In this document: one piece after another, positions 1 to 64,000 of the stretch
Layout of the letters: each line of letters opens with the position of its first letter
Numbering within the stretch: position 1 is the stretch's first letter
Source of the DNA: a virus
Taxonomy: Duplodnaviria > Caudoviricetes
Strand: one strand, 5' to 3'
DNA length: 64,000 bases
Virus record (IMG/VR): IMGVR_UViG_3300021431_000075
Coordinates: 576,001 to 640,000 of that record
The notes under the pieces: model-generated
Told to the model about the DNA's origin: nothing
The model's database searches: none
Seen by the model: only the letters and a program-made list of their open reading frames with translations
Made by a program: the position numbers and the translations under genes

Positions 1-1251
1 AACCATGAAATTGTAGAGATTGACAGTTATGTCATGCTCCTCGATCATGTCATCCTTGTTCAAGAAAGACATGACAGCGGGAACCTTGTAGTTCGGCGAC
101 GGAGCGATGAAGAAGCCGCGCGACTTGACATAGACGTTCTCCGGCTCCACAAGATGGGTTGACGGATCCGGAATGACAGATATTTCCGGCTGGCTCGTCA
201 CAGTCACAGTATCCGTGTTCGGAATGATGACATCTATGCGTCCGTTGTCTGTCAGGTCGTCCGGAATCCTCAGGTGGTACATGTGATGATTGTCAATCGA
301 GTCGAGAAGATATTCTGTGTCGTCGCCCTCGACCTGATAGCAAATATCGACAAACAGCAAGTCACGGTCCATGTATGTCTCGTACCACTCGATGAGAATG
401 TCCTGACCCGTCACGAGAACCATTCCGGCAAAGTCTGTTTTCCAGACAATCGGACCAGTCCTGTTCGGATGCACTTCCTCGTCCTTGTGGTTATTCACCC
501 AGATGTTCGCTCCGATGTTGTTGATAGAGCAGTCTGCCGGCGTTTCTGTATACGGATCGAAAACCGGCTGGTATGTCTCGCATTGTAGCGAAAGTGACAG
601 TTTTATCCAGAGTTCGCCCGGAGCCTGTCCTGTCACAAAAGAAGAACCTTGCGAGCTGAGCTGCGTTTCAGGGAAACCGACACGGCACGGGCATACAGTC
701 CCGCGGTAGTTGAAATGGAAAGTCTTGACCTTGTAGAAGTACTCCCTGATTGCCTGATCAATCTTGAAGGCAGTCAGCATCGTGTCGCATCTTATTTCAA
801 GGTTGAACTGGAACTGCAGAGGCATCGAGTATAGATAAGAGACGTATGTCTTGAGCTTTCCGTCCTCGAACTTCGTGAACCTTCCCATAGAAAACCTGTT
901 CGTTATGCTTCCGGAATCTATGCTGACAGATGCAAGCGAAAGCCTTCCCTGCGGATAGAAGTCGAAGTTTCCGTCAATCTTCTTGAGACCAATCGACGTG
1001 CATTCGTCTGACGTGAAGAACGTGTAGTTGTCCTGAATGAACCTCTCGGAGTTGATGTTGCTGCCGCCGAAGTCATAGAAGAAAGGGACAGTGACGTTCT
1101 GGATGCCGCCGTTCTCTTCCGACCATACCTGCTGATACACAAGCTTGCGGTTGAGGATGCGCAGGAGACCCATGATGACCTCTCTGTCAAACACGTCTGT
1201 TGTGTTCCTTCTCTCGAACAGCTGCTTTGGTGTTAAAACCGTCTTTGACAT
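1..1251 (-). CDS. T4 gp15-like tail sheath stabiliser/completion protein (runs off left edge; absent from ORF track)
   Basis: Manual translation from ATG 1251: MSKTVLTPKQLFERRNTTDVFDREVIMGLL...VTVPFFYD...YPQGRLSL...YSMPLQFQFNLEIRCDTMLTAFKIDQAIREYF, resembling the gp15 pattern; preceded by late-promoter-like 18-mer. Confidence 0.6.
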   Translation of the reverse strand, partial: MSKTVLTPKQLFERRNTTDVFDREVIMGLLRILNRKLVYQQVWSEENGGIQNVTVPFFYDFGGSNINSERFIQDNYTFFTSDECTSIGLKKIDGNFDFYPQGRLSLASVSIDSGSITNRFSMGRFTKFEDGKLKTYVSYLYSMPLQFQFNLEIRCDTMLTAFKIDQAIREYFYKVKTFHFNYRGTVCPCRVGFPETQLSSQGSSFVTGQAPGELWIKLSLSLQCETYQPVFDPYTETPADCSINNIGANIWVNNHKDEEVHPNRTGPIVWKTDFAGMVLVTGQDILIEWYETYMDRDLLFVDICYQVEGDDTEYLLDSIDNHHMYHLRIPDDLTDNGRIDVIIPNTDTVTVTSQPEISVIPDPSTHLVEPENVYVKSRGFFIAPSPNYKVPAVMSFLNKDDMIEEHDITVNLYNFMV

Positions 1252-1266
1252 ATAATGTACTATTGA

Positions 1267-1284
1267 TATTATAAGATATTTATT
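1267..1284 (-). promoter_or_regulatory. Putative late promoter, 18-mer AATAAATATCTTATAATA
   Basis: Exact 18-mer seen 4 times, always just upstream of and co-oriented with a gene; core ATAAATA resembles T4 late promoter TATAAATA. Confidence 0.65.
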
Positions 1285-1311
1285 AGAAATTTAGCCACAT
1301 AATGAAAACAA

Positions 1312-1329
1312 AATAAATATCTTATAATA
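1312..1329 (+). promoter_or_regulatory. Putative late promoter, 18-mer AATAAATATCTTATAATA
   Basis: Exact copy, 16 nt before ATG 1346. Confidence 0.65.
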
Positions 1330-1345
1330 AATTCCGTTTCCGAAA

Positions 1346-2815
1346 ATGAAGATAAATGAAAGTCTTTTCGACGAAGTGAATCCGGATGAAGTGAACGATA
1401 CCGAAGAAAACAAATTCGACACTTCAGGGATGCTGATGCTGAATATACACATGCTCAAGAGAAGCAAGAAAGAGGTTCCGCCCCGTGTTCTTCGCGGCTT
1501 TAATGAGGTGATGTACAACATTTCTATGCTGTTCTCGCTGGATGTGGACTTTGATAATATGAAACGCGCTCCGATAGAAATCTATTATAAGAACGGAGAT
1601 TCATTACACACCACAGACAGTTATGACAAGAGAGACTTTCCATATACAAGGGACAAGACAAAATGCCGTCTTGACAACTATTCTTTCTTCACAATCAGAT
1701 ATGACTACTTGAAGATAAATTTCAGCAATGTCGCCAGCATTTCAAAATTCCTGATAAAACTGTTCATCAGACTCCAGTGTGTGACGAACAACGTGTATGA
1801 CATAACGTTCAGAACATATGACAATAGGTTTGACAAGAAAGACATATTCCTGTTCACGCTGAATCCGATTGCGTTCTATCAGATTTCGTCAGACTATGAC
1901 TACTATAGAAGAACTATCTTTCCGAAATGTATGACAAGCCTATATAAGATGCTTCTCGGCTGGAGTGCAAGCAAGATTCCCGATGAAGATGCGAACGACC
2001 AAATTAACTATACGAATATCATCAACTATATGATTTCGTCAAACATTGCAAGCAATTTCGTTAGATTCAACTTGCTAAATACAGTTGATAAAAACAATAT
2101 CATCGAATGCAGATCCATGCAATTGCATAATCAATCACAAGGTGATTGTTTGGAGTTGGAAATTAAAGGCATCAATATCAAGAACATATTGAACAAGAAT
2201 GGAGATATATTTCCATTATGGTTCACGAATATTATGAAAATGTACAGATGTGAAGGATTTGTGAAAGTCGGCTTGCTATCGTTATCGTATGAAAAAGGCG
2301 ACATATTCGTGAATGGAGAGTTGAACCCGAGAATAAAAATATCATATGTAAACAGTCAAGATATCGGAAAGACATTCTTCTTTGAGACCGGAGACAACAA
2401 CACGGCATATAACATATTAAGATTAAGCGACTATACGCTGCTATCAAAGAAATGGTTCAATTCAGTGCGTTATTGCCAGAATTCCGGACTGTTCGTTATA
2501 AAATGCGGAACTGCACTTTCATATGCATATATGACCAAAGATGGAAAAATCGTTAATAACAAGTGGTTTAAAAACATAACAGATTTTAATCTTGCCGGCT
2601 ATGCTGTCGCGTCAATGTGTGAGAATGAATACTATATAATTGACAAGAATCTAAAAAGAATGAGCCAGAACTACTACTCGATTACAAACTTGGTTTCTTC
2701 TTATTCTTATGATAAAAATGCGAATGAAGCGATATTCAAAGTTGTAAGGGCATCTGATAAGAAAACGAACTTTTTGATGAATGACTTTAGTCTTAAGAAT
2801 GAAGAATGGATGTAA
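1346..2815 (+). CDS. Hypothetical protein with C-terminal WG/KWG-like repeats; possible head-packaged protein
   Basis: 489-aa ORF; repeats such as NILRLSDYTLLSKKWF, YMTKDGKIVNNKWF, NFLMNDFSLKNEEW; N-terminal INES motif. Confidence 0.5.
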   Translation: MKINESLFDEVNPDEVNDTEENKFDTSGMLMLNIHMLKRSKKEVPPRVLRGFNEVMYNISMLFSLDVDFDNMKRAPIEIYYKNGDSLHTTDSYDKRDFPYTRDKTKCRLDNYSFFTIRYDYLKINFSNVASISKFLIKLFIRLQCVTNNVYDITFRTYDNRFDKKDIFLFTLNPIAFYQISSDYDYYRRTIFPKCMTSLYKMLLGWSASKIPDEDANDQINYTNIINYMISSNIASNFVRFNLLNTVDKNNIIECRSMQLHNQSQGDCLELEIKGINIKNILNKNGDIFPLWFTNIMKMYRCEGFVKVGLLSLSYEKGDIFVNGELNPRIKISYVNSQDIGKTFFFETGDNNTAYNILRLSDYTLLSKKWFNSVRYCQNSGLFVIKCGTALSYAYMTKDGKIVNNKWFKNITDFNLAGYAVASMCENEYYIIDKNLKRMSQNYYSITNLVSSYSYDKNANEAIFKVVRASDKKTNFLMNDFSLKNEEWM

Positions 2816-2837
2816 TGTTTGATGTGACAAAATAAGA

Positions 2838-2869
2838 AAAACCCAGACTTCTTTGGAAGCCTGGGTTTT
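2838..2869. terminator. Bidirectional intrinsic terminator
   Basis: AAAACCCAG...CTGGGTTTT stem between convergent genes. Confidence 0.7.
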
Positions 2870-2889
2870 ATTTTTGTCGCTTTGATAAT

Positions 2890-5385
2890 TTATCTACAAG
2901 TTTTTATAAATTCTGAAATTATTCCAGCATATACTTTATTTGCATCTCCACTAATATCAATATGCGGATGAACGCCGTCTTGATTATAAAGTCTAAAAAC
3001 ATTACAACCTGTGTTATTGTCAATGCAGTCGTTTGCTACACTTGGTCTTCCTTGTGACGATGGATATAATTCAAGAAAGTATTCTTTTGCAGTAGGAATA
3101 ATATGATTGCTGAAACCTAAATACTTATATACTTCACATAGTGGGAAAGCCCAGCTTTTTGCTATTGATTCTTGCGCTGAAATTATTGAAGAATATGAAG
3201 GTCTATCCCCGTTTTCATATTCATAATTGCTAATAAAAACAATTCTTGCCTTTGGTTTCCAAGACAAAATAACAGTAACAATGAAATTGATAGAACCGAT
3301 GTAACAATTTCTGTTAAGACTTGCTGCAAATGATGCAATATTTGATTCGCCAACTCTTTGAATCAATTTCGCTCCGTCGCCAATCGTATTATTTAAATCA
3401 TTTCTAATATTCAAGAAATAAGCAAGTCTTTCATAGTTATTTGCAGTCATAAATGAATCTTCAGCTAAAATACTATTCGATATATTCTCAACAGTTGGCT
3501 CTAATATTATATCTGGTGTGTCGTCGGAAAGTTTATAATATGTTTTGAAATCATTATGACCGTGATCAATGACAAATAAATCTGGAATCAAACCATTTGG
3601 GTTCTTTGTTGTGACAGTTCCTTCTAAATACGGCATAAGTTTATCTTCAAAACTTGACACTCTTAGTCTTGCAATGTCATTATTATCCAACACAAAGCCG
3701 GTGTTATTGAAATTGGAATCCGTACCATTGATGATATTTTCTATTTCTTGTTTTGTCCTTGACAAACATGATGTACAGTTATCTTTATTGATACTAACAT
3801 AGTCACCAGTCCTTACGTTTGCTCTACACATAGAAGAACCGACAGATTCATTGAAAATAGTAGCATTTAAATTTATACCAACTTCTTTTGGGTAATTACC
3901 AGCGACAGTTTCTTCAGTTCCCAATGCTGAATCTTTTCCGGCAGGAATAGACGTACCACACCACCAAATCGACTTATTATTCCAGTAATTTGAATGTCCA
4001 ATATTTGATATGTTTTCTTGCAATTCTGCTATATTTTCTGTATTTGTGTCTATTAAGTCAAATTTGCTTATTTTTTGTACGAATACAATGCTTATAATTT
4101 TTACAGTACTTGCATATAGTTTGCAATCTGTATTTTGAGCAGCAAATGTATAAGTATCATTAGAACCAGAATTGCACCAATCTATGACAATGCCGGCATT
4201 TGTAGTCAATGCCATTCCATAAGAACCGGACTTAATTATGTTTAAAATGACTTTCGTGTTTGCAGGAACATCATAGATTCTATAACTCGATGATGTTAAT
4301 TCCTTTAGATTTACTTGCGAACCTTTTGTTTGAGTTCCGTAAACATAATAACCGCCAGTTTGCTGATATATATCTGTATTGTTTGTTACATCTTTTGTTA
4401 TTTCAGATGAAGCTGATTCCTTATCCAAATATTTAGCGTCACTTTCTGATTTGCTATAAAATTGTTTAGTTAACTTGATGATATTTCTACAAGAAGCACT
4501 TGTTGTTGAACCTTCAACATATATTTTAATTGTGTTTGATGGAATTTCAAATATAGTCGGTTCTTCATATGCAATTCCAAGTTCTCCAAATATAGCCGTA
4601 TCTTGATTGGATGAATCAAAACAAATCATAATAGGGCTATTGCTATTGTTAGGTTGTTTTCCTGTAATTGCAACTTTGGTAGTTCCTTGTTCTAATGCAT
4701 ATTCAAGAACAGTAAAATCTTGATTTGTGCTAATCTTGTTTGTTGTTGTTATATTCGTGCAATATTGTGGATATGATGTTGTTGGAGTTATTTCTGTTCC
4801 AATTTCTTCTTCACTTAAATCATCAATCAATGAAGTTATTTTTTCATTTACTGTAACATCAGCATCCATCAAAGTTTCAATTCTTTCTTTGATTGTCTCT
4901 GATGAATTTATTACTTCTATTTTTACTACTTTATTTAATAATGCATGTATATAACCTGTAGATGAAATTGGAGCAAATTCATGACTGCCGCCATCTGTTG
5001 AAGTTACAAATTCTTTTACAATATCAGAACTATCAGTTAATACGAATCCGTAATTGCCAGTAGTGAGATATTCCAGTTGAACTTTGCAATTTGCTGGTAT
5101 TTCATATCTCTTGACATTATATGTAGTACTTCCGGGTGGTACAATTGCGATTGTTTGACCGACTACTTGGGTTTTAGAAGGATAACCAGAATAACTTACA
5201 CTTTCAGCAAGCGGAATAGTTATATTGTCAAAATGCAACTGCTTATCAATTTCTTCAAATTCATTAGTCAATGCAGCCTGCGTAATGCCACCATCTGTAT
5301 TATTGCCAAGTTCATCATAAAGAGTTCCTTTTATCTTATATGGAATATCTTGAATGTTTATTGATGTTACGATTGGATCGCCCAT
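2890..5385 (-). CDS. Outer cassette A: fibre/spike-like protein with C-terminal SGNH-like domain
   Basis: N-terminus MGDPIVTSINIQDIPYKIKGTLYDELGNNTDGG shared with 5781 and 39404; SGNH-like blocks WCGTSI, DHGHND, DGVHP. Confidence 0.65.
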   Translation of the reverse strand: MGDPIVTSINIQDIPYKIKGTLYDELGNNTDGGITQAALTNEFEEIDKQLHFDNITIPLAESVSYSGYPSKTQVVGQTIAIVPPGSTTYNVKRYEIPANCKVQLEYLTTGNYGFVLTDSSDIVKEFVTSTDGGSHEFAPISSTGYIHALLNKVVKIEVINSSETIKERIETLMDADVTVNEKITSLIDDLSEEEIGTEITPTTSYPQYCTNITTTNKISTNQDFTVLEYALEQGTTKVAITGKQPNNSNSPIMICFDSSNQDTAIFGELGIAYEEPTIFEIPSNTIKIYVEGSTTSASCRNIIKLTKQFYSKSESDAKYLDKESASSEITKDVTNNTDIYQQTGGYYVYGTQTKGSQVNLKELTSSSYRIYDVPANTKVILNIIKSGSYGMALTTNAGIVIDWCNSGSNDTYTFAAQNTDCKLYASTVKIISIVFVQKISKFDLIDTNTENIAELQENISNIGHSNYWNNKSIWWCGTSIPAGKDSALGTEETVAGNYPKEVGINLNATIFNESVGSSMCRANVRTGDYVSINKDNCTSCLSRTKQEIENIINGTDSNFNNTGFVLDNNDIARLRVSSFEDKLMPYLEGTVTTKNPNGLIPDLFVIDHGHNDFKTYYKLSDDTPDIILEPTVENISNSILAEDSFMTANNYERLAYFLNIRNDLNNTIGDGAKLIQRVGESNIASFAASLNRNCYIGSINFIVTVILSWKPKARIVFISNYEYENGDRPSYSSIISAQESIAKSWAFPLCEVYKYLGFSNHIIPTAKEYFLELYPSSQGRPSVANDCIDNNTGCNVFRLYNQDGVHPHIDISGDANKVYAGIISEFIKTCR

Positions 5386-5405
5386 TTCTTAATACGGAAG
5401 TTATT

Positions 5406-5480
5406 TTATTGTTCAACCTGTGTTCTTTCAATAGAATTATCTTCAAAATCTGCATCCTTGATAATCAAAAGTTTTCCCAT
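5406..5480 (-). CDS. 24-aa leader micro-ORF MGKLLIIKDADFEDNSIERTQVEQ
   Basis: Manual translation; four paralogous micro-ORFs with synonymous differences, one per outer cassette. Confidence 0.7.
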   Translation of the reverse strand: MGKLLIIKDADFEDNSIERTQVEQ

Positions 5481-5504
5481 TGATTGCACTCTTATTTTTT
5501 AGAA

Positions 5505-5527
5505 ATTGTTTCTAAACAGGTAAGTTT
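5505..5527 (-). repeat. Outer-family putative recombination site L1
   Basis: Perfect 23-bp inverted repeat with 5595-5617; 22-bp core AAACTTACCTGTTTAGAAACAA also at 37478-37501 and 39221-39244. Confidence 0.8.
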
Positions 5528-5594
5528 GCATCTTGCTGGTTTTCAAAGACTTCAATTTGTTCACAATAGCATTATATGAAGTTGTAACTAACTG

Positions 5595-5617
5595 AAACTT
5601 ACCTGTTTAGAAACAAT
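5595..5617 (+). repeat. Outer-family putative recombination site R1
   Basis: AAACTTACCTGTTTAGAAACAAT; 67-bp spacer to L1 has no ATAAATA motif. Confidence 0.8.
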
Positions 5618-5679
5618 CGTTAAAAATACTAACACTTTTATTTTAATCATTTTAAAATAACATATGTAGCAAAGTTTTC

Positions 5680-5760
5680 ATGGGAAAGATTGTAATCATA
5701 AAGGATGCAGATTTTGAAGAAAATTCAATTGACATTCATCAAACATCATCAGAACAATAA
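5680..5760 (+). CDS. 26-aa leader micro-ORF MGKIVIIKDADFEENSIDIHQTSSEQ
   Basis: Manual translation; paralogue of 5406, 37375 and 39308 micro-ORFs. Confidence 0.7.
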   Translation: MGKIVIIKDADFEENSIDIHQTSSEQ

Positions 5761-5780
5761 AATAACTTCAACATCAAGAC

Positions 5781-8750
5781 ATGGGCGATCCAATTGTAAC
5801 GAAGATAAGCGTTCAAGACATTCAATATAAGATAAAAGGAACTCTTTATGACGAGCGTGGTTATAATACAGACGGTGGAATGACGCAATCTGCATTAAGC
5901 AGTTTGTTTGACAATATAGATCTTACATTGTCTGACATCAGAACAAAATCTGACGGTTTATCGCTCACATCAGAAGACGGTTTCTATATCATTGATGCAT
6001 CTGGAGACATAGCACTTAAAGTTGATAGCAATGGCGTGTTCGACGTATCTGCTATTGGAACGAATCTTCAAGAAATTATCGGAAACAAAGCGATACAAAC
6101 TGTTGATTCGTCGATTATAGAAATCAATAATACGATTGACAGTCTCGGAACAACTATTGATAATGTTGAAACAACTATTGATGATGTTGAAGGTGAAATA
6201 ACAGAATTGTCTAAAAATGCTCCACGTGTCGTAGATGATTACGGCGTCTATTTTACAGATGCTAACGGAAACATCATGTGGTTCATCAAGACATATAAAT
6301 GTTTAGAAGACGGTCTTTACTTCATAGATGAGCACGGCAATGTTGGTTTGCAATATGTAGATGGTGAATGGTCTTTTAGCAATCTAACAAATGTAGATGG
6401 AAGTGGTGGAGGAAGTTCTATTGATTCATCTACAATGGACCACTCATTGATAATGAGAGCAAATCGAGCAATAAAAGAACTCAATTCTGTCAAAAATCAA
6501 ATAGATCATTCTATACCATCATTATTAACACTTACTAATGGAGAAACACAATCAACATTCTCAACAACAGTTCAGAACACATCTGCTAAGGAAAAGGCAA
6601 TCGTTAGATTGAGATTGCACTATGGAAGTTCAAAGTACACTCCAGACAATAATGATATTTTCTTCAATGGAACTTGCAAAACGGATTTTAGCGACGTTAG
6701 GTTCTTTGACAGCAACGGAAACATGTTGAAAGCCGCATTCGGAGAACCGTTCCATCTTGGTGTGTATAGAGATACGAATCTGCATGGAACTGCACACGGA
6801 AGATACACAAAAATCACATCAAATGGTTATTTAATCAAACTTACCAACCAGGGAATTGTAATAACGAAGGATAATGGACAAACATGGACACCGATTGGTC
6901 CAAATGGTAGTGGTTATAAGAATTATTCCGAGTATCCGTCAGATGTGTATGGTTTTAGAGGTATGATTCCGGTTTTTGTTGATTCTAATAATAATTTATT
7001 TGGTTATTCAGGCGGAAAATTATATAAGATTGAACACGGAGCGAATTATGATTATGCAAATGAAGTAGAGGTCTGTGACTTTTCTTGGGTTTATACAGAT
7101 CCGTCAACAGGAGATACAAATACAGTATATCCGGAAATAACGCCGGCTGGAATGACTGAAGATATAAATGGCAATCTCTATTTCGGAACATATGCGGATA
7201 CAAAGTATTATCATGTAGACATATTTGTATCTACAAATCAAGGAAATTCCGGAACATGGGTTAAGAAATATCATAAAAGTGAAACAGACCTTGATGCTAC
7301 AGGGAATCGTCAAAAAGATTTTCAACATGTTCATCATGTCCATGCAGACAAATACTCTACCAAAGTATATGTCGGTATTGATGGCGGCTTTCCGGCACAA
7401 GGTCCAACACTCATATACACTGATGATGCCGGAGAAACATGGAATGATATCACAACAAGGTTAAAAGAGCATAGAGGTCATGACCAGTATCCTGCATATT
7501 TTGGACAAACATATAAGTTAGGTGGAGGTGAATCATATACTCTTGGTGGAAATTCAATCATCAGAGGAAATGCGGATGATACTGAATTTGAAGATGTTTG
7601 GAAAGGTTGGGGCGGAGTGCGTTTCATAAGCGACTTTGGCGATGATTCTCTGCTAATTGTCGGTATCCAAAGAAATTCTCATTTTGAAGAAAACCAGATA
7701 CTCTTATCATATGACCAGGGCAAGACTTGGAAAAACTTGATGCGCGTTGATACGCCCAAAAAGGTTACAAGTGGAGATGGATTCAGAAAAGCAATATATT
7801 GTGGAACTCTTGCTGGTGATACAGCACCTTGTGTTATTCTGAATCAGGGACATTTCACAGAAGCGTTTAGAGTATACAAAGAGACGAATGATTATTATAG
7901 AGAAGTTGAAGTAGAAGTTGATGACGTTCCATCTTCCGCTTCTGAAATAACAATCACTGCGAAAACAGGTTACGTAATGCCGTATCCATATACTACTGTT
8001 CGTGGTCTTGAAGTTGACGGGCTTGTATACGAGATTCCGTTCAATGAAGGTTGCGGAACAATGGTTCAAGATTCTCTTGGAAATATTGTTTCTATTGACG
8101 GAACAATTTCTTGGGAAACAAAAGAAGAACCAGTCAGATATGGAGAATATTCAAGCGAAGAAGATAAACCATTTGCATTCTCATCCGCAGCAAAAGTCAA
8201 TGGAATTCTTGACTTTGGAAAGATTGACGAATTGAATTTCTCAAATGGATATACGATAACTTTCTGGTGGAACGAGAAGAACCGTTTGTGTCATTATACG
8301 GAAGAAGAAAGATATGACCACGGTTATTTGACGAATCCTGTAATTTTGAGAATCCTGTCAGCCGGTAACTATGACTTGGTTAGAACAAGGGAAGCGATGT
8401 TCAGCATTATTCCAAGAGGCGCGACAACAAGAAACATTACCAATGGTCATTCAGCGGGAATGCAAGCGCTTCCTTGCAGTGATAATTATTGCTTTATCTG
8501 CATTGTTGTTAGCGACACAAGAATTTATCTTTATCTCAATGGCTCGTTATCAGGTGGCAACACTGTTGGTTCTTGGGTTGGTTTTAATGATATGAATCTT
8601 TCAGAGAACAACTTGGTCATAGGTAGTGCAGATACAGAGACGCCGGGTTATATTTCAGATTTCAAAATATACAACAGACAACTTTCAGATACTGAGATTA
8701 GAGACATTTACAAAGGCTTCAATTACGAGCCGCGACCAGAAAATCCTTAA
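5781..8750 (+). CDS. Outer cassette B: fibre/spike-like protein with DUF2341-like, BNR/Asp-box propeller (sialidase-like) and LamG/ConA-like domains
   Basis: Shared MGDPIVTKI N-terminus; CKTDFSDVRFFD; Asp-boxes TKDNGQTW, TDDAGETW, SYDQGKTW; C-terminal GYISDFKIYNRQLSDTEIRDIY. Confidence 0.7.
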   Translation: MGDPIVTKISVQDIQYKIKGTLYDERGYNTDGGMTQSALSSLFDNIDLTLSDIRTKSDGLSLTSEDGFYIIDASGDIALKVDSNGVFDVSAIGTNLQEIIGNKAIQTVDSSIIEINNTIDSLGTTIDNVETTIDDVEGEITELSKNAPRVVDDYGVYFTDANGNIMWFIKTYKCLEDGLYFIDEHGNVGLQYVDGEWSFSNLTNVDGSGGGSSIDSSTMDHSLIMRANRAIKELNSVKNQIDHSIPSLLTLTNGETQSTFSTTVQNTSAKEKAIVRLRLHYGSSKYTPDNNDIFFNGTCKTDFSDVRFFDSNGNMLKAAFGEPFHLGVYRDTNLHGTAHGRYTKITSNGYLIKLTNQGIVITKDNGQTWTPIGPNGSGYKNYSEYPSDVYGFRGMIPVFVDSNNNLFGYSGGKLYKIEHGANYDYANEVEVCDFSWVYTDPSTGDTNTVYPEITPAGMTEDINGNLYFGTYADTKYYHVDIFVSTNQGNSGTWVKKYHKSETDLDATGNRQKDFQHVHHVHADKYSTKVYVGIDGGFPAQGPTLIYTDDAGETWNDITTRLKEHRGHDQYPAYFGQTYKLGGGESYTLGGNSIIRGNADDTEFEDVWKGWGGVRFISDFGDDSLLIVGIQRNSHFEENQILLSYDQGKTWKNLMRVDTPKKVTSGDGFRKAIYCGTLAGDTAPCVILNQGHFTEAFRVYKETNDYYREVEVEVDDVPSSASEITITAKTGYVMPYPYTTVRGLEVDGLVYEIPFNEGCGTMVQDSLGNIVSIDGTISWETKEEPVRYGEYSSEEDKPFAFSSAAKVNGILDFGKIDELNFSNGYTITFWWNEKNRLCHYTEEERYDHGYLTNPVILRILSAGNYDLVRTREAMFSIIPRGATTRNITNGHSAGMQALPCSDNYCFICIVVSDTRIYLYLNGSLSGGNTVGSWVGFNDMNLSENNLVIGSADTETPGYISDFKIYNRQLSDTEIRDIYKGFNYEPRPENP

Positions 8751-8796
8751 TCCGGAATTTTTTAATTCTATTAAAATAATTTGATATAATAATTAT

Positions 8797-9666
8797 ATGA
8801 GCGGAATTGCATTTATAGTTCCAAACGCAGACTTTTCAGGCAGCGTTCTTGGACAAGTAACGATTCAGAAAACTGTTGAAGAAATGGCTTCAACGGTCGT
8901 AAAAGCATACACAGATAAGATTGGAAGCACTCAGTATTCTTCTCAACTGACGAATATGGTAATGTCTCTTATGAGAGAAGGAATATGGAACGGTATTGAC
9001 GTATATCCGATGCTCGGTTCCACTTTAAATCATATGGCTATCAATATAAATCCAAACAACGGATTCCAAGGCCTTGATTTGAAATTTGGCACTAATGCTT
9101 CATATGTTACAAATGGTGTTGAGTTTGCAGAAGGCGATGATTACGGAAGTACTATAACAGATGTGACATATAAGGCATATGACGGTACTGCTGCAGAAGT
9201 TACACAATCTCTAAATGGTTTCTACATATTATCTGATTTGAGAAGATATACTTTGAATGGAAGAATCAGAACTTTTTATACTACAAGAGGTAACCAGAAC
9301 ACTCCGGTCACAATAAAAATAGGTTCAACTGGTAAGGCTATTTGGGAAATTAGCAATACGAGTTTATCATCCACAACGTTAATCGGAACAAGTAGAAATA
9401 ATGTTTCATTTTCAATTAATAACGGAACAATGATAGAATATATTGATGGTGTTCAAGATGTATCGACAGCAGTTGGTTTTGCAAGCGACTCACCAAATGT
9501 CAGGATTGGCAATTTCTTGGGAGCATCGCCAGTTAATGATACTGCAGTAACCACATTTAACGGTTCTTGCTGGTTCTGGGCCATTGGCATAATAGATCCA
9601 TCAAAGCATGCGACAGCAAATACAATATTTAAGACATTCCTTGATGCAGTAAAACCGAACATTTAA
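8797..9666 (+). CDS. Cassette B partner protein (LamG-like beta-rich), paralogue of 41391..42371
   Basis: Shared MSGIAFI..N.DFS, IW.GID.YPM and IFKTFLD..KP motifs. Confidence 0.6.
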   Translation: MSGIAFIVPNADFSGSVLGQVTIQKTVEEMASTVVKAYTDKIGSTQYSSQLTNMVMSLMREGIWNGIDVYPMLGSTLNHMAININPNNGFQGLDLKFGTNASYVTNGVEFAEGDDYGSTITDVTYKAYDGTAAEVTQSLNGFYILSDLRRYTLNGRIRTFYTTRGNQNTPVTIKIGSTGKAIWEISNTSLSSTTLIGTSRNNVSFSINNGTMIEYIDGVQDVSTAVGFASDSPNVRIGNFLGASPVNDTAVTTFNGSCWFWAIGIIDPSKHATANTIFKTFLDAVKPNI

Positions 9667-9685
9667 CCAAAATACCATCAAATAC

Positions 9686-9725
9686 AAAAATGCCAAGACT
9701 TCTTAAAAATAGTCTTGGCATTTTT
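9686..9725. terminator. Intrinsic terminator
   Basis: AAAAATGCCAAGACT-loop-AGTCTTGGCATTTTT perfect 15-bp stem. Confidence 0.8.
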
Positions 9726-9760
9726 CATCATTTCAAGCATAAAATCAATCCTGATAGTTC

Positions 9761-9963
9761 TGTAGAACATAGAGATTCATAGAATCACATATGTTTACTT
9801 TCTTTTGACGATTCATCGGTGACTTGGTACTCACAAGACCATTCATTAAGAATGCGTTTTCCTATTGGTCATCTCCACGTCCCGTCTCCCCGAACTCAGG
9901 GGCAGCCCGGACTATCGGACTCCGGGAAATCCAGAGACAACTTAATGTCTCTATGAGTTTACA
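9761..9963 (-). mobile_element. ~200-bp non-coding element resembling an IS605/IS607 TnpB 3' end / omega-RNA-like miniature element
   Basis: GC-rich island; imperfect terminal inverted similarity (TGTAGAACATAGAGA / TCTCTATGAGTTTACA); minus strand GACG-TGGAGA...GATGAAT-CGTC; hairpin CCCGGA...TCCGGG. Confidence 0.35.
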
Positions 9964-10352
9964 AAGAACAATGATATTAAATCTACATAAGTATACTACA
10001 AGATGTCAAAATAGTTTAAAATAACTTCAATGTTTTTTTTGATAGCATATTAAATAGAATTAGTTAATGATTACAATACATTAAACATCAAACGTAAATC
10101 CATCAGGATTTCTAATTTCATACAGAATAACATTGAATACTATGAAGAAAATTGCGAGATAATGGCATATTGTGCTGGCAATTTTAACAGAATAAAGAAT
10201 GTTACAAGTTCTAACATATCTTCTGTCAATACATTAAGGGTATTTAGTAAAAACTATACATTTCACCGAATGAGTTAAACAAATGCATCAAGATAGTATG
10301 CGGAACTGCAATTAAGAAGGTTGCGCTTTCTATAAGTAGAAATAGTTATGGA

Positions 10353-10694
10353 ATGATAGCACTTGATGTTTATTCAGATAGACTTATTCCAGAAGGAAAA
10401 GAGCAGTTTTATCTTCCGGCGGTTCCAACTGATATGGGTAACATAAATGTTGGAGATAGTGTATTCGTAACATCTAATAACACAGTTGTTGTTTGGAATG
10501 GTTCGAAATGGGTTGAAAACGATAGTGCCGGAGCAAGTGTTGTCCGTAGCGGTGCAACAAGCGAGAGACCATCCGGAAGTTCAATTTATGTAGGATTCCA
10601 GTTCTTTGACACTACGCTTGGAAAACCTATATATGCTAATGCAATCAGCGGAAACACTGTAACATGGGTAGATGCAACAGGAGCAAATGTCTAA
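10353..10694 (+). pseudogene. Orphan C-terminal fibre module, probable remnant of a decayed cassette
   Basis: SGATSERP...GFQFFDTTLGKPIY...WVDATG resembles the C-terminus of 17104..20085 (KGTTVQR...GLRYYDTTLKKYVLWNGTQW); no conserved N-terminus or site upstream. Confidence 0.55.
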
Positions 10695-10705
10695 ATGATT
10701 TTTCA

Positions 10706-12457
10706 TTAAACTATTAATCTTTTCATTTCAGATAGATAAAACTTAAAAACTTTATCTTCTCCGGCTTGTGATTGGTGTTTGCCGTCATATGTATAAAGTC
10801 CATAACGTTTAGAATATCCATTATTCAACACTCCGTTATTGGTTGCTTCTTCATAAGTGCTTATCTGACCAGTCGAATCTTTAATAAAGTTGTATATCGG
10901 ATTTGTTCTTGACAAGTTAGTTCTGTCATTTGCAACACCCGGATTTCCATCATTGTAATATGGCTGGCATGGTTCAGTGAACGGAGAGAAACCACAATAA
11001 CGCTCTCCATCTATTATCTGAATGCACATGCGTTTGCATACATCTATTATAACATCATTCACTCGTTTAGCACTTTCACCATTCATATTACCCAATCTTT
11101 GAAATACAGTTCCGACAACAATATATGCAGTCGGATATTGTCTCTTGAGATATTCAAGATAGTATCTCATGCAAGCATATGTAGTCGTGGCGCTTTCAAG
11201 TTCTTTATAATTATATGTAGAGAATGCATCAGAAGCGGTTCCAATATCTTCTGTGTTACTAATGTCATTTCCACCAAGTTGAATGATAATTATATCAGGT
11301 TCTATATTTTCTGACTCAAAACTGTTTATCTGAGCGCCTAAACAATTTGTAAGTGTTTGGTCTTGATACTTATTTCTCCATGTAGCACCACCATTCGCAT
11401 AGTTTCTAAAAGTGTCTATTTCCAATTCTTCAGCAAGACGTTGTGCCCATTTGGTATTTCCGGTAGCGGTTGAAGAATCACCAAACACAATCATTGTTTT
11501 CCCTGATGTCGGCAAAGAATGTTTTAACGATTCGATTTTGTCATTCACTTCTGTGATTTTTGAATTAGTATATTCAATCGGATTCGATGTACGTTTCCAT
11601 AACGCTTTTGACAAAGATGTCCAAAGTGAGTTGAATATCAATGTGTCAAAAGAACCATCACATTCTATTGTTTCTGTTACAATTTCGGAACTTGTGCTTG
11701 AACCAATTTCTATAATTATATCATTCTTCACTTTTGCATATAGTTTTCCAGTTGAACCTCCTTGACCTGTTATTATGAACACATCTCCGATTGAAAAATC
11801 AGTTACTATTAAATATCTTCTTGTAGTTTTTGATGTATCAGGTGTAATTTCGGACAAACGATCACCGACATTTGTCTGAATCATTCCTACATTATTTGCA
11901 AAATCATCTTTGAAGTCAATGTCTATGTTTCCAGAAATGCTTGCTTTTATATTTTGCAATTCTTCTGTTATGATGTCTTTATATGGTCTGTAACTTTTAT
12001 GGATGATATTCAAATCTGCAGTTCTGCTGTTGAATATCAAAGTGTCAAATGTGCCATCGCAATAAACTTCAATCGTAGATAAAGAACTATTGCCTTCTGC
12101 ATATATGATAATGTCATCTTTTGCTTTCGCAACTAATTTTCCTGTTACACCTCCAGCACCTGTGATGATAAAAACATCTCCAGAAACAAAATCACTTGTT
12201 ATATAATAAGACCTGTTTGTTGATTCTTGGACAGTCTGCTCAGAAACTTTTCCATCAATTGGCGTTGGAAATATTCCATGTATGAATCTATTTTTAATAT
12301 CTTCATCATTTCTGTTCAGCAATAATGATTGTATAGTATTGGTTATAGTTGCTTGTGTTACGCTGCCGTCCGTGTTATAACCAAGTTCATTATATAAATT
12401 ATCCTTGATGTCATAAACAACACCTTTGACTCTTATTTTAGTTACATTATTACTCAT
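10706..12457 (-). CDS. Inner cassette 1: fibre-like protein with SGNH hydrolase domain
   Basis: Start reassigned to MSNNVTKIRVKG by paralogy; FGDSS, NGGA, QLGGND, DGKH blocks. Confidence 0.75.
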   Translation of the reverse strand: MSNNVTKIRVKGVVYDIKDNLYNELGYNTDGSVTQATITNTIQSLLLNRNDEDIKNRFIHGIFPTPIDGKVSEQTVQESTNRSYYITSDFVSGDVFIITGAGGVTGKLVAKAKDDIIIYAEGNSSLSTIEVYCDGTFDTLIFNSRTADLNIIHKSYRPYKDIITEELQNIKASISGNIDIDFKDDFANNVGMIQTNVGDRLSEITPDTSKTTRRYLIVTDFSIGDVFIITGQGGSTGKLYAKVKNDIIIEIGSSTSSEIVTETIECDGSFDTLIFNSLWTSLSKALWKRTSNPIEYTNSKITEVNDKIESLKHSLPTSGKTMIVFGDSSTATGNTKWAQRLAEELEIDTFRNYANGGATWRNKYQDQTLTNCLGAQINSFESENIEPDIIIIQLGGNDISNTEDIGTASDAFSTYNYKELESATTTYACMRYYLEYLKRQYPTAYIVVGTVFQRLGNMNGESAKRVNDVIIDVCKRMCIQIIDGERYCGFSPFTEPCQPYYNDGNPGVANDRTNLSRTNPIYNFIKDSTGQISTYEEATNNGVLNNGYSKRYGLYTYDGKHQSQAGEDKVFKFYLSEMKRLIV

Positions 12458-12504
12458 TGATTGCAAAATGATTACTTTTAGTATTAAAATTACAAAACTG
12501 CGAG

Positions 12505-12518
12505 GTTTCTTATTCAAG
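12505..12518 (-). repeat. Inner-family site S1 (one mismatch: CTTGAATAAGAAAC)
   Basis: 13/14 match to CCTGAATAAGAAAC; variant base at 12517. Confidence 0.7.
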
Positions 12519-12599
12519 CGAGTTTGCTACAGCATAGAACTACTTACAATTCTCTAATGCACAGAAACTTACACCAACTAATTGAAAGAGTAGAACTTA

Positions 12600-12613
12600 C
12601 CTGAATAAGAAAC
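12600..12613 (+). repeat. Inner-family site S2
   Basis: Exact CCTGAATAAGAAAC preceded by GAACTTA. Confidence 0.8.
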
Positions 12614-12660
12614 GTTGGAATTTTGATATTTTAATACTAAATGTAATCATTTTGCAATCA

Positions 12661-14700
12661 ATGAGTACGAATGTAACCAAGATGAGAGTCAAGGGTGTTG
12701 TGTACAATCTTAATAAATTATATGACACAACTGGTTCTAATACAGACGGAAGTGTAACACAATCATTTTTTACAAGAAAGTTATCAGGAAAGAAAATAAG
12801 CATACCAGATACTGCAGATAATAGGTATTTGGTATCATCGACTGCAAAGTGGACTAATTCAAACTATTCAATTCTAATAGATGTCGTTTCTTTTCGTGGA
12901 AATAAAATAATCATCAATAATGTAATCGTTACAGGAACGAAATATGCATTCTTGATTGATAGTGATGAAACTTCTGTCACTTTGTGTAATGGAACTTCTA
13001 TCTCTGATTATACAAATTTCACTGCATTGACGATTCCAAATGATGCTAACTACTTATATCTTTATCTTGGAAACAATGTTCCGACTTATATGCCTGCTGT
13101 GTTTGTATATGGCACTGAAGAAGGTATTGAATACAGATTGACAAAAATAGAAAATGATGTTTATCAAATATCTGGCGAGACAGCAGAAATCACCAACTAT
13201 ACAAACAAATATATTATGTTATCAAGAGGAAGTTGGTTAGATGCACCGAATGAAAACTCTCATTGTGTCATAGTTGATGTTTCGAAGCAACGTAGCAATA
13301 AGATTAAAACCAACATCGGCGTTCAGTATGCGTTTATATCTGTTGACAATGGACAAAAAGTTATATATTGCAAAGATGTCAACGACACTGACTTACAAGG
13401 TTCTATAACATTAAATTCATTTTATACTATTCCAGATGATGCTATAGAATTTTATGTGTTTTATACAGGAGACACGATTCCAACTTTTGAATTTGAAACG
13501 CCGATAAAAGAAGGCATCAATCAGAAAATTATTGGTATTGAATCTGAATTAACAACCATTCAGCAAAATATAAATTCAGTTAAAGATAAAGTCAACGGTC
13601 GCATTCTTGAAATTCCAAATGCCGCTGACAATATATATTGTGGTTTAACATCGGGCAAATGGATGAGTGGAAATTATTCAATATTGCTTGACGTTTCCAA
13701 GTTCAGAGGCGAACAGATAAAGGCATCACAAGGCAACCAATGGGCATTTATGTTATCAGACGGCGGTCATGCCGTTGGTGGTATATGTGTATTTTGTAAA
13801 AATTCTTCAAACGAAGACATAAAGGGAACATCATTCGATAAGAACACATGGTATGACATTCCGTTGGATGCAAATTACTTTTATTTATATTTAAGCAATA
13901 ATCCATCTACTGTTCCAACTATAGAAATCACAGGAGAAGTTTACGGATTAGACAATATCATAGAAAATATCGACGCGATTTCATCTTCAACTATTATAAC
14001 AAAAGGAAAGAAGATAGCTTGGTTTGGTGATAGCCTAAGTCAACTTATGGAATTGCCTCATCTTGTTGAAAAAAGAATAGGTCAGACTGTGTATGATTGT
14101 AGTTTTGCAGGAGCGCCAATATATGGTTCCGGTTCAAACACAGACAATTATTATGATACCGGTTTCTGTTCTCTTGTATCGCAAATTGTAGCAAATGATT
14201 TCACACCGTTGCAAACTGCTCTTGACAATCAATTAAGCCAGGGACAAATAACACAAGATAGTTATAACAAGAAAATGATAAACTACAACATCTTGTCAAA
14301 TATTGATTTTAGTGAAATAGATAAGATTGTTGTATTTGCAGGAACAAATGATAAAGTTTATTCAACATTAAACATAGAGCCGTTGAAAACAGGTTTGAGA
14401 AATGCATTGCAATCGCTTTTCACAAATAAACGCAACATTATTGTTTATGGAATATTGCCACCATATAGAACAGATTGGGATGAGACATCTAACGGAACAA
14501 AAAGAACATTGTTACAAATCAATAGTGCAATTGCAGAAGTGTATTCTGAATTCGGCATTCCGTATCTTGATTTCTTCCATGCATGCTGCACCAATCAATA
14601 TAACTATTTGCAATGGATGAACAATGACGGTTTGCATCAAAATGCTGCCGGAGACAAGATGTGGGCTGATAAGATAAGCGCGTGGTTGTTGAGTTGTTAA
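12661..14700 (+). CDS. Inner cassette 2: fibre-like protein with repeated beta modules and SGNH hydrolase
   Basis: MSTNVTKMRVKG start; FGDSL, FAGA, AGTND, DGLH blocks. Confidence 0.75.
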   Translation: MSTNVTKMRVKGVVYNLNKLYDTTGSNTDGSVTQSFFTRKLSGKKISIPDTADNRYLVSSTAKWTNSNYSILIDVVSFRGNKIIINNVIVTGTKYAFLIDSDETSVTLCNGTSISDYTNFTALTIPNDANYLYLYLGNNVPTYMPAVFVYGTEEGIEYRLTKIENDVYQISGETAEITNYTNKYIMLSRGSWLDAPNENSHCVIVDVSKQRSNKIKTNIGVQYAFISVDNGQKVIYCKDVNDTDLQGSITLNSFYTIPDDAIEFYVFYTGDTIPTFEFETPIKEGINQKIIGIESELTTIQQNINSVKDKVNGRILEIPNAADNIYCGLTSGKWMSGNYSILLDVSKFRGEQIKASQGNQWAFMLSDGGHAVGGICVFCKNSSNEDIKGTSFDKNTWYDIPLDANYFYLYLSNNPSTVPTIEITGEVYGLDNIIENIDAISSSTIITKGKKIAWFGDSLSQLMELPHLVEKRIGQTVYDCSFAGAPIYGSGSNTDNYYDTGFCSLVSQIVANDFTPLQTALDNQLSQGQITQDSYNKKMINYNILSNIDFSEIDKIVVFAGTNDKVYSTLNIEPLKTGLRNALQSLFTNKRNIIVYGILPPYRTDWDETSNGTKRTLLQINSAIAEVYSEFGIPYLDFFHACCTNQYNYLQWMNNDGLHQNAAGDKMWADKISAWLLSC

Positions 14701-14729
14701 AAACTAAATAAACTATTCAATAAAAAGAT

Positions 14730-14756
14730 AATGAGCAACTATTTTAGTTGCTCATT
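14730..14756. terminator. Bidirectional terminator
   Basis: AATGAGCAACTA-TTT-TAGTTGCTCATT between convergent cassettes. Confidence 0.75.
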
Positions 14757-14768
14757 TTATCTTCAATT

Positions 14769-15545
14769 TTAATTATGCTCTATATGGAAATAAGTGTCTA
14801 TGTTTGATTCATTCAAAACAAATGTTACATCAACTGTTTGCGCTGCACTTCCATAAGCAGCCATGTTCAAAGCGAAACCGCCGCCTGTTGATGGAAGATA
14901 ACTTGACAAGTCGATAACTGTTTCTACTGTTGCACTACCTTTCCATTGCGAATCTCTTGAAATTTCTGTCAAATCATTTCCGGTTGCATAACAAACTCTG
15001 ACTTTATATCCGGGCGCTACATAAATCGTATAGTTGTTATCACTAACTGCTGTCAAGCATTTGGTAGTAGTTCCTTCAACCGTATCATACCATCCATATA
15101 TCTTGTTGTAATAAGTATCTGTTGAAGTATAAACTTTGAATTTTTTATCCGTTCCCCAACTACCGGTTACTGAAACGATATTGTGTTCTTCATAGAATGA
15201 AACATGTTCTTCTACTGCAATTGTCTTAGTGGCAGAAATCAATGAATTATAAACAGACGTTGCACGGATAACAATACTTTGCGCACTTCTATTCATATCA
15301 ATCGTCAAAACGCCATAACTGTTGATAGACGCGATTTCGCTTCCTTCTACAATGCTCCATTCGACGTCGGTTTCTTCCGTGTTGGCAGGATTGTAAACTA
15401 TACTATATTCAACGCTTGTCGTGTTGCTTGATATAGTTGAAGGTCCATCAATGCTTATGCTTTCAACACGACCTGCCAAGAAAGTTACTTGTCCCAAGTT
15501 ATTATTTGAGAAATCCAAATCGGTCACTTTTATCGCGATACCCAT
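14769..15545 (-). CDS. Cassette 3 partner protein with Ig-like (Big_2-type) domain
   Basis: MGIAIKVTDLDFS N-terminus; YNPANTEETDVEWSIVEGSEIASINSYGVLT. Confidence 0.65.
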   Translation of the reverse strand: MGIAIKVTDLDFSNNNLGQVTFLAGRVESISIDGPSTISSNTTSVEYSIVYNPANTEETDVEWSIVEGSEIASINSYGVLTIDMNRSAQSIVIRATSVYNSLISATKTIAVEEHVSFYEEHNIVSVTGSWGTDKKFKVYTSTDTYYNKIYGWYDTVEGTTTKCLTAVSDNNYTIYVAPGYKVRVCYATGNDLTEISRDSQWKGSATVETVIDLSSYLPSTGGGFALNMAAYGSAAQTVDVTFVLNESNIDTYFHIEHN

Positions 15546-15564
15546 AATTGTTTCTTATTTTGAT

Positions 15565-16905
15565 TTATAAAATTGTTGTTTTGGTATAAGGAGTCTTGTA
15601 TGCATGCTCGGATGCACTCTTTGCAGAAGTTAATGCAGAAGAAGTGATTGTTCCGAATGATGATGTTTGTGGATATACATTCGGGTCTGTGTTTGAAGTT
15701 GACGAATCACTAAGAGCAAAAACGTTTGTTCCCCATATGGGTTTCCAATCTATTTCCGCAAGCGGTTTCATATCTCCGAATATTCTAAACAATGACAAAT
15801 AGAGAACATAAGAGCCGATTAATCTACCAATGCCGTCTTCCATATGTGCTCCGTCTGATGTAATATGACCAGCCGAACCATAAGCATCAAGTTCCTGATT
15901 CGTTCTTCCGTTTTGAATAGCGGTTCCGGAAGGAACTATGAAATCAACGATGCCGTTGGAAACCAGCGTTTGACAGATTGAACACATCGTCCCCCACATC
16001 GTATCGCCATATGTAATCTCTCCTTCTGTTGATTTTTTCGGATTCGTCAAAACATAGCCCCAAATTGGCTTATAACCGATATAACCATTAACAAGAGACG
16101 TTAATGTCTGCAGACCGGTTCCTTCATTGTTTATGATTGTGGTTTCACGGTCGCTCAGGTCTGATGCCTGATGCGTCATGATTATATTCCACTTATTGCC
16201 GTTGTCAAGAGCATTTTTAATCGTAGTGTTCGCGCTTCCGCTCGAAGTCCAATAGCCATTAGTGCTTTTGTATTCGAAATAATAATATGGCGTTTCATTA
16301 TTGAATCTGTTAATGTGTCCTTCAATATTCATCCCAGACAAATATAACACACCGATTATAAGAGTAATTCCGCTATTTGCTTCTATTAGACGTGGAAGAT
16401 ATACGCAGTTGTCGATGCTGAATGAATTACCGATGAAGAGAATCTTTATTTCCTTTGCTGAACTTCCGCTAATAATCGGAACATCATCAACCAGAGCACA
16501 AGACAAACCATCTTCGTCATACTTCATTCCGATGTTGCCATCTGCATCAACGACATAAAAACCATGTTCCATCACTTTCACACAATAAGGCATGGACATC
16601 TTGACGATGTCAAGCAGGGACGTTTTGAAATGAGTGCTCAACTTAGCAACATCGAATCCGTTCTCGTCATATTTCATGCCGACTTTTCCATTATTGTCTG
16701 TAACTGTGAAACCTTCTTCTTCTGTTATGCTTATTGATGAGAAACTGGATTCAACATCATTGACAAGATCGATAACATTGTCAAAACATTCAGTTATTGC
16801 AGACTGTGTCATTCCGCCATCTGTATTAGAACCGGTCGTGTCATATAACTTATTAAGGTCATAAACAACACCTTTGACTCTCACCTTGGTTACATTCGTA
16901 CCCAT
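15565..16905 (-). CDS. Inner cassette 3: fibre-like protein with SGNH-like (DUF4886-type) domain
   Basis: Start reassigned to MGTNVTKVRVKG; ILFIGNSFS, IVPSGTAIQN, DGAH. Confidence 0.7.
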   Translation of the reverse strand: MGTNVTKVRVKGVVYDLNKLYDTTGSNTDGGMTQSAITECFDNVIDLVNDVESSFSSISITEEEGFTVTDNNGKVGMKYDENGFDVAKLSTHFKTSLLDIVKMSMPYCVKVMEHGFYVVDADGNIGMKYDEDGLSCALVDDVPIISGSSAKEIKILFIGNSFSIDNCVYLPRLIEANSGITLIIGVLYLSGMNIEGHINRFNNETPYYYFEYKSTNGYWTSSGSANTTIKNALDNGNKWNIIMTHQASDLSDRETTIINNEGTGLQTLTSLVNGYIGYKPIWGYVLTNPKKSTEGEITYGDTMWGTMCSICQTLVSNGIVDFIVPSGTAIQNGRTNQELDAYGSAGHITSDGAHMEDGIGRLIGSYVLYLSLFRIFGDMKPLAEIDWKPIWGTNVFALSDSSTSNTDPNVYPQTSSFGTITSSALTSAKSASEHAYKTPYTKTTIL

Positions 16906-16952
16906 TGATTGTAAAATGCTTACTTTTAGTATTAAAATTACAAAACTGCGAG

Positions 16953-16966
16953 GTTTCTTATTCAGG
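16953..16966 (-). repeat. Inner-family site S3
   Basis: Exact reverse complement of CCTGAATAAGAAAC. Confidence 0.8.
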
Positions 16967-17047
16967 CGTGTTTGATGCGGCATATAACTACTTACAATTC
17001 TCTAATGCACAGAAACTTACACTAACTAAGGGAAAGAGTAGAACTTA
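16967..17047 (+). repeat. 81-bp spacer repeated between back-to-back sites
   Basis: Identical (reverse complement) to 32218-32298; about 8 mismatches to 12519-12599. Confidence 0.85.
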
Positions 17048-17061
17048 CCTGAATAAGAAAC
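17048..17061 (+). repeat. Inner-family site S4
   Basis: Exact CCTGAATAAGAAAC. Confidence 0.8.
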
Positions 17062-17103
17062 GATGTTTTTGAACACTTATATAGTAAAATTAGACATCAA
17101 CTA

Positions 17104-20085
17104 ATGAGCACTAACGTAACCAAGATGAGAGTTAAGGGAGTTGTTTATACTCTCAATGGAAAGTTATATAATTCTACCGGTTCGAACACAGACGGTAGCA
17201 TGACGCAAGCTGTTATTACATCTGAATTGACAGATGCTAAAGATATGGCAGAGTCTGCTCTCGCTATTGCTGAACAGGTTCGTGAAGAAGGAACGACAAC
17301 TATTGAAGGAAATGTGACGAACAACCCTGATGAAGAAGACTTGACCACTGTTATCAATGCACAGACGAATCTTGGTGAACTCAAACTCAAGAACAGAGCT
17401 TATGTTCCTGTTGAAAATTCAAAAGGCTATGTCATTCTCCGAAAGAATAATAATTTTTCATCTCAACTAACACAAACCAACACTGTTTATGAGATACGAT
17501 ATAATTTTGATTTGAATGGTGGAATAGTTGAAATTCCAGAAAACTGTACATTAAAATTTAATGGTGGTTCTATCTCCAATGGAACACTTGTTGGTTCTGA
17601 AACATATATTGATGCGATTGATGAAAATATTTTAATACAAATAACAATTGGTGGAACTTGGTCAAATGAGATAATAACAGACAAATGGTTTAATGATGCA
17701 AATATATTAAACATTAATGCTATTATGCGTGAAGATGTATATCAGCATATTTATATGACTAAAGATTATATTTGCAATGCACTTGAAAACACTGGTTATT
17801 TAATTCCATTAAGCAATACCTATATTCATTTAATCGGTTCAATTACAAGCAATCTAACAATTACAAATCATAGATTGATATTCATATATACAAATCCTAC
17901 ATTTGAAAGTTTAAAAAATATAACTATTGATGGCGAACGAGTTGGAAAAATAAACGGTAATCGAAGTCTTATTCCAATTAGTGAAGAAGGAGCTTTACAA
18001 TCAAATGGAAAATACAAACATACAGAAAACGGAATAGGTATCGCAATACGTGGAAATATAGATGGTGTTACAATTAAGAATCTTGAAATTTATGAATGTC
18101 ATTGTGATGGTATTTATGCAGCATCTGGAAAAAACATTATTATACAAGATTGTTATATTCATGGTTGTATCAGACAAGGAATCTCTATTTGTTCTGATGT
18201 GTCATCTGTTACAAATTCGGAAAATGTTTTGGTAAAAGATTGTCGAATAGAAAATATTGTAGATTATGAGAACAACGGTTACGTTATTGAATCCGGACCG
18301 GGTGCTGCTATTGATATAGAACCGAACAGAAATGGTGGTTTTTGTAAAAATATATCAATAGAAAATATTACATTAAACAACTGTGTAAAAGGTATTCAAT
18401 TGGATGCATCACGCTCTGTAGCAACTGGAGAAAGTTTTGTTAGCAATGTAAGAGTATGTAACATTAAAGCAAGCAATGTATCAAGTTATCTATTAAGTAC
18501 ATATTCTAAGGCGGAAAACATAACAATTGAGAATATTACAGTTGAACACGTGAAGTATGAAAAAGATGATAATGCTTCATCTGGTTTATTCTTTATGTGT
18601 ATGTATGCTAAAAATATATTGCTTAATGATGTTGATGCAGTTGGGATAGGTAACGGATGTGTAATAAACGGTTCAACAGATATCTTGATAACGAATAGTA
18701 CAATAAGTTGCATTCGATTATTCTTCAGTGATTCAACAGATAATGAAAATGTAGAATTCAAAAATTGTAGAATTGATGCAAATAATATCAGCAATTCTCA
18801 TCAAGCAATTAGCGGAATAAATTTCTCATTAAATTATTTTAATATAATTTCTACTGACGGCTTCAACACATGGTTGTCCAATACCATATTTAAAGATAAT
18901 TATATTACAGGTTCAAACATTAGATTCGGTGAAAGCAATACAAGTAATGTGTTGAAAAACATTATTTTTGAGAACAATGAATTCAATATTACAAGAAATG
19001 CCCAAATTATTGTTTCTGCTGCCGATGTTCTTTTTGCAAATAATACATTCTTTTGTAATAATAATGCAAATGTTAAAGTTATAGTTAGAGGAATTGTAAA
19101 TAATGCTAATATTCGATTCATAGATAATCAACTTATTGATTATGTAAATAATTATTCAGATTTGATATATGATGGAAATCTCGGTTCATTGTATATAATA
19201 ACTATTGATGGAAAAATATATGATAATGGTTCTTGGAATTATACAAACGGAGATGCCATTATGATAAAACGTGGGTTGCTTGAAAACATACCTGATATAG
19301 AATCAGGAAATGACGGTGTTTCATATTATGCTACCGATATTCAAAAGAATTGCTACATTCAACAAAGAAATGACAAATTCTTATGGGCAGATAGTGATGG
19401 TTATCCTGTGTTCATTTACAATTATGAAGGAAGTGCCAATGTATTACATATTATTGAAAAACAAGGTCCATTGTCAGACAAACCAATATGTGGAAAAGTA
19501 GGAATGCGGTATTTTGAAACTACAAATAACCAACCTATTTATATAAAGAGCGGTACAGTTCCTGCATATGACATCACATTATCATTTGTTGACAATCCAA
19601 CTTATACCGGTTCTATTAATGAAGGTTATAGTGGTGGAAATTTTGTATTTACGTTTGAGAATGTAAAAAAGAGAATTGCTTTTCAAAAAACAAATAATGT
19701 TGGAACTATATTAACAGAAATATTTAACGCATTAAATCCATATTTTAACATTACAGTAGATACAGAAAACAACAAATTTACAATAATTGGAAATTTTATA
19801 GGTTCACATGTTCCACAAATATCTGGAGTATATATATATTCTACATATCCATTAAAATTGAGTGCTTCAAGAAGTGCTATAACTCGTGGAAGTCTTATTT
19901 GGGTTGATGAAGAAGGAGTAGATGTAACGAACGTCTCTACTGTCAAGGGAACTACTGTTCAGAGAGAAGCATTGACTCTTGCCGCTACTAACGAAGGTCT
20001 GAGGTACTATGACACTACTCTTAAGAAGTACGTTCTCTGGAACGGAACACAATGGACAAATCTTGATGGAACAGCATTGTCTTAA
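17104..20085 (+). CDS. Inner cassette 4: tailspike-like right-handed beta-helix (pectin-lyase-like) protein
   Basis: MSTNVTKMRVKG start; Asn/Ile-rich beta-helix repeats (DGIYAASGKNIIIQDCYIHGCIRQGISI, AAIDIEPN). Confidence 0.7.
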   Translation: MSTNVTKMRVKGVVYTLNGKLYNSTGSNTDGSMTQAVITSELTDAKDMAESALAIAEQVREEGTTTIEGNVTNNPDEEDLTTVINAQTNLGELKLKNRAYVPVENSKGYVILRKNNNFSSQLTQTNTVYEIRYNFDLNGGIVEIPENCTLKFNGGSISNGTLVGSETYIDAIDENILIQITIGGTWSNEIITDKWFNDANILNINAIMREDVYQHIYMTKDYICNALENTGYLIPLSNTYIHLIGSITSNLTITNHRLIFIYTNPTFESLKNITIDGERVGKINGNRSLIPISEEGALQSNGKYKHTENGIGIAIRGNIDGVTIKNLEIYECHCDGIYAASGKNIIIQDCYIHGCIRQGISICSDVSSVTNSENVLVKDCRIENIVDYENNGYVIESGPGAAIDIEPNRNGGFCKNISIENITLNNCVKGIQLDASRSVATGESFVSNVRVCNIKASNVSSYLLSTYSKAENITIENITVEHVKYEKDDNASSGLFFMCMYAKNILLNDVDAVGIGNGCVINGSTDILITNSTISCIRLFFSDSTDNENVEFKNCRIDANNISNSHQAISGINFSLNYFNIISTDGFNTWLSNTIFKDNYITGSNIRFGESNTSNVLKNIIFENNEFNITRNAQIIVSAADVLFANNTFFCNNNANVKVIVRGIVNNANIRFIDNQLIDYVNNYSDLIYDGNLGSLYIITIDGKIYDNGSWNYTNGDAIMIKRGLLENIPDIESGNDGVSYYATDIQKNCYIQQRNDKFLWADSDGYPVFIYNYEGSANVLHIIEKQGPLSDKPICGKVGMRYFETTNNQPIYIKSGTVPAYDITLSFVDNPTYTGSINEGYSGGNFVFTFENVKKRIAFQKTNNVGTILTEIFNALNPYFNITVDTENNKFTIIGNFIGSHVPQISGVYIYSTYPLKLSASRSAITRGSLIWVDEEGVDVTNVSTVKGTTVQREALTLAATNEGLRYYDTTLKKYVLWNGTQWTNLDGTALS

Positions 20086-20140
20086 TCAATGTGATTTATT
20101 TTATAGTTTTTTGTGATCGCTTGATTCGAATCTTATAAAT

Positions 20141-20198
20141 AAAGAGAGCATTCAATGAAATCGTAACTACAAAGCAACATTTCTTGAATGTTCTCTTT
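20141..20198. terminator. Stem-loop after cassette 4
   Basis: AAAGAGAGCATTCAA...TTGAATGTTCTCTTT. Confidence 0.55.
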
Positions 20199-20216
20199 TC
20201 TTCTTGAAAGATGTTA

Positions 20217-20224
20217 GATAAATA
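20217..20224 (+). promoter_or_regulatory. Putative late promoter GATAAATA of tail tube gene
   Basis: Same octamer upstream of the prohead protease and in both switch segments. Confidence 0.55.
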
Positions 20225-20303
20225 ATAAAAGATGGTCGGGCTGTTCTTAATGTGACAGTTCCCGGATTAACCAAGTTGATAAAATACATTATTATATAAT
20301 AAT

Positions 20304-20915
20304 ATGCCAATAAGTACTCCTCAGATTACATCGCCGGGTCTTCTCGGTTTGAGTCATTTCAGGAACAGCCGTGTTTCAACGTCTCTTTGGGAACCTATAT
20401 ACCAGAACCTGTTTAGCGTGACGCTTGTTCCGCCAGAGCCACTTCAGGGCGACGACGAAAGAGTAAGAGTCATTCTTGAAGGCGTTCAGCAAGTCGGCAC
20501 AATACCTGCATCAAAGGCTTCGACCGCAGTTGAGCAGAAGTACAAGTTCGCTACCCGCTCGTTCTCTAACGCGACTCCTGAGAACACGACGATGGACTTG
20601 CAGATCAGCTTCGCTCTCAACCTCTCATATGACAACGAGACTCCGGAGAACTACACGTACAAGTTCCTTCGCCAGTGGGTTGACCTTGTGTATGATCCAT
20701 TGACTGGTCGTCAGGGACTTAAGAGGGACTATGTCGCTCCTTCCATGACAATCACGATGCACGACCGTGCAGGAAGTCCGTACTGGCAGTGGGTTATGTG
20801 GTACATATTCCCTACGACAGGTGCAGGCGGTCCGACACTCAACTACACAAGCGGCGACTTGATGTCAATCCAGATGACATTCAGATGCGACTGGTGGGAT
20901 GAGGTTTGCCTCTAA
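20304..20915 (+). CDS. Tail tube protein (T4 gp19-like)
   Basis: 203 aa; EPIYQNLFSV, FLRQWVDLVYDPLTGRQGLKRDY, IFPT, LNYTSGDLMSIQMTFRCDWW typical of the gp19 family; core-like codon usage. Confidence 0.8.
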   Translation: MPISTPQITSPGLLGLSHFRNSRVSTSLWEPIYQNLFSVTLVPPEPLQGDDERVRVILEGVQQVGTIPASKASTAVEQKYKFATRSFSNATPENTTMDLQISFALNLSYDNETPENYTYKFLRQWVDLVYDPLTGRQGLKRDYVAPSMTITMHDRAGSPYWQWVMWYIFPTTGAGGPTLNYTSGDLMSIQMTFRCDWWDEVCL

Positions 20916-20967
20916 TCCTTTGTTTGAAATCTGTCATAAACATAAATATTTTTTGTTAATAAAAAGA

Positions 20968-20996
20968 AAGATGCAGTCAGTTCATGGCTGCATCTT
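20968..20996 (+). terminator. Terminator of tail tube gene
   Basis: AAGATGCAGTC...GGCTGCATCTT followed by a T-rich tract. Confidence 0.65.
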
Positions 20997-21028
20997 CTAT
21001 TTTTGTTTTTATTCTCTAATGAATTATT

Positions 21029-21059
21029 AAAAAAAAGGACAGCCAAATATCGGCTGTCC
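21029..21059 (-). terminator. Terminator of cassette 5
   Basis: GGACAGCC-loop-GGCTGTCC with A8 on + (U-tract on -). Confidence 0.75.
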
Positions 21060-21092
21060 ATGAATTATGATAAGTATGTTAATTTATTATAT

Positions 21093-24000
21093 CTAACTAC
21101 TTTGTTCAGTTTGCATATAGACTTCTTTATATACACCAACTTGTGTAGAACTTCCAGCACTGATACATCTATAACCAACTTTTAATAAATTTGTCATTAG
21201 TACAGGATTTTCTATTTCTATAGTAATGTTTGTATTAGTTGTTTTTAGTATTTTCCATTCATTACTATTTTCATTCGAAGGATTTGTATCACCTTTTGCA
21301 TCAATGATTAATTTTCCATTTTTTAATTCATAACCATACATTACATTAGATGTAGGAGTAGTACATTTCACTCTTGTTGTTAAACAACTGTTAATGTTAT
21401 CATCAAATAACACAGCCTGTTCAGAATATAGTTCAAATACGCTGTTTATAAATTGGTTTGATTTACTCGCTCCAATAAGTATATCATTTACTGTACCTTT
21501 TATGTGACATTTTATGTAACTATTTATGAAGTTAAATGCACCGGCATATATAAGATGACTATTGTTTGATGAAGAAGTAAATTTACAATCTACTACTTGT
21601 AAATTATTTATGGTTGATTCATTATCATAACAACGGAAGATGTTGTTTACACCTGTAATATTACAATTGATTATCTGAACATCATCTGTTCCAAAACCAA
21701 ATGAGCAAAATGTTGAACTTCCATTATCTAATATATTTCCATTATATAGACGTACAGTATTATTGCTAATAATATTATTATTTCCATTCATATAGTACAA
21801 ACCTCTAAAAAAGTCAATTGAATTATCCGCAACATCAATATTAAATACATTGTTATTGCAAATAATATTATCAACTCGATAAACATCTGTATTTCCACCG
21901 GTTTGTCCGATAATTGTAATGAAATTTGTATATGTGTGTTTTATTGCTATTATATTATCTTCAAATCTTGTACCTGCAGAACGTATCTGAACTTTTCCTT
22001 CAATATAACAATTTTTGATTAAACAGTCTTTAAATGCTGTTTTGTTGTTTCCTTGCATAAAAATAGCATAAAATGTACTACCATTATTATATGTGTTTAT
22101 AAATTTACAATTAATGATATTAAGTTTCTTTACATTTGCCAAACTTACTACTGCAGTAATACAACCATTAGTTGTAGAACTGTTTATCTCACTAAAAGAA
22201 CAATTATTTATGGTAATTGCTTCATAAGAATGACCATATATTGCAAACTGAATAGAATTTGCACTATTTTCAACAGAATTTATATTTTTAAACTCACAAC
22301 TTTCAAAAATAACATTTGCATTGACATCTTGAATTTTTACCAGTGAACGTGCAACCCACTTTGAGTTTGTTTCATCATAATATTCCAATGCTAAACCATT
22401 TGCATCAAAAATAGTATTTTCAACTCTGAATGAACTTTTGAACGTAACTACTGTATTTTTATTCAAAACTTTTATAGTTCCGCCATATATATTAGATTTT
22501 GGTTCTATCTCACCAGATATTCCATAAGTATTTGTAAGATGTATTGTATTACTTATAAAATGAGCTTTGCTTAATGCAATTGTATCATCAGTAATACCAT
22601 CACCGGTAGCACCGAACCATTCAGGGTAAGCTTCTGCAATATTCCATGAACCATCAAAATTGATATTTTCACCAAATATTTGTTCTTTATCAGCAACAAT
22701 AGATGTATTGTTACCTGTTATTGTAATGATATTGTTTGAATCATTTATAAATTTACCACCTATGAAACGTAAAGTGATATTATTTGGTAATACAAGAGAA
22801 TCTGACAATATAACATCTTCTTTTATATCTATGAATTTTTCAACTTCTATGTCAGTCGTTGCTGTATAATCTATCGGATTTATTTCATAACAAGGAACGA
22901 GTGGATTTGAAGAGTTATTTCCATATCTATATTGACTACCAAGAATATCATGATTATAATTATTCTTAACGCAAATATATTTGTAGTTTTCAACTATGAT
23001 TTTGCGTGTATTTCTTGAAACTGACAAATAACTATTTGTAAGATTTAATCCACAATCAAATCCTTGCCATGAACCAATATAACCATAATTGAAATATCTG
23101 CGTTTTATGCAATTAATAGTAGCAGTTTCAATAGCTTCGAAATAACCTTTATCAAAAACAACATTTCCACTGATAGAGCATATTCCATAACCTTCAAGAT
23201 TTGGTGATGCATTTGCTACATAACCAATTCCTTCGATAACAGAATTTGTTAAAGATATTTCACGACTACAATTTATTATACCTTCTTGACATGCCTCAAT
23301 CACTATATTATCAAAAATAGCATTTGTTGTTTGTCTGGAACAAAATAATCCAATATAACAATATCTTATCAAGAAATCTCTTTTGTGAGTACACCATTCA
23401 AAATCATCTATTACTCCGATATTAAATCTTTCAACATATATGTTTTCAATACTTCCTCTAACGAATGTAGTAGTTTGTTCAACGTTATGTACACCAGTAT
23501 TGTCATGATAACGAATATAACTATAAGATTCACCCATTTGTATTCCTATTGTCATATATAAATAAGACCACATATATTGACAATATTCTTCAAGAGAACA
23601 AATCATAGGATATACATCATCATTATCAACATAAGTATGTGATGATAGATAAGGTATTCTATAATCTCCTATTCTTTTTCCAATAGAATAACAAATATAT
23701 CTATATAAAATATTAGTTCGTACATCATCTATTCCGTTTAATTTTCTGGCAACGTAATTTCGTACCCAAGCAAACATATTCTCACGAACTTCATCATCTT
23801 CTTCAGAAGTAAATGTCGGATTTGAATAATTCGTCTCATAATACTTAATAAATGATGTGATTAAATCTTCATTAACTCTTAAGTTTCTCCAATCTGAATA
23901 TAAGATTTTACACAATTGATTAAACGTAAGACTTTTACCAGAATATGTTTTCGGCAATTTTTCATATGAATTATCTCCAATATATCTTAATGTATAACAT

Positions 24001-25742
24001 CCTGTATTGATAAACGAACCTATTATGCTAATTCCGATTTTAGCAGTAGTTAAAATAAAAGTTTTTTCACGCCCACTTCCATTAAAATTTATAACGGTAC
24101 TTGTATTTAAACGTAATCTTTTTATTGTTGTTTGTATAGTTAATGATTCATCAAGATAACCGTTTATTATATTCTCTGTAAAATCAGAATGTAAATTTAT
24201 AGTTTCATTAACATAATAATATCTCGGCAACAGTAAAATATTAAGTCCGATTCTCTTGCTAATACTTATTACTTTATTTAGTATTGATGAACAATATTCA
24301 GGTTCTGAAACAATATTATTATAACTTATTGCTCCCCACCACTCTATAAATAAATTTTCTACATTCCAGTTTCCTTCTAATTCTATATTATCAAATATCT
24401 TTATCATATTTGCATCAATATTAGCATTATTTCCAACTATTATTCCATTAGTAATTGAACCTCCATTAAATTTCAAAACACATCCATAAGGAAGTATAAG
24501 TTTTTTTGAAATATTATATCTTCCTTCATATATAGAAGAATTTATGGCAATGCAAGGAGTATAAAGTAAAGCATGAGATGTATTGTTTGTCAATGTATAT
24601 TCATTTCCATTAACAACATCCGGTTCTTTTTTGGTTGTTCCAAGTTCATTAAGAACTGTACATTCTCCAAGAACTGTTAGAACTAATGATGGTGTTCCAA
24701 TATTACTGCTTTCAACTGGAAATAAAGCAATAATTCTATTAATAAGTGTTTCTAATGGTATAGCTTCACTTCTTTCATATCTATTACCATTTATATTAGA
24801 ATATGTATCTAATGATATATTACTTTCTATACTTCTACTGCACAATATTGATGTATGAATGTCTGTTCCCGGTGTTGAAGTTCCAATGTATATATTATCA
24901 TCCGATTGCATAATATATTCATTGTTAGAAGTAGTTAGTTGTTGTTTATTTTTATCATATAATAATTCACCTTGACCAAGAGTTATTACATCTCCTTTAT
25001 TCAAAGAGAGAACATTAGACAGATAATGCGAAATACCAGTTTCTAATTGACTTGAAGATTTCATCCCAGTTGTATTGCAAGTAGAAATTGCAGTCAATTT
25101 AAAAGGTTTTTGTTGTATTGGTGACTTTTTTGCTAAATAAACAATATTCGTTGAAGGTAGATTGATAATATCTCCAAATTCATTATTATTAGAATCTATA
25201 AAAATACACCCATCAAGTCCCATTATTATATTTCCTTCATCAAATTGACTTAAATCAATTTGTGAATCAGATATATTGTATTTGAACGAACCGGAAATGA
25301 TTTGATTGCTTAAACTTAATACTGGTTCGTCATCTGTAACTTTTAAATTAAAGTTATTTCTGATTTCAAATATCGTATTTGTCTTTCCGGCAATCTGTTC
25401 TTCAATCGGACTATCTGAACGAAGAATACAATATCCTTTTGTATTTTCGACTGGAACATATGCTCTGTCTTTGATTTTCAGAACACCAACACCTGTCTGT
25501 GAGTCTAAAACTGTCGTAATATCGTCTTCATCAGGATTGTTAATTACATTTCCTTCGATATTGAATCTTCCATCTTCTTGCAACTGGCTTATGTCATTGT
25601 AGATTTCATCAATTGCTTCTTGAATGTTTGTTGCTTCAGTATTGCTTACAGTCTTATCAAAAGAAACTTTGGATGCATCTTGGCTGATGTTGTAGTTTAC
25701 TCCTTTGACTCTTATTTTGTTTACAGTACTATTGATAGACAT
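21093..25742 (-). CDS. Inner cassette 5: 1549-aa tailspike-like protein with two beta-helix regions (predicted ON in this orientation)
   Basis: VNKIRVKGVNY N-terminus; IEWWGA and YPEWFGATGDGITDDTIAL pectate-lyase-3-type entry motifs; shares the NNPDE..RAYVPVEN module with 17104. Confidence 0.7.
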   Translation of the reverse strand: MSINSTVNKIRVKGVNYNISQDASKVSFDKTVSNTEATNIQEAIDEIYNDISQLQEDGRFNIEGNVINNPDEDDITTVLDSQTGVGVLKIKDRAYVPVENTKGYCILRSDSPIEEQIAGKTNTIFEIRNNFNLKVTDDEPVLSLSNQIISGSFKYNISDSQIDLSQFDEGNIIMGLDGCIFIDSNNNEFGDIINLPSTNIVYLAKKSPIQQKPFKLTAISTCNTTGMKSSSQLETGISHYLSNVLSLNKGDVITLGQGELLYDKNKQQLTTSNNEYIMQSDDNIYIGTSTPGTDIHTSILCSRSIESNISLDTYSNINGNRYERSEAIPLETLINRIIALFPVESSNIGTPSLVLTVLGECTVLNELGTTKKEPDVVNGNEYTLTNNTSHALLYTPCIAINSSIYEGRYNISKKLILPYGCVLKFNGGSITNGIIVGNNANIDANMIKIFDNIELEGNWNVENLFIEWWGAISYNNIVSEPEYCSSILNKVISISKRIGLNILLLPRYYYVNETINLHSDFTENIINGYLDESLTIQTTIKRLRLNTSTVINFNGSGREKTFILTTAKIGISIIGSFINTGCYTLRYIGDNSYEKLPKTYSGKSLTFNQLCKILYSDWRNLRVNEDLITSFIKYYETNYSNPTFTSEEDDEVRENMFAWVRNYVARKLNGIDDVRTNILYRYICYSIGKRIGDYRIPYLSSHTYVDNDDVYPMICSLEEYCQYMWSYLYMTIGIQMGESYSYIRYHDNTGVHNVEQTTTFVRGSIENIYVERFNIGVIDDFEWCTHKRDFLIRYCYIGLFCSRQTTNAIFDNIVIEACQEGIINCSREISLTNSVIEGIGYVANASPNLEGYGICSISGNVVFDKGYFEAIETATINCIKRRYFNYGYIGSWQGFDCGLNLTNSYLSVSRNTRKIIVENYKYICVKNNYNHDILGSQYRYGNNSSNPLVPCYEINPIDYTATTDIEVEKFIDIKEDVILSDSLVLPNNITLRFIGGKFINDSNNIITITGNNTSIVADKEQIFGENINFDGSWNIAEAYPEWFGATGDGITDDTIALSKAHFISNTIHLTNTYGISGEIEPKSNIYGGTIKVLNKNTVVTFKSSFRVENTIFDANGLALEYYDETNSKWVARSLVKIQDVNANVIFESCEFKNINSVENSANSIQFAIYGHSYEAITINNCSFSEINSSTTNGCITAVVSLANVKKLNIINCKFINTYNNGSTFYAIFMQGNNKTAFKDCLIKNCYIEGKVQIRSAGTRFEDNIIAIKHTYTNFITIIGQTGGNTDVYRVDNIICNNNVFNIDVADNSIDFFRGLYYMNGNNNIISNNTVRLYNGNILDNGSSTFCSFGFGTDDVQIINCNITGVNNIFRCYDNESTINNLQVVDCKFTSSSNNSHLIYAGAFNFINSYIKCHIKGTVNDILIGASKSNQFINSVFELYSEQAVLFDDNINSCLTTRVKCTTPTSNVMYGYELKNGKLIIDAKGDTNPSNENSNEWKILKTTNTNITIEIENPVLMTNLLKVGYRCISAGSSTQVGVYKEVYMQTEQSS

Positions 25743-25772
25743 TTTAGACTTATTAGAATTTTGGGTTAAATT

Positions 25773-25801
25773 CGTTTCTTATTCAGGTAAGTTTTGTTCT
25801 T
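25773..25801 (-). repeat. Inner-family site S5 (left arm of promoter switch)
   Basis: 29-bp inverted repeat with 26161-26189, 1 mismatch. Confidence 0.85.
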
Positions 25802-26160
25802 TCCTTTCCGTCTTTGAAAACTGCTCGTTCTTTCCTTAAAAATGTTTTTTTATTTTTCAAGTCAAGAACTTCATCGAAAACGATTTTACTATTTATCTTG
25901 ATTTGACGCTTTCTTGTTATTCTGTTTTTGCTAATCAGATAAAAAGAAACATCCATTTCGATTGAGAGTTCTCAAATGCTGACAGTCACTTGTCATGACT
26001 AATCAGCCAAAGAAACACTTTTATTTTCATTATTTATCTTTGCATTTTGCGAGACCATTCAAAACGCTTTTCAGGTTTATTAGCACAGAACAGCTGCTGG
26101 ACTGCGATTTCTTGAAGTTAAGAAATCTTAATAAAAACACGTAACGCATTATTAATATTG
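25802..26160 (-). promoter_or_regulatory. Putative invertible promoter segment of the inner array
   Basis: Non-coding; GATAAATA on minus strand at 25890-25897 and 26031-26038; 26013-26038 matches the protease promoter/leader 50341-50365 except for one inserted base. Confidence 0.7.
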
Positions 26161-26189
26161 AAGAACAAAACGTACCTGAATAAGAAACG
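26161..26189 (+). repeat. Inner-family site S6 (right arm of promoter switch)
   Basis: AAGAACAAAACGTACCTGAATAAGAAACG. Confidence 0.85.
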
Positions 26190-26229
26190 TTGGATTTTTG
26201 ATTTTAATACTAAAAGTAAGCATTAATCA

Positions 26230-27768
26230 ATGAGTATGGATATAGGCAAGATAAGAGTAAAGGGAATTGTTTATAATCTCAAAGATAATCTATATGACAC
26301 GCTTGGAGACCACACTGACGGAAGCATGACTCAGGCAGCAATAACCAGCAATTTTGATGAGATTACTTCTGGCATTGCATCAAAAGCTGATGTTCAGAAC
26401 GACATCAATGCCGATTTTGACATAGCTGATGATAATAACCACTCTATTGTACGTTTCACTGACGGACATATCCAGACGCAGAACTTTGATAGCCATGATG
26501 TAAACAAATTAAAACAGAACGTTGGCTTAACAAAATATCAAGAGTTTTCTGACGAGAGTGATTATTATGTCGGAAACATCGTTCTTCATGACGGCTTGCT
26601 TTATAAGTTCACATCAAACCATACAGCAGGCTCATGGGACTCATCAGAAGTTGAAGAAACTGACATTACTGACAACATAGAAAAATCTACTGATGTTATC
26701 AATTCTTCATATGATTTTGATATTGCTGATGAAAACGGTCTTTCTATTCTAAGAGTATCAAACGGATACTTGAAAACAAAGAATTTTGACAGCGAGAACA
26801 TCGACACAGAAGTATCTCAAAAGACCGATGAGTATCTCCAGTATCTTCGTGGAGGTTCCCCATCTACTATCATAACAGGAATTCCTTCCAATGCAGACAT
26901 AGCAATTAATGACACAATCAAACAAATTCTTGCCACGTGTCCATATGCCGATATCATCCTCATAGCAAATCCTTCAACCAGACGCAACAAACAGCGTTTC
27001 ATAAAGAGGCGTGCATATATCGAAGAACTGAAAGCATTTGCAGATTTCTATTCATTTGGTTTCATCAATTTAAGAGATGCTGGCATATCAAGACCGATGG
27101 TAACGGACACGTCTTATTATACAACTGACGGAACTCACACAAACGATTTGGGAAGCGAGAAACTATTCAATTACATATACGGATTTCTAACACAACGTTA
27201 TAACGGAGAAGAAAATATATCATCAAAGAAAATACTTGTGATGGGAGATTCTTCTTGCGCTCATCAGAATCCAAGTAGCTCCTCGCCGGACGGATTCTTC
27301 TCTTGGAGTACATTGTTGATGAAAAAGTCCAATAGAAGATATGAACTGTTTGATTCTTCAAAATCTTATAATATCGGCGATGTGGTTAGACGTGAAGTGG
27401 AATACACATTATCGAACAACAAAACGGTTTCCATTCCGTATCTATACGAGTTCGTTAACAATCACAGCGGTTCTTGGACTCAAAATGATGTCAAAGTCGT
27501 TAAGAAAGATGTGTATTTGGCAGCAGTCGGCGGTTCTGGATGGAGTGCTGTAGCAGAGACTGGATACACGTCTTCGGACAGAGCAGTTTCTGTCCAGTTC
27601 AATGACTGGAAAGCAACAAAGACATTAGACCCGGTTACGCAGCAAGTGAATCCGGAGGATATAGACATCATTATCATAGGAACTGGCGGAAACGAGTTGA
27701 ACAAATTCAAACTCGATTATTCATCAACAATGAAGTATTTGTGTAATGATGAAACTATTGTTTATTAA
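26230..27768 (+). CDS. Inner cassette 6: fibre-like protein with apparently circularly permuted SGNH domain and two small CBM-like modules
   Basis: IGKIRVKGIVYNL start; DGTH block precedes MGDSS, VGGSG and GTGGNE. Confidence 0.65.
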   Translation: MSMDIGKIRVKGIVYNLKDNLYDTLGDHTDGSMTQAAITSNFDEITSGIASKADVQNDINADFDIADDNNHSIVRFTDGHIQTQNFDSHDVNKLKQNVGLTKYQEFSDESDYYVGNIVLHDGLLYKFTSNHTAGSWDSSEVEETDITDNIEKSTDVINSSYDFDIADENGLSILRVSNGYLKTKNFDSENIDTEVSQKTDEYLQYLRGGSPSTIITGIPSNADIAINDTIKQILATCPYADIILIANPSTRRNKQRFIKRRAYIEELKAFADFYSFGFINLRDAGISRPMVTDTSYYTTDGTHTNDLGSEKLFNYIYGFLTQRYNGEENISSKKILVMGDSSCAHQNPSSSSPDGFFSWSTLLMKKSNRRYELFDSSKSYNIGDVVRREVEYTLSNNKTVSIPYLYEFVNNHSGSWTQNDVKVVKKDVYLAAVGGSGWSAVAETGYTSSDRAVSVQFNDWKATKTLDPVTQQVNPEDIDIIIIGTGGNELNKFKLDYSSTMKYLCNDETIVY

Positions 27769-27790
27769 ATCTTTATATTAAAACAATTAT

Positions 27791-28342
27791 ATGGGAAAAG
27801 CGTTAATTATCAAAGGTGCTGATTTTTCTGCACACTCAATAGGTCCAATTCAAAGAATCGTTCAAATGGAATTTGAGCAGTCAAACATTATGTACAGACA
27901 GAGTGACTGCGGTGTTTATCCAAAACCGTCTGCGCAAGACCAAGTAGTTCTTCCGAAACGATGCAGAACAACAAATGGTACATTGATAGAAGTTGCACCA
28001 AACCAGACCATCACCATCAGCGGTTTGAAAGATCTATTTTATCGAATATTCGAATATCAGGCTTATACAAATGGAGCCGATGAATACAAAACAAATTATG
28101 CATTCACTGGAATAAACTATGGAACTTGGACTGACAATGTTTCAAATTGCTTAACTCCATATGTTTCCAGTTCTACAGATTCGAATATTGCATCAGGCTC
28201 AAGCGTGAACACAATAACTTATACAAATACACATGAAATGACAGTATATATTGGAATGCGTGTTGGCTGGAATGTTGACAGCGGAAAGAACGACACTAAC
28301 ATCTTGCCTGAGGAAATATCAGTGTTCGTTGAATATGATTAA
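27791..28342 (+). CDS. Cassette 6 partner protein
   Basis: N-terminus MGKALIIKGADFSAHSI resembles the micro-ORFs. Confidence 0.6.
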   Translation: MGKALIIKGADFSAHSIGPIQRIVQMEFEQSNIMYRQSDCGVYPKPSAQDQVVLPKRCRTTNGTLIEVAPNQTITISGLKDLFYRIFEYQAYTNGADEYKTNYAFTGINYGTWTDNVSNCLTPYVSSSTDSNIASGSSVNTITYTNTHEMTVYIGMRVGWNVDSGKNDTNILPEEISVFVEYD

Positions 28343-28363
28343 ACAAATTTATTCAAACATAAA

Positions 28364-28395
28364 AAAGTTCGTCAAAATAATTCTTGACGAACTTT
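28364..28395. terminator. Bidirectional terminator
   Basis: AAAGTTCGTCAA...TTGACGAACTTT 12-bp stem. Confidence 0.75.
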
Positions 28396-28409
28396 GTGTT
28401 TTATATTGT

Positions 28410-29354
28410 TTATGTTTTGTGTCTATTGACATAATCTTCATCAAGCAACCAATCTGGAATTTCTTCTTTATGTGTGATTTCCTTTCCATCTGCGTCGTAT
28501 AGTTTAGAAAACATTGTTAATACTGATACTGAATTTGGCGTATAGAGATTTGATATAGCTTTGATTGTACTTTCTGCTGATAAACCATTTGTAATTGAAT
28601 CATCGACAATAAGGACGTTTGATGAATTGAGTTCGTCTGCATATATGTTTTTGAACTGCTCATCCAACTTGATAGTGTCAAGAACGGTCTTTCTGAGAAT
28701 CATATCTGTAATAAGATGATATTTAAATGTTCCGGCTCCGTTTGATTCGATATCCATATCATCTAAATATTCCATCAATTTATCATAAGCTATATCATAC
28801 TTACCTCGTTTTGTCCAGAACTTATAGAAGTATGACTCTTTGTCCAGAGCCATATTTTCAATTTCTGTTGTGTCCAGTTTAACAAGTCCGTTAGTGATGA
28901 ACGTCGATATTCCAACTTCATCTGAAAGATTTTGAATCATGCTCATAATCTTCTTGTTTATTTTACTGGATGTCGGAACCATAACGGCTGTATCGAATTC
29001 ATTCTTATGCTCGCGCAGCCATCGTCTTAGGATATGCTCAAACGTTCTCCAGAACTGTTTTTCAGAATCGACGTTTTCAAATTTCCAACCTCGTTCTCCT
29101 TTAAGAGAATATATGACAGGATTTGAATCTCCTGTTCTTTTTGCTTTTGGATTGTCCGGATTCTTAATTTGCATTCTCCTAAATATAGAATAAACATCGA
29201 TGTCTCTGTTCAAGACAACAGAATGAATGACAGACTTGGTTGGTTCGCCACTAAGGTCTGTGTTGAGAATGTTGTTGTGTCTTGGATTAAAACGCAACTT
29301 ACGTCCAGATAAGATGTCAAATCCTTCGTTTATATTATGTTCAATATAACTCAT
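28410..29354 (-). CDS. Phosphoribosyltransferase-fold protein
   Basis: PRPP-binding-like loop VLIVDDSITNGLS; VMVPTSS; upstream TACTTTTG box at 29383-29390. Confidence 0.65.
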   Translation of the reverse strand: MSYIEHNINEGFDILSGRKLRFNPRHNNILNTDLSGEPTKSVIHSVVLNRDIDVYSIFRRMQIKNPDNPKAKRTGDSNPVIYSLKGERGWKFENVDSEKQFWRTFEHILRRWLREHKNEFDTAVMVPTSSKINKKIMSMIQNLSDEVGISTFITNGLVKLDTTEIENMALDKESYFYKFWTKRGKYDIAYDKLMEYLDDMDIESNGAGTFKYHLITDMILRKTVLDTIKLDEQFKNIYADELNSSNVLIVDDSITNGLSAESTIKAISNLYTPNSVSVLTMFSKLYDADGKEITHKEEIPDWLLDEDYVNRHKT

Positions 29355-29540
29355 ATAATTTTACAATTTAATTTATTTTTTGCAAAAGTACGGCTTTTTT
29401 TTTAATTAGCCGTAGTTTTCACAAATAAAATTGCAAAATCACCCCAATTATATAATGATGTATAAAAACATAATCAAATTATGAAACTATCATCCAGTCT
29501 TGCAAGTGCTTTTAATAATTTGTTAATCTTTTCCATTGCG

Positions 29541-32156
29541 TTATGAATTTTTAAGTACATATTCACCGTATCTGTATAACTGTACTCTTAACGTATAATC
29601 ACCAATAGCAAAAACATCATCACCATAGTTTATCCTACTATGGTTTGATGTTATATGAGTGCCCGGTACTGCATTGTCACCTCCAAACATAATGGATGAA
29701 CATATTTCTATTGTGCATGCAAATACAGCACCTTGTTCATTGAAATATTTTGTTGTTGTTCCATTACCTGTTGTTGATGCCACTCTGTTTATAGCACCTT
29801 TATAATACTCGTCTGTTGTATCACCAAAATACTCCTCACCAAGTTCCTTCATAAATGTATATACACAATCACTACAAGCATTTCTTGTAAGAAGTATTTG
29901 ATCTGAATTACCAATATGAGTGTAAAAATGATATACTGTCCATAAATCCCAATCGTAATTATGATGATCTATGACAAAATCAGGATTTATTACTTCTTTC
30001 CATGCCATTATCATTTGTGTCTCTGCTTCACTCCCCGCATAAGGTCCTGTATTGTTACTACCTGCTGTTTCATCAGCTACCCATCCATTAAAAGGGAAAT
30101 TACGATTGATGTTAACACCATTTGCATTAACTCTCTGATTGTGATACTGACCATATCCATTAACACAAGGAATGAAATAAATATCAAACGCATTCAAGAA
30201 TTGTACTAAATTTGGCTCATTTGCATGACAAAGAGAATATGCCAATATGTATGTATTTACTGGACCCGCTTTTTCATTACCATGCAAGGCTGACACAATC
30301 AGCAATTTCTTTTTTGTAGTATCGTTTGGTTTTCTTATAAATTTGTATATATAAGTATTGTATGAAGGAGTTGCCAAATAATCACCTGATGCAACATTAT
30401 TAAGTTCGGCATAGGATGGATTTTGAAGATTGACAGCTGTATATGCGTTCTCTTTTGATACATAATCTGGAAATGCTGCGACTAAAGCATCAAATCCATT
30501 TTGCACCTTATCATGTATTGTATTATCATCGTCCAATCTTCTATTATTTGAGTTTTTCTGCCATATTGTTTCTACAATACTTGAAACATCGCGCAATTTA
30601 TGGTCAATTATAAATGTTGGGTAATCAGCTGATGTTATTTTTATATTTGCAATTCTATTCGATAGTTCTTCTAAAGCCAAGGAATTCTTTATCTCTTTTA
30701 ATTCTGCAACAGTTGCAGGGGTATCTTCTGTACCTTTTTGAACAGTAATCCTTACCGCATATTCACCACTACAAATATAATTTCTTGATTTTACTTGAGA
30801 ATAGTTAACAAAAGCAAGCGTTTCCTTGTTGTATAACAATGCCCATCTCACTCTATATCCAACAGGCATTGTTATTTTCTTTGAACCATAAATGAAATTA
30901 CTTCGCAAAAGATAATTACTATCAACATCTTTTCCTACTACATTAATACCACCTCTTTCAAATAATATCAAATTATTGTCAAATGGGGCATTAGTCACAT
31001 TCTCTGCATAGTCGGCTTCAAGTGAGTCTAATCTATCTGTGAAATCAAGAACACGTCTTTTTATTTCCTCTATCGAGGTTTCTATCTTATATGATTGATT
31101 CCTATATACATTAAAGATGACATAACCATCATCAGGGGCAATCAATTCAAGAAGAACGACTTCGAGATTTGCATTTGCATGGCTTACAATCTCATTATCA
31201 GTATCAACAAAGCACCACAATCTTGCGTTTGCACCTCCCTTTCCTGTTATACGAAATTTATCACCTTCTTTACATTCAAGAACAATATAATTAAGGCTTT
31301 GGCTTGTAGTCGGAGTGATAACTATCTCTGTGCCTATTTCTGATGATGTATTGACTTGCCCTGACTTTGCTTCATCTGATACATCAAAATACAATGAATC
31401 TTGCAAATCCTCCACATCATCATTCACTTTCTCCAATGAAAGATTTTGTTTCAAGTCATAAACTGTAATATCTGTGGCATCGTTGTCATTCTTCTTAATT
31501 ACAATTCTTGCAACCTTACCTGATATTTCAGTAATGATGAATGTATTGGAGTTTGATTTTGAACCATCATAACTTGAAAAAGAAAAATCATCTATATTGT
31601 AATATACAATATATTGACAAACAAACCCCGTAGGAAGTTTCAAGGTATAAGTGCCACTGATATAACTCTTTGATCTCAATCTTTTAGAATTCGTTGTTTC
31701 TTTACCTGAAACATCAATACCACCTTGCTCAAAGAGAATCGACTCACATTTTAATTTTGGAAGTTCATCATCTATATATTTCGTGTATGATATAAAAGAA
31801 TAATTTGTGTCATCATAATAATACTGCTTGTTCTCAAATACATAGTTGGCACCATCCTTGTAAGGCACTTCCATAAATGTGCTTGTACTCAAATCACCCG
31901 TGTAATCTGTGCATTTATATATCTTTCTTTGTGTTGTGTTGTAATAGTATTGCCCTACCGCCGTCACATTACTATAAATCTTACTACTTGCCGAGATAGA
32001 TTGCAATACTATTTGTTTTGAATCTAACTTGAAGATTTCTTCTGATGCTGCTTTCTGAGTTAAGCAGCCGTCTGTATTGTCACCAAGTTCATCATATAAC
32101 TTATTAAGATTGTACACAACACCCTTAACTCTCATCTTGGTTACATTCGTACTCAT
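29541..32156 (-). CDS. Inner cassette 7: fibre-like protein with M14 zinc carboxypeptidase domain
   Basis: Start reassigned to MSTNVTKMRVKG; LHGNE, RVNANGVNINRNF, SEAETQ, IDHH motifs. Confidence 0.75.
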   Translation of the reverse strand: MSTNVTKMRVKGVVYNLNKLYDELGDNTDGCLTQKAASEEIFKLDSKQIVLQSISASSKIYSNVTAVGQYYYNTTQRKIYKCTDYTGDLSTSTFMEVPYKDGANYVFENKQYYYDDTNYSFISYTKYIDDELPKLKCESILFEQGGIDVSGKETTNSKRLRSKSYISGTYTLKLPTGFVCQYIVYYNIDDFSFSSYDGSKSNSNTFIITEISGKVARIVIKKNDNDATDITVYDLKQNLSLEKVNDDVEDLQDSLYFDVSDEAKSGQVNTSSEIGTEIVITPTTSQSLNYIVLECKEGDKFRITGKGGANARLWCFVDTDNEIVSHANANLEVVLLELIAPDDGYVIFNVYRNQSYKIETSIEEIKRRVLDFTDRLDSLEADYAENVTNAPFDNNLILFERGGINVVGKDVDSNYLLRSNFIYGSKKITMPVGYRVRWALLYNKETLAFVNYSQVKSRNYICSGEYAVRITVQKGTEDTPATVAELKEIKNSLALEELSNRIANIKITSADYPTFIIDHKLRDVSSIVETIWQKNSNNRRLDDDNTIHDKVQNGFDALVAAFPDYVSKENAYTAVNLQNPSYAELNNVASGDYLATPSYNTYIYKFIRKPNDTTKKKLLIVSALHGNEKAGPVNTYILAYSLCHANEPNLVQFLNAFDIYFIPCVNGYGQYHNQRVNANGVNINRNFPFNGWVADETAGSNNTGPYAGSEAETQMIMAWKEVINPDFVIDHHNYDWDLWTVYHFYTHIGNSDQILLTRNACSDCVYTFMKELGEEYFGDTTDEYYKGAINRVASTTGNGTTTKYFNEQGAVFACTIEICSSIMFGGDNAVPGTHITSNHSRINYGDDVFAIGDYTLRVQLYRYGEYVLKNS

Positions 32157-32203
32157 CGATTGCAAAATGATTATATTTAGTATTAAAATATCAAAAATCC
32201 AAC

Positions 32204-32217
32204 GTTTCTTATTCAGG
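32204..32217 (-). repeat. Inner-family site S7
   Basis: Exact reverse complement of CCTGAATAAGAAAC. Confidence 0.8.
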
Positions 32218-32298
32218 TAAGTTCTACTCTTTCCCTTAGTTAGTGTAAGTTTCTGTGCATTAGAGAATTGTAAGTAGTTATATGCCGCATCAAACACG

Positions 32299-32312
32299 CC
32301 TGAATAAGAAAC
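32299..32312 (+). repeat. Inner-family site S8
   Basis: Exact CCTGAATAAGAAAC. Confidence 0.8.
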
Positions 32313-32355
32313 CTTGCAGTTTTGTAATTTTAATACTAAAAGTAAGCATTTGCAA

Positions 32356-34836
32356 ATGAGCACTAACATAACCAAGATGAGAGTTAAGGGAGTCATTTAC
32401 AACCTTAATGGAAAGTTATATGACACAACTGGTTCTAATACAGATGGTTCAATAACACAATCTGCATTAACTAACAAGTTCAATGCAATTGAAGAAGATA
32501 TTGATGGTGCTGGCGGATTTGTTGAACTTGATTATAGCATAGAACCTCTTTCATCTCAAACTCGCGTTGGATTCATAAACTCAAGCAATCAGTGGAAAAC
32601 TGGAACCGCATCTTCAAATAACTTCATCATCGTAGATATAAGAAACTACCGTGGCTGGAAACTCACTACTCTTCGTTCAGCAGATCAGTTCGCATGGTTG
32701 ACAAGAGACGACAATCCATTTACTGATGGAGCCACACCTGCGTTTGTTTCTGGAACCGGAAGATTCGGCACTGGTGAATTGACAGATGAAATTATACCGG
32801 ATGCAGCATCATATTTGTATGTTTATATAGCATCCGGTTCATCCAAACCAATGCTTACTTTTACAAAAGAACACATAAACGGAATAAAGGACAAGATAAG
32901 CATTCTTGAAGATTCTGCAATAACAAAAGACATATTGTTTGAAAAAGCAAAGGGAAAGAATCTCATTGATGAAAGTAATGTTATTTTTGATGCAAGACCT
33001 GGCGGCACAAATGGAAAAATACAGGCAGATTCAACTCTCAACATAGCAATGACGCAGCTTATAGAAGTTACTCCGGGTGTTACATATTCATTAAGCGGTC
33101 AGTTTTATGGAAATGGATACGGGGCATACTATGGTGAAAACGCTACAACAGAAATAGGTCAAACTGGCATTGAGATGATTTCAACAGTTCTTGCGCCTCT
33201 CGGCGATGGTCGCGTATTTACTGTTCCGAATAACAATAACATAAAGTATGTCATTATAGTTCTAAAAGCGCAAAATCATAATCAGCTTTTGGGTTCATGT
33301 CAGCTTGAACGCGGCGAAGTTCCAACTGCATATGAACCTTATACTGAAAACGACAAGATTAAAGAGGAATTTCTTCCTGAATATAGTAGTTACGAAACAA
33401 GCGATACCATGCTTGATTATTATACAGACATAACCACATTGACATATCCGAATATTAGCGACAAGTTTCCTAATTTCAGAGAACATTGGATTCTGAAAGA
33501 CAAGGACTTGGTTGTTGTTAATACAGGAACTTCATTAACTGCAAGAACAATCGAGCATTGTACAGAAAGAGAAGATGCTGCATATAGACCGCCATTGCTT
33601 CATAGCAATAACATCGCCAGTATGATTTGGGATAAGATAAAATGGGAAGGTCAAGAATACAGAAGATATGATTCGAAGACAGAACATGATGGTTCAACGA
33701 ATATGTTTACGGAAACCGGAACATTCGCAACATCATTCAACTTATCAGAATGGGATGATGGCGGTTTCAGAAACGGTTTGACAAGATATGCAAGTGGTAG
33801 TTGTTCTGTTCAATTTACAATACCCGCTGATGCTCATCAGTTTAATTTCATTTATAGAACTGATTCTGTAGGCAGCACGGCATGTACGGTTAGTGTGACA
33901 AGCGGAACGGTTCAAATATATAACGGAAGCGGATGGATTGAAGCAAACGGTTTTAGTTTCAGTATGCGAGAAAGCGCAGTAACTACATTGCCGAGCGTAA
34001 CATACAAGAATCCATACACCGGTTCTAATGAAACAATAGAAAATGTTCAAGTAAAGGGAAATACCACGTATCAGAAGAGGCTTAAGTTTAGAGCGGTTAG
34101 CAATTCTGCAGCAAAGACTATAACAATAAGTAGTTCTTCTGGAAGATTTATGTACTGGGGAGTTGAATATTCTCCGAGAGATTATATGATTACTTATATA
34201 AATGCTGCACGTGGAGAGCATTCTTCAAGACTTGACAACCCGGATGGGACATTGAAACTTCTAATAAATTATCAAGATAATGAAATATGGGATTTCAATC
34301 CAGATTTAATATGCGCGGAAGATCCTATTCATAATTACGGCGGAGCAAAACTCGGTGAATATCATACAAAAACATTCTTTGCACAAGCAAGCGAAAACTT
34401 TTTCTTTGCAGATAATGGAATAAGCATGCTCTCAAGATTAAACACTCTTGGGAAGAATGTCCCTGAATTTATCATTCATAACTCATCTGTATGTAGGAAT
34501 TTTTTGACAGAAAACAATGTTTCACTTCTGGTTAATGGAGACTTGCCGGTAGTTCACATAAAAGATGGTTCAACTAATAAGATTGGATGGACCGCGCTTG
34601 ATGCACAAAGTAGCATTTATCTTTATATGCTTGAAAATCATTCAAACATCATCTATATAAACGCGTTTAGAAACTGGATTGAAGCGTGCAACAAATGCTA
34701 TGGAAATCTTGAGAATGCTACAACAGGAACCGGAAAGAACGGAAACACTTTCTCTGATGAAGGCTCTCATTATAATGATACTGGATGCAAAGTTATGGCA
34801 AGAGTGATATTGCCGGTTTTTGATTTTATCGTTTAG
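32356..34836 (+). CDS. Inner cassette 8: fibre-like protein with divergent SGNH-like domain
   Basis: Start reassigned to MSTNITKMRVKG; TGTSLT, INAARG, EGSHYNDTG blocks. Confidence 0.65.
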   Translation: MSTNITKMRVKGVIYNLNGKLYDTTGSNTDGSITQSALTNKFNAIEEDIDGAGGFVELDYSIEPLSSQTRVGFINSSNQWKTGTASSNNFIIVDIRNYRGWKLTTLRSADQFAWLTRDDNPFTDGATPAFVSGTGRFGTGELTDEIIPDAASYLYVYIASGSSKPMLTFTKEHINGIKDKISILEDSAITKDILFEKAKGKNLIDESNVIFDARPGGTNGKIQADSTLNIAMTQLIEVTPGVTYSLSGQFYGNGYGAYYGENATTEIGQTGIEMISTVLAPLGDGRVFTVPNNNNIKYVIIVLKAQNHNQLLGSCQLERGEVPTAYEPYTENDKIKEEFLPEYSSYETSDTMLDYYTDITTLTYPNISDKFPNFREHWILKDKDLVVVNTGTSLTARTIEHCTEREDAAYRPPLLHSNNIASMIWDKIKWEGQEYRRYDSKTEHDGSTNMFTETGTFATSFNLSEWDDGGFRNGLTRYASGSCSVQFTIPADAHQFNFIYRTDSVGSTACTVSVTSGTVQIYNGSGWIEANGFSFSMRESAVTTLPSVTYKNPYTGSNETIENVQVKGNTTYQKRLKFRAVSNSAAKTITISSSSGRFMYWGVEYSPRDYMITYINAARGEHSSRLDNPDGTLKLLINYQDNEIWDFNPDLICAEDPIHNYGGAKLGEYHTKTFFAQASENFFFADNGISMLSRLNTLGKNVPEFIIHNSSVCRNFLTENNVSLLVNGDLPVVHIKDGSTNKIGWTALDAQSSIYLYMLENHSNIIYINAFRNWIEACNKCYGNLENATTGTGKNGNTFSDEGSHYNDTGCKVMARVILPVFDFIV

Positions 34837-34857
34837 TTTTATTAAATACAAAAAATG

Positions 34858-34895
34858 AAGGATTCTTAAAGTTTTGTTTCAAGAATCCTTTTTTT
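34858..34895. terminator. Bidirectional terminator
   Basis: AAGGATTCTT...AAGAATCCTT plus T-tract between convergent cassettes. Confidence 0.7.
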
Positions 34896-34914
34896 GATTA
34901 TAAATTTAATCAAT

Positions 34915-36021
34915 TTAATTATCAATATAAATCTCTGCAGAAGGGAAATTAGCGAATGGGATTTCTACAATATAGGAATTGTTACCTAATGATATGAGAT
35001 TCCTATTGCTTGTGATAGATTTTCCTTGCAACGGTGTTCCCGATGTAGAAAATTTCACACTAATTGGAACTTGCAAGAGTTCTGTATTTACATTCAATGT
35101 ATTTTGTGTTTCAAGACGAATTGATAATCTGTTTGTCGAGTCGTACTTTGGTGAATACATCACAGCTTTTGTTATAATACTACGATATACGAAATAAGCA
35201 AGTGCTTCACCATATCCAGCAAAATATATTTCATTGTTTGTATTCTTATTTGCAAGCATTTGAAAATACTGACGATAAATAGAGCCTTCTGCATCTATCG
35301 TGGTTACTGTTTCTCCACATGCTTGTTCATTTGCTAAGATTGTGTGCCAATGAGTGAAATTATTTAACCAACCGCCATTAAGAAGTGTTTCATCTATCTT
35401 TGCAGCAACAGTGTTAAGATATGAAATACCTATCGGATTGTCACCATTTGATGGGAATGCAGTATCATGCCATCTAAATGTACTTTCTTTGCTAATAAAT
35501 CGTGCTATTGAATAAGGCATATTATTCGGTGTTCCATAACCGACACCATAATCAGTTTCACCGCTTATTCCTGAATTCCTTCCACCAAGCCAATATCCAT
35601 CACTTTCTGCATAAGATTTGAAAGTCTGATTACCATAAGAGTAAGAAAACGCATTAGGCACTCTACCATACTGTTCAACAAACCTTGGTATATGATAATC
35701 ATCTCTATATTCATTATACATATCTTCTGATATGATACCACTGGTTGTACTTGGGTTTGCATTTGGGGTCCAGAAATAAACATCTGGCCAAAATAAGTTA
35801 TTATCTATTAGTTCATGTATTTTTTCAGTTGCTTCGTTTCCATAATTAGTATAATACATAAACGCGCCAACTTTAATGCCAAAATCTTCTGCAAGGTTCA
35901 AGACGCCAATAGAACCATTTTGAACTTGGTCGCTTTGTTCTGTATATGTCATCTTTTTGCCTAATCTATGAGCACATATTTCTACATCATAGTCTTTTCG
36001 TGGGAAAAATATTACATTCAT
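34915..36021 (-). CDS. Cassette C second gene: polysaccharide-deacetylase-like protein
   Basis: PNAFSYSYG and GGWLNNFTHWH resemble NodB-fold motifs; divergent. Confidence 0.45.
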   Translation of the reverse strand: MNVIFFPRKDYDVEICAHRLGKKMTYTEQSDQVQNGSIGVLNLAEDFGIKVGAFMYYTNYGNEATEKIHELIDNNLFWPDVYFWTPNANPSTTSGIISEDMYNEYRDDYHIPRFVEQYGRVPNAFSYSYGNQTFKSYAESDGYWLGGRNSGISGETDYGVGYGTPNNMPYSIARFISKESTFRWHDTAFPSNGDNPIGISYLNTVAAKIDETLLNGGWLNNFTHWHTILANEQACGETVTTIDAEGSIYRQYFQMLANKNTNNEIYFAGYGEALAYFVYRSIITKAVMYSPKYDSTNRLSIRLETQNTLNVNTELLQVPISVKFSTSGTPLQGKSITSNRNLISLGNNSYIVEIPFANFPSAEIYIDN

Positions 36022-36028
36022 AATAACA

Positions 36029-37354
36029 TTAAATCTTTACCTTAATTGTGTAGTTTGTGCTATCAATGTAAGCATATCCAGTTTCAATATTTGTGCCGTC
36101 GCTTACTGGTAAGTCAGCAAGTAAATTCTCGATTGTTGGCGTTTCGGATTCGCCTCCATCTTCACTACTTCCACCACTGTTGTTGGAACCTTTAATCGCA
36201 TAACCCTTTATTTTTGATATTTCTTGCATAAACGGTTCAAATGATGGTAAAGTATTACCTTCACAAATCATCAATTCATCATAAGGTGTTTCCCAATCTT
36301 GAGGAATTGTACTACTATTTGACTTTATATTAAAAAGAAGATATGCAGCATTATTCGGAGATGTGAGTGTTTTTGGAGATAAAAAACCTTTTGGATCTGA
36401 AAAAATATATGGAGAAGTGCCGCTTAATTCAATTTTTGCATCATTTGAATCACGGAAAACAAAATAACCAGCACGTCCGAGATAAAAACCACCGAATGTA
36501 TAATCTGTATTTGGTTTAATTGCAATCCTAATATAACTCCAATCAGAACCGTTTGTAATATTACCAGTATTTGAAATGTATTTTCCTTCAACAATATTAT
36601 TTGTCTTGTCTGCAAGATTCTTTCCGCTCGGTTCCAGAGTTAAATCATTATTATCTATATATTCTGTTAAATCAGAATGTTGTACATATTGCTGTAATGA
36701 TGTAGATAATAAAGGATTAACTATATCTTCAATTTGTGAATTTGGAACTTTCAGTTCATATCCTTTTATTTTATTGACATAACTATAATAAGGTTTAAAA
36801 GAAGGTAAAGTATTACCTTCACAAAGCATCAATTCATCATAAGGCGTTTGCCAATCTTGAGGAATTGTGCTACTGTCTGATTTTATATCAAAAAGAAGGT
36901 ATGCGGCATTACTTGGAGTTGTGATTGTTTTGGGAGACAAAAAACCGTTTGGGTCTTTAAAGGCATATTGAGATGTTCCGCTTAATTCAATTTTTGCATC
37001 ATTCGTGTCATGAAAAACAAAATAGCCTGTCCGTCCGAGATAAAAACCACCGAATGTATAATTTGTGTTTGGCTTGATTACAATCCTAATATAACTCCAA
37101 TCAGAACCGTTTGCAATATTACCAGTATTTGTAATGTATTTTCCTTCAATAATATTTGTCTTGTTTGCAAGATTGTCACTTGCAACGATTGACAAATCAT
37201 CATTACTTATAAACTTCTCATTTACTTCATCAATAACATCTTGAATATTGTCAGCATCTAAACCACTTGTAGATGAATCATAAGATACTAAAGAAGCAAC
37301 TGTGCTTATAGTATAATCACGTTCTTCAACATTTATCTTCGTTACATTAGCCAT
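36029..37354 (-). CDS. Outer cassette C: fibre-like protein with a tandemly duplicated ~140-aa domain
   Basis: MANVTKINVEERDYTI N-terminus; near-identical repeats at ~36749-37174 and ~36191-36619. Confidence 0.65.
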   Translation of the reverse strand: MANVTKINVEERDYTISTVASLVSYDSSTSGLDADNIQDVIDEVNEKFISNDDLSIVASDNLANKTNIIEGKYITNTGNIANGSDWSYIRIVIKPNTNYTFGGFYLGRTGYFVFHDTNDAKIELSGTSQYAFKDPNGFLSPKTITTPSNAAYLLFDIKSDSSTIPQDWQTPYDELMLCEGNTLPSFKPYYSYVNKIKGYELKVPNSQIEDIVNPLLSTSLQQYVQHSDLTEYIDNNDLTLEPSGKNLADKTNNIVEGKYISNTGNITNGSDWSYIRIAIKPNTDYTFGGFYLGRAGYFVFRDSNDAKIELSGTSPYIFSDPKGFLSPKTLTSPNNAAYLLFNIKSNSSTIPQDWETPYDELMICEGNTLPSFEPFMQEISKIKGYAIKGSNNSGGSSEDGGESETPTIENLLADLPVSDGTNIETGYAYIDSTNYTIKVKI

Positions 37355-37374
37355 TTTCTGATGATGAAGTCATT

Positions 37375-37452
37375 TTATTGTTCTTCTATTGATACTGTTT
37401 CAACTGAGTTTTCTTCAAAATCAGCATCCTTGATGATTAAAAGTTTTCCCAT
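37375..37452 (-). CDS. 25-aa leader micro-ORF MGKLLIIKDADFEENSVETVSIEEQ
   Basis: Manual translation; paralogue of the other three. Confidence 0.7.
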   Translation of the reverse strand: MGKLLIIKDADFEENSVETVSIEEQ

Positions 37453-37477
37453 TGATTGCACTCTTATTTTTAGAAGT

Positions 37478-37501
37478 TTGTTTCTAAACAGGTAAGTTTC
37501 G
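37478..37501 (-). repeat. Outer-family site L2
   Basis: Perfect 24-bp inverted repeat with 39221-39244 flanking the recombinase gene. Confidence 0.85.
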
Positions 37502-37534
37502 CTTTTTTATGATTGTAAAATTTACAGTCATAAC

Positions 37535-37568
37535 AAAAGAGAGAGCGAACATCAATCCGCTCTCTCTT
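37535..37568 (-). terminator. Recombinase terminator insulating cassette C
   Basis: AAGAGAGAGCG...CGCTCTCTCTT stem between recombinase stop and L2. Confidence 0.7.
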
Positions 37569-37594
37569 GTATACATTAAAAATAAAATAATCAA

Positions 37595-38587
37595 TCAATC
37601 ATTCCAGCATACGTACTTTCCAAACGCGCTTTCCGATTTATGTCCAGATGCGCGTCTCACTTCTTCGTTGTGCAACCCACGTTTGATTGCATTTGTAATC
37701 ATCGTTCTTCTTGCCGTATGTGAACTGATAAGCTCATAGAACTTGTATGTCACTTTCTTCAGTTCCCCGTTCTGCTTATACTCGTATACGATCTCATCAT
37801 CAAAACCGGCAAGTTTGAACAGTAAGTGAAGATACTTGTTATAGTTCTCTGTGCCTCCCTTGTATGGATTCGTATAGTTATACTTCATAAGAAGTCCCTC
37901 TATTATTTTTGGATATGGAGCTATCCTTTTCAAATCTATGACTGCTTTGTTTCCTGTTTTCTTCTGAATAATCGTAAGAACGTTGTTATTGAACATCGTC
38001 TTGTCGATTCTTTCGATGTCAGATATTCTCTGTCCAAGCGCGCATGAAATGACAAACTGGTCCCTGACTTTCGTAAGAGTCTGCTTGAGCTGTGGTCTCA
38101 CGTCAAGAGTGCTTATGTCAAAATATGTTATTCTGGATACTTCATCTTGCGTCAAAGCAATCTTTGGTCTCTTGTCGCTACCCGGCATGTAACAGTCTTC
38201 CAGTGTTGGAGACACTTTCGCCCCGTACTTGGCAGACCATTTCAGAACTGCCGAAATCTTGCAGCAGATGTTGTTGATTGTGCTTGTTGCAAGGTTCTTC
38301 TGAAGAAGGTAAGTATGAAATTGCTGCCAGAACACATCTCCGATTACAATCGGGTAAAGAACGATTTCATTCTCGTTCTGGATATTCATCAAGTGCATCT
38401 TCACTTGAGAGTATCTCCGTTCAGCTGCTTTCGTTGATGCTTTTGAGCGAATCTTCACATACTGGTCAATACATTCAAGAACCGTTGCATTCTTGAGATT
38501 GATAAAATGGTTAAATTTGTCCGTGTCTGCAAAGATTTTAAAATTTGGACACTTCTTTTCCGGTTCTTCCGATTTTATATCTGCCAT
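37595..38587 (-). CDS. Tyrosine recombinase (Bacteroidota-type integrase family), putative invertase
   Basis: Catalytic signature GQRISD (R), QKKTG (K), SHTARR (HxxR), SGH, and Y in FGKYV. Confidence 0.92.
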   Translation of the reverse strand: MADIKSEEPEKKCPNFKIFADTDKFNHFINLKNATVLECIDQYVKIRSKASTKAAERRYSQVKMHLMNIQNENEIVLYPIVIGDVFWQQFHTYLLQKNLATSTINNICCKISAVLKWSAKYGAKVSPTLEDCYMPGSDKRPKIALTQDEVSRITYFDISTLDVRPQLKQTLTKVRDQFVISCALGQRISDIERIDKTMFNNNVLTIIQKKTGNKAVIDLKRIAPYPKIIEGLLMKYNYTNPYKGGTENYNKYLHLLFKLAGFDDEIVYEYKQNGELKKVTYKFYELISSHTARRTMITNAIKRGLHNEEVRRASGHKSESAFGKYVCWND

Positions 38588-38627
38588 GACGACTTTATTT
38601 AATTGTAATTATTGTTGTTTGTGTCTG

Positions 38628-38635
38628 CAAAATTA
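38628..38635 (-). promoter_or_regulatory. Bacteroidota-type -7 box TAATTTTG upstream of recombinase
   Basis: Matches TAnnTTTG followed by CA, as at 29383 and 58221. Confidence 0.55.
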
Positions 38636-38768
38636 TAATTTTAATCTCAAAGAAGAAATTATACGGAACATATTTGAGAAAAATTTAACTTTAATTAAGC
38701 CAATTTGTAGTTTTGTCTATTCAAAATGAAGAAATCTCTCATTTTTAAGCGTTCAAAATAAAAGCAAA

Positions 38769-38776
38769 GATAAATA
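38769..38776 (+). promoter_or_regulatory. Distal late-promoter-like GATAAATA in the outer switch
   Basis: Context GCAAAGATAAATA identical to 26031-26043 (minus strand). Confidence 0.5.
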
Positions 38777-39132
38777 AAATCAGAAGGATTGATACTATCG
38801 AGCATGATGCGAGTGGCTTTGTAAAATGCATTAGATTGCAGACGCAAGGTTTCATTCTAACGAGTTTGAAAAGACATTCCGTCAAGAAACCTCCGGTTTT
38901 TCTATTAGGCTGGAAAGTTTCGCCGGGAATCATCACCGGACTTTACAGAGGATTTTCCGCACATCGCATATGTCTGTAGATAATGTACGTGCTAATATCT
39001 ATAATAGATTTGTTTTTGATGAGACTCTTCGCAAGTCTGCATGAAATGACAATTTTCTCATAAAACGACAATGGTTCTATTTAGTGTTTCTTCACGACAG
39101 TCAGCAAATAAAAACAATGCTAAAAACGTTAA

Positions 39133-39140
39133 GATAAATA
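39133..39140 (+). promoter_or_regulatory. Proximal late-promoter-like GATAAATA in the outer switch
   Basis: Context AAGATAAATAnTAAAAT shared with the 25890 motif; ~80 nt from site R2. Confidence 0.6.
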
Positions 39141-39220
39141 CTAAAATAATGATTATTCGAACTGATGCTGTGATGAACATTTCAGAGAAGAATATCCGTT
39201 TCGATAACAAGTTTGAAAAA

Positions 39221-39244
39221 CGAAACTTACCTGTTTAGAAACAA
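39221..39244 (+). repeat. Outer-family site R2
   Basis: CGAAACTTACCTGTTTAGAAACAA. Confidence 0.85.
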
Positions 39245-39307
39245 TCGTTAAAAATACTAACACTCTTGTTTTAATCATTTTAAAATAACATTTGTAGAAA
39301 AGTTTTC

Positions 39308-39382
39308 ATGGGAAAGATTGTTATTATCAAGGATGCAGATTTTGAAGAAAATTCAATAGAAAGAACATCATCAAATCAATAA
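39308..39382 (+). CDS. 24-aa leader micro-ORF MGKIVIIKDADFEENSIERTSSNQ
   Basis: Manual translation; paralogue of the other three. Confidence 0.7.
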   Translation: MGKIVIIKDADFEENSIERTSSNQ

Positions 39383-39403
39383 AAATGTTTCTATTAACAA
39401 AAG

Positions 39404-41362
39404 ATGGGTAATCCAATTGTAACGAAGATAACTGTTGAAGATATTCCATATAAAATAAAAGGAACTTTATATGACGAACTTGGCAACAATACTGATGGTG
39501 GTGTAACACAAGCAGCATTGACAGGCTTGTTCAATAATGTTGATTTGTCACTGTTCGATTTTAACAACAAAACAGAGAACTTCAAACTCACATCGACTGA
39601 TGGTTTCTACATCATTGATTCAACAGGAAACATTTGTTTAACAGTAAACGGAAATGGCGTTTTTGATGTATTAGACATCGGAGTGAACATCAGAAGCAAA
39701 ATCGGTTCAATTACTTCTGAAAGTATCAATACTGCAATCACAACAGTCAACGAAGCAATAGACAGCATTGATAATGACGTAAGCAAAGTAAATAGCAAGT
39801 TATCAAACTATGAGATTACAAGCGAAGATGGCTTCAGAATAGTCGACCCTGACGGAAACATATGTTTCATTGTAAGCAGAAACGGAATGCTGGATGCTCT
39901 TGGTTTGGGAAACAACTTGACAGAAATCATCAATAATATAATTTCATCTGGTTCTTTGTCTGTAACTACTCATGAAATTCCGCTTGATATTGAATATGGT
40001 GGCTTGACATTTGACGGTTCTATGACAGGTTCTGATGCAAGAACTGCATTCTTCAACTTAAAGAGAACAAAGAACTTCATCAAGAGAAATACATTTGAAC
40101 TCACATTGACGAATTGTACTGCTCAAGTCTATATGTATGATAGCAGTTTTAATTTTATAAGAATCGTTGATTATGCAACATATATAGAGAATCCGAGCAA
40201 CTATTCATTCTATGCATACAAACTTTTGTTCACGATTACAGATACGACAAATGAAATGAATGTCGTATATGAAGCGAATGATTGCCAGTATATCAAGAAC
40301 AAATATACATCATTAACGGAAATTTCTTTCGTTTATGAAGTTCAAATAAACATTGGCAAAGATGTTCTCGATGATGACCCGACAATCGAAAGAATAATTG
40401 AGGATAAGTATTACAATACAGGTTTTATAAAACTGCCACCAAACTATTCACAGACTGGAAGTCCAACACCTTTGATTCTTTTTGCTCATGGTAGTGGTGA
40501 TTATGGAAGTATAGGTGCAAGTGTAATGACTACGAACTATGCTGCATATTATGAATATCTTCAAAAAGAAGGTTATGCTATATTTGACTGTTATGGTTCA
40601 TCGAATTATTATGCATCAAAATACAACCTTGCATATTCTGTATCTCTCGGAACACCAACAAATATGAGTTGTATCAATGCTGCATACAAATGGGTATGTG
40701 AACATTATAATGTTGATACATCAGGAATATATGTAACTGGAAAATCATTAGGCGGCATTATTTGCTTTGCTATGTTATATCAAAATTCTATTCCGGTCAG
40801 ATGTGTCGGTGCTCTTGCGCCATCTATAGATGCACGTTTTCTTTCTGAATATGTTTTTGGTTATAATGATAAAACGCAGAATTTCTGTTTTGAAGATTTG
40901 GGATTTGATGTGAATGACGGAGACACGAATGAAACGATTTTGCTGAATAATGTTGACAAGTGTGCTAATTTTATTAACTCATTGAGAAATATAACTTACG
41001 CAGAAATCGATAATACTCAAATAACATCTCAAAAGGAAATAGTAAGACAACTTATAAACGTTTCGCCCGGAAATGCAAAATACTCAAAACTGGAAAGAAT
41101 TTGCAATGTTCCTATTAAGATATTCATCGCAAATGATGACAAGATAGTAAGTCTTACTGGCTGCAAATATTTCATCAATTCTATCAAAGCAACAGGCGGT
41201 GATGCAGAAATACGCTTATTTCCTTCAAATACTGGAGGGCATCATGCGGTAGATACTGACACAAACGCGTTAAAAGTCAATGTTACTACAAAACTCGGCT
41301 ATGATTGTTCAGACGTGCCATTGGCATACGCAGAACTCGTGCAGTATTTTAGAAAATATTGA
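39404..41362 (+). CDS. Outer cassette D: fibre-like protein with alpha/beta hydrolase (esterase-like) domain (predicted ON)
   Basis: MGNPIVTKI N-terminus; LILFAHGSG, nucleophile elbow GKSLGG, ANDDKIV, GGHH. Confidence 0.75.
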   Translation: MGNPIVTKITVEDIPYKIKGTLYDELGNNTDGGVTQAALTGLFNNVDLSLFDFNNKTENFKLTSTDGFYIIDSTGNICLTVNGNGVFDVLDIGVNIRSKIGSITSESINTAITTVNEAIDSIDNDVSKVNSKLSNYEITSEDGFRIVDPDGNICFIVSRNGMLDALGLGNNLTEIINNIISSGSLSVTTHEIPLDIEYGGLTFDGSMTGSDARTAFFNLKRTKNFIKRNTFELTLTNCTAQVYMYDSSFNFIRIVDYATYIENPSNYSFYAYKLLFTITDTTNEMNVVYEANDCQYIKNKYTSLTEISFVYEVQINIGKDVLDDDPTIERIIEDKYYNTGFIKLPPNYSQTGSPTPLILFAHGSGDYGSIGASVMTTNYAAYYEYLQKEGYAIFDCYGSSNYYASKYNLAYSVSLGTPTNMSCINAAYKWVCEHYNVDTSGIYVTGKSLGGIICFAMLYQNSIPVRCVGALAPSIDARFLSEYVFGYNDKTQNFCFEDLGFDVNDGDTNETILLNNVDKCANFINSLRNITYAEIDNTQITSQKEIVRQLINVSPGNAKYSKLERICNVPIKIFIANDDKIVSLTGCKYFINSIKATGGDAEIRLFPSNTGGHHAVDTDTNALKVNVTTKLGYDCSDVPLAYAELVQYFRKY

Positions 41363-41390
41363 TTTCAATTATTAAAACAAAACAAAGATT

Positions 41391-42371
41391 ATGAGCGGCA
41401 TAGCATTTATATTGGAAAACTCGGATTTTTCAAGCGAAAATATCGGCACAATAGAACTCGGTTCAGCGATTGAAAACATCGTTGATAGATACATATCATC
41501 TGCCGGAGGCAGTGCTTCAACATACAGGGCTGCTTTATTAAGGATGGTAACATCTCTAAAGCAAGAAAATATCTGGGATGGAATCGACATTTATCCTATG
41601 GTCGGCAACAATTTGACAATAAATCTCAATCCAACAGATGGTAAAGTAAAGGCAAATCTTGTTTATGATACAGACCATGCTACGATGGGAAACAATATGT
41701 TTACATTTGACGGTAACGGTCCGGGTGCAAGTTCAAACATAACTAACATGTCTGGCGAATATATAATATTGCCAACTGATTCAACAAGAGCAAATTTATA
41801 TGTCTGTGCTGATGTTGAACTTAACGAAAATGCACAAACTCCCGGAATACCAAAGAATAGTAGATTCATTTATGGTCAACGTAATACAGGCAATATTAAA
41901 TTTTTCACAGCAAGTTGCTCAACATGGGGTGATGGTTCATCGTCTCCTATAGTATTATTGTTGGATGCTTCTGGCGGAACTGGAAAAAATAGAGCAGCAT
42001 ATGACCCATCACAAGACAGATTAGTAAGAAGATTATACAGTTTCTCTATAATTGATATTGATGAAACGATTGACGAAACGAATTATACATCTGAAACTAT
42101 TCTTCGTGTTAATGGAGCTAAGGTAACACCAGACAATTCACTTGGTGGATTTAAGACTACAGCCAAAAACGGAAGTTATAAGCTAAGTCAAAATAATGGA
42201 ATTGGATTTATGGAGTCACAGGCAGGTGCAACTGGAATAGATGGATATTATACATTGGACGGAAACGTCCGATTCTTTGCCAGAGGTATCTTAAGTCAAG
42301 AAAATGCTCTTAAAGCAGACAATATCTTCAAGACATTCCTTGATAGCACAAAGCCATATACAAATTCATAA
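41391..42371 (+). CDS. Cassette D partner protein, paralogue of 8797..9666
   Basis: Shared N- and C-terminal motifs with a divergent middle. Confidence 0.6.
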   Translation: MSGIAFILENSDFSSENIGTIELGSAIENIVDRYISSAGGSASTYRAALLRMVTSLKQENIWDGIDIYPMVGNNLTINLNPTDGKVKANLVYDTDHATMGNNMFTFDGNGPGASSNITNMSGEYIILPTDSTRANLYVCADVELNENAQTPGIPKNSRFIYGQRNTGNIKFFTASCSTWGDGSSSPIVLLLDASGGTGKNRAAYDPSQDRLVRRLYSFSIIDIDETIDETNYTSETILRVNGAKVTPDNSLGGFKTTAKNGSYKLSQNNGIGFMESQAGATGIDGYYTLDGNVRFFARGILSQENALKADNIFKTFLDSTKPYTNS

Positions 42372-42387
42372 CTATCAACCATATATC

Positions 42388-42430
42388 AAAAAAGCAGATG
42401 AGCATCAAAAACTCATCTGCTTTTCTTTTT
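42388..42430. terminator. Bidirectional terminator; right boundary of the cassette locus
   Basis: AAAAGCAGATGAG...CTCATCTGCTTTT. Confidence 0.75.
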
Positions 42431-45400
42431 ATCCGTTATTGCTTCCGCCGTTGTTCATGCTTCTCAACCTGTCCTTGAATATCGCGCTCCTGTTCAACGC
42501 GAAGTCAACATCAGCCTGCTCGACCTTCTTTATCTTTCCCTTGAACAGAGGACTTCTCTCCGGCTGCTCTATCCTCTCCATCTGCATCTCTGTTCCGGTC
42601 TTTTCATTCTTGACTTCGACAAGGTTCTGCATCTTCATGTCATGTCTGACCTCGTTGACGGTCTTTTCCATCATCTTCATCAACTCGAACAGCTGCTCTA
42701 TGTTCGCATTCCTGACACTGTCGATGTCAAGGTTCGAGAACAGCTCTATCTTGTCAAGAATCTTCCGCTTCGCGTCATTGTCTATCAACCTCTGCATGTT
42801 CATGTCCGGAACATCTCCGTTGTCCTGAAGAACATACTCTCCGATTTTCATATCGTCTTTCGCGCTTCCGCCTTCAACATCTATCTCATCCATCTTCATG
42901 TCTGGCAACTTCATATTCTGCTTATCAAGTTCTTGCATCGCCTGTCCTTCCGGCTTCTCGCTCTTGAAAAGTCTATCCATCTCCATATCATCAAGCTTTC
43001 CATGCTCGACAAGTCTCTCGTCCTTCAACTTATGCACAAGCGGCTTGTCAATCAGTTCCGGCATCTCCATTGCTGAACTTGAATCATTCACAACCATCTC
43101 CTGCATCTTCATCTTCGGAACATCCATTTCCGATTCATCAAGTTCCTGCATCGTCTGACCTATACTAATGTCATTCTCGACAAGTCTCTCCATCTCCATA
43201 ACTTCCGGCTTCCCGCGCTCGACAAGCCTTTCATCTCTCATCTTGTGCTCAATCGGTCTCTCGACAAGTTCCTGCATCTTCATCACGATGCTCGCGTCGC
43301 TCATCACCATCTCCTGCATCTTCATCTCCGGCAACTTCATTGCATCAACCATCTGAACATCCTTCATCTCAATGTCCGGATTCTCTCCGACCAGCGAGAA
43401 CTCGATGTCTCTTTCCGGCTTCTGCAAGTCCATCTCGATTCTGTCAAGTTCCTGTGTCTCGTTTTTGTACTCGCGGTTCTCAAGCTCGACATAGTTCATA
43501 TCTGGTTTCAGACTGCTGTCAAGAAGTCCGACCATCGATGCATCATGCTGAATCGCGCTATCGAAAACTGGATGCATCATGTCCATGCCCGGTTTCTCAA
43601 GGTTCATTTCCATACCAGCCATCGTCGTATGTTCGACGCCTATGTCAACAAGCGATATGTCCTTGATTTTCCCGTCTATCTTTCCGGTCATCTCTATGCC
43701 AACCATAGAAGCGTTGTGCTGCACCTCTGAAACAAACTCCGGTGCCACTATATCCGTGTGACCGATAGACAAGTCCATTTCCATGCCGACCAGAGACGCG
43801 TTGTGCTGGACTGTATCTACAAAATCAACCGGAGTCAAGTCAAGATGCTTCACGTCCTCGTTCATTTCCATCTCCGGCATGTTCATTCTCGGCTTTCCAA
43901 GATTCATCTCCATTCCGACCATTGACGCGTTATGCTGAATCTCCGAAATAAACTCCGGTGCCACTATATCTGTGTGACCGACGGACAAGTCCATTTCCAT
44001 TCCGACCATTGACGCGTTCTGCATTCCCTGCTTGCCGTCAATGAACTCGGCAGGAACCATGTCAAGATGCTTCACATCCTCGTTCATCTCCATTCTCGGC
44101 ATCTCCATCTTAGGCAAGTCAAGATTCATCTCAAGACCGACCATTGACGCGTCATGCTGAATCGTATCAATAAACTCGACATGCTGCAAATCAAGATGCT
44201 TCACATCCTCATTAAAATCAATAGGAATCAAAGATGCATTGTGCTGAACATTCTCGACGAACTCAGGCGGAACTAAGTCAAGATGTTTCACATCTTCATT
44301 AAATTCAATCGGAACCATAGACGCATCATGCTGAATCGTATCAACAAACTCGACAGGTTGCAAGTCTAAATGTTTCACGTCCTCATTGAACTCTATCGGA
44401 ATCAACGACGCGTCATGCTGGACATTCTCAACGAACTTAGGCGGAATCAAATCCAGATGCTTGACATCCTCATTGAACTCGATTTGAACCATAGACGCAT
44501 CATGCTGAATCGTATCAACAAACTCGACAGGCTGCAAGTCAAGATGCTTGACATCCTCGTTCATAATCAACGACGGCATGTCCATCAAGCCCTTTTCAAG
44601 ATTCATGATGACTTCCTGAAGATTCGAATGCGGAACATCCAAGTTCATTTCAAGTCCAATCAGGTCTTGCGTATATCTTTCAAGATTCATAATGACCTGC
44701 TGCAAATCCTCATGCGGAATGTCAAGATTAAACTGCATCTCCTGCAAGTCTTGAGTGAACTTTTCGTAGTTCATAATCATCTCCGCAAGTTCCTGTTCCG
44801 GTCTCGTCAAGTTGAACTCCATCTTCTGCAAGTCCATATGCGGCTTTGCAAGATTCATGAACATCCTTGCCAAGTCCTGCGTGAACCGTTCAAGATTCAT
44901 GATGACCTGCTGCAAGTCGCCATGTGGCTTATCGAGGTTCATCTCCATTTCCGCAAGTTCCTGTTCCGGCTTCTCCAAATTCATTTCAATCTTGTCCATC
45001 TCCTGTTCCGGTTTCGACAAGTTCATATCAAGCTCGTTCAACTCTTGCGAAGGCTTCTCAACATTCATCTGAAGTTCAGGGTCCACCAAGACATTGTCAG
45101 GATACTTTCCAATCTGGATAGCCCAGTCATTCAAATGGTATGTCATGTTCATGATTCTGTCGATGAAATCACGCCTCATTCCTTCCGTATCAAGCGTAAC
45201 CATCTGATAGTCAAGATATACCATGAAAGTTTCCAAATCAACCCTATTCAAGTCATTCGTGAAGTAATACCTGTCAGACTGTCTGGAGTCTCTAATCAGC
45301 CTTGAGTTCGAAGTCACAATAGACTTCACTGCATTCCACAAGTCCTTGATGTTATGGATGACATAAGCGGAATCAGAAACTGTCGCATAGTGCCATGTGT

Positions 45401-46769
45401 CTTCCGGCTGCGCTATTCCCGCATATCTCGTGTTGATTCTCAAGAAATCGTTATAGTCTCCGAACAAGTGAGTCCTTGCAGCAACATTGCTTGCGTTGAG
45501 ACCGCTGTGATCAGAGAACGCGTTGTACTCATCCGGCATCATGAACATCCTCTGCATCCAGACAAAACGCCAGTCAACATTCCGTCCGTGCTGGAAAGTC
45601 TCCTCCGCGTCATCAACAAAGTCATGGTCCTTCTTCGTAATGATGTCCTTGATGAATATGCATCTTCGGAACAACTGGTTCGACATATATGTCTTGACAT
45701 TGCTGACCTTGACCTCGATGACAGGGTCCGAAGTCTTGACAGACGTGTAATCAGCAGTGTATTCGCTCTCTCCATACGGCTTCATCACAAACTCGCAAGG
45801 AGAACACTCGAAAGCGCAAACCGGGAAATAGTCCTGATCCGGATTGAACATTCCGTATCCCATCGAAACACTCCTGTCATCAAATACATAGATGATCATT
45901 CTGAAGAACCTGTATATGTCAGGAAGAACCCATCTCTGATACACCTCGTCCCATGCCGCCTTTCTGTACAGCTCAAGCAATGTCCTGATTTTCTGGTCTA
46001 TTCCGTCCGAAATGCAAGTCAATGTCAAAGTGCAGTCCTTCAGCCTCTGACCTCGCGCAGTGTCAACCTCTCCGAGTTTCTGGATTCCACCAATCTTCTG
46101 GAACATATACGGAAAATCCCTCTGAATCGTATACAATCCCTCGATAAAATCCTTAAGATACTGCGCACGCCTGTCCTCGTTCCTGTTATAGAGCCAGTTC
46201 ACGGCATTATATACAATCGTGTTGTTGAACGTGGTTGTCGTTCTTGTCGAAGTTATGTTGCCGCGAGTCGAAGTCACAATGGAGTCGAAATTCAGGTCCA
46301 GCAAGCCCATAGGGAAGTCATCATAGTCCTGATAGTATATGTTATCAGACAATGAATTGCGCTGCGTTGACGCAATCGTATTGTCATCAAGAATGCTTGC
46401 ACCCCACATGCCGAACTCGACCTTGAACGTCAGTCTTGTAGGGTCCTCGAAGCCGTCATAGAAAACATCATTGTTCGACTGCGAGCCGTACTCGTTTCCG
46501 AGATGAAACCTCTTGACATGCTCCATCAGACCGACAAACGGTCCAGTGTCAAGAATCTTCGTGGCTGGGTTGTAAACATCTTCAACCGTATAATACCTGT
46601 CGTTTCCTGTCACATACTCACTATAGTTCGCGTTGCTCTTTCCGGTTATCGTCTGCCAAGCCTTCGAGAAGAATGACTGCTTCTTCTCTCCTGAACCGTT
46701 GTTCTGACTCCCGAACGAATTGCCGGAGCCGACAATCTTGTTACTATCTATGCTTTCCTTAATATTCAT
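42429..46769 (-). CDS. Large putative structural protein with long Met/Glu-rich repeat C-terminus
   Basis: Likely start MNIKES; follows neck gene; N-terminal part loosely tube/baseplate-like; 12 x 14-aa and 5 x 29-aa repeats. Confidence 0.55.
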   Translation of the reverse strand: MNIKESIDSNKIVGSGNSFGSQNNGSGEKKQSFFSKAWQTITGKSNANYSEYVTGNDRYYTVEDVYNPATKILDTGPFVGLMEHVKRFHLGNEYGSQSNNDVFYDGFEDPTRLTFKVEFGMWGASILDDNTIASTQRNSLSDNIYYQDYDDFPMGLLDLNFDSIVTSTRGNITSTRTTTTFNNTIVYNAVNWLYNRNEDRRAQYLKDFIEGLYTIQRDFPYMFQKIGGIQKLGEVDTARGQRLKDCTLTLTCISDGIDQKIRTLLELYRKAAWDEVYQRWVLPDIYRFFRMIIYVFDDRSVSMGYGMFNPDQDYFPVCAFECSPCEFVMKPYGESEYTADYTSVKTSDPVIEVKVSNVKTYMSNQLFRRCIFIKDIITKKDHDFVDDAEETFQHGRNVDWRFVWMQRMFMMPDEYNAFSDHSGLNASNVAARTHLFGDYNDFLRINTRYAGIAQPEDTWHYATVSDSAYVIHNIKDLWNAVKSIVTSNSRLIRDSRQSDRYYFTNDLNRVDLETFMVYLDYQMVTLDTEGMRRDFIDRIMNMTYHLNDWAIQIGKYPDNVLVDPELQMNVEKPSQELNELDMNLSKPEQEMDKIEMNLEKPEQELAEMEMNLDKPHGDLQQVIMNLERFTQDLARMFMNLAKPHMDLQKMEFNLTRPEQELAEMIMNYEKFTQDLQEMQFNLDIPHEDLQQVIMNLERYTQDLIGLEMNLDVPHSNLQEVIMNLEKGLMDMPSLIMNEDVKHLDLQPVEFVDTIQHDASMVQIEFNEDVKHLDLIPPKFVENVQHDASLIPIEFNEDVKHLDLQPVEFVDTIQHDASMVPIEFNEDVKHLDLVPPEFVENVQHNASLIPIDFNEDVKHLDLQHVEFIDTIQHDASMVGLEMNLDLPKMEMPRMEMNEDVKHLDMVPAEFIDGKQGMQNASMVGMEMDLSVGHTDIVAPEFISEIQHNASMVGMEMNLGKPRMNMPEMEMNEDVKHLDLTPVDFVDTVQHNASLVGMEMDLSIGHTDIVAPEFVSEVQHNASMVGIEMTGKIDGKIKDISLVDIGVEHTTMAGMEMNLEKPGMDMMHPVFDSAIQHDASMVGLLDSSLKPDMNYVELENREYKNETQELDRIEMDLQKPERDIEFSLVGENPDIEMKDVQMVDAMKLPEMKMQEMVMSDASIVMKMQELVERPIEHKMRDERLVERGKPEVMEMERLVENDISIGQTMQELDESEMDVPKMKMQEMVVNDSSSAMEMPELIDKPLVHKLKDERLVEHGKLDDMEMDRLFKSEKPEGQAMQELDKQNMKLPDMKMDEIDVEGGSAKDDMKIGEYVLQDNGDVPDMNMQRLIDNDAKRKILDKIELFSNLDIDSVRNANIEQLFELMKMMEKTVNEVRHDMKMQNLVEVKNEKTGTEMQMERIEQPERSPLFKGKIKKVEQADVDFALNRSAIFKDRLRSMNNGGSNNG
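44130..45068 (-). repeat. In-frame coding tandem repeats (42-nt x12, then 87-nt x5)
   Basis: MNLEKPEQELAEME-type and FNEDVKHLDLQPVEFVDTIQHDASMVPIE-type units counted in the translation. Confidence 0.8.
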
Positions 46770-46791
46770 TAGAATCAAAAACTCTTGTTTA

Positions 46792-48339
46792 TTATCGAAC
46801 CGGAGAATAGAACATTCCCTCAACCGGCGGAACCGGACCGTCAACAACAATCAGCTTAGACGCGTTCCTTGTCACCTCGCTGTACATGTCAAGCTTGTAT
46901 GTATCTTCCATCGGATACTCGTTCTCGTAGAGACGGATATTCCTGATGTTCAATCCGGAATCAACAGCATCAATCTCAAGACTCTCGAACTCAAAGTCCG
47001 GAACCGTGCTGACAGTCTTCAACTTGCTATCAACCCGGTCGTGCAGGATAATCGTGTCATTCGCATCCCTGTCAAGCTGACAGAGAACGAGCCTGATTTC
47101 ACTCATCGACATATCAACCGCAATATAGCACCACTTCATCAAGTCCGTCTTTCCTGTATCGAACTTCCTTGTCTGACCACCGAAATTGACACTGACAGTC
47201 TTGAGCGTACAGTTCACATCAATACTGAAACTACCATTGTCGCTCTTGATGAGATTGAACCTGCTTGCTTTCGTCAATTTGAAATTTCCTTTCTCGTACC
47301 AACCAGTGAGTTTCCGGTTAAGTCTCTGGACATCAGCATTCTTGAACTTTATACCAAGCGTCATCTCGCAATGCAAATCTACAATCTCACCCTCGATGCT
47401 AACAAGAGAACCCCTGCTTAACGTAACATGGTCGCCAACATTCAAATCACAAGTCGCAGTTATCTTGAAGTACCAGTCCTTCTTGTCTTTTGTATAGAAT
47501 GAAAGAGAACGAACCGCATATTCAGAAGAAGATGCAAGTCCGGGATTGTTCCTGAACCAAGAAGTGAAAATCCAGTGATTGCGATCATACTCGGCAGAAT
47601 ATGATGCCCTGACATGGTAGAGAACCTTTTTAGACGCAAGATTCAAGTCATAATAAGCAGAAGATATTCGATTTCCGTCCGTGCCAATCAAGTCCTCGAT
47701 AACAACACTGTCCATATCGTAATCCTTCAGCGGATCCACCATCGTAGTATTGTTGTACGAAGTCTCGACCTCGACAACAGCATCTGCGACTTCCTGGGAT
47801 ATTGCATCTCCGAACAAGTCTTCCTGTGTGACTGTAAGTTCCTCGATGGAAGAACGGAACTCTTCTGTTTCCTTTCTGGATGCAACCGGATTGTACTTGA
47901 CAAGCTGGCACTTGTAGTACTGCGGCATCGAAGCGACGCCGTACATGACCTGCGAAGTCTTGACCTCGAACAGCTTGTGAAGAATCTTGATATAGAGAAC
48001 ATCTCCGGCTTGAGGCATGCAAGTCTCACCGAAAATCGCATTCCAGTCACTAATGGTTATGTTGATTTCAAGCGGCGCGTCATAGTTGATGCCAAACAGG
48101 TCTATCGTGAAGTTTCCGGCATTGTAGTCGCTGTTCGCAGTCAGAACCTTCAACGGCTGCGGACATTCAAGCCCTATGTTCGTCAACGTGTACTCCTGCA
48201 GAATGACGTCTTCCGAGTTAATTTCCGGAGTAGCCCTGCAGTACAGAACATCAAGACCGACCGTGTTCATAGCCTGCTGCTGCAGATTCATGATAATCGA
48301 ATACGCAGAAGCAGCCATTTCCTGAAGATTCAGTGCCAT
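46792..48339 (-). CDS. T4 gp14-like neck/head completion protein with C-terminal extension
   Basis: GLDVLY...EDVILQEY...FGI...PQAGDVLYIKILHKLFEV pattern. Confidence 0.65.
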   Translation of the reverse strand: MALNLQEMAASAYSIIMNLQQQAMNTVGLDVLYCRATPEINSEDVILQEYTLTNIGLECPQPLKVLTANSDYNAGNFTIDLFGINYDAPLEINITISDWNAIFGETCMPQAGDVLYIKILHKLFEVKTSQVMYGVASMPQYYKCQLVKYNPVASRKETEEFRSSIEELTVTQEDLFGDAISQEVADAVVEVETSYNNTTMVDPLKDYDMDSVVIEDLIGTDGNRISSAYYDLNLASKKVLYHVRASYSAEYDRNHWIFTSWFRNNPGLASSSEYAVRSLSFYTKDKKDWYFKITATCDLNVGDHVTLSRGSLVSIEGEIVDLHCEMTLGIKFKNADVQRLNRKLTGWYEKGNFKLTKASRFNLIKSDNGSFSIDVNCTLKTVSVNFGGQTRKFDTGKTDLMKWCYIAVDMSMSEIRLVLCQLDRDANDTIILHDRVDSKLKTVSTVPDFEFESLEIDAVDSGLNIRNIRLYENEYPMEDTYKLDMYSEVTRNASKLIVVDGPVPPVEGMFYSPVR

Positions 48340-48364
48340 TGAAACTATAAGTTCTCTTTTAATC

Positions 48365-48382
48365 TATTATAAGATATTTATT
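48365..48382 (-). promoter_or_regulatory. Putative late promoter 18-mer
   Basis: Exact AATAAATATCTTATAATA 25 nt upstream of the neck gene. Confidence 0.65.
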
Positions 48383-48490
48383 TGCCGATTAGACATTTGC
48401 CGCTCTTCTAAAAAGAAAAAAGAGCAGATTCGAAAAACAGTCGAACCCGCTCCTTGGAAATATATGTAGTTAATTATGGAACCGCTATGA

Positions 48491-50329
48491 TTATGAGAAC
48501 ATATCTTCAAGCATCTTGAAGTAGTCCATGTTATAGCCAAGCATCCTTGCAGCATCAGAAGATGCATTCTCCGCGCTCTCGTTAACCGCATATCTCTGAA
48601 CAACATTCTCGTTCATGAGGCTTGCAGCCTTTCTCTGACGGAGACCGGTCTTTGCCCAGAAATCCTCACAGTCTTCCTTCGTCTTGATCATGACATACTT
48701 GGCAGACTCCTCGATTGCATCTTGCACATCCAGCGGAGCCTCAGCGAACAGTCTCTTGTCCTCGTCGCTTGCAAGACGAATCCAGTTCTTAAGTTCTCTC
48801 TGCTCCTTGATGAGCGGAGTCTTCCAGAGCTCGTTGATTGTCTGAACATCCATGATGTTGTGCTCGACGATAAACTTCTGGACCTTGTTCTTCTGTGCAG
48901 GCTGCAATGCGGCAAACTGCGCGAAGTTATCATCAGACAGCAAGATAGAGAACGGATAGTTATTAACGATAGACTCCTTGACATCAGAAACCTTCTTTGC
49001 CTTGTTGATGAGGTCCTTCACCTTCTGCATGTCGCTCTTTGTCTGCTTCTTGATGGTCTCGACGCTTGCACGGTCGTTAAGACTCTTTTTCTCGACTTCC
49101 TTAGCAAGCTTCTTCTGCTCCTTTGTCTTGATTTCATTCGGAGCCTTCACGTCATCCTCAGAAGAAACGCCGCCGCACTCGTCAGTGGTCTCCTTCTCGT
49201 CATCTTCCTTATCTTCCTTATCTTCCTTATTCTTGTCGTTGTCTTCCTTGTCCTCACTCTTCTCGTCATCTTCTTCATCATCAACCGCGATAGACTCGAT
49301 TCCGAGAATCTTGGAACGCTTCTCATCCTTCTCTTCCTGAGTCATCGTCTCGCCATCAGCAGAGATTGCTTCCATACCAAGAATCTTGGAACGCTTTGCA
49401 TCCTTCTCTTCCTGAGTCATCTCTTTTTCAGATGAAGATGTATCTTCTTTCTTGTCATCATTCTTCTTGTCATCCTTGCTGTCGTCAGAATCCTTCTTGT
49501 CATCCTTCTTCTTATCATCATCCTGATCAGCGGTCAATGGATTGATGTCCGCTTCCGGCAAAGAGAAAGTCTCTTCATCTGACTCGTTAACTGGTCTGCA
49601 AAGTTCTCTCATATTGATTGGCATTTTCTTCATTCTTTCTATTTCTTCTGAATATGGAACCGGCTGGCTTGCCTCGCATACAGTGACGCCCTCGCAAAGA
49701 ATGCCGTACTTCTCCTTCGTGTTCTTGACTTCTTTCTGCTGAGACGCATAAGACTCGTTGAGATAATTGACAGCATTCTTACTCAGCTTGCCATTGTAAG
49801 ACTCGTTAACCCTTTCAAGCTTCGCTTCCTCGAAACCGGGTTCTGCAACCAAGTCATAAGTTATAATCTGCTGGATATCAACTGTCTTATCCGGTCTCAC
49901 TGTTCCGCAAGCACGAGATGAAACATAGCACGGATAACCTGCATCAAAAAGTTCCTTTGCTGTGTTTCCTGCCTGCGTATCAAGCAAACGGATAGTTCCC
50001 ACAACACAGCATGTTTTCGGGTCGAACATGATGTTCTCGATAATATGGCTTGCACACTTGAGCTGCGTGTCGAACCTGTCAATCGGATGGTCAAGCTCGC
50101 CGAGCAACGAGTTTTCTGCACACTTCTTTCTCAAGTAAACAAGATGGCGAAGCATCTCACTTGCTTCGTATATGCGTCCGTTCCTATTGACAATTTTATG
50201 GTTTTCATCGCTACAAGCCGTGAACACGCCGCTGAAACGATATGAGCGATTGTCCTTGGCACCGCTCACCGCCTCAAGCAACAACGGCTGTGACGATTTG
50301 CTTTTAATAATCAAGTTTTTATTAGTCAT
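48491..50329 (-). CDS. Prohead maturation protease (T4 gp21-like) fused to acidic scaffold-like region
   Basis: NRNGRIY, LLGELDHP, VSSRACG, TYDLVAEPGF; D/E/K-rich middle. Confidence 0.85.
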   Translation of the reverse strand: MTNKNLIIKSKSSQPLLLEAVSGAKDNRSYRFSGVFTACSDENHKIVNRNGRIYEASEMLRHLVYLRKKCAENSLLGELDHPIDRFDTQLKCASHIIENIMFDPKTCCVVGTIRLLDTQAGNTAKELFDAGYPCYVSSRACGTVRPDKTVDIQQIITYDLVAEPGFEEAKLERVNESYNGKLSKNAVNYLNESYASQQKEVKNTKEKYGILCEGVTVCEASQPVPYSEEIERMKKMPINMRELCRPVNESDEETFSLPEADINPLTADQDDDKKKDDKKDSDDSKDDKKNDDKKEDTSSSEKEMTQEEKDAKRSKILGMEAISADGETMTQEEKDEKRSKILGIESIAVDDEEDDEKSEDKEDNDKNKEDKEDKEDDEKETTDECGGVSSEDDVKAPNEIKTKEQKKLAKEVEKKSLNDRASVETIKKQTKSDMQKVKDLINKAKKVSDVKESIVNNYPFSILLSDDNFAQFAALQPAQKNKVQKFIVEHNIMDVQTINELWKTPLIKEQRELKNWIRLASDEDKRLFAEAPLDVQDAIEESAKYVMIKTKEDCEDFWAKTGLRQRKAASLMNENVVQRYAVNESAENASSDAARMLGYNMDYFKMLEDMFS

Positions 50330-50357
50330 GACTTTTAATAAAACACTTTTATTTTAT

Positions 50358-50365
50358 TATTTATC
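50358..50365 (-). promoter_or_regulatory. Putative late promoter GATAAATA
   Basis: 28 nt upstream of the protease ATG. Confidence 0.6.
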
Positions 50366-50489
50366 AATTCCAAAAACAAATAGATTATTGATTAGAAAAG
50401 AAGAAACTGCAACTATCTGCTATGTATAACAGACGATTGCAGTTTCAGAGAATTACAAGATATTCGGCTCGTGCGCCTTTAAATCCGAA

Positions 50490-50999
50490 TCAGTCTTTTT
50501 TCTTCTTAAAGTTCTTGTTGAAGTTACGCGAGTTTCTTCTGTATGACGGCAGAACAAAATCCGTAACTTTCGAGTACTTGTCCTCGTTCTGCTCGAACCA
50601 TGCATCAAGCTTGTTAAGAATATATGTGCGGTCGTTCCTAACAACATAGTCAAGAATGCTCACGTTCACAAGAGCATCTCGCAGCAACTTGTATGTATCA
50701 TATGTTGACTGAATCTGAATGTTCCTGTCATTGTCAATCCAGACAAAATACAAGTTACGCTCGCCTCCGATTTCTCGCACGCCACCTACCAGCATACCGT
50801 ACTGGTCTGCATTGAACTTGATATATTTTCCGCCGTCTCTCTCGACTGCCTTGATAAGCGATTCTAACATCTTCCTGTCAAGTTCTTCTTTTGACAACTT
50901 TGGCTTTCTGAAAGAATTAGAACGGTTGTTTCCGTTTCGTTTCTTCCTTTCTGAACTGAAGTCTATTGCAACAGCCGATTTCTTGATAATCTCGCTCAT
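50490..50999 (-). CDS. Hypothetical basic protein
   Basis: 169-aa ORF with core-like codon usage. Confidence 0.6.
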   Translation of the reverse strand: MSEIIKKSAVAIDFSSERKKRNGNNRSNSFRKPKLSKEELDRKMLESLIKAVERDGGKYIKFNADQYGMLVGGVREIGGERNLYFVWIDNDRNIQIQSTYDTYKLLRDALVNVSILDYVVRNDRTYILNKLDAWFEQNEDKYSKVTDFVLPSYRRNSRNFNKNFKKKKD

Positions 51000-51038
51000 T
51001 TCTCTAAAATGTTTTTAATTAAAATTGTTTCTTTTGGA

Positions 51039-51065
51039 GTATACAATGAAAAATGATTTTAGTTT
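51039..51065 (-). promoter_or_regulatory. Bipartite motif AAACTA-N13-TTGTATAC (putative phage-sigma promoter)
   Basis: Exact motif and spacing at three intergenic sites. Confidence 0.65.
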
Positions 51066-51085
51066 AAATATTTTGAAAAAAATAA

Positions 51086-52090
51086 TTATAAGAAAATCCC
51101 ATGCTTATCAAGAGCGACTCTTATGCTCATGGCAACATGATATGCAAGATTAACCGGAACCGCATTTCCGACCATCTTGTAGCCCATATTCACATCTTTG
51201 TAATAGAATATGAAATCATCCGGGAATGTCTGAATTCTTGCAACCTCGCGAACAGTCATCCTTCTGTACAAATGCTCATATCCCGGAGCAAATATCTGGC
51301 TGTTCGGACCAGTCTTGACCATTTTCGGAGCCTGCGGATGCAACTGGCACTGACGGCCGCTTGCCTGAACAGTGAATGCAGGTTCATCCCATGAACGAAC
51401 CCTGTTTCTTGACATGAATATCGGAGAATATGAACCTGTAAAGTACTCATGGTTCGGAACTGCGCATGCATCACCGTTCGTCTTGTTCTTCTCAAGAGCC
51501 GGAATCGCGTTGTCCTTTAAGTCCAATATACACTCGCGCAATGTCGGCTTATGATCACATGGTCTCGGATACTCAAAGTCATGGATTTCCAAGTCCTTTC
51601 TGAAACCTATATAGAATACCCGAAGCCTGTCTTCCGGACATTCAAAGTCATTCGCGTTCAGCATCTTAAGGTTGACATTATAGCCAGCATCATCAAAAAG
51701 ACGCATAAATCCATCAACTGCCGCAGAATGTCGCTTTGCCAGCATTCCAGAAACATTCTCAGCAACAAAGAAAAGTGGCTGCACTGCCTTCAATATTCTA
51801 ATATACTCATAGAAAAGTTGACCGCGCGCATCATCTATTCCTCTCAATGTTCCGCCCTCGCTCCAAGACTGGCATGGTGGACCGCCGATAATTCCTGCTA
51901 TCTGTTCTGGAAATACGTTTTCTTTCAAATCTCGTATGTCTCCTTCAATCAATTGCGTGTCAGGGAAATTAGCTTTGAATGTCGGACATATCTTGGAATC
52001 AAATTCATTTGCTATAATGGTCTGGAATCCAGCATTATGAAAACCTTTGTCAAGACCACCAGCACCTGAAAATAAACTGATTAAATTCAT
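51086..52090 (-). CDS. Orphan DNA (cytosine-5) methyltransferase, M.HaeIII-like
   Basis: [36 protein letters not shown]; closely resembles M.HaeIII as recalled. Confidence 0.9.
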
Positions 52091-52127
52091 TGAAAGAAAA
52101 TAAATATTTAAATTACAACACAACCTG

Positions 52128-52586
52128 ATGAGAAACGACTACAAACAAGACTTTCTTGACGAATTCAAGAGACTAACACACATCGACGATTTGACAATGC
52201 AAGATGTCATCGGCGCGATGTACATCATGTTCAAGAACTGCCAGCTCAGGAAAGCGTCAAGCGGTCCCATCTACTCAAAGAAGCAGCTCACGTATCTTCA
52301 TCAAGAACTTCTCAACGGAGACGACTTCTACTCATCAGGTTTATCAAACTTCAAGGACGCTGTCCGCCAGACAAGACATGACCGCAAAGCAAGAGTCTCA
52401 AAAGAAGAACTTGCAAGACGACAAGAGCAAGAAAGAATCCATTACTATGACGACTGCAAATTAAGGAGTCCGGAAGAAGACATGTCTTTTGTTTCAAACG
52501 AACTTCTAAACAACGACGACATCTTCTATGAGTCTGTTCTGTTCAGCAAGTTCAAGAAAAACAACAGAGACCTATTTCTCTTTTGA
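52128..52586 (+). CDS. Hypothetical protein
   Basis: 152-aa ORF divergent from the methyltransferase. Confidence 0.55.
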
Positions 52587-53048
52587 GTCGTTCTTGTCTT
52601 TCTTTGGCTTGCTCGTCTCTCCAAGCCATCCGCTTATGTTCTGATATATCATATTGCACTTATGGATTCTATGTTCCTCATCACCATCCATGTCATCAAT
52701 ATGCATCAGAATGAACCGCTTTCTGTCCATCTCCCTGACTTTCTGAGTCAAACCGTAGTTTGCACGAACAAAACTGGTTGTTCTTCCATATTCTCTATCT
52801 GAATATATGTTATGCTCGTGCGGAAAGTCAGAGTACTCTCTATTGATAGACACAATAAGTTCATCAAGCCATCTCCAGCATTCAACCGGCGCAGGCTCGA
52901 TTCCCTGATACTTGCAGCAAATGTCCCTAATCTGCTGGATATTCTCGTTGATATGCTTATAAATGACAACTTTTATGAAGTCGCAATAGTCAACAGACTT
53001 CTTCGGCTTCCGATTTGACTTTTTCGGTTCAACATTCTTTTTTGCCAT
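52572..53048 (-). CDS. Hypothetical protein
   Basis: 158-aa ORF in operon-like run. Confidence 0.6.
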   Translation of the reverse strand: MAKKNVEPKKSNRKPKKSVDYCDFIKVVIYKHINENIQQIRDICCKYQGIEPAPVECWRWLDELIVSINREYSDFPHEHNIYSDREYGRTTSFVRANYGLTQKVREMDRKRFILMHIDDMDGDEEHRIHKCNMIYQNISGWLGETSKPKKDKNDSKEK

Positions 53049-53406
53049 CTACATTACATTTAATTTGTCTCATAACTCCAATAGTTCTTTCCACTACTTC
53101 TTTCAAAGGCATCACATCGATCACTAACGTTTTGTGGTTCAATGCCAATGAAAACATCACGTCATCCGTCAGTTCTCCAACATTTGATGCAACCGAGAGA
53201 AACAATCCGTTTTCCAGATTCAAATTAAAATCTATCAAGTTCTTCTTTCTGCTCACATCAACGAATGCGCTGCATATGTTCAAGCATTTTAGTTCATTGG
53301 CAATCTTCATAAACAAAGGTTCAAAATGCTCAATATCATCTTGAGAATCGTTGAAGTTCTCTGAAAATGACTTATATAATTTATCGAAACATTTTTCTTC
53401 CATCAT
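53029..53406 (-). CDS. Hypothetical protein
   Basis: 125-aa ORF immediately after the helicase. Confidence 0.55.
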   Translation of the reverse strand: MMEEKCFDKLYKSFSENFNDSQDDIEHFEPLFMKIANELKCLNICSAFVDVSRKKNLIDFNLNLENGLFLSVASNVGELTDDVMFSLALNHKTLVIDVMPLKEVVERTIGVMRQIKCNVDGKKEC

Positions 53407-53411
53407 TTTTG

Positions 53412-55364
53412 CTATGAATTGATAACTTTAATCCTGTTCCGAATGTCCGGAGAGTACTGCCCGGAAGTCTCCTCGTACAACTTACCAAAACATCCGTCCA
53501 GAATGAACGTCGTGCAATAGTCGCTCTCGTTCCTGACACCGCGACCGATGTTCTGGATAATCGTGTTCGATGTCGTTGATGTGTACCACAGGGGAAATAT
53601 GTTCATCTTCGCCTTGACCGTCTTTGAAGATATGTTCGGGTACGGAACCTTCGCTATGATAATGAACCTGCACAAGTCCCCCGGCAAGTCAACACCCTCG
53701 ACAAGAGTCGGTCCGATGATGACATTGTTCCTTGAGTTTATATATTTCTTGATTTGCTCGTTCTTGTCTTTTGATGTTATGTACATGCACAGTCGCTTCT
53801 TGATTTCAGGCGGCGCGTCATCATAGATGGACTTCGCATTGTCATATGAACCGGTGTTAATCATCCCGTGCTGTTCAGAGAACTGCGGAGATGCAAGAAT
53901 CCTGTAAATGATTTTCTTGATTTCCGGAAAATCAACACTCTTTCTGTTATATGACATCTTGTATGTCGGAATGTAGTATATCGGAGACTTCGTGAAGTCG
54001 AATATGTTCGGAATGTCAAGATAGCGAGCCTGCTTGCTATCTGTGTATTGAACACCGATGCTTTCAGAAAAGAAATCCTTGTTTCCGACAGTCGCAGATG
54101 TACAGACCTTGAACTTCGCGTTCTTCATCAGGAACCTGTAACACAGATAGTCATCCTTGACGCAGTTCAACTCGTATGAAACTGCCTGCGTCATCCTATC
54201 AACAATCTTCTCGACCACGACAAACTCATCGCCGGCATCATCAATGCAGTTCACGAACTCGCAAACCATCGACGCGTAGTTGTGAACCCATGACAGAATC
54301 TTGAATGAAGTCATCAAGTCCTTGTCTTCCTTCGTCTGCCGGTAAGACGGCTTTGTCGAAAAATCAGAACCGTGATTGTTCTTGATAAATTCAAGGCACT
54401 TATCAGCGACTCCGTTCACGAAAGCCATCAGACTTCCAAACTCCCTGATAAACGAAGCCTTCATCATCATAAGATTGTCTTGCTTGGACGATATGGAAAA
54501 GCAGTGCATGAAATAGTCATACTTGTCAAGAATATCATTGACACTTGCGACTTTCGACATCGGCATTCCGGCTATGCTAAACTGTTCAGACCCAGCAAGT
54601 TCCCTTGCAATGTCGTCACGAAGAAACTCAACACAAGCCGGAGCCTCGACACCGTTCAACATGGCATAGTTCAATACTATCTCTATCTTTGCACGGTCCG
54701 CTTCAACATTAATGACAGGCTTTGAAAAATTCTCAACAATAGTCGGAATATTATGGCACTCGTCGCAGAATATCACATCCCGCGGAAAGAAACCGGCAGC
54801 ATCATCGCTACTACGTTCAACAAGATTCATCTGGTATAACCACAACTGATATGTCAACAAAGTCACATCTGTCTTTTCAGCACGAAAACGATGCATCATG
54901 TACTGACACGTGTCAACACAGTTGAAACCCATACGCTCTCTTGATTCCTTATTCCTGAGGATTTTCAATCCGACCTTCTGAATCTTGCACATGCCGAGAT
55001 TGTAGTCCATGTGGTTCTTGAAACAAGTGTAGTTACCAATAGAACCTTTCAAATAACCGAAACGCTTCAGCTTGAACTTGTTAATCGCGTCCATATACTG
55101 AGACCACAAGTACAAATCAGATGCAAGTATATAAGACTTCTTTCCGTAGTATGTAGCAAGAACACCGGCAGATATAATACATATCAGGCTCTTGCCTGAA
55201 CCGGTCGGAGCCTGAATAACAGTCGTCTCATGCGACTTGTTGATAATGTTGTCTATTATGTACACTATAGACTCAAGCTGATTCTTTCTGAACGAAAACC
55301 TGTCTCCAAGATTCTCGCCAGCCCACTTGACAACATTGTCTCTTATTTCGATTAGTTCTGCCAT
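53412..55364 (-). CDS. DinG/XPD-family SF2 helicase
   Basis: Q-motif FRKNQ, Walker A APTGSGKS, four Cys (Fe-S-like), DECH, EGVDLPGD, QNIGRGVR. Confidence 0.9.
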   Translation of the reverse strand: MAELIEIRDNVVKWAGENLGDRFSFRKNQLESIVYIIDNIINKSHETTVIQAPTGSGKSLICIISAGVLATYYGKKSYILASDLYLWSQYMDAINKFKLKRFGYLKGSIGNYTCFKNHMDYNLGMCKIQKVGLKILRNKESRERMGFNCVDTCQYMMHRFRAEKTDVTLLTYQLWLYQMNLVERSSDDAAGFFPRDVIFCDECHNIPTIVENFSKPVINVEADRAKIEIVLNYAMLNGVEAPACVEFLRDDIARELAGSEQFSIAGMPMSKVASVNDILDKYDYFMHCFSISSKQDNLMMMKASFIREFGSLMAFVNGVADKCLEFIKNNHGSDFSTKPSYRQTKEDKDLMTSFKILSWVHNYASMVCEFVNCIDDAGDEFVVVEKIVDRMTQAVSYELNCVKDDYLCYRFLMKNAKFKVCTSATVGNKDFFSESIGVQYTDSKQARYLDIPNIFDFTKSPIYYIPTYKMSYNRKSVDFPEIKKIIYRILASPQFSEQHGMINTGSYDNAKSIYDDAPPEIKKRLCMYITSKDKNEQIKKYINSRNNVIIGPTLVEGVDLPGDLCRFIIIAKVPYPNISSKTVKAKMNIFPLWYTSTTSNTIIQNIGRGVRNESDYCTTFILDGCFGKLYEETSGQYSPDIRNRIKVINS

Positions 55365-55477
55365 TTCTTTAAACAAAAAGGCAGAAAGTTCATCATGCAA
55401 AAAAATTATTAAAAAAACAATCAGAACTTCTGCCTCAACAAAAAACTACAATGAAAATGAACTATTAACTATTAAAA

Positions 55478-56338
55478 TTACTTTTTCTGTTCCTCGTTCG
55501 CGACATCAGTTGCAGCTTCACGAACAACTTCCTTCAACTTCTCGTCATCTTCCGGAAGATTGCTTGCAGTGATTGCATTGCTGAATTCAATGAACTCTTC
55601 AAGAGCGGAAATCTTAAGATTCATCTTCAACCCGGCATATGCCAAGTCAACTCTCTGCTTCAAGATGTTGAGTTTCTTGTCGATTCCGGCAAGCGTATCA
55701 ACATACATCTTCACTTTCTCAAGAATGCCGCTGTATGTTACAGGAGCATCTTCCTCTGACAAGGTATCCTTCTCGATATCATAATTCTCATATTTTGCGA
55801 TGAGAAGCGCGGATTCAAGACCTGTTCCGCTTGGATTCATCATTGAATTGTACAAGAATATGAGAGTCTGATAGTCGATTGCAAAGTCCTTCTCCGGGTC
55901 ATTCTCAAGTTCGGCAATATGCTTATCAACCACTCTGTCAAACATGATGACACCGCGCCATCCGGCTTTTTCCCAATGATTGAAATGAGCATTCCATTCT
56001 TTCAGGAACTTTGCAGACTTAAGGGCGAGTCCGTCCTCATGGACAGCAATGATGTAATTGCGGTTCTTTGTCTTCTCTATTTCATCCTCGAATGTTTTCT
56101 TTGCTTCCGCAATATCATCATCAGTCGCATCTTCCGGATCGATTTCAGCCCACTTTGAGAACTTGCTATTGAACTCCTTGCGTGTCGTGATTCGCATATA
56201 CTGAATCTGCTCGTCTGTGAACTCGCCAACCTCAGTAGGGATCACTTCTTCCTGCTTTTCAGTACCAACATCTACCGGCTTTTCTTCTTGCGCCTTTGTC
56301 TCAACAGTTTCAATTTTCTTCTGGTCTTTTTTAGACAT
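55478..56338 (-). CDS. Hypothetical acidic protein
   Basis: 286-aa ORF. Confidence 0.65.
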   Translation of the reverse strand: MSKKDQKKIETVETKAQEEKPVDVGTEKQEEVIPTEVGEFTDEQIQYMRITTRKEFNSKFSKWAEIDPEDATDDDIAEAKKTFEDEIEKTKNRNYIIAVHEDGLALKSAKFLKEWNAHFNHWEKAGWRGVIMFDRVVDKHIAELENDPEKDFAIDYQTLIFLYNSMMNPSGTGLESALLIAKYENYDIEKDTLSEEDAPVTYSGILEKVKMYVDTLAGIDKKLNILKQRVDLAYAGLKMNLKISALEEFIEFSNAITASNLPEDDEKLKEVVREAATDVANEEQKK

Positions 56339-56373
56339 ATAAATTATATTGATTTTTCTTTTTAGTCTTTACA

Positions 56374-56400
56374 GTATACAACAAAAGTCCGATTTAGTTT
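56374..56400 (-). promoter_or_regulatory. AAACTA-N13-TTGTATAC motif
   Basis: Second exact copy, upstream of 56338. Confidence 0.65.
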
Positions 56401-56617
56401 AAAATTTCGAGACTTTTATGAATCTTCTATACTTTTTCAACGCGCATATCGAACACGGAACAATCAGGTCAACACTCTTGTCATACATCTTCCGGAAGTT
56501 CTTAATCGAGTCCGAATTTGCATACAGTTGCCCGTAATACAGTACATCAACAGTCCCTCGACCGTTCTGTATGATGTTCTTCTTAAAGAATACGTTCCTG
56601 TATTTCTTTCCGTCCAT
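56399..56617 (-). CDS. Hypothetical small protein
   Basis: 72-aa ORF filling the gap in a co-oriented run. Confidence 0.5.
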   Translation of the reverse strand: MDGKKYRNVFFKKNIIQNGRGTVDVLYYGQLYANSDSIKNFRKMYDKSVDLIVPCSICALKKYRRFIKVSKF

Positions 56618-56629
56618 ATCTTTCTTAAA

Positions 56630-57139
56630 TTAAAGAACGAATGCAAATACTGTTCCTGCGACTGCAGCAACAACAGCAAGCGGAATGCCAAACACTTTCA
56701 TATATATCTTCGGCTTCATCTTGTCATCAACCATAGGGTTGAATCTCCACACAGCCAGATACGTGAGGCTGATTTCTTCAGATGACGGGTCCTCCACATG
56801 GTAGAACTCCGGTATCGTTATGTACTCTCCGCCGCCCATCTCCCTCTTAAGAAACTGCGTAGCAAAATACGTGTTCTCGTTCAGTTTGTCCTGTATCAAG
56901 TAGTCCTGCCCGCTTGTCTGGAACTCAACCGGGACAGAAGTAACCAGAAACACGCTCTCGCCGTCATCGCCAATCTTAAAATTCTGCTTCACGAACGGGC
57001 TTTCTGCATCAGCAGAAGCCTCGTGTATAACACGGACAAACTCCTTCTTGTATTTCTTATCGAGACCAATCTGTCGGTAAGCATTGACAGTCTCGTAGTA
57101 AAATTCCTTTAAATTCTCTAACCACTTCATTTTAGTCAA
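56630..57139 (-). CDS. Hypothetical protein with C-terminal transmembrane helix
   Basis: VFGIPLAVVAAVAGTVFAFVL tail. Confidence 0.65.
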   Translation of the reverse strand: MTKMKWLENLKEFYYETVNAYRQIGLDKKYKKEFVRVIHEASADAESPFVKQNFKIGDDGESVFLVTSVPVEFQTSGQDYLIQDKLNENTYFATQFLKREMGGGEYITIPEFYHVEDPSSEEISLTYLAVWRFNPMVDDKMKPKIYMKVFGIPLAVVAAVAGTVFAFVL

Positions 57140-58052
57140 AAATATAAATTAGGTCATTCTCATCATTGATCGAATCTACATATGAATTGTACTCAAGCTC
57201 ATTCAGGTCTTTCTCCTGATTGACATCAAGATACATTCTGTACAGATTCGAATGCTTGTCCATCATGATTTCAGAAAGAAGCCTCTTGTTCTGATAGTAT
57301 ATGTTCTTCGCGTCATGCTCCTTTATGTTGAGAGTCTGTCCGATTTGCTTGAACGTCATTCCCTGATTGATTTTCATATCAACAATCTTCCGGAACATCG
57401 GACTCATCGTGCTTATCTCTGCCAGGGAAGCGTCATATATGCGCTTCGTGACAACCTCATACGAGTTCGTCAGTATGTTCCCGTCATCATCGACCGTATA
57501 ATAGTTGTCAGGAGTGCTGTTCTTCTCATCGTGAGGATTGTCTCCGCGATATATGCTATCGACAATATCATTCAAGTCGATGTCCAGACAATAGTTGCGG
57601 TCTGTCTTGACAGCGGTCATGCAAAGATTCCTGCAAATCGTATAAAGCCATGTGCTATAAGTCTTTGCACGGTCAAACATGTCTCTGTAGTTCCATGCGC
57701 GCATGAATGTCTCTGAAACTATATCGTCAGACTTCTCCCAGTCTCCTATGATGCGTGCAGCATAGCTGTGAACACCATAGTAAAATCTCTTCCATATATT
57801 GGAAAAGTTAGAAGATGTTGGCTTGTTATAGAATTCCTCGACGATGTCTCTGTCTATCTCGGCTTGCGTTTTCGCTTTTCTTCCGGTTGATTTCTTCGAA
57901 TCGTTCTTCCGTGTCTTTGAATCTTCAACATAGTCACTTTCATATTCTTCGATGCTATCTAACCTATCATTGAAATTGTCGTCCGCATCTTCTGCCAGAC
58001 GACCTAATCCATCTGAAGCATAGTCATCATTAGTTCCAATTTCCTTAGTCAT
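57132..58052 (-). CDS. ECF-like RNA polymerase sigma factor
   Basis: Region 2 DDIVSETFMRAW...YSTWLYTICRN; region 4 HTH GMTFKQIGQTLNI; upstream host-type TATCTTTG box at 58221-58228. Confidence 0.85.
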   Translation of the reverse strand: MTKEIGTNDDYASDGLGRLAEDADDNFNDRLDSIEEYESDYVEDSKTRKNDSKKSTGRKAKTQAEIDRDIVEEFYNKPTSSNFSNIWKRFYYGVHSYAARIIGDWEKSDDIVSETFMRAWNYRDMFDRAKTYSTWLYTICRNLCMTAVKTDRNYCLDIDLNDIVDSIYRGDNPHDEKNSTPDNYYTVDDDGNILTNSYEVVTKRIYDASLAEISTMSPMFRKIVDMKINQGMTFKQIGQTLNIKEHDAKNIYYQNKRLLSEIMMDKHSNLYRMYLDVNQEKDLNELEYNSYVDSINDENDLIYIFD

Positions 58053-58405
58053 TGCAGTTAATTAATATTATCCTGATGAACAAAAAACATCTATTGTACT
58101 ATTTATAAATGTTTTTATTTGAATTAGAAATATGCATCTAAAAAATATTTAAAATTTCCTAAAATGCATAATTTTCAAGAAATTCATCAATCAAACATTT
58201 GTCGTGTCGATTTTATAGTGCAAAGATAAAAAACTTTTTTCAAAACAAAAAAATTTTTCAAGACTTCTTTAAAGTTTTTTAACCTAAAGTAGAAAAAGGC
58301 TTGAAAATAAAATTCAAGCCTTTGACTTTTTGTTAGTTTAACATACTGATTTTTAGCACAAAAGATATTTTTATGTCAAATTGCCAGCAAAATGAAAAGA
58401 AAATG

Positions 58406-60343
58406 CTATTTTATAATTATCGAGCATGGACCCGAGTAATTATCGTTATGCATCTTCAATGCAAATGCAAGAGCTTCTTCCCTCGGCATGTTATTCTGAT
58501 TCTCTGTTCTCAATGCTTCTCTTTGCGTTTCCAACAACTCGAAATGCTCTTTCTTATTATGAGGAAACACGACAATCTTCTTGTCATAGACATTCTCCAG
58601 CATCTTCTGCCTCAGCACTTCAATATCTTCATCATTGCTTCTCCACAAAGCATCCACCTTGCGCATCTTCTCGGAATCATACTTCACTCTCTCTTCATTG
58701 CTGACATAGCCGGTCTTGACCTGATACATAGCATGCGTGAAGTCAATATCATCAACATTGACATCCTTGTCGATAAACAAGATTCCGCCAATCGAATGAT
58801 AATACTTCTGCGCAGGGATAGCCAACTTGATAAACCTGTCATTTATAAGACCGCAAATCATATTGTCATCATGCGAGATGATTCTTTCTTCCGCACCCAG
58901 CGCATCCTTGACAGAACCAAACAACGGCATAAGAACATCAATGTTCCGCCTTGAAAAAATCATCAACTGACCGCCCATATATATGTTGAAAGCAGACCAG
59001 AATGCTGAATACAAGATTCCCGTGAAATATTTCGAGTCGTCATCAACTCCGGCAAGGAACTCGTTGATGAGAGGGATATTCAGCCAAGTAGAATTGTTCG
59101 TGCGAATCAAGTAGTCAAACTTAAGTCTCAACTGGTCAACAACGATATGCAAAGCCTCTACCGTCTTTGAATACGTTCTCAATATATTCTCGTTGATTCC
59201 GGGCTTGACACTCGGTTGCCTCTTTATATATATAATGTGTCTCTTCTCGTCCACATGTGAAATCTCTCCGGGCTTCGCATCCGTATATGTCCAGAAATCG
59301 ACATCGACATTCGGATACTTCTTATGGTCGATATTTCTCCAAGTCTCGTTTGAAACTGTCTCAAGCGTATTGAACGGTTCCATATCCGCGCTCATGGACA
59401 ACACGAGCAACTTCTTGTAGTCCTTTGCCGGTCTCAATCTGGTCTTGTAGTCACAAACCGGATGAATGAACTGCTTAGGCAACTTGACGACATCGACCGT
59501 GTTTCCCGGAGTGTTGAACAGCATCTTCATCTTTCCAGTATCCTTCGTTATGTCGAAATTGTCATAAGACTCGACCGCCTGATCTATCAGGTTCTCATAA
59601 TTCTCGAACACCTTCTTGCTGGACCAGTTCTCCAGTTTCTTGCGGATATTGGCACGGAGCCATGACAAATGGTGCATCTTGACTTCCTTCCACTCGAACA
59701 CATGGTTCTCCACTGTATAATGAGGAACGTCAACTATCTTCCCGTCCTTTGTCCTTGCCTTCTCTATACGGTCATATGGTCTCGAAAGAACTCTTGTCGG
59801 ATCTCTCGGAAGGTTGAACGACTTGCCGTCATAGTCGCATCTGTACTTCACCTTGGACACGAACGGAACATACATTCCCTGCGAAAATGGATACACAAGC
59901 AGATGCTCGTAGTCGATTGCATAGTTACAGTACTGGCAATATGTGATTTCATAGTCATGCTTGTCAATCTCGCCCAGTGCATAGTCAAACGACTTCTTCG
60001 TATAATATTCATCGGAGTCGATTACTATGCAATGAGAACAACCGTGATCTTCCGCATCCTGTATAAGAATATTTCGCTTCTTCGTCTCCTGCTTTCTTGC
60101 TTCCTCGCTCGTGTCAAGCTCAATCTCGACAATGTTATCTACAAGATGGTCCTCGTCACGCAACCTGAAAATCTCATTCAAATCAACATTTGAAATCTTG
60201 TCTCCGTGATAACTCACACGCTGCAAACCGATAGAAACATAATCAACAGACTCTCTGATTGCCGAGATTATGTTATAAAGATGCTCGGTTCCTTCGAACG
60301 CTATGATAGCAAGTCCGACTTTCTTGATATTCTTATACTTCAT
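58406..60343 (-). CDS. Two-domain putative glycosyltransferase
   Basis: N-terminal GT-A-like VIDSDEYY and HHLSW; C-terminal galactosyltransferase-like YSKT, FDYLIRTN, DDNMI. Confidence 0.6.
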   Translation of the reverse strand: MKYKNIKKVGLAIIAFEGTEHLYNIISAIRESVDYVSIGLQRVSYHGDKISNVDLNEIFRLRDEDHLVDNIVEIELDTSEEARKQETKKRNILIQDAEDHGCSHCIVIDSDEYYTKKSFDYALGEIDKHDYEITYCQYCNYAIDYEHLLVYPFSQGMYVPFVSKVKYRCDYDGKSFNLPRDPTRVLSRPYDRIEKARTKDGKIVDVPHYTVENHVFEWKEVKMHHLSWLRANIRKKLENWSSKKVFENYENLIDQAVESYDNFDITKDTGKMKMLFNTPGNTVDVVKLPKQFIHPVCDYKTRLRPAKDYKKLLVLSMSADMEPFNTLETVSNETWRNIDHKKYPNVDVDFWTYTDAKPGEISHVDEKRHIIYIKRQPSVKPGINENILRTYSKTVEALHIVVDQLRLKFDYLIRTNNSTWLNIPLINEFLAGVDDDSKYFTGILYSAFWSAFNIYMGGQLMIFSRRNIDVLMPLFGSVKDALGAEERIISHDDNMICGLINDRFIKLAIPAQKYYHSIGGILFIDKDVNVDDIDFTHAMYQVKTGYVSNEERVKYDSEKMRKVDALWRSNDEDIEVLRQKMLENVYDKKIVVFPHNKKEHFELLETQREALRTENQNNMPREEALAFALKMHNDNYSGPCSIIIK

Positions 60344-60403
60344 TTAACCCATAAAGATACATTTTATAAATTAAGATTTTCCAAAATAGAAATCTTTATG
60401 AAA

Positions 60404-60430
60404 GTATACAAGAAAAGCGGATAATAGTTT
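60404..60430 (-). promoter_or_regulatory. AAACTA-N13-TTGTATAC motif
   Basis: Third exact copy, upstream of 60343. Confidence 0.65.
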
Positions 60431-60586
60431 AAAAATCATTAATTATTAAGCAAAAATGCAGATTTTGATTGTTTTCTATGTTTTCATGGCATAACTTAAA
60501 AATACATATATTTGCAGAAATGATTTTATATATGTAAGAAACAAAAACTGTTTCCCATTCAAAAATCACATTTTCATCATTTTCAA

Positions 60587-60604
60587 AATAAATATCTTAT
60601 AATA
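60587..60604 (+). promoter_or_regulatory. Putative late promoter 18-mer
   Basis: Exact AATAAATATCTTATAATA upstream of 60627. Confidence 0.65.
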
Positions 60605-60626
60605 AAGAAATTCATTTTCAGATGAC

Positions 60627-61190
60627 ATGGACAATGCTCTAATAGATGTTTCCATACGCACGATGGTCGGAAACCTGCCCGGCATCATCAACGAGAACAA
60701 CAAGTACATAACAGAAGAATTTGACAAGATTGTAAACAACAACAAGTATGTCCTTGATGTCAGTTCAAACAACGTAGCCGGCAAGAACGGCGTATTCACG
60801 AACCTGACAGTGGACGGAATCGCCATCAACTCGCTGTCAATCAAGAACCAGACACAGTTCGACAACAAAATCAAAGATGTGAGAGACGGCATTGACATCA
60901 CCGGTTTAATGGACGGCACTGTCAGCGAGAAAGAACTTGTTGACAATAACGGCAACCTTCTTACAATCAATGACTTGTATAAGTTGAAACTATATGTAAG
61001 AAAGGGTTCCGTGACTGTTCCTGTGCAAGTCGGCTTCAAATGTTCGAACAATGCATATTCATACATGCTATACTACGATGTTCTTGATGTCACGAACGAC
61101 ACAAAGATTGTCAAGAGAAAGTACGTGTTCGTTGACTTCAACAACAGCAACAAGCTTGTGAACACATCATCCGGCGAGATAACCCTGTAA
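60627..61190 (+). CDS. Hypothetical (probably virion) protein
   Basis: 187-aa ORF behind late-type motif. Confidence 0.55.
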   Translation: MDNALIDVSIRTMVGNLPGIINENNKYITEEFDKIVNNNKYVLDVSSNNVAGKNGVFTNLTVDGIAINSLSIKNQTQFDNKIKDVRDGIDITGLMDGTVSEKELVDNNGNLLTINDLYKLKLYVRKGSVTVPVQVGFKCSNNAYSYMLYYDVLDVTNDTKIVKRKYVFVDFNNSNKLVNTSSGEITL

Positions 61191-61230
61191 CACAAACACC
61201 CACAAATCCAAATCATAGTGAACTTTTTAA

Positions 61231-63324
61231 ATGGCTAAGAACAAGACTCCATTGCTGCGTCCATTAAGAGAACAAGGCGCGACGCTATATGTTTTTCCAT
61301 CCGCAACAGAAGACATCGGTCTCAACATAAACAACGGAACAACCGGCGTTGCTCTGTCGCACTATGCGCTGATGAACTTCAACAGCAACAACACGAAGTT
61401 CGACTTCAGCACGTCACAAAGCCTGCTTGATCTTGCAAAGAGTCTGCAGAACTACGCGATGAACTTCGAGACAGCAGTGCTGAACCAGCCGAACTATAAC
61501 TTCCAAGAGCCGTACACCGTATCGGAGCATGTTTTCTGGCGATGGGTTGAGCATATACAGAAAACCGATTCAAAGGTTTTCAACGAAACGGAAATCGGAA
61601 CGACCGGCTTGTATAGGGAAGTGAACTACAAGTCGTCAGACACGAACAGGCTTGTCCAGTGCTTCGGTTCCATCGACGCGGGAAACTCGCTTTCAACCGA
61701 CTTCGGAATGTTCAACGAGACATATGTGAACATCCCGACAAGCTACGGCAACGGTCCTGTATTCTTTAGAAAAGTAACGAACAATCCGAACTTTGTGGCA
61801 GGTTCGTTCGTGGCGGCAAGTTCTAAAATTGAAGGAAGAAATGATGATGTCGGATATCTCGGTTCGATAAATTCAGAGTTTGATTCAAACGAAACGAACA
61901 ATTACAGCATAAAAACACCTTATGAAATCGTCAAGGACGTTCAGTCCATTCAGGCGGCTCTCCGCACACTATCCGGAGACAGCACTCTTTCCATATCTTC
62001 ATATGACGATGTCAATATCGACGCAGACGGAATCCTGAAAACAATCACAGAATCGAACGGTTCCGTATTTCCTTATGACATGTCAGAGAAGTGCGAGTTC
62101 AAGTTCAACGCGATTCTCCTGTACTACTCGATTTATGACCTGAATGATGTTTACAAGCAGGCTATCGCCACGAACCTGTTCGGAATCGTTTTCCTGAACA
62201 ACACGTCATCCGCTCCGTTCCTGACTCCGATGACAAAGAAGAAGTCGTACAACGGAAAGAGCAATGACAATGCGTATTTCGGAAACAGCTACTCGTTCAG
62301 AATCAATATCAAGACGCTTTCCGTATATGACAACACGGATGCGAAGATTGATGACAATACGACCACGACATCTGCATACTCTGTCGATTTCAACGATGTC
62401 ATATCGAACCTGAACCGCGCAATCGACTCGATGAACACGAATGTCCAGACAACCCGTGCCATCCAAGACAACTACATGAGGATTCTCACGTACTACAACG
62501 AGGCAAAGGAGAAGATTGAGTCTATCGAAGTCAAACTAAACAACAAGTTGTCAGATGGAATCTCTGATGCAATCGTCCAGATAAGCTCGGATATCGACGA
62601 CCAGATAACAGCAAGACTTGTCGAACTCGGTCTCATCGACACAAGCAATCTGTCTTCTGACATGACAGAGACCATCAACGAGGGAAGCAGCCGGGGAGTA
62701 CAGACTTATGGAACGGCTCCGACATCTTATGCAGCGCCGAAGTCACTGAATATGCAAGGCAATTCCCTTGAAGGAGAACTCACCGGTTCCAGAGTCAATA
62801 TCATATCCGCATCCGACACGAATGTCAAGGCTAACAACACTGTCAACATAACGGGAAAGAACATCGTTTTCAACGTCCAGTTGTCAAATGGAGAGTATGT
62901 AAGCATTCCGCTTGTCAATATTCTTGAAAAACTCAATATGCTAAAGAACTCCATCGATGACTTTGCAGAAAACATAGAGTTTGTCGATGATGACACTATA
63001 ACATATGAGTCTGCAGCAAACATCGTGGATGATATGCAGGAAGCGCAGGAAAATCCGAAAACAGAAGAAAGAACAGCGGCAATCAAGTCTCTGTTCGACA
63101 CGGTTGCAGTTCCGATTGCCGGATTGCTTGTTCCATATGCAAAGAAGCCGACAGAAGCCGGCTTATATCTCAAGAAGAACACTGCCGGCAACATAGCGAA
63201 CATCACACACTTCGACGGAAACGACTATACACTGACAGACAAGTGCATCAGCGGAAAGATGTACATCATGGACGGTCTTGTCTATGTGTTCAACGGCGAA
63301 ACTTGCAAGCCGCTTGGTGAATAA
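61231..63324 (+). CDS. Putative virion structural protein with coiled-coil segment
   Basis: 697-aa N/S/T-rich ORF in late-type operon. Confidence 0.55.
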   Translation: MAKNKTPLLRPLREQGATLYVFPSATEDIGLNINNGTTGVALSHYALMNFNSNNTKFDFSTSQSLLDLAKSLQNYAMNFETAVLNQPNYNFQEPYTVSEHVFWRWVEHIQKTDSKVFNETEIGTTGLYREVNYKSSDTNRLVQCFGSIDAGNSLSTDFGMFNETYVNIPTSYGNGPVFFRKVTNNPNFVAGSFVAASSKIEGRNDDVGYLGSINSEFDSNETNNYSIKTPYEIVKDVQSIQAALRTLSGDSTLSISSYDDVNIDADGILKTITESNGSVFPYDMSEKCEFKFNAILLYYSIYDLNDVYKQAIATNLFGIVFLNNTSSAPFLTPMTKKKSYNGKSNDNAYFGNSYSFRINIKTLSVYDNTDAKIDDNTTTTSAYSVDFNDVISNLNRAIDSMNTNVQTTRAIQDNYMRILTYYNEAKEKIESIEVKLNNKLSDGISDAIVQISSDIDDQITARLVELGLIDTSNLSSDMTETINEGSSRGVQTYGTAPTSYAAPKSLNMQGNSLEGELTGSRVNIISASDTNVKANNTVNITGKNIVFNVQLSNGEYVSIPLVNILEKLNMLKNSIDDFAENIEFVDDDTITYESAANIVDDMQEAQENPKTEERTAAIKSLFDTVAVPIAGLLVPYAKKPTEAGLYLKKNTAGNIANITHFDGNDYTLTDKCISGKMYIMDGLVYVFNGETCKPLGE

Positions 63325-63367
63325 CCGTCTCATAATCAATAAATACAAAAAATTATTCGATCGAATA

Positions 63368-64000
63368 ATGTCCAATATCAACAGTTTTTCCCAAAACATA
63401 TCACAGACAGTTACGAACAGCGCGAACACGCTGTCAATGCTCACCGCTATCCAGAAAAGCCTGAGCACGAACGACACCGTAACGACCTTCGACTATGATG
63501 ACGGAAAAGGAAATACTATCCAGTACCAGTTGCCGAGCTACGACGCGGTCGTGAACAGGCTCAAGGCTGTCGAGGAGTCTCTCAACAACCTTGTTGCCGG
63601 AAAGGGGACAGTGAACCTGAACGACGGTTCCAGACGCTCGATTACGCTTTCTACTATTCCGACAACTCCAGCACAGATAACAGGACTTGCAGATCCTTCG
63701 ACATTCACGATAGACAGCAACTGGTTCTTTGAAGAACTGATGTTTCCGGGAGCGCAGGTCGAGATTGACCTGACCGGACAGATAGATGACACTTCTGACA
63801 GAGTCAAGGTCGTGAGAGTCATTCTCAACGCGCAGGATGACGATGCCACGACTTTCTGGAACACGACTCTTGCAAGCAACAGCTATTCATATCCTGACTT
63901 AAGACAAGAACTCACGAACAACGGAATCGCTTATTCGATTGACGAAGAGGTCGTTCAGATGCCGCTTGTCAGCAACCAAGTGAACGGAACGTTCCAGATT
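63368..64000 (+). CDS. Putative structural protein (runs off right edge; absent from ORF track)
   Basis: Manual translation MSNINSFSQNISQTVTNSANTLSMLTAIQKSL...LPSYDAVVNRLKAVEESL; appears open to the window end. Confidence 0.55.
   Translation, partial: MSNINSFSQNISQTVTNSANTLSMLTAIQKSLSTNDTVTTFDYDDGKGNTIQYQLPSYDAVVNRLKAVEESLNNLVAGKGTVNLNDGSRRSITLSTIPTTPAQITGLADPSTFTIDSNWFFEELMFPGAQVEIDLTGQIDDTSDRVKVVRVILNAQDDDATTFWNTTLASNSYSYPDLRQELTNNGIAYSIDEEVVQMPLVSNQVNGTFQI

Follow-up and report, generated by a model that had tools for sequence, protein, structure and literature searches.

The window analysed here, a stretch of 64,000 nucleotides, belongs to a complete phage genome of 673,114 bp from a sheep rumen population (runs SRR873597 and SRR873598 plus sister runs). 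It covers most of a locus in which 14 cassettes, whole genes each with their own N-terminus, lie behind short sites located upstream of the start codons: eight inner cassettes behind the core CTGAATAAGAAAC and six outer cassettes behind TACCTGTTTAGAAACAA. A first-pass annotation had placed 12 sites in the window and all 12 are found where it put them; the in-window counts of both site families were reached by none of 100 shuffles.

Sites in the window (coordinates, strand, feature):
5506-5522, minus: A1 site, outer family, exact TACCTGTTTAGAAACAA
5523-5599: A1/A2 short spacer, 77 nt, without a GATAAATA-like motif
5600-5616, plus: A2 site, outer family
12505-12520, minus: B1 site, inner family, variant CGCTTGAATAAGAAAC
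12598-12613, plus: B2 site, inner family
16953-16968, minus: B3 site, inner family
17046-17061, plus: B4 site, inner family
25774-25789, minus: B5 site, inner family
26173-26188, plus: B6 site, inner family
32204-32219, minus: B7 site, inner family
32297-32312, plus: B8 site, inner family
37478-37494, minus: A3 site, outer family, left end of the outer long segment
39228-39244, plus: A4 site, outer family, right (promoter) end of the outer long segment

Behind every site lies a gene that reads in the site's direction, and the 12 in-window sites strictly alternate in orientation, as the annotation had described. Its total of 12 cassettes rises to 14: the eight inner ones stand, while the outer ones number six instead of four. 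A third outer site pair lies outside the window (genome 566142, minus, and 566237, plus, corresponding to window −9858 and −9763 and to positions 10142 and 10239 of contig L001) and brings two cassettes, A-1 and A0, about 10 kb before the window start (967 aa and 689 + 176 aa). The outer family also brackets about 13 kb of core genes with 45 % GC, from L001 13070 to window 2815. All inner sites fall between the outer sites at 5600 and 37478, the nested geometry originally proposed. Divergent cassette pairs are separated by a short promoterless spacer or, once per family, by a long segment; the short spacers all lack the late-type motif, as claimed, and amount to five copies, not four.

The outer and inner sites have common flanks (AAACTTACCTG ... 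AAAC) around different centres (TTTAG versus AATAAG, respectively), that of the inner sites being a different sequence and one base longer. The sites are part of the 5′ leader, with 31-165 nt from site to ATG across the 14 cassettes and conservation of the leader for 30-70 nt after the site. The distance of 30-70 nt first given for site to start does not hold for the outer cassettes, which start about 120-165 nt behind the site because an upstream ORF of 24-31 codons intervenes in six out of six.

Cassettes and other genes (coordinates, strand, feature):
2890-5385, minus: cassette A1, 831 aa, without family match
5680-5760, plus: upstream ORF MGKIVIIKDADFEENSI... between site and cassette A2
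5406-5480 minus, 37399-37452 minus, 39308-39382 plus, and two in L001: copies of this ORF before the other outer cassettes
5781-9666, plus: cassette A2, 989 aa, BNR and Laminin_G_3, with a 289-aa accessory gene
10706-12457, minus: cassette B1, 583 aa, GDSL/SGNH hydrolase
12661-14700, plus: cassette B2, 679 aa, GDSL/SGNH hydrolase
14769-16905, minus: cassette B3, 446 aa, DUF4886, with a 258-aa accessory gene
17104-20085, plus: cassette B4, 993 aa, beta-helix
20217-20915, plus: tail-tube-like gene, 203 aa, with its own GATAAATA; inside the invertible DNA, not a cassette
21093-25742, minus: cassette B5, 1549 aa
26230-28342, plus: cassette B6, 512 aa, CBM_5_12 and weak GDSL, with a 183-aa accessory gene
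29541-32159, minus: cassette B7, 872 aa, Peptidase_M14
32356-34836, plus: cassette B8, 826 aa, without family match
34915-37354, minus: cassette A3, 441 aa, internal 300-nt duplication, with a 368-aa gene
39404-42371, plus: cassette A4, 652 aa, weak alpha/beta-hydrolase matches, with a 326-aa accessory gene

An N-terminal anchor of about 45 aa is common to the 14 cassettes and absent elsewhere in the 673-kb genome; it comes in two closely related sequences, one per cassette protein. B4 is related to the crAss001 tail fibre gp22 (6e-10), A0 matches a PHROG tail fibre family (2.7e-39), and SGNH, beta-helix, BNR, CBM and M14 domains are found in other cassettes.

The long segments and the recombinase

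Features of the two long segments (coordinates, strand, feature):
25790-26172: inner long invertible segment, 383 nt, no gene
25890-25897 and 26031-26038, minus: GATAAATA pair facing out through the B5 site
37495-39227: outer long invertible segment, with terminator, recombinase gene, −7 box and two GATAAATA
37537-37568, minus: terminator
37595-38587, minus: tyrosine recombinase, 330 aa
38628-38635, minus: host-type −7 box TAATTTTG
38769-38776 and 39133-39140, plus: GATAAATA pair facing out through the A4 site

The tyrosine recombinase that had been noticed in the locus is the sole match of its kind in a genome-wide search. It scores 27.7 bits against Phage_int_SAM_5 (PF13102, cut-off 22.3) and 24.6 bits against Phage_integrase (PF00589), just below the cut-off of 27.1, and matches a PHROG integrase at 5e-15. 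The expected R, K, H-x-x-R, H/W and Y set is present, with R187, K210, H290, R293, H316 and Y325 invariant among 15 homologues.

Recombinase homologues with 84 % and 57 % identity lie within simple invertons having the same TTACCTGTTTAGAAACA site and divergent cassettes. These relatives (L015 and L061) represent a two-site form and carry the outer-type site only, while the locus described here has six and eight sites. Searches of IMG/VR with the exact sites found nothing and with the recombinase alone found no relatives. A profile of the 15 homologues recovered 18 IMG/VR loci at 36-42 % identity, none with flanking inverted repeats; we set them aside as probable integrases, uninformative on the shufflon. 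P0032 (41 % identity) was likewise set aside for its bacterial mobile-element context. Scanning metagenomes for the 17-nt outer site gave 82 single matches, mostly from unrelated environments and probably due to chance, among which only the rumen contigs L084 and L139 pair the site with a leader or anchor. Phage records searched with 20 kb of flanking DNA gave no match.

No separate recombinase accompanies the inner sites. It is conceivable, though unlikely, that the tyrosine recombinase serves the outer family only and that the inner family is inverted by a serine recombinase of the genome or by a host enzyme. Such a division of labour would fit the position of the recombinase in an outer-family segment, the restriction of its relatives to the outer-type site, the differing and longer inner centre and the presence of five or six resolvase-type serine recombinase genes in the genome. 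However, none of these genes falls within the shufflon locus: the closest is about 37 kb beyond its end, and the remaining ones are at a distance of 250 kb or more. The flanks found in both families are as expected of shared binding arms with different crossover regions. There is also a precedent in HvsR, a tyrosine recombinase acting on two distinct site types (PMC2268961). We infer that one recombinase catalyses inversion at both site families and that the differing centres keep the two families from cross-recombining.

Promoter motifs and cassette expression

The promoter motif GATAAATA was derived genome-wide, where 75 of its 90 copies are intergenic and mostly about 26-50 nt ahead of start codons. 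The genes that it precedes include those for tail sheath, terminase, prohead protease and the tube-like protein; it is also found before non-structural genes (a transposase, an HNH endonuclease), so the label 'late' is not exclusive. The observation that late-promoter motifs occupy one segment per family is borne out, each long segment having two co-oriented copies of GATAAATA. Exact intergenic copies in the 54-kb locus are confined to these four (25897 and 26038, minus; 38769 and 39133, plus) and the one of the tail-tube-like gene (20217, plus), and none was found in the five short spacers and 14 leaders even when one mismatch was allowed. In this assembly the promoter-facing cassettes are B5 for the inner and A4 for the outer family. 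The distance from promoter to first ATG is about 150-180 nt in the locus compared to the usual 26-50 nt. The best terminator in the 24-43 kb region lies just inside the A3-side site.

In several inner leaders the ATG is preceded at 9 nt by TCATTTTG, which nearly matches the host −7 box. On its plus strand the inner long segment has TATCTTTG, a TAnnTTTG match that faces B6 and is the reverse of CAAAGATA in the late motif. A scan for sigma-70-type promoters showed no enrichment (94 found compared to 88 expected) and was set aside because the motifs of this genome are of other types. Rfam returned nothing credible on the outer long segment.

One explanation for these observations is that shuffling is real but expression is not exclusive: each cassette would have its own unrecognised promoter in the leader or spacer, virions would carry many fibres as in multi-depolymerase phages, and inversion would modulate levels or be a by-product. 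The conserved leaders and the −7 near-matches are in line with this idea and a 673-kb phage could plausibly hold many fibres. Nevertheless we consider it quite improbable. The near-match is not conserved in B3, B4, B5, B6 and B8, and the genome-wide motif is missing from precisely the spacers and leaders where such promoters should lie. Moreover, 14 proteins with two related anchors unique in the genome would compete for docking places, and a terminator at the non-promoter end of the outer segment would be purposeless if both neighbours had promoters. From the promoter and terminator motifs we favour instead that only the promoter-proximal cassette of each family would be made, which allows for as many as 6 x 8 = 48 virion types; the 4 x 8 = 32 states first computed did not include the two further outer cassettes.

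Alternative arrangements in independent assemblies

Independent assemblies of the same sheep-rumen population contain alternative junctions that break inside the sites. DNA inversion at the sites re-pairs cassettes with promoter segments: contigs of other assemblies join the same cassettes to different inter-site segments, which bears out the inversions that the annotation had deduced. The outer long segment lies between A3 and A4 here and between A-1 and A0 in L004, L003, L173 and a contig of GCA_001684375.1; in L004 and L173 cassette A-1 is what its promoter end (39228-39244) connects to. L033 has, between A3 and A4, the A-1/A0 spacer in inverted orientation, identified by its GGG variant; this is the exact product predicted by two nested inversions. 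Two Logan contigs, L005 and L006, terminate no more than a few bases from 37478-37494 and 39228-39244.

In the window and in L008, a Logan contig beginning 13 nt before the B4 site (window 17033), the inner long segment separates B5 from B6; in L013 and L041 it separates B1 from B2, and the B1 site is joined to it. The gap between B5 and B6 has three different fillers across assemblies, and over 10-13 kb the flanks of the inner junctions show 99.9-100 % identity. Two inversions alone do not lead from the window state to the inner variant state; extra flips of the long segment and of the spacer are needed. That CGC-type and ACTTACC-type inner sites are bound to their leaders, which would speak against a crossover in the core, was dropped as an idea since these types are re-paired in L009 and L011.

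The inverted repeats formed by leader and N-terminal coding sequence are 150-300 nt long and similar (296 nt at 90 %, 157 nt at 97 %), and general homologous recombination between them could in principle produce inversions that are not site-specific. We regard this as very improbable. The sequence common to B5 and its partners is limited to about 25-35 nt, with the crossover within TGAATAAGAAAC, and yet B5 is joined to all three fillers. All junctions fall in the same 12-nt core, with leader and spacer variants keeping their own sides, and relatives with different cassettes have kept a recombinase and the same site.

That the alternative junctions are assembly chimeras or fixed strain differences is hardly credible, even though all the evidence derives from assembled short reads of DNA rich in repeats. 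The variant junctions are found again across differing pipelines (JGI 3300002641, ERZ12302814 with NODE-named contigs, ERZ28612978 and the GenBank assembly), and the repeat at B5 is probably not long enough to mislead an assembler. The outer spacer retains its diagnostic variant after the swap, the flanks are 100 % identical, and both arrangements come from one BioSample, SAMN02144230.

Proposed mechanism and known systems

Taken together, the best reading of the locus, and in our view a probable one, is a phage-borne, two-channel promoter-addition shufflon through which the phage probably changes the receptor-binding proteins that it makes. The 14 cassettes would be complete virion genes for receptor-binding or receptor-degrading proteins, attached by their common anchor. 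Each long segment would fire outwards through one site from its two late-type promoters. The recombinase gene would be read the opposite way from its host-type TAnnTTTG box and closed by the strong terminator, so that only one end of the outer segment would be transcriptionally open. Any inversion between two sites of the same family in opposite orientation would re-deal the promoter-adjacent cassette, and the inner family would travel wholly within DNA inverted by the outer family. The purpose may be to track variable surface polysaccharides of a Bacteroidota host.

We lean, by a narrow measure, towards a joint reading in which one phage recombinase and two orthogonal site families, different in their central bases only, provide an independent choice of one in six and one in eight receptor-binding enzymes for two places on the virion. 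The resulting 48 virion types would be a viral counterpart and counter-measure to phase-variable Bacteroidota capsules, apparently grown from the two-cassette inverton that persists in related rumen phages.

The closest likeness is to Mycoplasma agalactiae vpma (Xer1), M. bovis vsp (Mbr) and M. pulmonis vsa (HvsR), and the comparison to vsa and vpma made at the outset was apt. These loci have several complete genes, a conserved 5′ untranslated region with the recombination site followed by a conserved N-terminal coding part, one promoter, and a locus-borne tyrosine recombinase whose inversions bring the promoter to silent genes. Their products, however, are bacterial surface lipoproteins that serve immune evasion, and each locus has about six genes and a single site family, whereas the phage locus is viral, encodes receptor-binding enzymes of the virion and has two nested families, each with a promoter segment, one of which carries the recombinase with it. 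The phage recombinase gave no Xer-like matches and shows no close relationship to the recombinases of these loci. Campylobacter fetus sap, also cited at the outset, is a weaker likeness, its system using homologous recombination.

Among phages, Gin, Cin and Min are serine invertases that swap the C-terminal part of a fibre behind a fixed promoter and constant N-terminal part. In the phage locus a tyrosine recombinase would move the promoter, the units are whole genes, the sites lie in the 5′ leader, and no serine invertase is adjacent to the segment, unlike systems of the Gin, Cin and Hin type. The R64 shufflon (Rci) and the Rin shufflon of Bifidobacterium prophages, the latter acting on phage receptor-binding genes, resemble it in their tyrosine recombinase, multiple inverted sites and many isomers; they differ in exchanging C-terminal coding segments, with no promoter moving and a single site family, and no C-terminal swap of one gene is seen here. 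The likeness to the inversions of the Mu G segment (Gin), the P1 C segment (Cin) and p15B (Min) is that of a phage-encoded inversion affecting tail-fibre specificity, and these are described as altering tail-fibre specificity and host range (van de Putte 1980 in PMC12823448; PMC9881135). With six and eight sites the locus also departs from a simple inverton, in which a promoter is flanked by just one pair of inverted sites.

Bacteroidales invertible promoters and the multiple-inversion SusC/SusD locus of B. fragilis employ Tsr-type tyrosine invertases with Phage_int_SAM_5 architecture. These systems belong to the probable host phylum and likewise have a repeat-flanked promoter flipped or moved among surface-protein genes. 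They are chromosomal and regulate bacterial surface structures, while the phage locus would regulate the proteins reading such structures, from a promoter type (GATAAATA) that is the phage's own.

A literature search found no description of a phage promoter shufflon, which is weak evidence of novelty as most subscription journals were outside its coverage. Known programmed host-range switches of phages are C-terminal fibre swaps by serine invertases, diversity-generating retroelements and repeat-tract slippage. If our reading is true, a promoter dealt among 14 complete enzyme genes is a different and far more capacious design, one that would go some way towards explaining the persistence of a very large lytic phage on hosts that themselves vary their surface polysaccharides by DNA inversion. 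It would also be a natural case of two non-interacting site families served possibly by one recombinase, of interest for multi-state DNA switches. The sheep rumen data (SRR873597, SRR873598 and sister runs) contain both arrangements, so that switching frequencies are directly measurable.

Two families of sites and the layout of the locus

The first-pass annotation proposed two nested promoter shufflons serving 12 whole-gene fibre/spike cassettes. We found all 12 sites, in numbers that shuffles of the window come nowhere near. Eight inner sites have CTGAATAAGAAAC in common and the outer sites TACCTGTTTAGAAACAA:

12505 (-) and 12598 (+): inner sites
16953 (-) and 17046 (+): inner sites
25774 (-) and 26173 (+): inner sites, flanking the inner long segment
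32204 (-) and 32297 (+): inner sites
5506 (-) and 5600 (+): outer sites
37478 (-) and 39228 (+): outer sites, flanking the outer long segment
genome 566142 (-) and 566237 (+): third pair of perfect outer sites, before the window

The third pair, revealed by a whole-genome site scan, indicates that the window edge cuts the locus, and it brings two more cassettes (967 aa and 689+176 aa). The 12 cassettes claimed are thus those of the window, and the full set is 14, six outer (A-1, A0 and A1 to A4) and eight inner (B1 to B8). Similarly, the four short spacers stand for the window and become five with the one before it. The cassettes strictly alternate in orientation; behind each site, in the direction of that site, come a conserved leader and then a large gene. 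The nesting holds as described, since the outer sites at 5600 and 37478 enclose every inner site. About 13 kb of ordinary genes of 45 % GC likewise fall between outer sites, and a tube-like gene is carried within the inner family; these passenger genes have their own promoters.

G+C in the cassette region is about 0.33 (0.28-0.37 across 2000-42000) compared to about 0.45 (0.40-0.46) in the rest of the window, which fits cassettes acquired elsewhere or a different selective regime. Three other features lie in or next to the locus:

9751-9907: dispersed repeat of about 155 nt, between the accessory gene of A2 and B1
28410-29354 (-): 314-aa gene between B6 and B7, inside the inner invertible DNA
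42429-46850 (-): 1473-aa protein directly beyond the locus

The dispersed repeat has copies of 93-95 % identity at genome positions ~117443-117601 and ~200983-201134 and at window-relative 67562-67627, and is possibly a miniature mobile element. The 314-aa gene has no Pfam or PHROG match, and a bidirectional terminator (28364-28395) forms its border. The 1473-aa protein consists mostly of tandem repeats of 213 nt and shorter, with motifs such as MNLEKPEQEL and NEDVKHLDL; it may be an internal virion protein or one of tape-measure type.

DNA shuffling at the sites

Other public assemblies, found through exact protein matches, contain contigs with 99.9-100 % identical flanks and differing junctions at the sites, as inversion predicts. 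The outer long segment (37495-39227) is located between A3 and A4 in this genome. The JGI contig L004 instead has it in the A-1/A0 gap, so oriented that the promoter end adjoins A-1 and the recombinase end adjoins A0. Of these two junctions, the one joining the recombinase end to A0 is also present in ERZ28612978 scaffold_1616 (L003) and a GCA_001684375.1 contig, and the one joining the promoter end to A-1 in ERZ12302814 (L173). In ERZ28612978 scaffold_346 (L033) the A3-A4 gap is filled by an inverted short spacer with the variant GGG, which marks the A-1/A0 spacer in this genome. This set of outer junctions is the exact product of two nested inversions, A0 x A3 followed by A-1 x A4.

The inner family behaves in the same manner. 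The 383-nt inner long segment separates B5 from B6 in this genome and in the Logan contig L008, and B1 from B2 in scaffold_1616 (L013) and a JGI contig (L041). Three fillers of the B5/B6 gap were found: the long segment, a B3/B4-type spacer in one orientation (L009, L010) and a B1/B2-type spacer in the other (L011).

Homologous recombination could also generate such rearrangements, and chimeric assembly could mimic them. Both explanations are disfavoured because B5 and its junction partners have only about 25-35 nt in common and because the crossover is confined to TGAATAAGAAAC: the spacer-side variants CGCT, CGCC and TTACC move together with their spacer, and the leader remains attached to its gene, each keeping to its own side. 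This pattern in the sequences argues for site-specific rather than homologous recombination. Furthermore, both arrangements occur among the runs of a single BioSample, an argument that switching takes place within a population. Two Logan contigs that contain the outer long segment and nothing else have their ends at its two sites, to within a few bases. Among the contigs examined, no junction joined sites of different families. Taken together, the junctions show that DNA is shuffled at the sites. The layout originally observed is confirmed and is extended to 14 cassettes.

Promoters and recombinase

To define promoters we derived motifs from the genome itself, taking words over-represented on the sense strand ahead of genes. 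Two groups were obtained, TAnnTTTG(CA) and GATAAATA, the latter with a longer subclass GATAAATATCTTATAATA, also written (G/A)ATAAATATCTTATAATA. GATAAATA, which resembles the T4 late promoter TATAAATA, has 90 copies; 75 are in the 10.5 % of the genome outside gene calls, and for 54 a start codon is no more than 120 nt away, mostly 26-50 nt downstream. The genes downstream include the tail sheath, large terminase, prohead protease and tube-like gene as well as a transposase and an HNH endonuclease, suggesting that GATAAATA is the phage's own promoter type for structural genes, perhaps not exclusively. A separate gene set has the Bacteroidota TAnnTTTG box. The 54 kb holding the 14 cassettes contain five exact intergenic copies of GATAAATA, listed here with further examples of the type and with a terminator of the outer long segment:

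20217-20224 (+): before the tube-like gene
25890-25897 (-) and 26031-26038 (-): inner long segment, facing B5
38769-38776 (+) and 39133-39140 (+): outer long segment, facing A4
1277-1284 (-), 1312-1319 (+) and 50358-50365 (-): further examples
37537-37568: terminator after the recombinase gene, with a 14-bp stem

The short spacers and leaders have no GATAAATA copy, even at one mismatch, so the claim that, among the inter-site segments, promoter motifs are confined to the long ones is borne out by a genome-derived motif. The recombinase gene is transcribed away from the GATAAATA promoters of the outer segment and has a TAATTTTG box about 40 nt before its start. The terminator, the strongest in 19 kb, is just inside the A3-side site. 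This terminator and the placement of GATAAATA suggest that only one end of each long segment is open. B5 and A4 are the cassettes behind promoters in this assembly, and B1 and A-1 those in the variant contigs. At the motif level this promoter logic is well supported. The assignment of enzyme to sites, the exclusive expression of promoter-proximal cassettes and the biological purpose of the shuffling are inferred; six outer and eight inner cassettes would allow 48 combined states.

The locus contains one tyrosine recombinase, as originally noted, and this 330-aa protein of the outer long segment is the sole one detectable genome-wide. Residues R187, K210, H290, R293, H316 and Y325 are invariant in an alignment of the phage protein with 14 homologues of 43-84 % identity. 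Serine recombinase genes number five or six, none inside the shufflon locus. Inner and outer sites have AAACTTACCTG and AAAC in common and differ in their centres, TTTAG and AATAAG. In other tyrosine recombinases, overlap regions prevent exchange between unlike sites. We hypothesize that one recombinase binds both site families and that the centres block cross-family exchange; precedent exists in a mycoplasma enzyme that uses two types of site (PMC2268961).

[quoted passage not shown] The phage locus agrees in every structural feature that could be checked: whole genes, leader sites, a tyrosine recombinase gene and, at motif level, one promoter segment per family. Assignment to a Gin/Cin-type segment or an R64-type shufflon was rejected, since no C-terminal gene parts are swapped and the enzyme is a tyrosine recombinase, unlike the serine invertase of the former. 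The literature searched, with incomplete coverage, yielded no promoter shufflon in a phage and only Mu-type inversions, retroelements and polyG tracts as phage phase variation; the system is probably novel.

Simpler invertons occur in related loci. Recombinase homologues at L015 (84 % identity) and L061 (57 %) each lie inside a 1.9-2.8-kb segment between inverted copies of the same site, TTACCTGTTTAGAAACA with one base variable; the two genes on either side diverge and match each other in their N-termini. The gene layout is repeated at a 55 % homologue, there with a GDSL enzyme, and two other rumen contigs have the site together with the same leader or anchor. From these loci, the usual form in this lineage of phages appears to be a simple two-cassette inverton carrying the recombinase. 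In this genome, the inverton would have been expanded to six sites and a second, eight-site family added. At L015 an IS605-type OrfB/TnpB gene (8693-9946) is inserted in the invertible promoter segment, adjoining the recombinase.

Cassette proteins, genome and host

All 14 cassette genes, and no other gene of the genome, encode an N-terminal stretch of about 45 residues, MSTNVTKMRVKGVVYNL...LYD..G.NTDG..TQ in the inner type and MGDPIVTKI.VQDI.YKIKG.LYD..G.NTDGG.TQ in the outer type, with B5, A3 and A-1 forming a variant subgroup. The proteins match diverse domains:

B1, B2: GDSL/SGNH hydrolases
B3: DUF4886
B4: beta-helix, matching crAss001 tail fibre gp22 (7qoj, 6e-10)
B6: CBM_5_12, and weakly GDSL/SGNH
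B7: M14 carboxypeptidase
A-1: phage fibre repeats
A0: PHROG tail-fibre family (2.7e-39)
A2: BNR plus Laminin_G_3
A4: weak alpha/beta-hydrolase matches

By these matches, the domains are of kinds known from tail fibres and spikes whose targets, surface polysaccharides, they bind or degrade. Within A3 a 300-nt stretch is directly duplicated at 86 % identity (36234-36533 and 36792-37091), so that one domain is present twice. A small accessory gene (8797, 14769-15545, 27791 and 41391) with an N-terminus resembling MG..I.I..ADF comes after several of the cassettes. A similar start is found in the 24-31-codon ORF (MGK..II KDADFE.NSI...) that precedes all six outer cassettes and could be an accessory-gene relic or a translational leader:

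5680-5760 (+), 5406-5480 (-), 37399-37452 (-) and 39308-39382 (+): upstream ORFs in the window
~10023-10079 (-) and ~10279-10353 (+): upstream ORFs in L001, the stretch before the window

The source record is a single contig of 673,114 bp with direct terminal repeats, rated 100 % complete, of which the window spans positions 576001-640000; long open frames in the standard code cover 89.5 % of the genome. PHROG matches to tail sheath (5.9e-87), large terminase (4e-49), prohead protease (9e-29) and a tube-like tail protein identify a tailed phage with a contractile tail. Shine-Dalgarno-like sequences precede 12 of 604 genes genome-wide. Start codons are preceded, at 31-50 nt, by an excess of the Bacteroidota -7 box TAnnTTTG (36 versus 6 for the reverse complement). 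This enrichment, the Phage_int_SAM_5 architecture of the recombinase and the match of B4 to the tail fibre of the Bacteroides phage crAss001 point to a Bacteroidota host. The sample names of identical contigs (SHIW14-1, SAMN02144230, SRR873597, SRR873598) suggest a sheep-rumen metagenome. Resolvase (serine recombinase) genes, five clear and one weak, each of about 200-215 aa, are scattered at genome positions 76640-77020, 86043-86435, 119357-119767, 198780-199196, 308136-308522 and 655541-655840, and may be part of mobile elements or other inversion systems.

Follow-up and report, generated by a model that had tools for sequence, protein, structure and literature searches.

A conserved micro-ORF precedes each of six switchable tail-fibre genes in a 673-kb rumen phage genome

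One tiny conserved gene lies before each of six switchable tail-fibre genes in a rumen phage genome of 673 kb. What could a reading frame of 24–28 codons contribute to a fibre cassette, and is it maintained for its peptide, for its translation or for its DNA? Phage annotation routinely overlooks proteins of fewer than 30 residues, and the comparative evidence available for this one is unusually clean.

Micro-ORFs in a fibre array with inverted recombination sites

Four micro-ORFs lie in the window, by which we mean the whole 64,000-nucleotide stretch analysed:

5406–5480, minus strand: micro-ORF m1, 24 aa, MGKLLIIKDADFEDNSIERTQVEQ; start-context score at the 78th percentile of true gene starts
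5680–5760, plus strand: micro-ORF m2, 26 aa, MGKIVIIKDADFEENSIDIHQTSSEQ
37375–37452, minus strand: micro-ORF m3, 25 aa, MGKLLIIKDADFEENSVETVSIEEQ
39308–39382, plus strand: micro-ORF m4, 24 aa, MGKIVIIKDADFEENSIERTSSNQ

Each precedes a fibre gene and follows a recombination site, which we call class A:

2890–5385, minus strand: fibre gene led by m1, 831 aa, without a partner gene
5781–8750, plus strand: fibre gene led by m2, 989 aa, with BNR/LamG matches
36029–37354, minus strand: fibre gene led by m3, 441 aa
39404–41362, plus strand: fibre gene led by m4, 652 aa, with weak alpha/beta-hydrolase matches
5508–5525, minus strand: class-A site, core ACTTACCTGTTTAGAAAC, 27 nt upstream of m1
5597–5614, plus strand: class-A site, 65 nt upstream of m2
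37480–37497, minus strand: class-A site, 27 nt upstream of m3
39225–39242, plus strand: class-A site, 65 nt upstream of m4
37595–38587, minus strand: tyrosine recombinase (Pfam PF13102 and PF00589; PHROG 1 integrase), between the inverted m3 and m4 sites

An earlier note on this DNA had reported these four ORFs with the pattern MGK(LL/IV)IIKDADFE(E/D)NS, and both coordinates and pattern are as it described. Its statement that one leads every outer cassette also holds, in 6/6 cases, once two further copies are counted that lie 10 kb upstream of the window at genome positions 566078 (minus strand) and 566278 (plus strand). In the six class-A cassettes of this genome the micro-ORF stop is 20–21 nt from the large fibre gene, and the start is 27 or 65 nt downstream of the exact recombination site. 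The peptides are strongly acidic and 24–28 aa long, every length difference being in frame. An identical copy of m2 accompanies the P0002 fibre in seven related contigs.

The class-A site is an exact 18-mer present in six genome copies that form three inverted pairs, and cassette junctions of relatives differ exactly at it. L011 has the recombinase end next to the m2 cassette, and in L018 a short spacer adjoins the m4 cassette; when cassettes swap neighbours in such related assemblies, the micro-ORF stays with its cassette, on that side of the site. The array is of shufflon type: the site occurs in several inverted copies, a recombinase lies next to it, and comparison between related assemblies shows alternative junctions there. 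It comprises 14 cassettes, among which those of class B have no upstream ORF (uORF) at all. A terminator-like hairpin (37537–37568) lies 3' of the recombinase. Exact-pattern scans of a viral contig collection for the peptide and for the site gave no match, and a search for relatives of the recombinase found none either.

The Mu G segment and P1 C segment each carry a variable part of the fibre and a downstream chaperone. We know of no conserved micro-gene between site and fibre gene in Mu, P1 or R64. Nor does the BV01-like tail-fibre shufflon have one (PMC13596623). As here, the Mu and P1 segments, the R64 shufflon and the BV01-like shufflon (PMC13596623) use a recombinase and short inverted sites to exchange fibre cassettes with accessory genes, but the present array exchanges whole genes with their own starts rather than 3' segments, and its enzyme is a tyrosine recombinase.

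Two larger versions of the gene were considered and set aside. In relatives, gene callers predicted a 42-aa form starting upstream of the recombination site; the extension across the site is not conserved, being interrupted by TAA in m1 and without the ATG in m3. Fusion of micro-ORF and fibre by read-through or frameshifting was rejected because relative frames vary between copies and m4 has two in-frame stops.

Selection acts on the peptide sequence

The micro-ORFs are kept by selection on their amino-acid sequence. We compared 17 distinct nucleotide versions collected from two lineages of rumen phages. Variable sites in the core (codons 2–18) are distributed 6/2/16 over the three codon positions (chi-square p = 0.0015); pN/pS, when pooled, is 0.12 and pS is 0.36–1.0, and replacements are limited to L/I/V, E/D and A/S/E. 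The earlier note had remarked on synonymous differences within intact frames, a remark that this concentration of change at wobble positions now quantifies. At one locus (L027), 11 nucleotide differences produce 3 amino-acid differences (P = 0.0002 under random placement), and neutral drift leaves the core open in just 23–30% of simulations per divergent pair. Between the lineages, the core is 74–85% identical, compared with 49–72% for the leader, 46–71% for the C-terminal tail, 19–90% for the spacer and 56–75% for the opening 60 nt of the fibre gene. No other part of the entire leader is as well conserved as the core, and the tail varies freely. Frame-disrupting changes in homologues, named beforehand as the finding that would count against a functional peptide, occur at a single locus (L021, with a stop at codon 13). 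The other ~25 loci were seen intact, so this case does not overturn the reading.

Start contexts fall at the 56th–78th percentile of 307 true starts and at the 96th–99th percentile of random ATGs. Together with the selection on the core, they suggest that these small frames are genuine genes and are translated. An antisense or +1-frame gene was rejected as the selected frame, because wobble changes in the MGK frame are non-synonymous there and antisense ORFs lie in inconsistent frames.

The same pattern of variation bears on whether the conserved 50 nt act as DNA, as an inverted-repeat arm, a recombinase accessory-factor site or a homology pad in which the frame is incidental. The copies do form 53–78-nt inverted repeats beside recombination sites. 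However, wobble-concentrated variation with pS of 0.4–1.0 is the opposite of nucleotide-level constraint, the exact invariant sequence is a separate 18–23-nt site upstream, and junctions of relatives switch at the recombination site, not within the ORF. This explanation is largely refuted and has very little probability left.

Could translation alone be what matters, the ORF covering a long 5' leader against polarity and passing ribosomes to the fibre gene while its peptide does nothing? Coupling or gating uORFs and leader peptides share with the micro-ORFs a short frame ending just before the main start and an unstructured leader. Here the ORF is always directly upstream of the fibre start (5–28 nt; 11 copies measured), its start region is good, unstructured and A-rich, its C-terminal tail is free to vary, and the host, probably Bacteroidota-like, would initiate without Shine-Dalgarno sequences, as a position weight matrix suggests. 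Yet the spacing is not conserved, and searches for leader RNA structure found none, neither an attenuator nor a fold masking the start (z about -0.3 to +2.0). Class-B cassettes of the same array manage without a uORF. The idea also leaves unexplained the low pN/pS (0.12) of the first 18 codons and the near-invariant F-E-E/D-N-S. Unlike known coupling uORFs, the micro-ORFs have an N-terminal core conserved as protein, and the peptide is homologous over its full length to a structural module carried on unrelated payloads in other phages, which translation alone does not explain either. A pure coupling leader, an alternative offered by the earlier note, fails because the core is conserved although the distance from stop to start varies (5–28 nt; 11 copies). 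We consider it unlikely as the main explanation.

A module found free and on unrelated payloads

Four larger proteins encoded in the window begin with a related module:

27791–28342, plus strand: full-length MGK-type partner, 183 aa, whose module is the nearest in this genome to that of the micro-ORFs
8797–9666, plus strand: MSG-type partner, 289 aa, with a disordered N-terminal module and a ConA-like lectin body (AF2 model and fold matches)
41391–42371, plus strand: MSG-type partner, 326 aa
14769–15545, minus strand: MGI-type partner, 258 aa

The N-termini quoted for these partners in the earlier note (at 27791, 8797, 41391 and 15545) are correct. When a profile built from the micro-ORFs alone was run against 28,663 frames of the 673-kb genome, partner 27791 was the sole other significant match (E = 0.0076), and a joint profile has exactly 10 N-terminal occurrences genome-wide, the six micro-ORFs and the four partners. 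At the sequence level, the likeness of micro-ORFs and partners is far beyond chance; that to the MSG- and MGI-type partners (8797, 41391 and 15545) is weaker and comes from the joint alignment.

The peptide also aligns over its full length with the N-termini of 149–239-aa proteins whose bodies are unrelated (InlB B-repeat, Fn3_assoc/CHB_HEX_C and ConA-like lectin), the next domain starting from about residue 30. Ten positions (M1, G2, K3, L5, I6, I7, K8, A10, D11 and F12) are invariant in 11 proteins whose bodies are otherwise 17–33% identical to the reference. In full-length proteins the module ends at about residue 24–28, and a micro-ORF of 24–28 aa is the module alone. That the N-terminal module is separable, occurring free or fused, was an earlier proposal that these alignments bear out. 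The two forms differ after F12: micro-ORFs have invariant E13, E/D14, N15 and S16, whereas in full-length modules S13 leads into variable residues. As modelled by AF2, residues 1–20 of partner 8797 have pLDDT of 47–59, lack secondary structure and lie outside the folded body; the model of partner 27791 (mean pLDDT 43) was too low in confidence for use. An annotated phage collection and an ESM Atlas search with the module gave no usable match, and PDB sequence searches returned nothing relevant.

In this phage, as in unrelated phages of gut and rumen, module-bearing proteins are small and lectin- or Ig-like, and their genes neighbour fibre genes. All four in-genome partner genes come after fibre genes, and in external contigs the module gene adjoins large fibre- or esterase-like genes, upstream of lysis genes. 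The module, MGKxLIIK[GD]ADF[SE] and roughly 24 residues in all, thus marks accessory glycan-binding tail proteins of rumen and gut phages and offers a concrete handle on how these phages attach extra binding domains to their fibres.

A free module might also be a relic, the 5' stub of a truncated accessory gene that was copied six times with its leader and whose decay is still pending. The nearest precedent for a payload-less adaptor, and one that would also fit a relic, is found in some Klebsiella podophages, whose truncated RBP2 genes encode 61–69 aa (KP-Rio/2015, 61 aa; KpV767, 69 aa including a 29-aa peptide) and were speculated by the authors to stay as a docking site (PMC6872550). There, too, an ORF holding little beyond a docking peptide sits beside a full fibre gene, but each of those is an isolated truncation confined to its lineage, lies downstream of RBP1 at the RBP2 position and was interpreted as retrograde evolution. 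The micro-ORFs are cut to the module (24–28 aa), lie upstream of the fibre, number six per genome and are conserved across lineages under purifying selection rather than occurring as sporadic, unselected remnants. One copy has indeed decayed (L021), and within-genome copies swap segments (at L036 tails are 100% identical and cores 75%), which could slow decay. Against this, synonymous change is close to saturation and yet the amino acids are retained, ~25 loci are intact in two lineages against a neutral expectation of roughly 25–30% per divergent pair, and the stub ends at the module boundary, not at an arbitrary point. Gene conversion from the 5' ends of full-length partners was rejected, the longest exact run in common being no more than 10 nt. 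We judge a relic very unlikely.

A possible docking role and one exceptional locus

Secondary receptor-binding proteins of Klebsiella KP32/KP34-like phages, K1-5/SP6 and G7C carry a conserved N-terminal docking peptide (PMC6872550), the docking having been shown experimentally (PMC13352976). It resembles the module in being short (7–29 aa), in lying at the extreme N terminus with unrelated bodies swapped behind it and in belonging to a gene beside the primary fibre. It bears no sequence relationship to the module, for which binding is predicted by this analogy (PMC6872550, PMC13352976). Small lectin- or Ig-like domains, not depolymerases, form the payloads in the present phages. A search at the level of Pfam and PHROGs detected no T4gp10-like branching domain, the docking domain of primary receptor-binding proteins in those systems, in the fibres.

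The explanation we favour, with belief and doubt about evenly balanced, is that the micro-ORFs encode translated, payload-less adaptor peptides co-expressed with the fibre, which would act as socket fillers or caps with a side role in ribosome delivery. The micro-gene is a fixed part of the 5' leader of the class-A cassette; being downstream of the recombination site, it stays with its fibre through inversions and would be co-transcribed with it. Most probably, the free peptide would lodge in the socket, on fibre or baseplate, that otherwise receives the module of full-length MGK-type accessory proteins, filling or capping it wherever such a protein is missing. The earlier note had likewise proposed a docking or assembly strand that acts, when free, as a plug or chaperone. 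Translation of the micro-ORF may incidentally supply ribosomes to the fibre gene, whose start lies a few to ~30 nt beyond. If the peptide does fill a socket, one module is used both fused and alone in a phage whose genome ranks among the largest known, within an array of 14 fibre-switching cassettes, and a synthetic peptide would allow a direct test of docking.

We found no conserved socket in the fibres, which are alike over their first ~45 residues only, nor a C-terminal docking module common to the partner-bearing fibres. Kinship between the module and the fibre N terminus was rejected (1% probability in profile–profile comparison). Because cassettes 5781 and 39404 each have both a micro-ORF and an MSG-type partner, a simple rule of plugging where no partner exists needs separate MGK and MSG sockets.

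The evidence for selection would apply equally to a functional peptide in some other role, as a competitor for accessory-protein loading, a released chaperone strand or a nascent-peptide regulator of fibre translation. The strong acidity of the peptide fits such roles, and residues 13–16, specific to the micro-ORFs and unlike those of full-length modules, suggest a derived one. Nothing, however, is specific to a competitor, a chaperone or a regulator. In ribosome-arrest peptides, conservation usually falls at the C-terminal end, next to where the ribosome stalls; the micro-ORFs are conserved at the opposite, N-terminal end. Such roles seem to us quite improbable.

A more specific form of the filler explanation is possible, though we doubt it: free hook peptides would be genuine virion or assembly parts, one per switchable fibre, filling the MGK-type lectin socket, with the micro-gene becoming dispensable and decaying once an accessory protein joins. 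If true, they would form a new class of phage micro-protein in which a docking strand serves as a stand-alone part. The L042 cassette, which has a 177-aa MGK partner, was set aside as a test of such complementarity because it is of class-B type. At L021, the micro-ORF has decayed to 12 codons, the fibre shares 77% identity with one whose micro-ORF is intact, and this cassette alone has gained a full-length MGK-type partner. Decay of the micro-ORF where an MGK-type partner is present is thus a pattern of one case, in a lineage that tolerates loss of the peptide.

Micro-ORFs and the recombining fibre cassettes

The four micro-ORFs lie exactly where the earlier note had placed them, and in each case (four of four in the window) a large fibre-like gene starts 20-21 nt past the end of the micro-ORF.

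Micro-ORFs and recombinase-associated features of the window
5406-5480, minus strand, micro-ORF m1, 24 codons
5680-5760, plus strand, micro-ORF m2, 26 codons
37375-37452, minus strand, micro-ORF m3, 25 codons
39308-39382, plus strand, micro-ORF m4, 24 codons
37595-38587, minus strand, tyrosine recombinase between the m3 and m4 sites
37537-37568, minus strand, strong terminator-like hairpin with a 14-bp stem, after the recombinase stop and before the left site

Alignment of the four regions reveals an invariant GAAACTTACCTGTTTAGAAACAA motif upstream of the micro-ORFs. Its distance to the ATG is 27 nt in both minus-strand copies (the 'L' leader) and 65 nt in both plus-strand copies (the 'R' leader). 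The virus record is 673,114 bp long, carries direct terminal repeats and includes the window as bases 576001-640000. Across this whole genome the 18-nt core of the motif occurs exactly six times, in three inverted pairs, of which the third lies upstream of the window by about 10 kb. All six are followed by a micro-ORF and then a fibre gene; the micro-gene is a fixed part of every class-A cassette. Because the hairpin separates the recombinase stop from the left site, transcription from within the segment should not reach the m3 cassette, and the right-hand segment end alone would serve for expression. The last cassette is followed directly by a gene (42429-46850, minus strand) for an acidic protein of 1473 aa, in which repeats of 84-87 nt form long arrays.

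No close relative of this phage was found in IMG/VR or the annotated phage set, and related contigs came from rumen assemblies of cattle and sheep, by way of fibre homologues. The neighbours of a given cassette vary among these contigs, and the changeover falls at the 18-nt site, which is also the break point of many of the contigs; the micro-ORF is invariably on the cassette side of it. One contig (L011), for example, joins the recombinase end to an m2-type cassette, where in the window the same end abuts the m3 cassette, and another (L018) places an m4-type cassette at a short back-to-back spacer. The fibre protein P0002 is accompanied by one identical m2 version in seven contigs. This switching of junctions between assemblies supports GAAACTTACCTGTTTAGAAACAA as the putative recombinase site. 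Relatives also carry an IS607-like pair (MerR-resolvase and TnpB/Cas12f-like) beside the P0002 cassette (L009:10617-13095), and in a sister lineage a TnpB adjoins the recombinase (L036:2095-4437).

Some junction configurations create a 42-aa ORF, called by gene callers, whose ATG lies immediately beyond the recombination site and whose frame runs through the site into an L-type micro-ORF.

42-aa ORFs in relatives
L015:5851-5979
L018:5628-5756
L009:5669-5797

We rejected this longer version as it is not conserved; in the window its frame is interrupted at m1 and lacks the ATG at m3.

Selection on the micro-ORF

We compared 17 distinct nucleotide versions drawn from the six genome copies, close relatives and the sister lineage (contigs L036-L041 and L027), in which the site differs by one base and the leaders and spacers also differ. 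Codons 2-18 contain 6, 2 and 16 variable sites at the first, second and third codon positions (chi-square p=0.0015), 11 of these 17 codons vary only synonymously, and replacements are limited to L/I/V, E/D and A/S/E. The dN/dS-type check proposed in the earlier note gave a pooled pN/pS of 0.12 (pS 0.36-1.0), so the amino-acid sequence is kept. When the observed substitutions were placed at random, amino-acid changes as few as those in the L027 copy arose at P=0.0002; the same test gave P=0.04 for L036R and P=0.16 for L036L. In simulations of neutral drift, the 18-codon core stayed open in just 23-30% of trials per pair. Identity between the lineages is highest in the core (74-85%), compared with 49-72% in the leader, 46-71% in the tail, 19-90% in the spacer and 56-75% in the first 60 nt of the fibre gene. 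Start contexts of the micro-ORFs resemble those of genuine genes, scoring at the 56th-78th percentile of 307 long-ORF starts of this phage and the 96th-99th percentile of random ATGs.

Other causes of this conservation were considered. We found no significant RNA structure at the micro-ORF leaders, no consistent antisense or shifted reading frame, no gene conversion from the partners (exact runs in common are <=10 nt) and no consistent frame relation permitting a micro-ORF-fibre fusion. A role in delivering ribosomes to the start of the fibre gene would agree with the layout of micro-ORF and fibre gene, but it leaves the amino-acid conservation unexplained.

A TTTTAAAATAAGAGTG motif (AAATAAGAGTG in L leaders) is conserved between the lineages (window 5481-5507 and 37453-37479, plus the L036, L038 and L027 leaders). 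It lies about 6 nt from the ATG in L leaders and about 23 nt in sister-lineage R leaders, a position too variable for a ribosome-binding site; it could be a promoter or regulator site. In L036, the micro-ORFs at 1826-1900 (minus strand) and 4902-4976 (plus strand) have tails and spacers that are 100% identical and cores that are just 75% identical, which points to a recombination breakpoint inside the micro-ORF.

A stand-alone N-terminal module

A degenerate DNA pattern for MGKxxIIK[GD]ADF matched three more micro-ORFs of this phage group and, in unrelated phage contigs of 14-54 kb from gut and rumen, ten full-length proteins of 149-227 aa. These ten sit at the distal end of tail modules, beside large fibre-, esterase- or DUF4886-type genes. 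Their bodies are not alike (InlB B-repeat, Fn3_assoc/CHB_HEX_C or no Pfam match), and the first folded domain starts at about residue 30. The micro-ORFs align with these N-termini over their full length (for example, MGKLLIIKDADFEENSVETVSIEEQ with MGKVLIIKDADFSVNAIETIVPSV), although independent agreement is limited to positions past residue 12, as the search pattern covered residues 1-12. The micro-ORF is therefore the complete module and nothing more, which bears out the proposal of a stand-alone N-terminal module. The earlier note held that the pattern begins four partner proteins of this phage. In a non-circular test, a profile built from micro-ORFs only had one further significant match among the frames of the genome, the MGK-type partner at 27791 (E=0.0076). 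It missed the MSG- and MGI-type partners, which join solely through the combined alignment.

In an unrelated 52-kb phage contig (L031:1370-3054, minus strand), the gene of a full-length 227-aa MGK-type protein overlaps by 4 nt the gene immediately downstream, which encodes a protein of 332 aa. The start of the 332-aa protein, MKKINFININGDTYKL, resembles the fibre N-termini of this phage, so that the gene order parallels that of micro-ORF and fibre.

Possible role and precedents

The micro-gene is selected and translatable, and encodes a module that is elsewhere fused to glycan-binding payloads. Secondary receptor-binding proteins carry conserved N-terminal docking peptides (PMC6872550; confirmed by experiment in PMC13352976). 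By analogy, the module may be an adaptor that gains order on binding a tail component, and the free peptide would fill the same socket where an MGK-type accessory protein is absent. For the 289-aa partner, an AF2 model (mean pLDDT 73, pTM 0.78) leaves residues 1-20 without secondary structure (pLDDT 47-59), ahead of a body predicted as a helical pair and a ConA-like, CBM40-like or LamG-like sandwich; lectin-like receptor-binding subdomains from a range of proteins are among its PDB matches, a similarity of fold only. The residues F-E-E/D-N-S, invariant in micro-ORFs and variable in full-length proteins, fit a peptide that fills a socket. Two cassettes that hold a micro-ORF and an MSG-type partner together count against it, and no socket was identified among Pfam domains, segments common to the fibres or module-fibre profile comparisons.

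Frame disruption in homologues, which the earlier note took as evidence against its reading, occurs in one copy; length variants (24-28 aa) are otherwise all in frame. The disrupted copy, in contig L021, has lost a codon in frame, bears several replacements and runs into a stop at codon 13, directly after MRRIIINDVDFK.

Features of the L021 cassette
L021:7650-7700, minus strand, decayed micro-ORF, 12 codons
L021:3727-4446, minus strand, 239-aa MGK-type partner

The decayed micro-ORF precedes an intact 1031-aa fibre that is 77% identical to its orthologue P0006, a fibre with an intact micro-ORF and no partner. Loss of the micro-ORF with gain of an MGK-type partner is a complementary pattern that, in this single case, fits a socket filled by one or the other.

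The closest parallels come from KpV767 and KP-Rio/2015, whose truncated RBP2 genes (69 aa and 61 aa, respectively) retain the docking peptide and were interpreted as relics (PMC6872550). In contrast, the ORF described here has been cut down to the module, precedes the fibre gene, is present in six copies within a recombinase-driven cassette array, is conserved in two lineages and is under purifying selection. Tail-fibre shufflons are already known in Bacteroidaceae phages (PMC13596623), but those lack such a micro-gene.

Finally, a G.LYD..G.NTDG..TQ stretch in the fibre N-terminus (window 5781-5990 and others; profile positions 19-55) matches a repeat found in public data in up to 44 copies, in proteins of up to 5298 aa, which indicates that the fibre N-terminus holds one unit of a widespread repeat.

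Follow-up and report, generated by a model that had tools for sequence, protein, structure and literature searches.

A silent pair of inverted sites between two fibre-type genes of a 673-kb phage: a probable vacant slot of a promoter-moving shufflon

Introduction

Between two complete, divergent fibre-type genes of a very large phage, neither of which has the putative promoter motif of this genome in front of it, a short sequence occurs twice in inverted orientation around a spacer (positions 5505-5617), and the question raised by this locus is what role such a pair plays. The window (the whole stretch of DNA analysed, 64,000 nucleotides; coordinates below refer to it unless given as genome positions) corresponds to bases 576001-640000 of a 673,114-bp virus record that has direct terminal repeats and is rated complete, with sample names indicating a sheep-rumen metagenome origin. 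Genes nearby include those for a prohead protease, a head-closure-like protein and a terminase, and homologues of a neighbouring 1248-aa protein are encoded on contigs of 528-552 kb, a size range to which the largest gut phages belong. Our analysis indicates that the 5505-5617 pair probably serves this 673-kb phage as a docking slot, at present empty, in a shufflon that moves a promoter by site-specific recombination.

Results

The site pair and its copies in the genome

An earlier, sequence-only reading of this DNA had described a perfect 23-bp inverted repeat around 67 bp, and both arms (5505-5527 and 5595-5617) are indeed exactly complementary around the spacer 5528-5594; with its flanks included, the inverted repeat is 32 nt long at 91%. 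The 22-mer TTGTTTCTAAACAGGTAAGTTT has four exact copies in the window, at 5506(+), 5595(-), 37478(+) and 39223(-) (chance expectation 0.00, from 100 shuffles of the window). The same reading had placed this 22-bp core on both sides of a recombinase gene, which is the case, with the first position at 37478 as given and the second at 39223 rather than 39221 (2 nt off). A genome-wide search located a second silent pair, identical to the first, at genome 566142(+)/566231(-) (window -9858/-9769, outside the window). This third outer pair makes the outer system one of six sites and six cassettes (E, F, A, B, C and D), and the 22-mer accordingly has six exact copies per 673 kb, with identical polarity relative to the cassette in all six. 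A GGG variant is the single-base mark that distinguishes the spacer of the E/F (566-kb) pair from that of the A/B pair.

The region 5505-5617 is predicted to form a hairpin (-43.9 kcal/mol, z = -7.4), as follows automatically from two inverted sites. The absence of ATAAATA and TAnnTTTG that had been noted for this stretch was found for ATAAATA between A and B, and for TAnnTTTG in so far as it never lies wholly within the 67 bp; TAAGTTTG, a match to TAnnTTTG, spans the junction between site a and the spacer (5521-5528, + strand). The features of the outer and inner systems are collected in Table 1.

Table 1. Positions of sites, segments, cassettes and upstream ORFs (window coordinates; R, mobile segment).
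Feature	Position	Strand	Description
Cassette A	2890..5385	-	Complete 831-aa fibre-type gene; shared N-terminus, no Pfam domain; no [AG]ATAAATA in 150 nt upstream; read as silent
Short leader, cassette A	5406..5480	-	24-aa upstream ORF (MGKLLIIKDADFEDNSIE...)
Site a	5505..5527	+	Cassette A side; GTTTCT end towards cassette, AAGTTT end towards spacer; perfect 23-nt arm
Placeholder spacer	5528..5594		67 bp, no promoter motif; 66/67 positions as in spacer of 566-kb pair
Site b	5595..5617	-	Putative recombination site, cassette B side
Long leader, cassette B	5680..5760	+	26-aa upstream ORF
Cassette B	5781..8750	+	Complete 989-aa fibre-type gene; BNR and Laminin_G_3 matches; read as silent in present state
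Inner array	10706..34836		Eight fibre cassettes in four back-to-back pairs; related site CGTTTCTTATTCAGGTAAGTT
Inner mobile promoter segment	25773..26189		415 bp, no ORF; two GATAAATA on - strand, at 25897 and 26038
Cassette C	36029..37354	-	441 aa; adjoins terminator end of R in present state
Site c	37478..37499	+	22-mer copy
Terminator-like hairpin	37537..37568	-	Directly after recombinase gene, at c end of R
Tyrosine recombinase	37595..38587	-	330 aa
Promoter motifs of R	38769..39140	+	Two GATAAATA, at 38769 and 39133; face out via site d towards cassette D
Site d	39223..39244	-	22-mer copy
Cassette D	39404..41362	+	652 aa; weak alpha/beta-hydrolase matches; outer cassette behind promoter end in present state
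Cassettes E and F	Either side of genome 566142/566231 pair, outside window		E, 967 aa; F, 689 aa
Upstream ORF copies	5406-5480, 5680-5760, 37378-37452, 39309-39383; L001 near 10004-10078, 10279-10353	-, +, -, +; -, +	

Fibre cassettes, leaders and upstream ORFs

The three back-to-back outer pairs (E/F, A/B and C/D) consist of divergent complete genes, each behind the same 22-bp site. All 14 cassettes, six outer and eight inner, have a common N-terminus of ~45 aa and diverge beyond it, with GDSL esterase, beta-helix, BNR/LamG, M14 peptidase and other domains in their C-terminal parts. Cassette F resembled phrog_4201 (tail fiber, 2.7e-39), the inner cassette at 12661-14700 phrog_5240 (a tail-fibre PHROG, 1.7e-11) and the inner cassette at 17104-20085 the crAss001 tail fibre gp22 (PDB 7qoj_J, 6.3e-10); cassette E gave a weak Phage_fiber_rpt match, and for cassettes A and B the Pfam and PHROG comparisons returned no fibre match beyond the shared N-terminus. 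Judged by the similarities of F and the two inner cassettes, the cassettes are phage tail-fibre or receptor-binding proteins. Downstream of cassette D, a 1473-aa ORF (42429-46850, - strand) without a Pfam match is internally repetitive, with an 87-bp (29-aa) unit in tandem and further repeat families (D1, D7, D10, D11, D14, D17).

The leaders outside the outer sites exist in two forms, short and long, and they pair up as the sequence-only reading had stated (5401-5527 with 37373-37499 at 81%; 5594-5732 with 39222-39360 at 94%), the leader homology of 81-97% reaching well past the outer sites. The sequence specific to the A leader is CAATTTCTAAAAAATAAG, and the long leader is in part similar to a stretch of the inner promoter segment (repeat family D20). 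A conserved upstream ORF of 24-26 aa (MGK[LI][LV]I[IV]KD..FE[ED]NS..) precedes each of the six outer cassettes, as well as two in a related phage, with many synonymous differences among its copies, and is missing from the inner cassettes. Fusion of this ORF to the main gene by frameshifting was considered and rejected, since the frame offset varies (0, 1 or 2), which makes it a separate small ORF. The outer sites lie 24-71 nt upstream of this ORF and 120-170 nt upstream of complete genes with their own ATG.

The mobile segment and its recombinase

The segment R (1.77 kb) lies between sites c and d, with C and D divergent outside it, and carries the sole Phage_integrase-type gene of the 673-kb genome. 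The catalytic residues of the encoded tyrosine recombinase (R187, K210, H290, R293, H316 and Y325) were invariant in an alignment of 29 homologues; the protein scored 24.6 bits against PF00589 (cut-off 27.1) and 27.7 against the SAM-like N-terminal domain PF13102 (cut-off 22.3), and resembled phrog_1 (integrase, 5e-15). Sequence searches returned no NCBIfam equivalog, no named subfamily and no PDB relative for it, no match to the recombinase segment was present among public phage records, and no relative of the recombinase was found in IMG/VR. A host-type -7 motif stands 40 nt before its ATG. With a tyrosine recombinase as the local enzyme, the system is not one of the serine-invertase (Gin/Cin/Min) type. 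Five or six resolvase-family serine recombinases of ~205 aa are encoded elsewhere, at genome 76.6, 86.0, 119.4, 198.8, 308.1 and 655.5 kb (40-540 kb from R).

R had been described beforehand as a promoter/recombinase segment, and its sites do enclose the recombinase and two outward-facing GATAAATA motifs; the motifs, however, are confined to one end and a terminator occupies the other, so that R has the look of a promoter cartridge working in one direction. In the present genome, cassette D lies behind its promoter end.

A putative promoter motif

The [AG]ATAAATA motif was examined by crude whole-genome ORF calling and counting of 8-mers in 308 upstream regions. It was ~20-fold enriched upstream of ORFs, occurred in 107 of the 308 regions with a peak 20-40 nt before the ATG, and stood at 22-41 nt in front of the genes for the terminase, the 1248-aa protein, a 461-aa protein and the prohead protease. 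On these motif statistics, [AG]ATAAATA is probably a promoter of late type; it resembles the T4 late promoter TATAAATA. Examples in the window are found at 1284(-), 1312(+) and 20217(+), and one subclass continues as ATAAATATCTTATAATA.

Within genome 556-620 kb, the motif occurs near cassettes solely inside R and inside the inner 415-bp segment, and it is absent from every spacer and cassette leader. Cassettes A, B, C, E and F are therefore without the promoter motif in the present genome, with D behind the promoter end of R, and A and B are presumably silent. The motifs of R stand 170-270 nt from start codons, as against the usual 20-40 nt. Minor promoters could be provided by the TAAGTTTG at 5521 and by a stretch of the B leader (5629-5658) that weakly matches a sigma-70-like promoter. 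Host-type TAnnTTTGCA motifs are enriched genome-wide, which suggests Bacteroidota as the host phylum.

The inner array

The four inner pairs have their sites at 12504/12594, 16952/17042, 25773/26169 and 32203/32293; the outer and inner site families have GTTTCT and CAGGTAAGTT in common and differ in the intervening 3-4 nt. In the window the motifs of the inner promoter segment face a 1549-aa gene, while in three other assemblies this 415-bp segment was found at the 12.5-kb pair, and in one sample (S006) the slot that it had vacated held a spacer of the 17-kb/32-kb pair type. The crossovers fell at the exact segment border, the left one inside the 12 nt of GTTTCTTATTCA and the right one inside a stretch of 22 nt, a precision that argues for site-specific and against homologous recombination. 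The inner placeholder spacers have one good and one degenerate end (AGCGAGTT or GGCGTGTT in place of GGTAAGTT), and slots with such spacers still exchange, the degenerate half moving with the spacer; the essential part of the site thus seems to be the cassette-proximal GTTTCTTATTCA.

Alternative states in other assemblies

Other assemblies were retrieved by exact-protein look-ups (A, B, C, D, E, the recombinase and one inner cassette), with flanks 99.98-100% identical to the window; several probably stem from the same sheep-rumen data set and are not fully independent. Sample S005 (L002) was in the reference state, C-R-D. In L003 and L024 the c (terminator) end of R was joined to F, and in S006 (L003/L007/L048, scaffold_1616) the sequence ran from the R terminator end into F and was collinear with the reference from there across A-spacer-B as far as the inner array, while a further S006 contig (L015) had C-spacer-D back to back, with the SNP of the E/F spacer in its 67-bp spacer. 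A 2.6-kb contig of a JGI metagenome (L004) read E-R-F, and the reference junction R-C was recovered from the same metagenome (L023), which thus contained both states. A further assembly had the promoter end of R joined to E (L044) and a spacer joined to C (L021), and in one WGS contig R was joined to F. An exchange of R with the E/F placeholder, at sites 47.2 and 49.1 kb apart, was consequently represented by both of its reciprocal products. The outer crossover was resolved to 46-69 nt, a stretch including leader homology, so that homologous recombination is excluded at the outer sites only by analogy with the inner system.

All alternative arrangements seen were even (double-inversion) states, in which R and spacer had been swapped and the intervening DNA kept its reference orientation, and no single-inversion junctions (e.g. 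E-spacer-C, F-spacer-D) were found among the assemblies. The restriction to even states may be due to chance, to few or related samples, to shared ancestry or to selection against the inverted block. Neither the exact-protein contig look-ups nor a scan of metagenome and viral contigs for R-end/site junctions yielded R joined to A or B, the partners of R being C, D, E and F only, and all five or six contigs crossing the 5505-5617 pair kept A-spacer-B. The short-read unitig contigs L005, L006, L010 and L012 end at the sites and are uninformative there, because the shared site plus leader is longer than the k-mer. The alternative junctions expected of a promoter shufflon were therefore seen at the E/F sister pair and in the inner system, and not at the A/B pair, and we infer that sites a and b are used from the identity of the sites, the missing promoters and a relative in which R faces the A-slot cassette.

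Two SNPs in the B leader (5638 and 5641; TTTTAT vs CTCTTG) were all that distinguished S006 from the reference over 12.7 kb around the A/B pair (L007, L008, L009). They are clustered and lie 21-24 nt outside the core in two assemblies. The variant B leader has the form of the D and E leaders, which suggests gene conversion between leaders. They mean that the A/B region exchanges information, without indicating the route.

Related phages

A relative from another sheep-rumen sample (L032) has a recombinase 84% identical to that of R, and its R segment is likewise bounded at either end by the same site. Two GATAAATA face out of the end of this segment opposite the recombinase 3' end, a terminator hairpin follows the recombinase, and upstream ORFs precede both cassettes. 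The left flank is the counterpart of genome 574-581 kb (1248-aa, 461-aa and 489-aa genes, A slot) in the same orientation, the right flank that of 566-555 kb (E slot, terminase) reversed; by this order of flanks, the promoter end of R faces the A-slot cassette. Relative to the present genome, the 15-kb block that separates the E/F from the A/B slot has the inverse orientation, with breakpoints at the pairs, and this arrangement is the best evidence bearing on the A/B pair. A rule that the short leader faces the terminator end and the long leader the promoter end fits all states of the present phage and was dropped, the pairing in L032 being the opposite. An IS605-type TnpB gene (417 aa) is inserted within the L032 R segment (8693-9946), and copies 89% identical to it occur twice in the present genome (308602-309852 and 173898-175148), one of them beside a small serine recombinase (308136-308522).

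In a second relative, with a recombinase 57% identical, GTTTCTAAnCAGGTAA forms inverted repeats around the recombinase and the cassettes have shared N-termini. The site is thus kept beside recombinases of 84% and 57% identity, whereas the leaders diverge.

Discussion

Several elements of the proposed mechanism were observed directly, namely the sites, a lone recombinase whose catalytic residues are intact, the motif distribution, the exchange of R with the E/F placeholder and the 12-nt inner crossover. The exchanges are probably performed by the R recombinase, and this one enzyme may serve both the outer and the inner site family. By geometry, any plus-strand outer site can invert with any minus-strand outer site. 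The recombinase would exchange sites in inverted orientation, and each exchange would consequently invert the DNA between them, 32-34 kb for the A/B pair and 47-49 kb for E/F; after two successive exchanges, R and a placeholder would have changed places. The promoter end of R would come to lie before A through recombination of site a with site d (33,695 bp between them), and before B if R flipped first (c x d) and site b then recombined with the site left of R (~31.9 kb), and the cassette behind the promoter end would be transcribed through site and leader. The a x d inversion (33,695 bp) and the b x c inversion (~31.9 kb) both contain the whole inner array, which lies wholly inside any inversion of either kind and, as a self-contained unit, would be carried along.

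The earlier claim that activation of A or B needs a ~32-34 kb inversion flipping the inner array is borne out by this geometry for each elementary exchange; a lasting flip is not required, because the states seen are double inversions that keep the intervening DNA unflipped. Its central proposal, a silent slot of a long-range promoter shufflon, agrees with sites that are those flanking R, with the lack of the motif in front of A and B and with long-range junctions at the identical sister pair. For the phage as a whole, we consider it somewhat probable that this huge and probably lytic virus possesses a combinatorial host-range switch with two relocating expression sites, one with the recombinase aboard and a single enzyme for both families, in which two promoter segments would hop among parked whole-gene cassettes by paired inversions of tens of kb and leave placeholder spacers behind.

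The rearrangements could also be the work of general homologous recombination between the inverted 130-300-nt leader/N-terminal repeats, the 22-bp repeat being the conserved end of a leader and the recombinase serving something else. Such recombination is often efficient in large phages, the leaders are homologous well beyond the sites (81-97%), the outer crossovers are resolved only to 46-69 nt, and the D/E-type SNPs of the B leader resemble gene conversion. We nevertheless regard it as an improbable source of the exchanges, because the inner junctions, within 12 and 22 nt at the segment border, are too short for it, chimeric leaders did not turn up, the mobile segment carries the recombinase along, and conservation of the site beside 84%- and 57%-identical recombinases contrasts with the divergence of the leaders. 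That A and B are not silent at all, being served by an unrecognised promoter class in their leaders, with the inverted repeat as a hairpin insulator or terminator and R docking merely adding expression, we rate as no less improbable. The strength of the hairpin would suit this proposal (-43.9 kcal/mol, z = -7.4), as would the TAAGTTTG at 5521, the weak sigma-70-like matches in the leaders and the resemblance of part of the long leader to a stretch of the inner promoter segment (D20); however, inverted sites produce a hairpin automatically, none of the twelve leaders away from a promoter end contains any of the tested promoter motifs, in contrast to the neighbouring structural genes with their [AG]ATAAATA, and replacement of the spacer by R is demonstrated at the identical sister pair.

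The slot may, finally, be a fossil, in which the A and B sites are intact through recent duplication and no longer used, so that only E/F and C/D exchange R. The uniform spacer state of the five or six crossing contigs and the lack of any R-A or R-B junction fit this reading, but few samples were available, both sites match at 22 of 22 positions, both ORFs are intact (831 and 989 aa) with conserved upstream ORFs, and in L032 R occupies a slot bordering the A-side genes while the block between the silent pairs is inverted. We consider a fossil slot the least probable of the three alternatives, and an empty docking slot that is still in use remains the preferred reading of the 5505-5617 pair.

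Inversion systems of other phages provide the nearest comparison within viruses. Gin with the G segment of Mu, Cin with the C segment of P1 and Min of p15B are serine invertases that act with an enhancer within 3-4 kb and exchange the stretch that encodes the C-terminus, with promoter and N-terminus remaining fixed, Min having several crossover sites. As in these systems, a phage-encoded recombinase would change the tail-fibre version, and hence the host range, of the present phage; unlike them, it has a tyrosine recombinase, complete genes, a promoter that moves and spans of 32-49 kb. Tyrosine recombinases are found in the Rin shufflon of Bifidobacterium prophages (PMC6109161) and at the receptor-binding gene of BV01-like phages (PMC13596623), in both of which short 3' coding cassettes are exchanged over ~1.7 kb of one gene. 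Here too a tyrosine recombinase lies beside or inside a variable receptor-binding region and configurations differ between samples, whereas the present phage has 14 full-length genes with their own start codons and two site families with one mobile promoter segment each. An in-frame exchange of 3' segments behind a constant 5' part, as in Rci/Rin systems, does not describe it, the sites lying upstream of complete genes. In the known phage examples (Mu, P1, p15B, Bifidobacterium, BV01-like), it is coding tips that are swapped within a few kb.

On the side of the likely hosts, Bacteroides promoter/PUL shufflons use tyrosine recombinases. In the BT1033-52 promoter/PUL shufflon of B. thetaiotaomicron, one promoter is recombined before alternative whole operons by long-range inversions in the cluster (10.1101/521070), and the SusC/SusD shufflons of B. 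fragilis, as cited in that paper, represent a comparable host-side system. The present phage resembles these shufflons in that a promoter is moved before alternative genes, and the host phylum is likely to be the same, given the TAnnTTTG motifs in the phage. The Bacteroides systems, however, are chromosomal, concern nutrient uptake and recombine in the 5' coding ends of susC-like genes, in contrast to a non-coding promoter segment with its own recombinase, empty slots held by placeholders and tail-fibre genes.

Promoter shufflons, tail-fibre inversion and tyrosine-recombinase fibre shufflons are therefore already known, and the 5505-5617 pair is one component, the empty slot, of a layout that differs from them in its whole-gene cassettes, a mobile promoter cartridge with its own recombinase, placeholder-held empty slots and two nested systems. 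No paper on shufflons in megaphages or jumbo phages was found in the literature, and to our knowledge a layout with two relocating expression sites has not been described for any virus.

Changes of phage host range are usually ascribed to mutation, fibre-tip swapping or hypermutation. The present phage appears to carry 14 complete receptor-binding or depolymerase genes that are chosen by promoter movement, a promoter-based choice that parallels the surface variation of its likely Bacteroidota hosts, and the silent pair at 5.5 kb is structural proof of the existence of empty slots and of their being preserved intact. If the proposed system is correct, up to 48 fibre combinations (six outer, eight inner) would be available to one phage, assembly breaks at these sites would have a known cause, and a new compact tyrosine recombinase with a defined ~20-bp site, acting over 50 kb, would become available. 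It would also explain part of the reason for the large size of such phages.

Follow-up and report, generated by a model that had tools for sequence, protein, structure and literature searches.

A probable two-channel promoter-swap shufflon with two families of recombination sites in a very large phage genome

Genes and recombination sites of the locus

The DNA analysed is a window of 64,000 nt, positions 576,001-640,000 of IMGVR_UViG_3300021431_000075 (Caudoviricetes). Coordinates follow the numbering of this window, and negative values lie to its left in the whole phage genome (673 kb). The locus comprises 14 complete genes, arranged in divergent pairs over ~52 kb, with one recombination site in each 5' leader. 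The gene products are predicted receptor-binding proteins, either tail-fibre or surface-polysaccharide/peptide-degrading proteins, with a common N-terminal adaptor of ~45 aa. The 14 short sites are oppositely oriented in 7 divergent pairs, as in a multiple-inversion system, and the gene of a recombinase lies between sites A3 and A4. All of them are located 31-161 nt upstream of the main start codon of a full-length ORF. An Rfam search of window positions 1-43000 gave no match.

The A site, AAACTTACCTG-TTT-AGAAAC, is 20 nt long and has 6 copies in the genome, all of them at the locus. CCTGTTTAGAAAC is present in 4 copies in the window, against 0.11 expected by chance, and the exact 20-nt sites begin at 5508(-), 5595(+), 37480(-) and 39223(+). 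A third A pair, A0a and A0b of the junction names below, is found 10 kb left of the window at -9856(-) and -9769(+). Every A site is followed by a micro-ORF of 24-26 aa (MGK[LI][LV]IIKDADFE..) and then by a gene starting with ..VTKI.V.[DE].. or a close variant. The A-family features of the window are the following.

5508..5527, minus strand: A1 site, AAACTTACCTGTTTAGAAAC, leading to micro-ORF 5480-5406 and gene 2890-5385 (831 aa)
5528..5594, no strand: putatively silent A module between the back-to-back A1 and A2 sites, without RATAAATA
5595..5614, plus strand: A2 site, leading to micro-ORF 5680-5760 and gene 5781-8750 (989 aa, BNR and Laminin_G_3)
37480..37499, minus strand: A3 site, leading to micro-ORF 37452-37375 and gene 36029-37354 (441 aa)
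37537..37568, minus strand: intrinsic-terminator-like hairpin, 14-bp stem and T run, located between A3 and the stop codon of the recombinase gene
39223..39242, plus strand: A4 site, leading to micro-ORF 39308-39382 and gene 39404-41362 (652 aa, alpha/beta-hydrolase-like)

The silent A module has a second copy, in inverted orientation, at -9836..-9770. Companion genes are also held by the A2 cassette (8797-9666) and the A4 cassette (41391-42371). The A4 cassette faces the late promoters in the present assembly, and the hairpin would protect the A3 slot against read-through.

The B site, RAACnnnCYTG-AATA-AGAAAC, is 21 nt long and has 8 copies genome-wide, with none elsewhere in the genome. At up to one mismatch, CCTGAATAAGAAAC occurs 8 times in the window, against 0.03 expected. 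The left half is variable (AACTTAC, AACGTAC, AACACGC, AACTCGC), and TGAATAAGAAAC is constant in all copies. Every B site leads directly to a gene starting with ..K[IMV]RVKG.., as listed here.

12505..12525, minus strand: B1 site, with CTTG where the other B sites have CCTG, leading to gene 10706-12457 (583 aa, SGNH/GDSL esterase)
12526-12592: putatively silent B module between B1 and B2
12593..12613, plus strand: B2 site, leading to gene 12661-14700 (679 aa, GDSL esterase)
16953..16973, minus strand: B3 site, leading to gene 15565-16905 (446 aa, DUF4886)
17041..17061, plus strand: B4 site, leading to gene 17104-20085 (993 aa, beta-helix)
25774..25794, minus strand: B5 site, leading to gene 21093-25742 (1549 aa)
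26168..26188, plus strand: B6 site, leading to gene 26230-27768 (512 aa, CBM5/12 and GDSL-like)
32204..32224, minus strand: B7 site, leading to gene 29541-32156 (871 aa, M14 peptidase)
32225-32291: putatively silent B module between B7 and B8, inverted relative to the other two silent B copies
32292..32312, plus strand: B8 site, leading to gene 32356-34836 (826 aa)

The B3 and B6 cassettes also contain companion genes (14769-15545 and 27791-28342), and a tail-tube-like gene with its own late promoter (20304-20915) is carried in the same segment as the B4 gene. The B cassette facing the late promoters in the present assembly is that of B5.

The arms AACTTACCTG and AGAAAC are common to both families, while the centres are TTT in A and AATA in B, which is one base longer. 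The two families with common flanks and a family-specific middle, recognised in the sequence-only reading, are confirmed by the site counts in the window and the genome. Its description of them as outer and inner is valid inside the window only, since the third A pair brings the locus to 6 A and 8 B sites. The reported match between site family and N-terminus family holds throughout: among the distinct site contexts of all assemblies fetched (n=37), 15 are A/A, 22 are B/B, and none is mixed.

Predicted promoter segments and candidate recombinases

The motif RATAAATA ([AG]ATAAATA) has 192 copies in the genome, 87 of them 20-39 nt upstream of a start codon, and is found ahead of the terminase, prohead protease, and head-closure genes. 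These motif statistics suggest that it acts as a late promoter. Among the sequences upstream of the sites, it is present only in two segments, P_A and P_B, and is absent from the leaders and silent modules.

38588..39222, plus strand: P_A, the A-family expression segment, with motifs at 38769-38776 and 39133-39140 facing through A4
25795..26167, minus strand: P_B, the B-family expression segment, a 373-bp spacer facing through B5
26031-26038 and 25890-25897, minus strand: the candidate late-promoter motifs of P_B, GATAAATA
37595..38587, minus strand: tyrosine recombinase, 330 aa, with R187, K210, H290, R293, H316, and Y325

In each family, a single segment between sites contains two RATAAATA copies, and in the A family this segment includes the recombinase gene as well. 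P_A and P_B have the extended boxes GCAAAGATAAATAA and AAGATAAATAnTAAAAT in common. The remaining site pairs enclose modules of ~67 bp without the promoter motif, and the cassettes beside them are presumably silent. A late-promoter segment of its own for each family gives the two channels a function. The alternative of a separate promoter in each leader was rejected, as none of the three promoter classes has an exact match in the leaders. Scans with the Sigma-70 consensus reach background level only.

The six catalytic residues of the recombinase do not vary when it is aligned with 13 homologues. The protein scores 24.6 bits with PF00589 (cut-off 27.1) and 27.7 bits with PF13102 (SAM_5; cut-off 22.3), and matches the PHROG_1 integrase at E = 5e-15. 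A PDB sequence search with it gave spurious matches only. Scans of IMG/VR with the recombinase, the B-type N-terminus, and paired A or paired B sites found none in a set that may lack near relatives, and a 15-mer scan of IMG/VR gave chance matches only. A host-type TAnnTTTG box lies at 38628-38635, 40 nt upstream of the recombinase gene, and from host-type promoters of this kind the host is probably a member of the Bacteroidota. Separately, a box in the B leaders, TCATTTTG, is one mismatch from TAnnTTTG and is a possible promoter.

The sequence-only reading had allowed for a second recombinase elsewhere in the genome. The 673-kb genome yields a lone tyrosine recombinase and no second one, even at permissive thresholds. 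Six serine recombinases are present, all with an N-terminal HTH ahead of the catalytic domain; a TnpB-sized gene adjoins 5 of the 6, and one such gene is confirmed by Pfam. This layout is of the IS607 type, and the six were rejected as Hin-like invertases for the B sites. No small serine invertase, with the catalytic domain N-terminal to the HTH, is found at the locus, where the enzyme is a tyrosine recombinase. A 314-aa gene of the locus was also considered as a hidden recombinase and rejected, having no family match and a weak phosphoribosyltransferase-like lead only. No other recombinase-like protein was found inside the locus.

Natural rearrangements and the separation of the two families

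Alternative arrangements of the locus are found in public assemblies. The assemblies used for junctions have flanks 100% identical to the window, except L123, which is from a 98%-identical strain, and they show majority arrangements only. The variant junctions are as follows.

(upB5,downB1) and (upB6,downB2): two assemblies, L133 and L140
(upA3,downA0b): L144 and L145
(upA0b,downA3): L138
(upA4,downA0a): L145
(upA0a,downA4): L279
(upA3,downA2): L123

These seven junction types have their breakpoints at the sites, and reciprocal products are present in independent assemblies. Both families thus recombine in the same phage, as had been proposed. A computed search reaches the B variant state by 3 inversions, and reasoning by hand gives 2 for the variant A arrangement. 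In sample JGI 3300002641, the variant A state (L145) is combined with the reference B state (L142), so that each channel switches independently of the other; in ERZ12302814 and ERZ28612978 S006, both families are variant. The proposed two channels are supported as far as sequence data show, with A and B states assorting independently across samples. The B crossover lies inside TGAATAAGAAAC, a stretch that includes the family-specific centre. The C/T of CYTG moved with the upstream flank in one event and is linked differently in a relative, so that the overlap is not precisely placed.

No A x B junction is seen in the assemblies, and the ~7 inferred inversion events, a small sample, are all within a family. 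The free recombination of mixed pairs, which would have spoken against two channels, finds no trace either in the junctions or in the 37 contexts. Of the 49 pairs of oppositely oriented sites, 25 join members of one family, and with random pairing the chance that all ~7 events fall within a family is ~0.009 by our own calculation. This is suggestive, short of decisive, and infrequent A x B products would escape notice because the assemblies show majority arrangements. The matches listed in a metagenome pattern scan for a B core joined to an A leader are at chance level only, and the scan says nothing on hybrids.

The natural junctions within each family, the promoter segments, and the lone intact tyrosine recombinase together point to a working two-channel promoter-swap shufflon. 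The locus is probably of this kind, a multiple-inversion system whose two channels do not cross. In the proposed mechanism, the recombinase would be made early from the host-type promoter and most likely binds the arms common to both families (AACTTAC.. and ..AGAAAC). The same arms, TTACCTG...AGAAACA, are present in the sites around related enzymes with 57-84% identity. Inversion between two opposite sites of the same family would exchange the downstream genes, so that each of the 6 A genes could be brought to P_A and each of the 8 B genes to P_B. The different centres (TTT versus AATA) would block A x B exchange. With two separate channels, the phage would pick one A-type and one B-type protein independently, in 48 combinations. 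The view that two mutually exclusive nested inversion networks depend on a single natural tyrosine recombinase, with the two slots set independently (6 x 8 = 48), has slightly better than even confidence. It supposes that the same enzyme probably serves both families, as the single candidate in the genome and the common arms indirectly suggest, and that the heterology of the centres may form the barrier between them; a single enzyme acting on centres of two lengths is unusual.

It is unlikely, though the strongest of the alternatives, that two enzymes are involved, the phage recombinase for the A sites only and a host-encoded or unrecognised phage enzyme for the B sites. This would agree with a recombinase gene flanked by A sites alone and with the additional base in the B centres. 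It would also agree with the 84%-identical relative (90-kb contig), in which only A-type sites are seen within 10 kb either side of the recombinase. Against it stand the lack of a second tyrosine recombinase in 673 kb, the IS607 TnpA layout of the serine recombinases, and the lack of another recombinase-like protein in the locus. The B sites also keep both arms of the A site, P_B repeats the promoter layout of P_A, and both families are variant together in the two ERZ assemblies.

Somewhat less probable still is a single enzyme whose families are not truly orthogonal, with A x B products that are rare, unfit, or unsampled, so that the pattern reflects selection and a small sample of just ~7 events and 37 contexts. 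One base of the centre distinguishes the two partner sites in relatives (CCTG/CCCG in L117 and TTT/ATT in L152), and single mismatches may therefore be tolerated. The rule that tyrosine recombinases need overlap identity has exceptions in IntDOT and Tn916 Int, and some integrases of the Bacteroidota type, such as IntDOT, tolerate overlap heterology. The A and B centres, in contrast, are unlike at every position and in length, the B crossover window spans the differing bases, and neither a chimeric core nor a mixed context occurs in any assembly or relative.

The absence of any site-specific recombination is very improbable: within-family leaders are 75-92% alike over 150-400 bp, so homologous recombination is conceivable, and metagenome assemblers can mis-join at repeats, as in the palindromic A-A joint without a module in the relative L150, which looks like an artefact, but the same variant junctions and their reciprocal partners come from different pipelines and samples, the parental sequences at the B5/B1 junction have just 12 identical bases in common, and the breakpoints are always in the core, beside an intact recombinase.

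Comparison with known systems and biological meaning

For the proposed one-enzyme, two-channel shufflon, the nearest known parallels are the Vpma/Vsa switches of Mycoplasma and the phage Rin/BV01 shufflons. The Vpma genes of M. agalactiae, Vsp of M. bovis, and Vsa of M. pulmonis are switched by the tyrosine recombinases Xer1, Mbr, and HvsR, respectively; each system has a unique promoter and sites in the 5' untranslated regions, and inversions bring silent genes behind the promoter (PMC2268961). For HvsR, activity is reported on vsa sites as well as on hsd sites, which are of a different type (PMC2268961). The phage locus has a similar layout, with a site in the 5' UTR of every complete gene, inversion to a candidate promoter, and a tyrosine recombinase at the locus. 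It differs in that its genes are predicted virion genes rather than bacterial surface lipoprotein genes, and in that its recombinase gene sits inside one promoter segment. The HvsR site types belong to separate loci with unrelated functions, whereas the phage families are at one locus, with both arms in common, and serve two sub-families of one protein family.

The Rin shufflon of Bifidobacterium prophages uses a tyrosine recombinase (PMC6109161), and a tail-fibre shufflon is known from BV01-like Phocaeicola phage (PMC13596623). Like these, the present locus is phage-encoded, has multiple inversions at short asymmetric sites, varies a receptor-binding or tail-fibre protein, and is found in alternative arrangements in natural or induced populations. 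Rin and BV01 join C-terminal coding cassettes to a constant N-terminus over a few kb with one site family. Here, whole genes with their own start codon are swapped at a putative promoter, with 14 cassettes over ~52 kb, two site families, two expression sites, and inversions of up to ~49 kb that carry core genes. The classical shufflon layout of R64, Rin, and Min, with C-terminal cassettes on one constant 5' part, is not that of this locus, where an ATG and an N-terminus belong to each cassette and follow its site.

In the R64 shufflon, one tyrosine recombinase, Rci, carries out multiple inversions at asymmetric sfx sites, in which the spacer and the right arm are conserved and the left arm varies. 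The B sites resemble them in their invariant right part and variable left part; R64 is a plasmid, its target is the pilV C-terminus, and it has a single spacer type. Engineered heterospecific lox/FRT sites (lox511, lox2272) have identical arms and differing centres, and recombine like with like. The A and B sites share this pattern of common arms and differing centres, with one enzyme proposed for both. The lox/FRT variants are man-made and have equal spacer lengths, whereas the phage has natural sites with a one-base difference in length, known from sequence alone. The Hin recombinase gene likewise lies within the segment that inverts, together with an outward promoter, and Gin, Cin, and Min are phage tail-fibre switches (see also PMC6109161). 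All four systems use a serine invertase, dyad hix/gix sites, and a Fis enhancer, unlike the present locus with its tyrosine recombinase.

The switch at the putative promoter moves whole enzyme-bearing fibre genes and inverts up to ~49 kb including core genes. To our knowledge, the phage fibre shufflons described so far swap gene tips within one gene and have one site type. If one enzyme serves both channels, the A and B sites would be a naturally evolved heterospecific site pair, a counterpart of lox/FRT. This would bear on the reading of the crossover region by tyrosine recombinases, and would offer an orthogonal site pair for a single enzyme, usable as a recombinase tool with two states that do not interfere. 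A combination of two modules, each exchangeable and of depolymerase or receptor-binding type, suggests how a very large phage keeps up with phase-variable host surfaces.

Site families and predicted promoter segments

The virus record is 673,114 bp long and has direct terminal repeats at its ends. GC content is 40.6% and the sequence fits the standard genetic code; the sites and cassette genes of the window are located in a block (about 2-42 kb) where GC falls to 28-37%. Flanking genes encode a prohead protease, a head-closure-like protein, a C5 methylase, and a helicase, and a T4-type large terminase is found immediately left of the window. In the terminase gene (2338-5148(-) of L124, a stretch of the same genome; window -17662..-14852, negative coordinates lying left of the window start), a weak match to an intein-splicing domain (E = 0.0024) lies directly ahead of the Terminase_6N domain.

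The two motif families of the window, A and B, are genuine, as the sequence-only reading had claimed, with counts far above chance. Every site is directed into a gene, and the sites are arranged as divergent pairs. A whole-genome scan adds a third A pair (A0a, A0b) 10 kb left of the window, giving six A and eight B sites with zero extra copies in 673 kb. The A sites are identical across 22-24 nt; in the B sites TGAATAAGAAAC is invariant and the left half is variable, with CTTG as the B1 variant.

A k-mer survey of the regions upstream of 610 ORFs is dominated by one motif, [AG]ATAAATA, which is similar to the T4 late promoter TATAAATA. The genome contains 192 copies; in 87 cases a start codon follows at a distance of 20-39 nt, and the genes for the terminase, the prohead protease, and the head-closure protein are among those preceded by the motif. 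A second promoter-like class, TTAAACTA-N14-TGTATACT, is mostly found some 45-60 nt ahead of the start codon, and a third is the Bacteroidota-type TAnnTTTG. Example promoter-like positions are window 1277(-), 1312(+), 10012(-), and 38628(-). The presence of all three suggests temporal control and a host among the Bacteroidota. Upstream of the sites, the late motif occurs in only two segments, with two copies each:

38769 and 39133, + strand: P_A, between the recombinase gene and A4, directed through A4
26031 and 25890, - strand: P_B, the 373-bp B5-B6 spacer, directed through B5

Both segments contain two extended boxes, GCAAAGATAAATAA in the distal and AAGATAAATAnTAAAAT in the proximal position, and the genome-wide motif statistics support their predicted promoter role. 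A strong terminator-like hairpin lies between the recombinase gene and A3, and a TAnnTTTG box is found 40 nt before the start of the recombinase gene.

The five remaining site pairs enclose modules of ~67 bp without the late motif (two A and three B copies, in both orientations). The silent B module (12526-12592, 16974-17040, 32225-32291) repeats the ACTTAC element twice more (CTACTTACAA and AGAAACTTACAC), in the same direction as the left arm of the site and at a spacing of about 25-28 nt, and these copies may be accessory recombinase-binding sites. The reverse complement of the A site with the preceding C, TAAGTTTG (window 5521-5528(+), -9770(-)), fits the host-type TAnnTTTG box and is directed across the silent A module at the opposite cassette; the fit may be due to chance. 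In ERZ1024294 scaffold_67 (L150 21930-21975), two abutting A sites form a perfect palindrome with the module missing, and the matching position of a second sequence (L151) has the usual 82-bp spacing. The palindrome is probably an assembly fold-back, though it could be a true module deletion.

Cassette genes and their products

An A site is followed by a micro-ORF of 24-26 aa and then the main gene; behind a B site the gene comes directly. The micro-ORF product, MGK[LI][LV]IIKDADFE[ED]NS.., is present in every A cassette and in no B cassette, and its copies differ mostly by synonymous changes:

5406-5480, - strand: A micro-ORF
5680-5760, + strand: A micro-ORF
37375-37452, - strand: A micro-ORF
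39308-39382, + strand: A micro-ORF
-9922 and -9722: A micro-ORFs left of the window

Companion genes at 8797, 14769(-), 27791, and 41391 open with a similar motif, G.A.I....DFS..N.G.

Only an N-terminal segment of ~45 aa is common to all 14 proteins, and the remainder is unrelated. This segment splits into two sub-families, each matching one site family, in agreement with the earlier reading. Domains among the proteins comprise BNR with laminin-G, SGNH/GDSL esterases, DUF4886, beta-helix, M14 peptidase, alpha/beta hydrolase, and phage-fibre repeats, which suggests tail fibres or spikes that carry depolymerase heads. Small 'virion structural' matches are interspersed among the cassette genes, as is a tail-tube-like gene (20304-20915(+); phrog_45, E = 7e-11; phrog_32623, E = 1e-23) that has its own late promoter and flips along with the invertible B segment.

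Natural rearrangements

The recombinase, a 57-aa ORF within P_B, and several cassette proteins have letter-for-letter matches on contigs of other assemblies, which show majority arrangements only. Each core was typed by comparing its flanks, 70 nt on the upstream and 400 nt on the downstream side, with the 14 reference flanks. The arrangement of the window is also found in ERZ28612959 scaffold_1 and SRR873597 contigs, while other assemblies contain recombinant junctions (up, upstream flank; down, gene side) with flanks that match the window at 100% identity:

ERZ12302814 NODE_4039 and ERZ28612978 scaffold_1616: (upB5,downB1) and (upB6,downB2), P_B placed between the B1 and B2 genes
ERZ28612978 scaffold_1616 and a JGI 3300002641 contig: recombinase 3' flank joined to the A0b gene
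ERZ12302814 NODE_20832: the reciprocal, A0b upstream flank with the A3 gene
JGI 3300002641 contig: promoter side of the recombinase segment joined to the A0a gene
ERZ28612978 scaffold_346: the reciprocal, A0a upstream flank with the A4 gene

ERZ920293, a strain whose recombinase is 98% identical, has (upA3,downA2), a 32-kb inversion of everything from A2 to A3.

In the B variant (NODE_4039, scaffold_1616) the 583-aa esterase faces the predicted late promoters, replacing the 1549-aa protein. A breadth-first search over signed arrangements places this state three same-family inversions from the reference and finds 18,432 reachable arrangements, across which all eight B genes are able to reach the P_B promoter end. 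Judged from its junctions, the A variant needs two inversions of up to about 49 kb, which take along core genes with their own promoters. In JGI 3300002641, A is in the variant and B in the reference state (L145, L142), and therefore the two families do not switch together.

Both site families and both module types are retained in the more distant strains ERZ1024294, ERZ27280252, and ERZ28613425, as is P_B with its two motifs; these strains have other sets of cassettes and other up/down pairings, and their P_B faces an 856-aa B7-like gene. In ERZ28612944 scaffold_256 (L117), with an 84%-identical recombinase, the switch has just two flanking cassettes, and an inserted TnpB (OrfB_IS605) gene at 8693-9946 separates one A site from the recombinase gene.

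Recombinase and site specificity

The possibility of a second recombinase had been raised, and the genome was searched with PF00589, PF13102, and the recombinase protein itself; each finds only gene 37595-38587. The catalytic hexad of its product does not vary across homologues. With PF00239, six proteins of about 200 aa are found in other parts of the genome:

Genome 76571-77197, 86025-86630, 119342-119932, 198615-199205, 307983-308579, 655334-655951: serine recombinase genes

All six have an N-terminal HTH ahead of the catalytic domain, and five adjoin a TnpB-sized gene (417-550 aa; Pfam confirmed OrfB_IS605 for one). This layout is that of IS607 transposases. Several are inserted within a large paralogous family whose products begin ..LNESLLDEV..DEV.D (also window 1346-2815).

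Recombinase homologues with 84% and 57% identity lie between inverted sites, CGAAACTTACC[T/C]GTTTAGAAACA and TTACCTG[T/A]TTAGAAACA, that have the same arms; these arms are thus linked to the enzyme family, and the B sites carry them too. A host enzyme could be involved instead, but since the B sites share these arms, a single phage enzyme for both families would be the economical reading.

At the site, B5 and B1 have only TGAATAAGAAAC in common. In the recombinant, CCTG derives from B5 and CTCGCAG from B1, and the exchange therefore falls inside this 12-nt stretch, which contains the AATA specific to the B family. With AACTTAC and GAAAC as the arms, the centres would be CTGTTTA (7 nt) in A and CTGAATAA (8 nt) in B. 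XerCD acts on central regions of 6-8 bp and is thus a precedent for one enzyme with two centre lengths. Identical overlaps are a requirement for Cre, Flp, lambda Int, and XerCD; IntDOT and Tn916 Int do not strictly need them. Partner sites in relatives differ by one base, which shows that small heterologies exist in this family.

The expected separation of the families agrees with the distinct contexts over all assemblies, of which 22 are B/B, 15 are A/A, and none is mixed. About seven events can be inferred, all within-family; the chance probability is near 0.009 under random pairing of oppositely oriented sites (25 of 49 such pairs are within-family).

In the Mycoplasma Vpma/Vsp/Vsa switches, whose mechanism matches the switch described here, the genes are complete, the sites are located in the 5' UTR, the promoter is unique, and the tyrosine recombinase is encoded locally; dual site specificity is reported for HvsR (PMC2268961). 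The Rin shufflon, with a tyrosine recombinase (PMC6109161), and the BV01-like shufflon (PMC13596623) are phage inversion systems for receptor-binding or tail-fibre proteins. These swap C-terminal cassettes with one site type, whereas the present system swaps promoters with two site families, and a literature search found no description of such a shufflon in a phage. Overall, two site families are confirmed, and their reading as orthogonal targets of a two-channel switch is supported, in which one enzyme would serve both families and the heterology of their centres would hold them apart.
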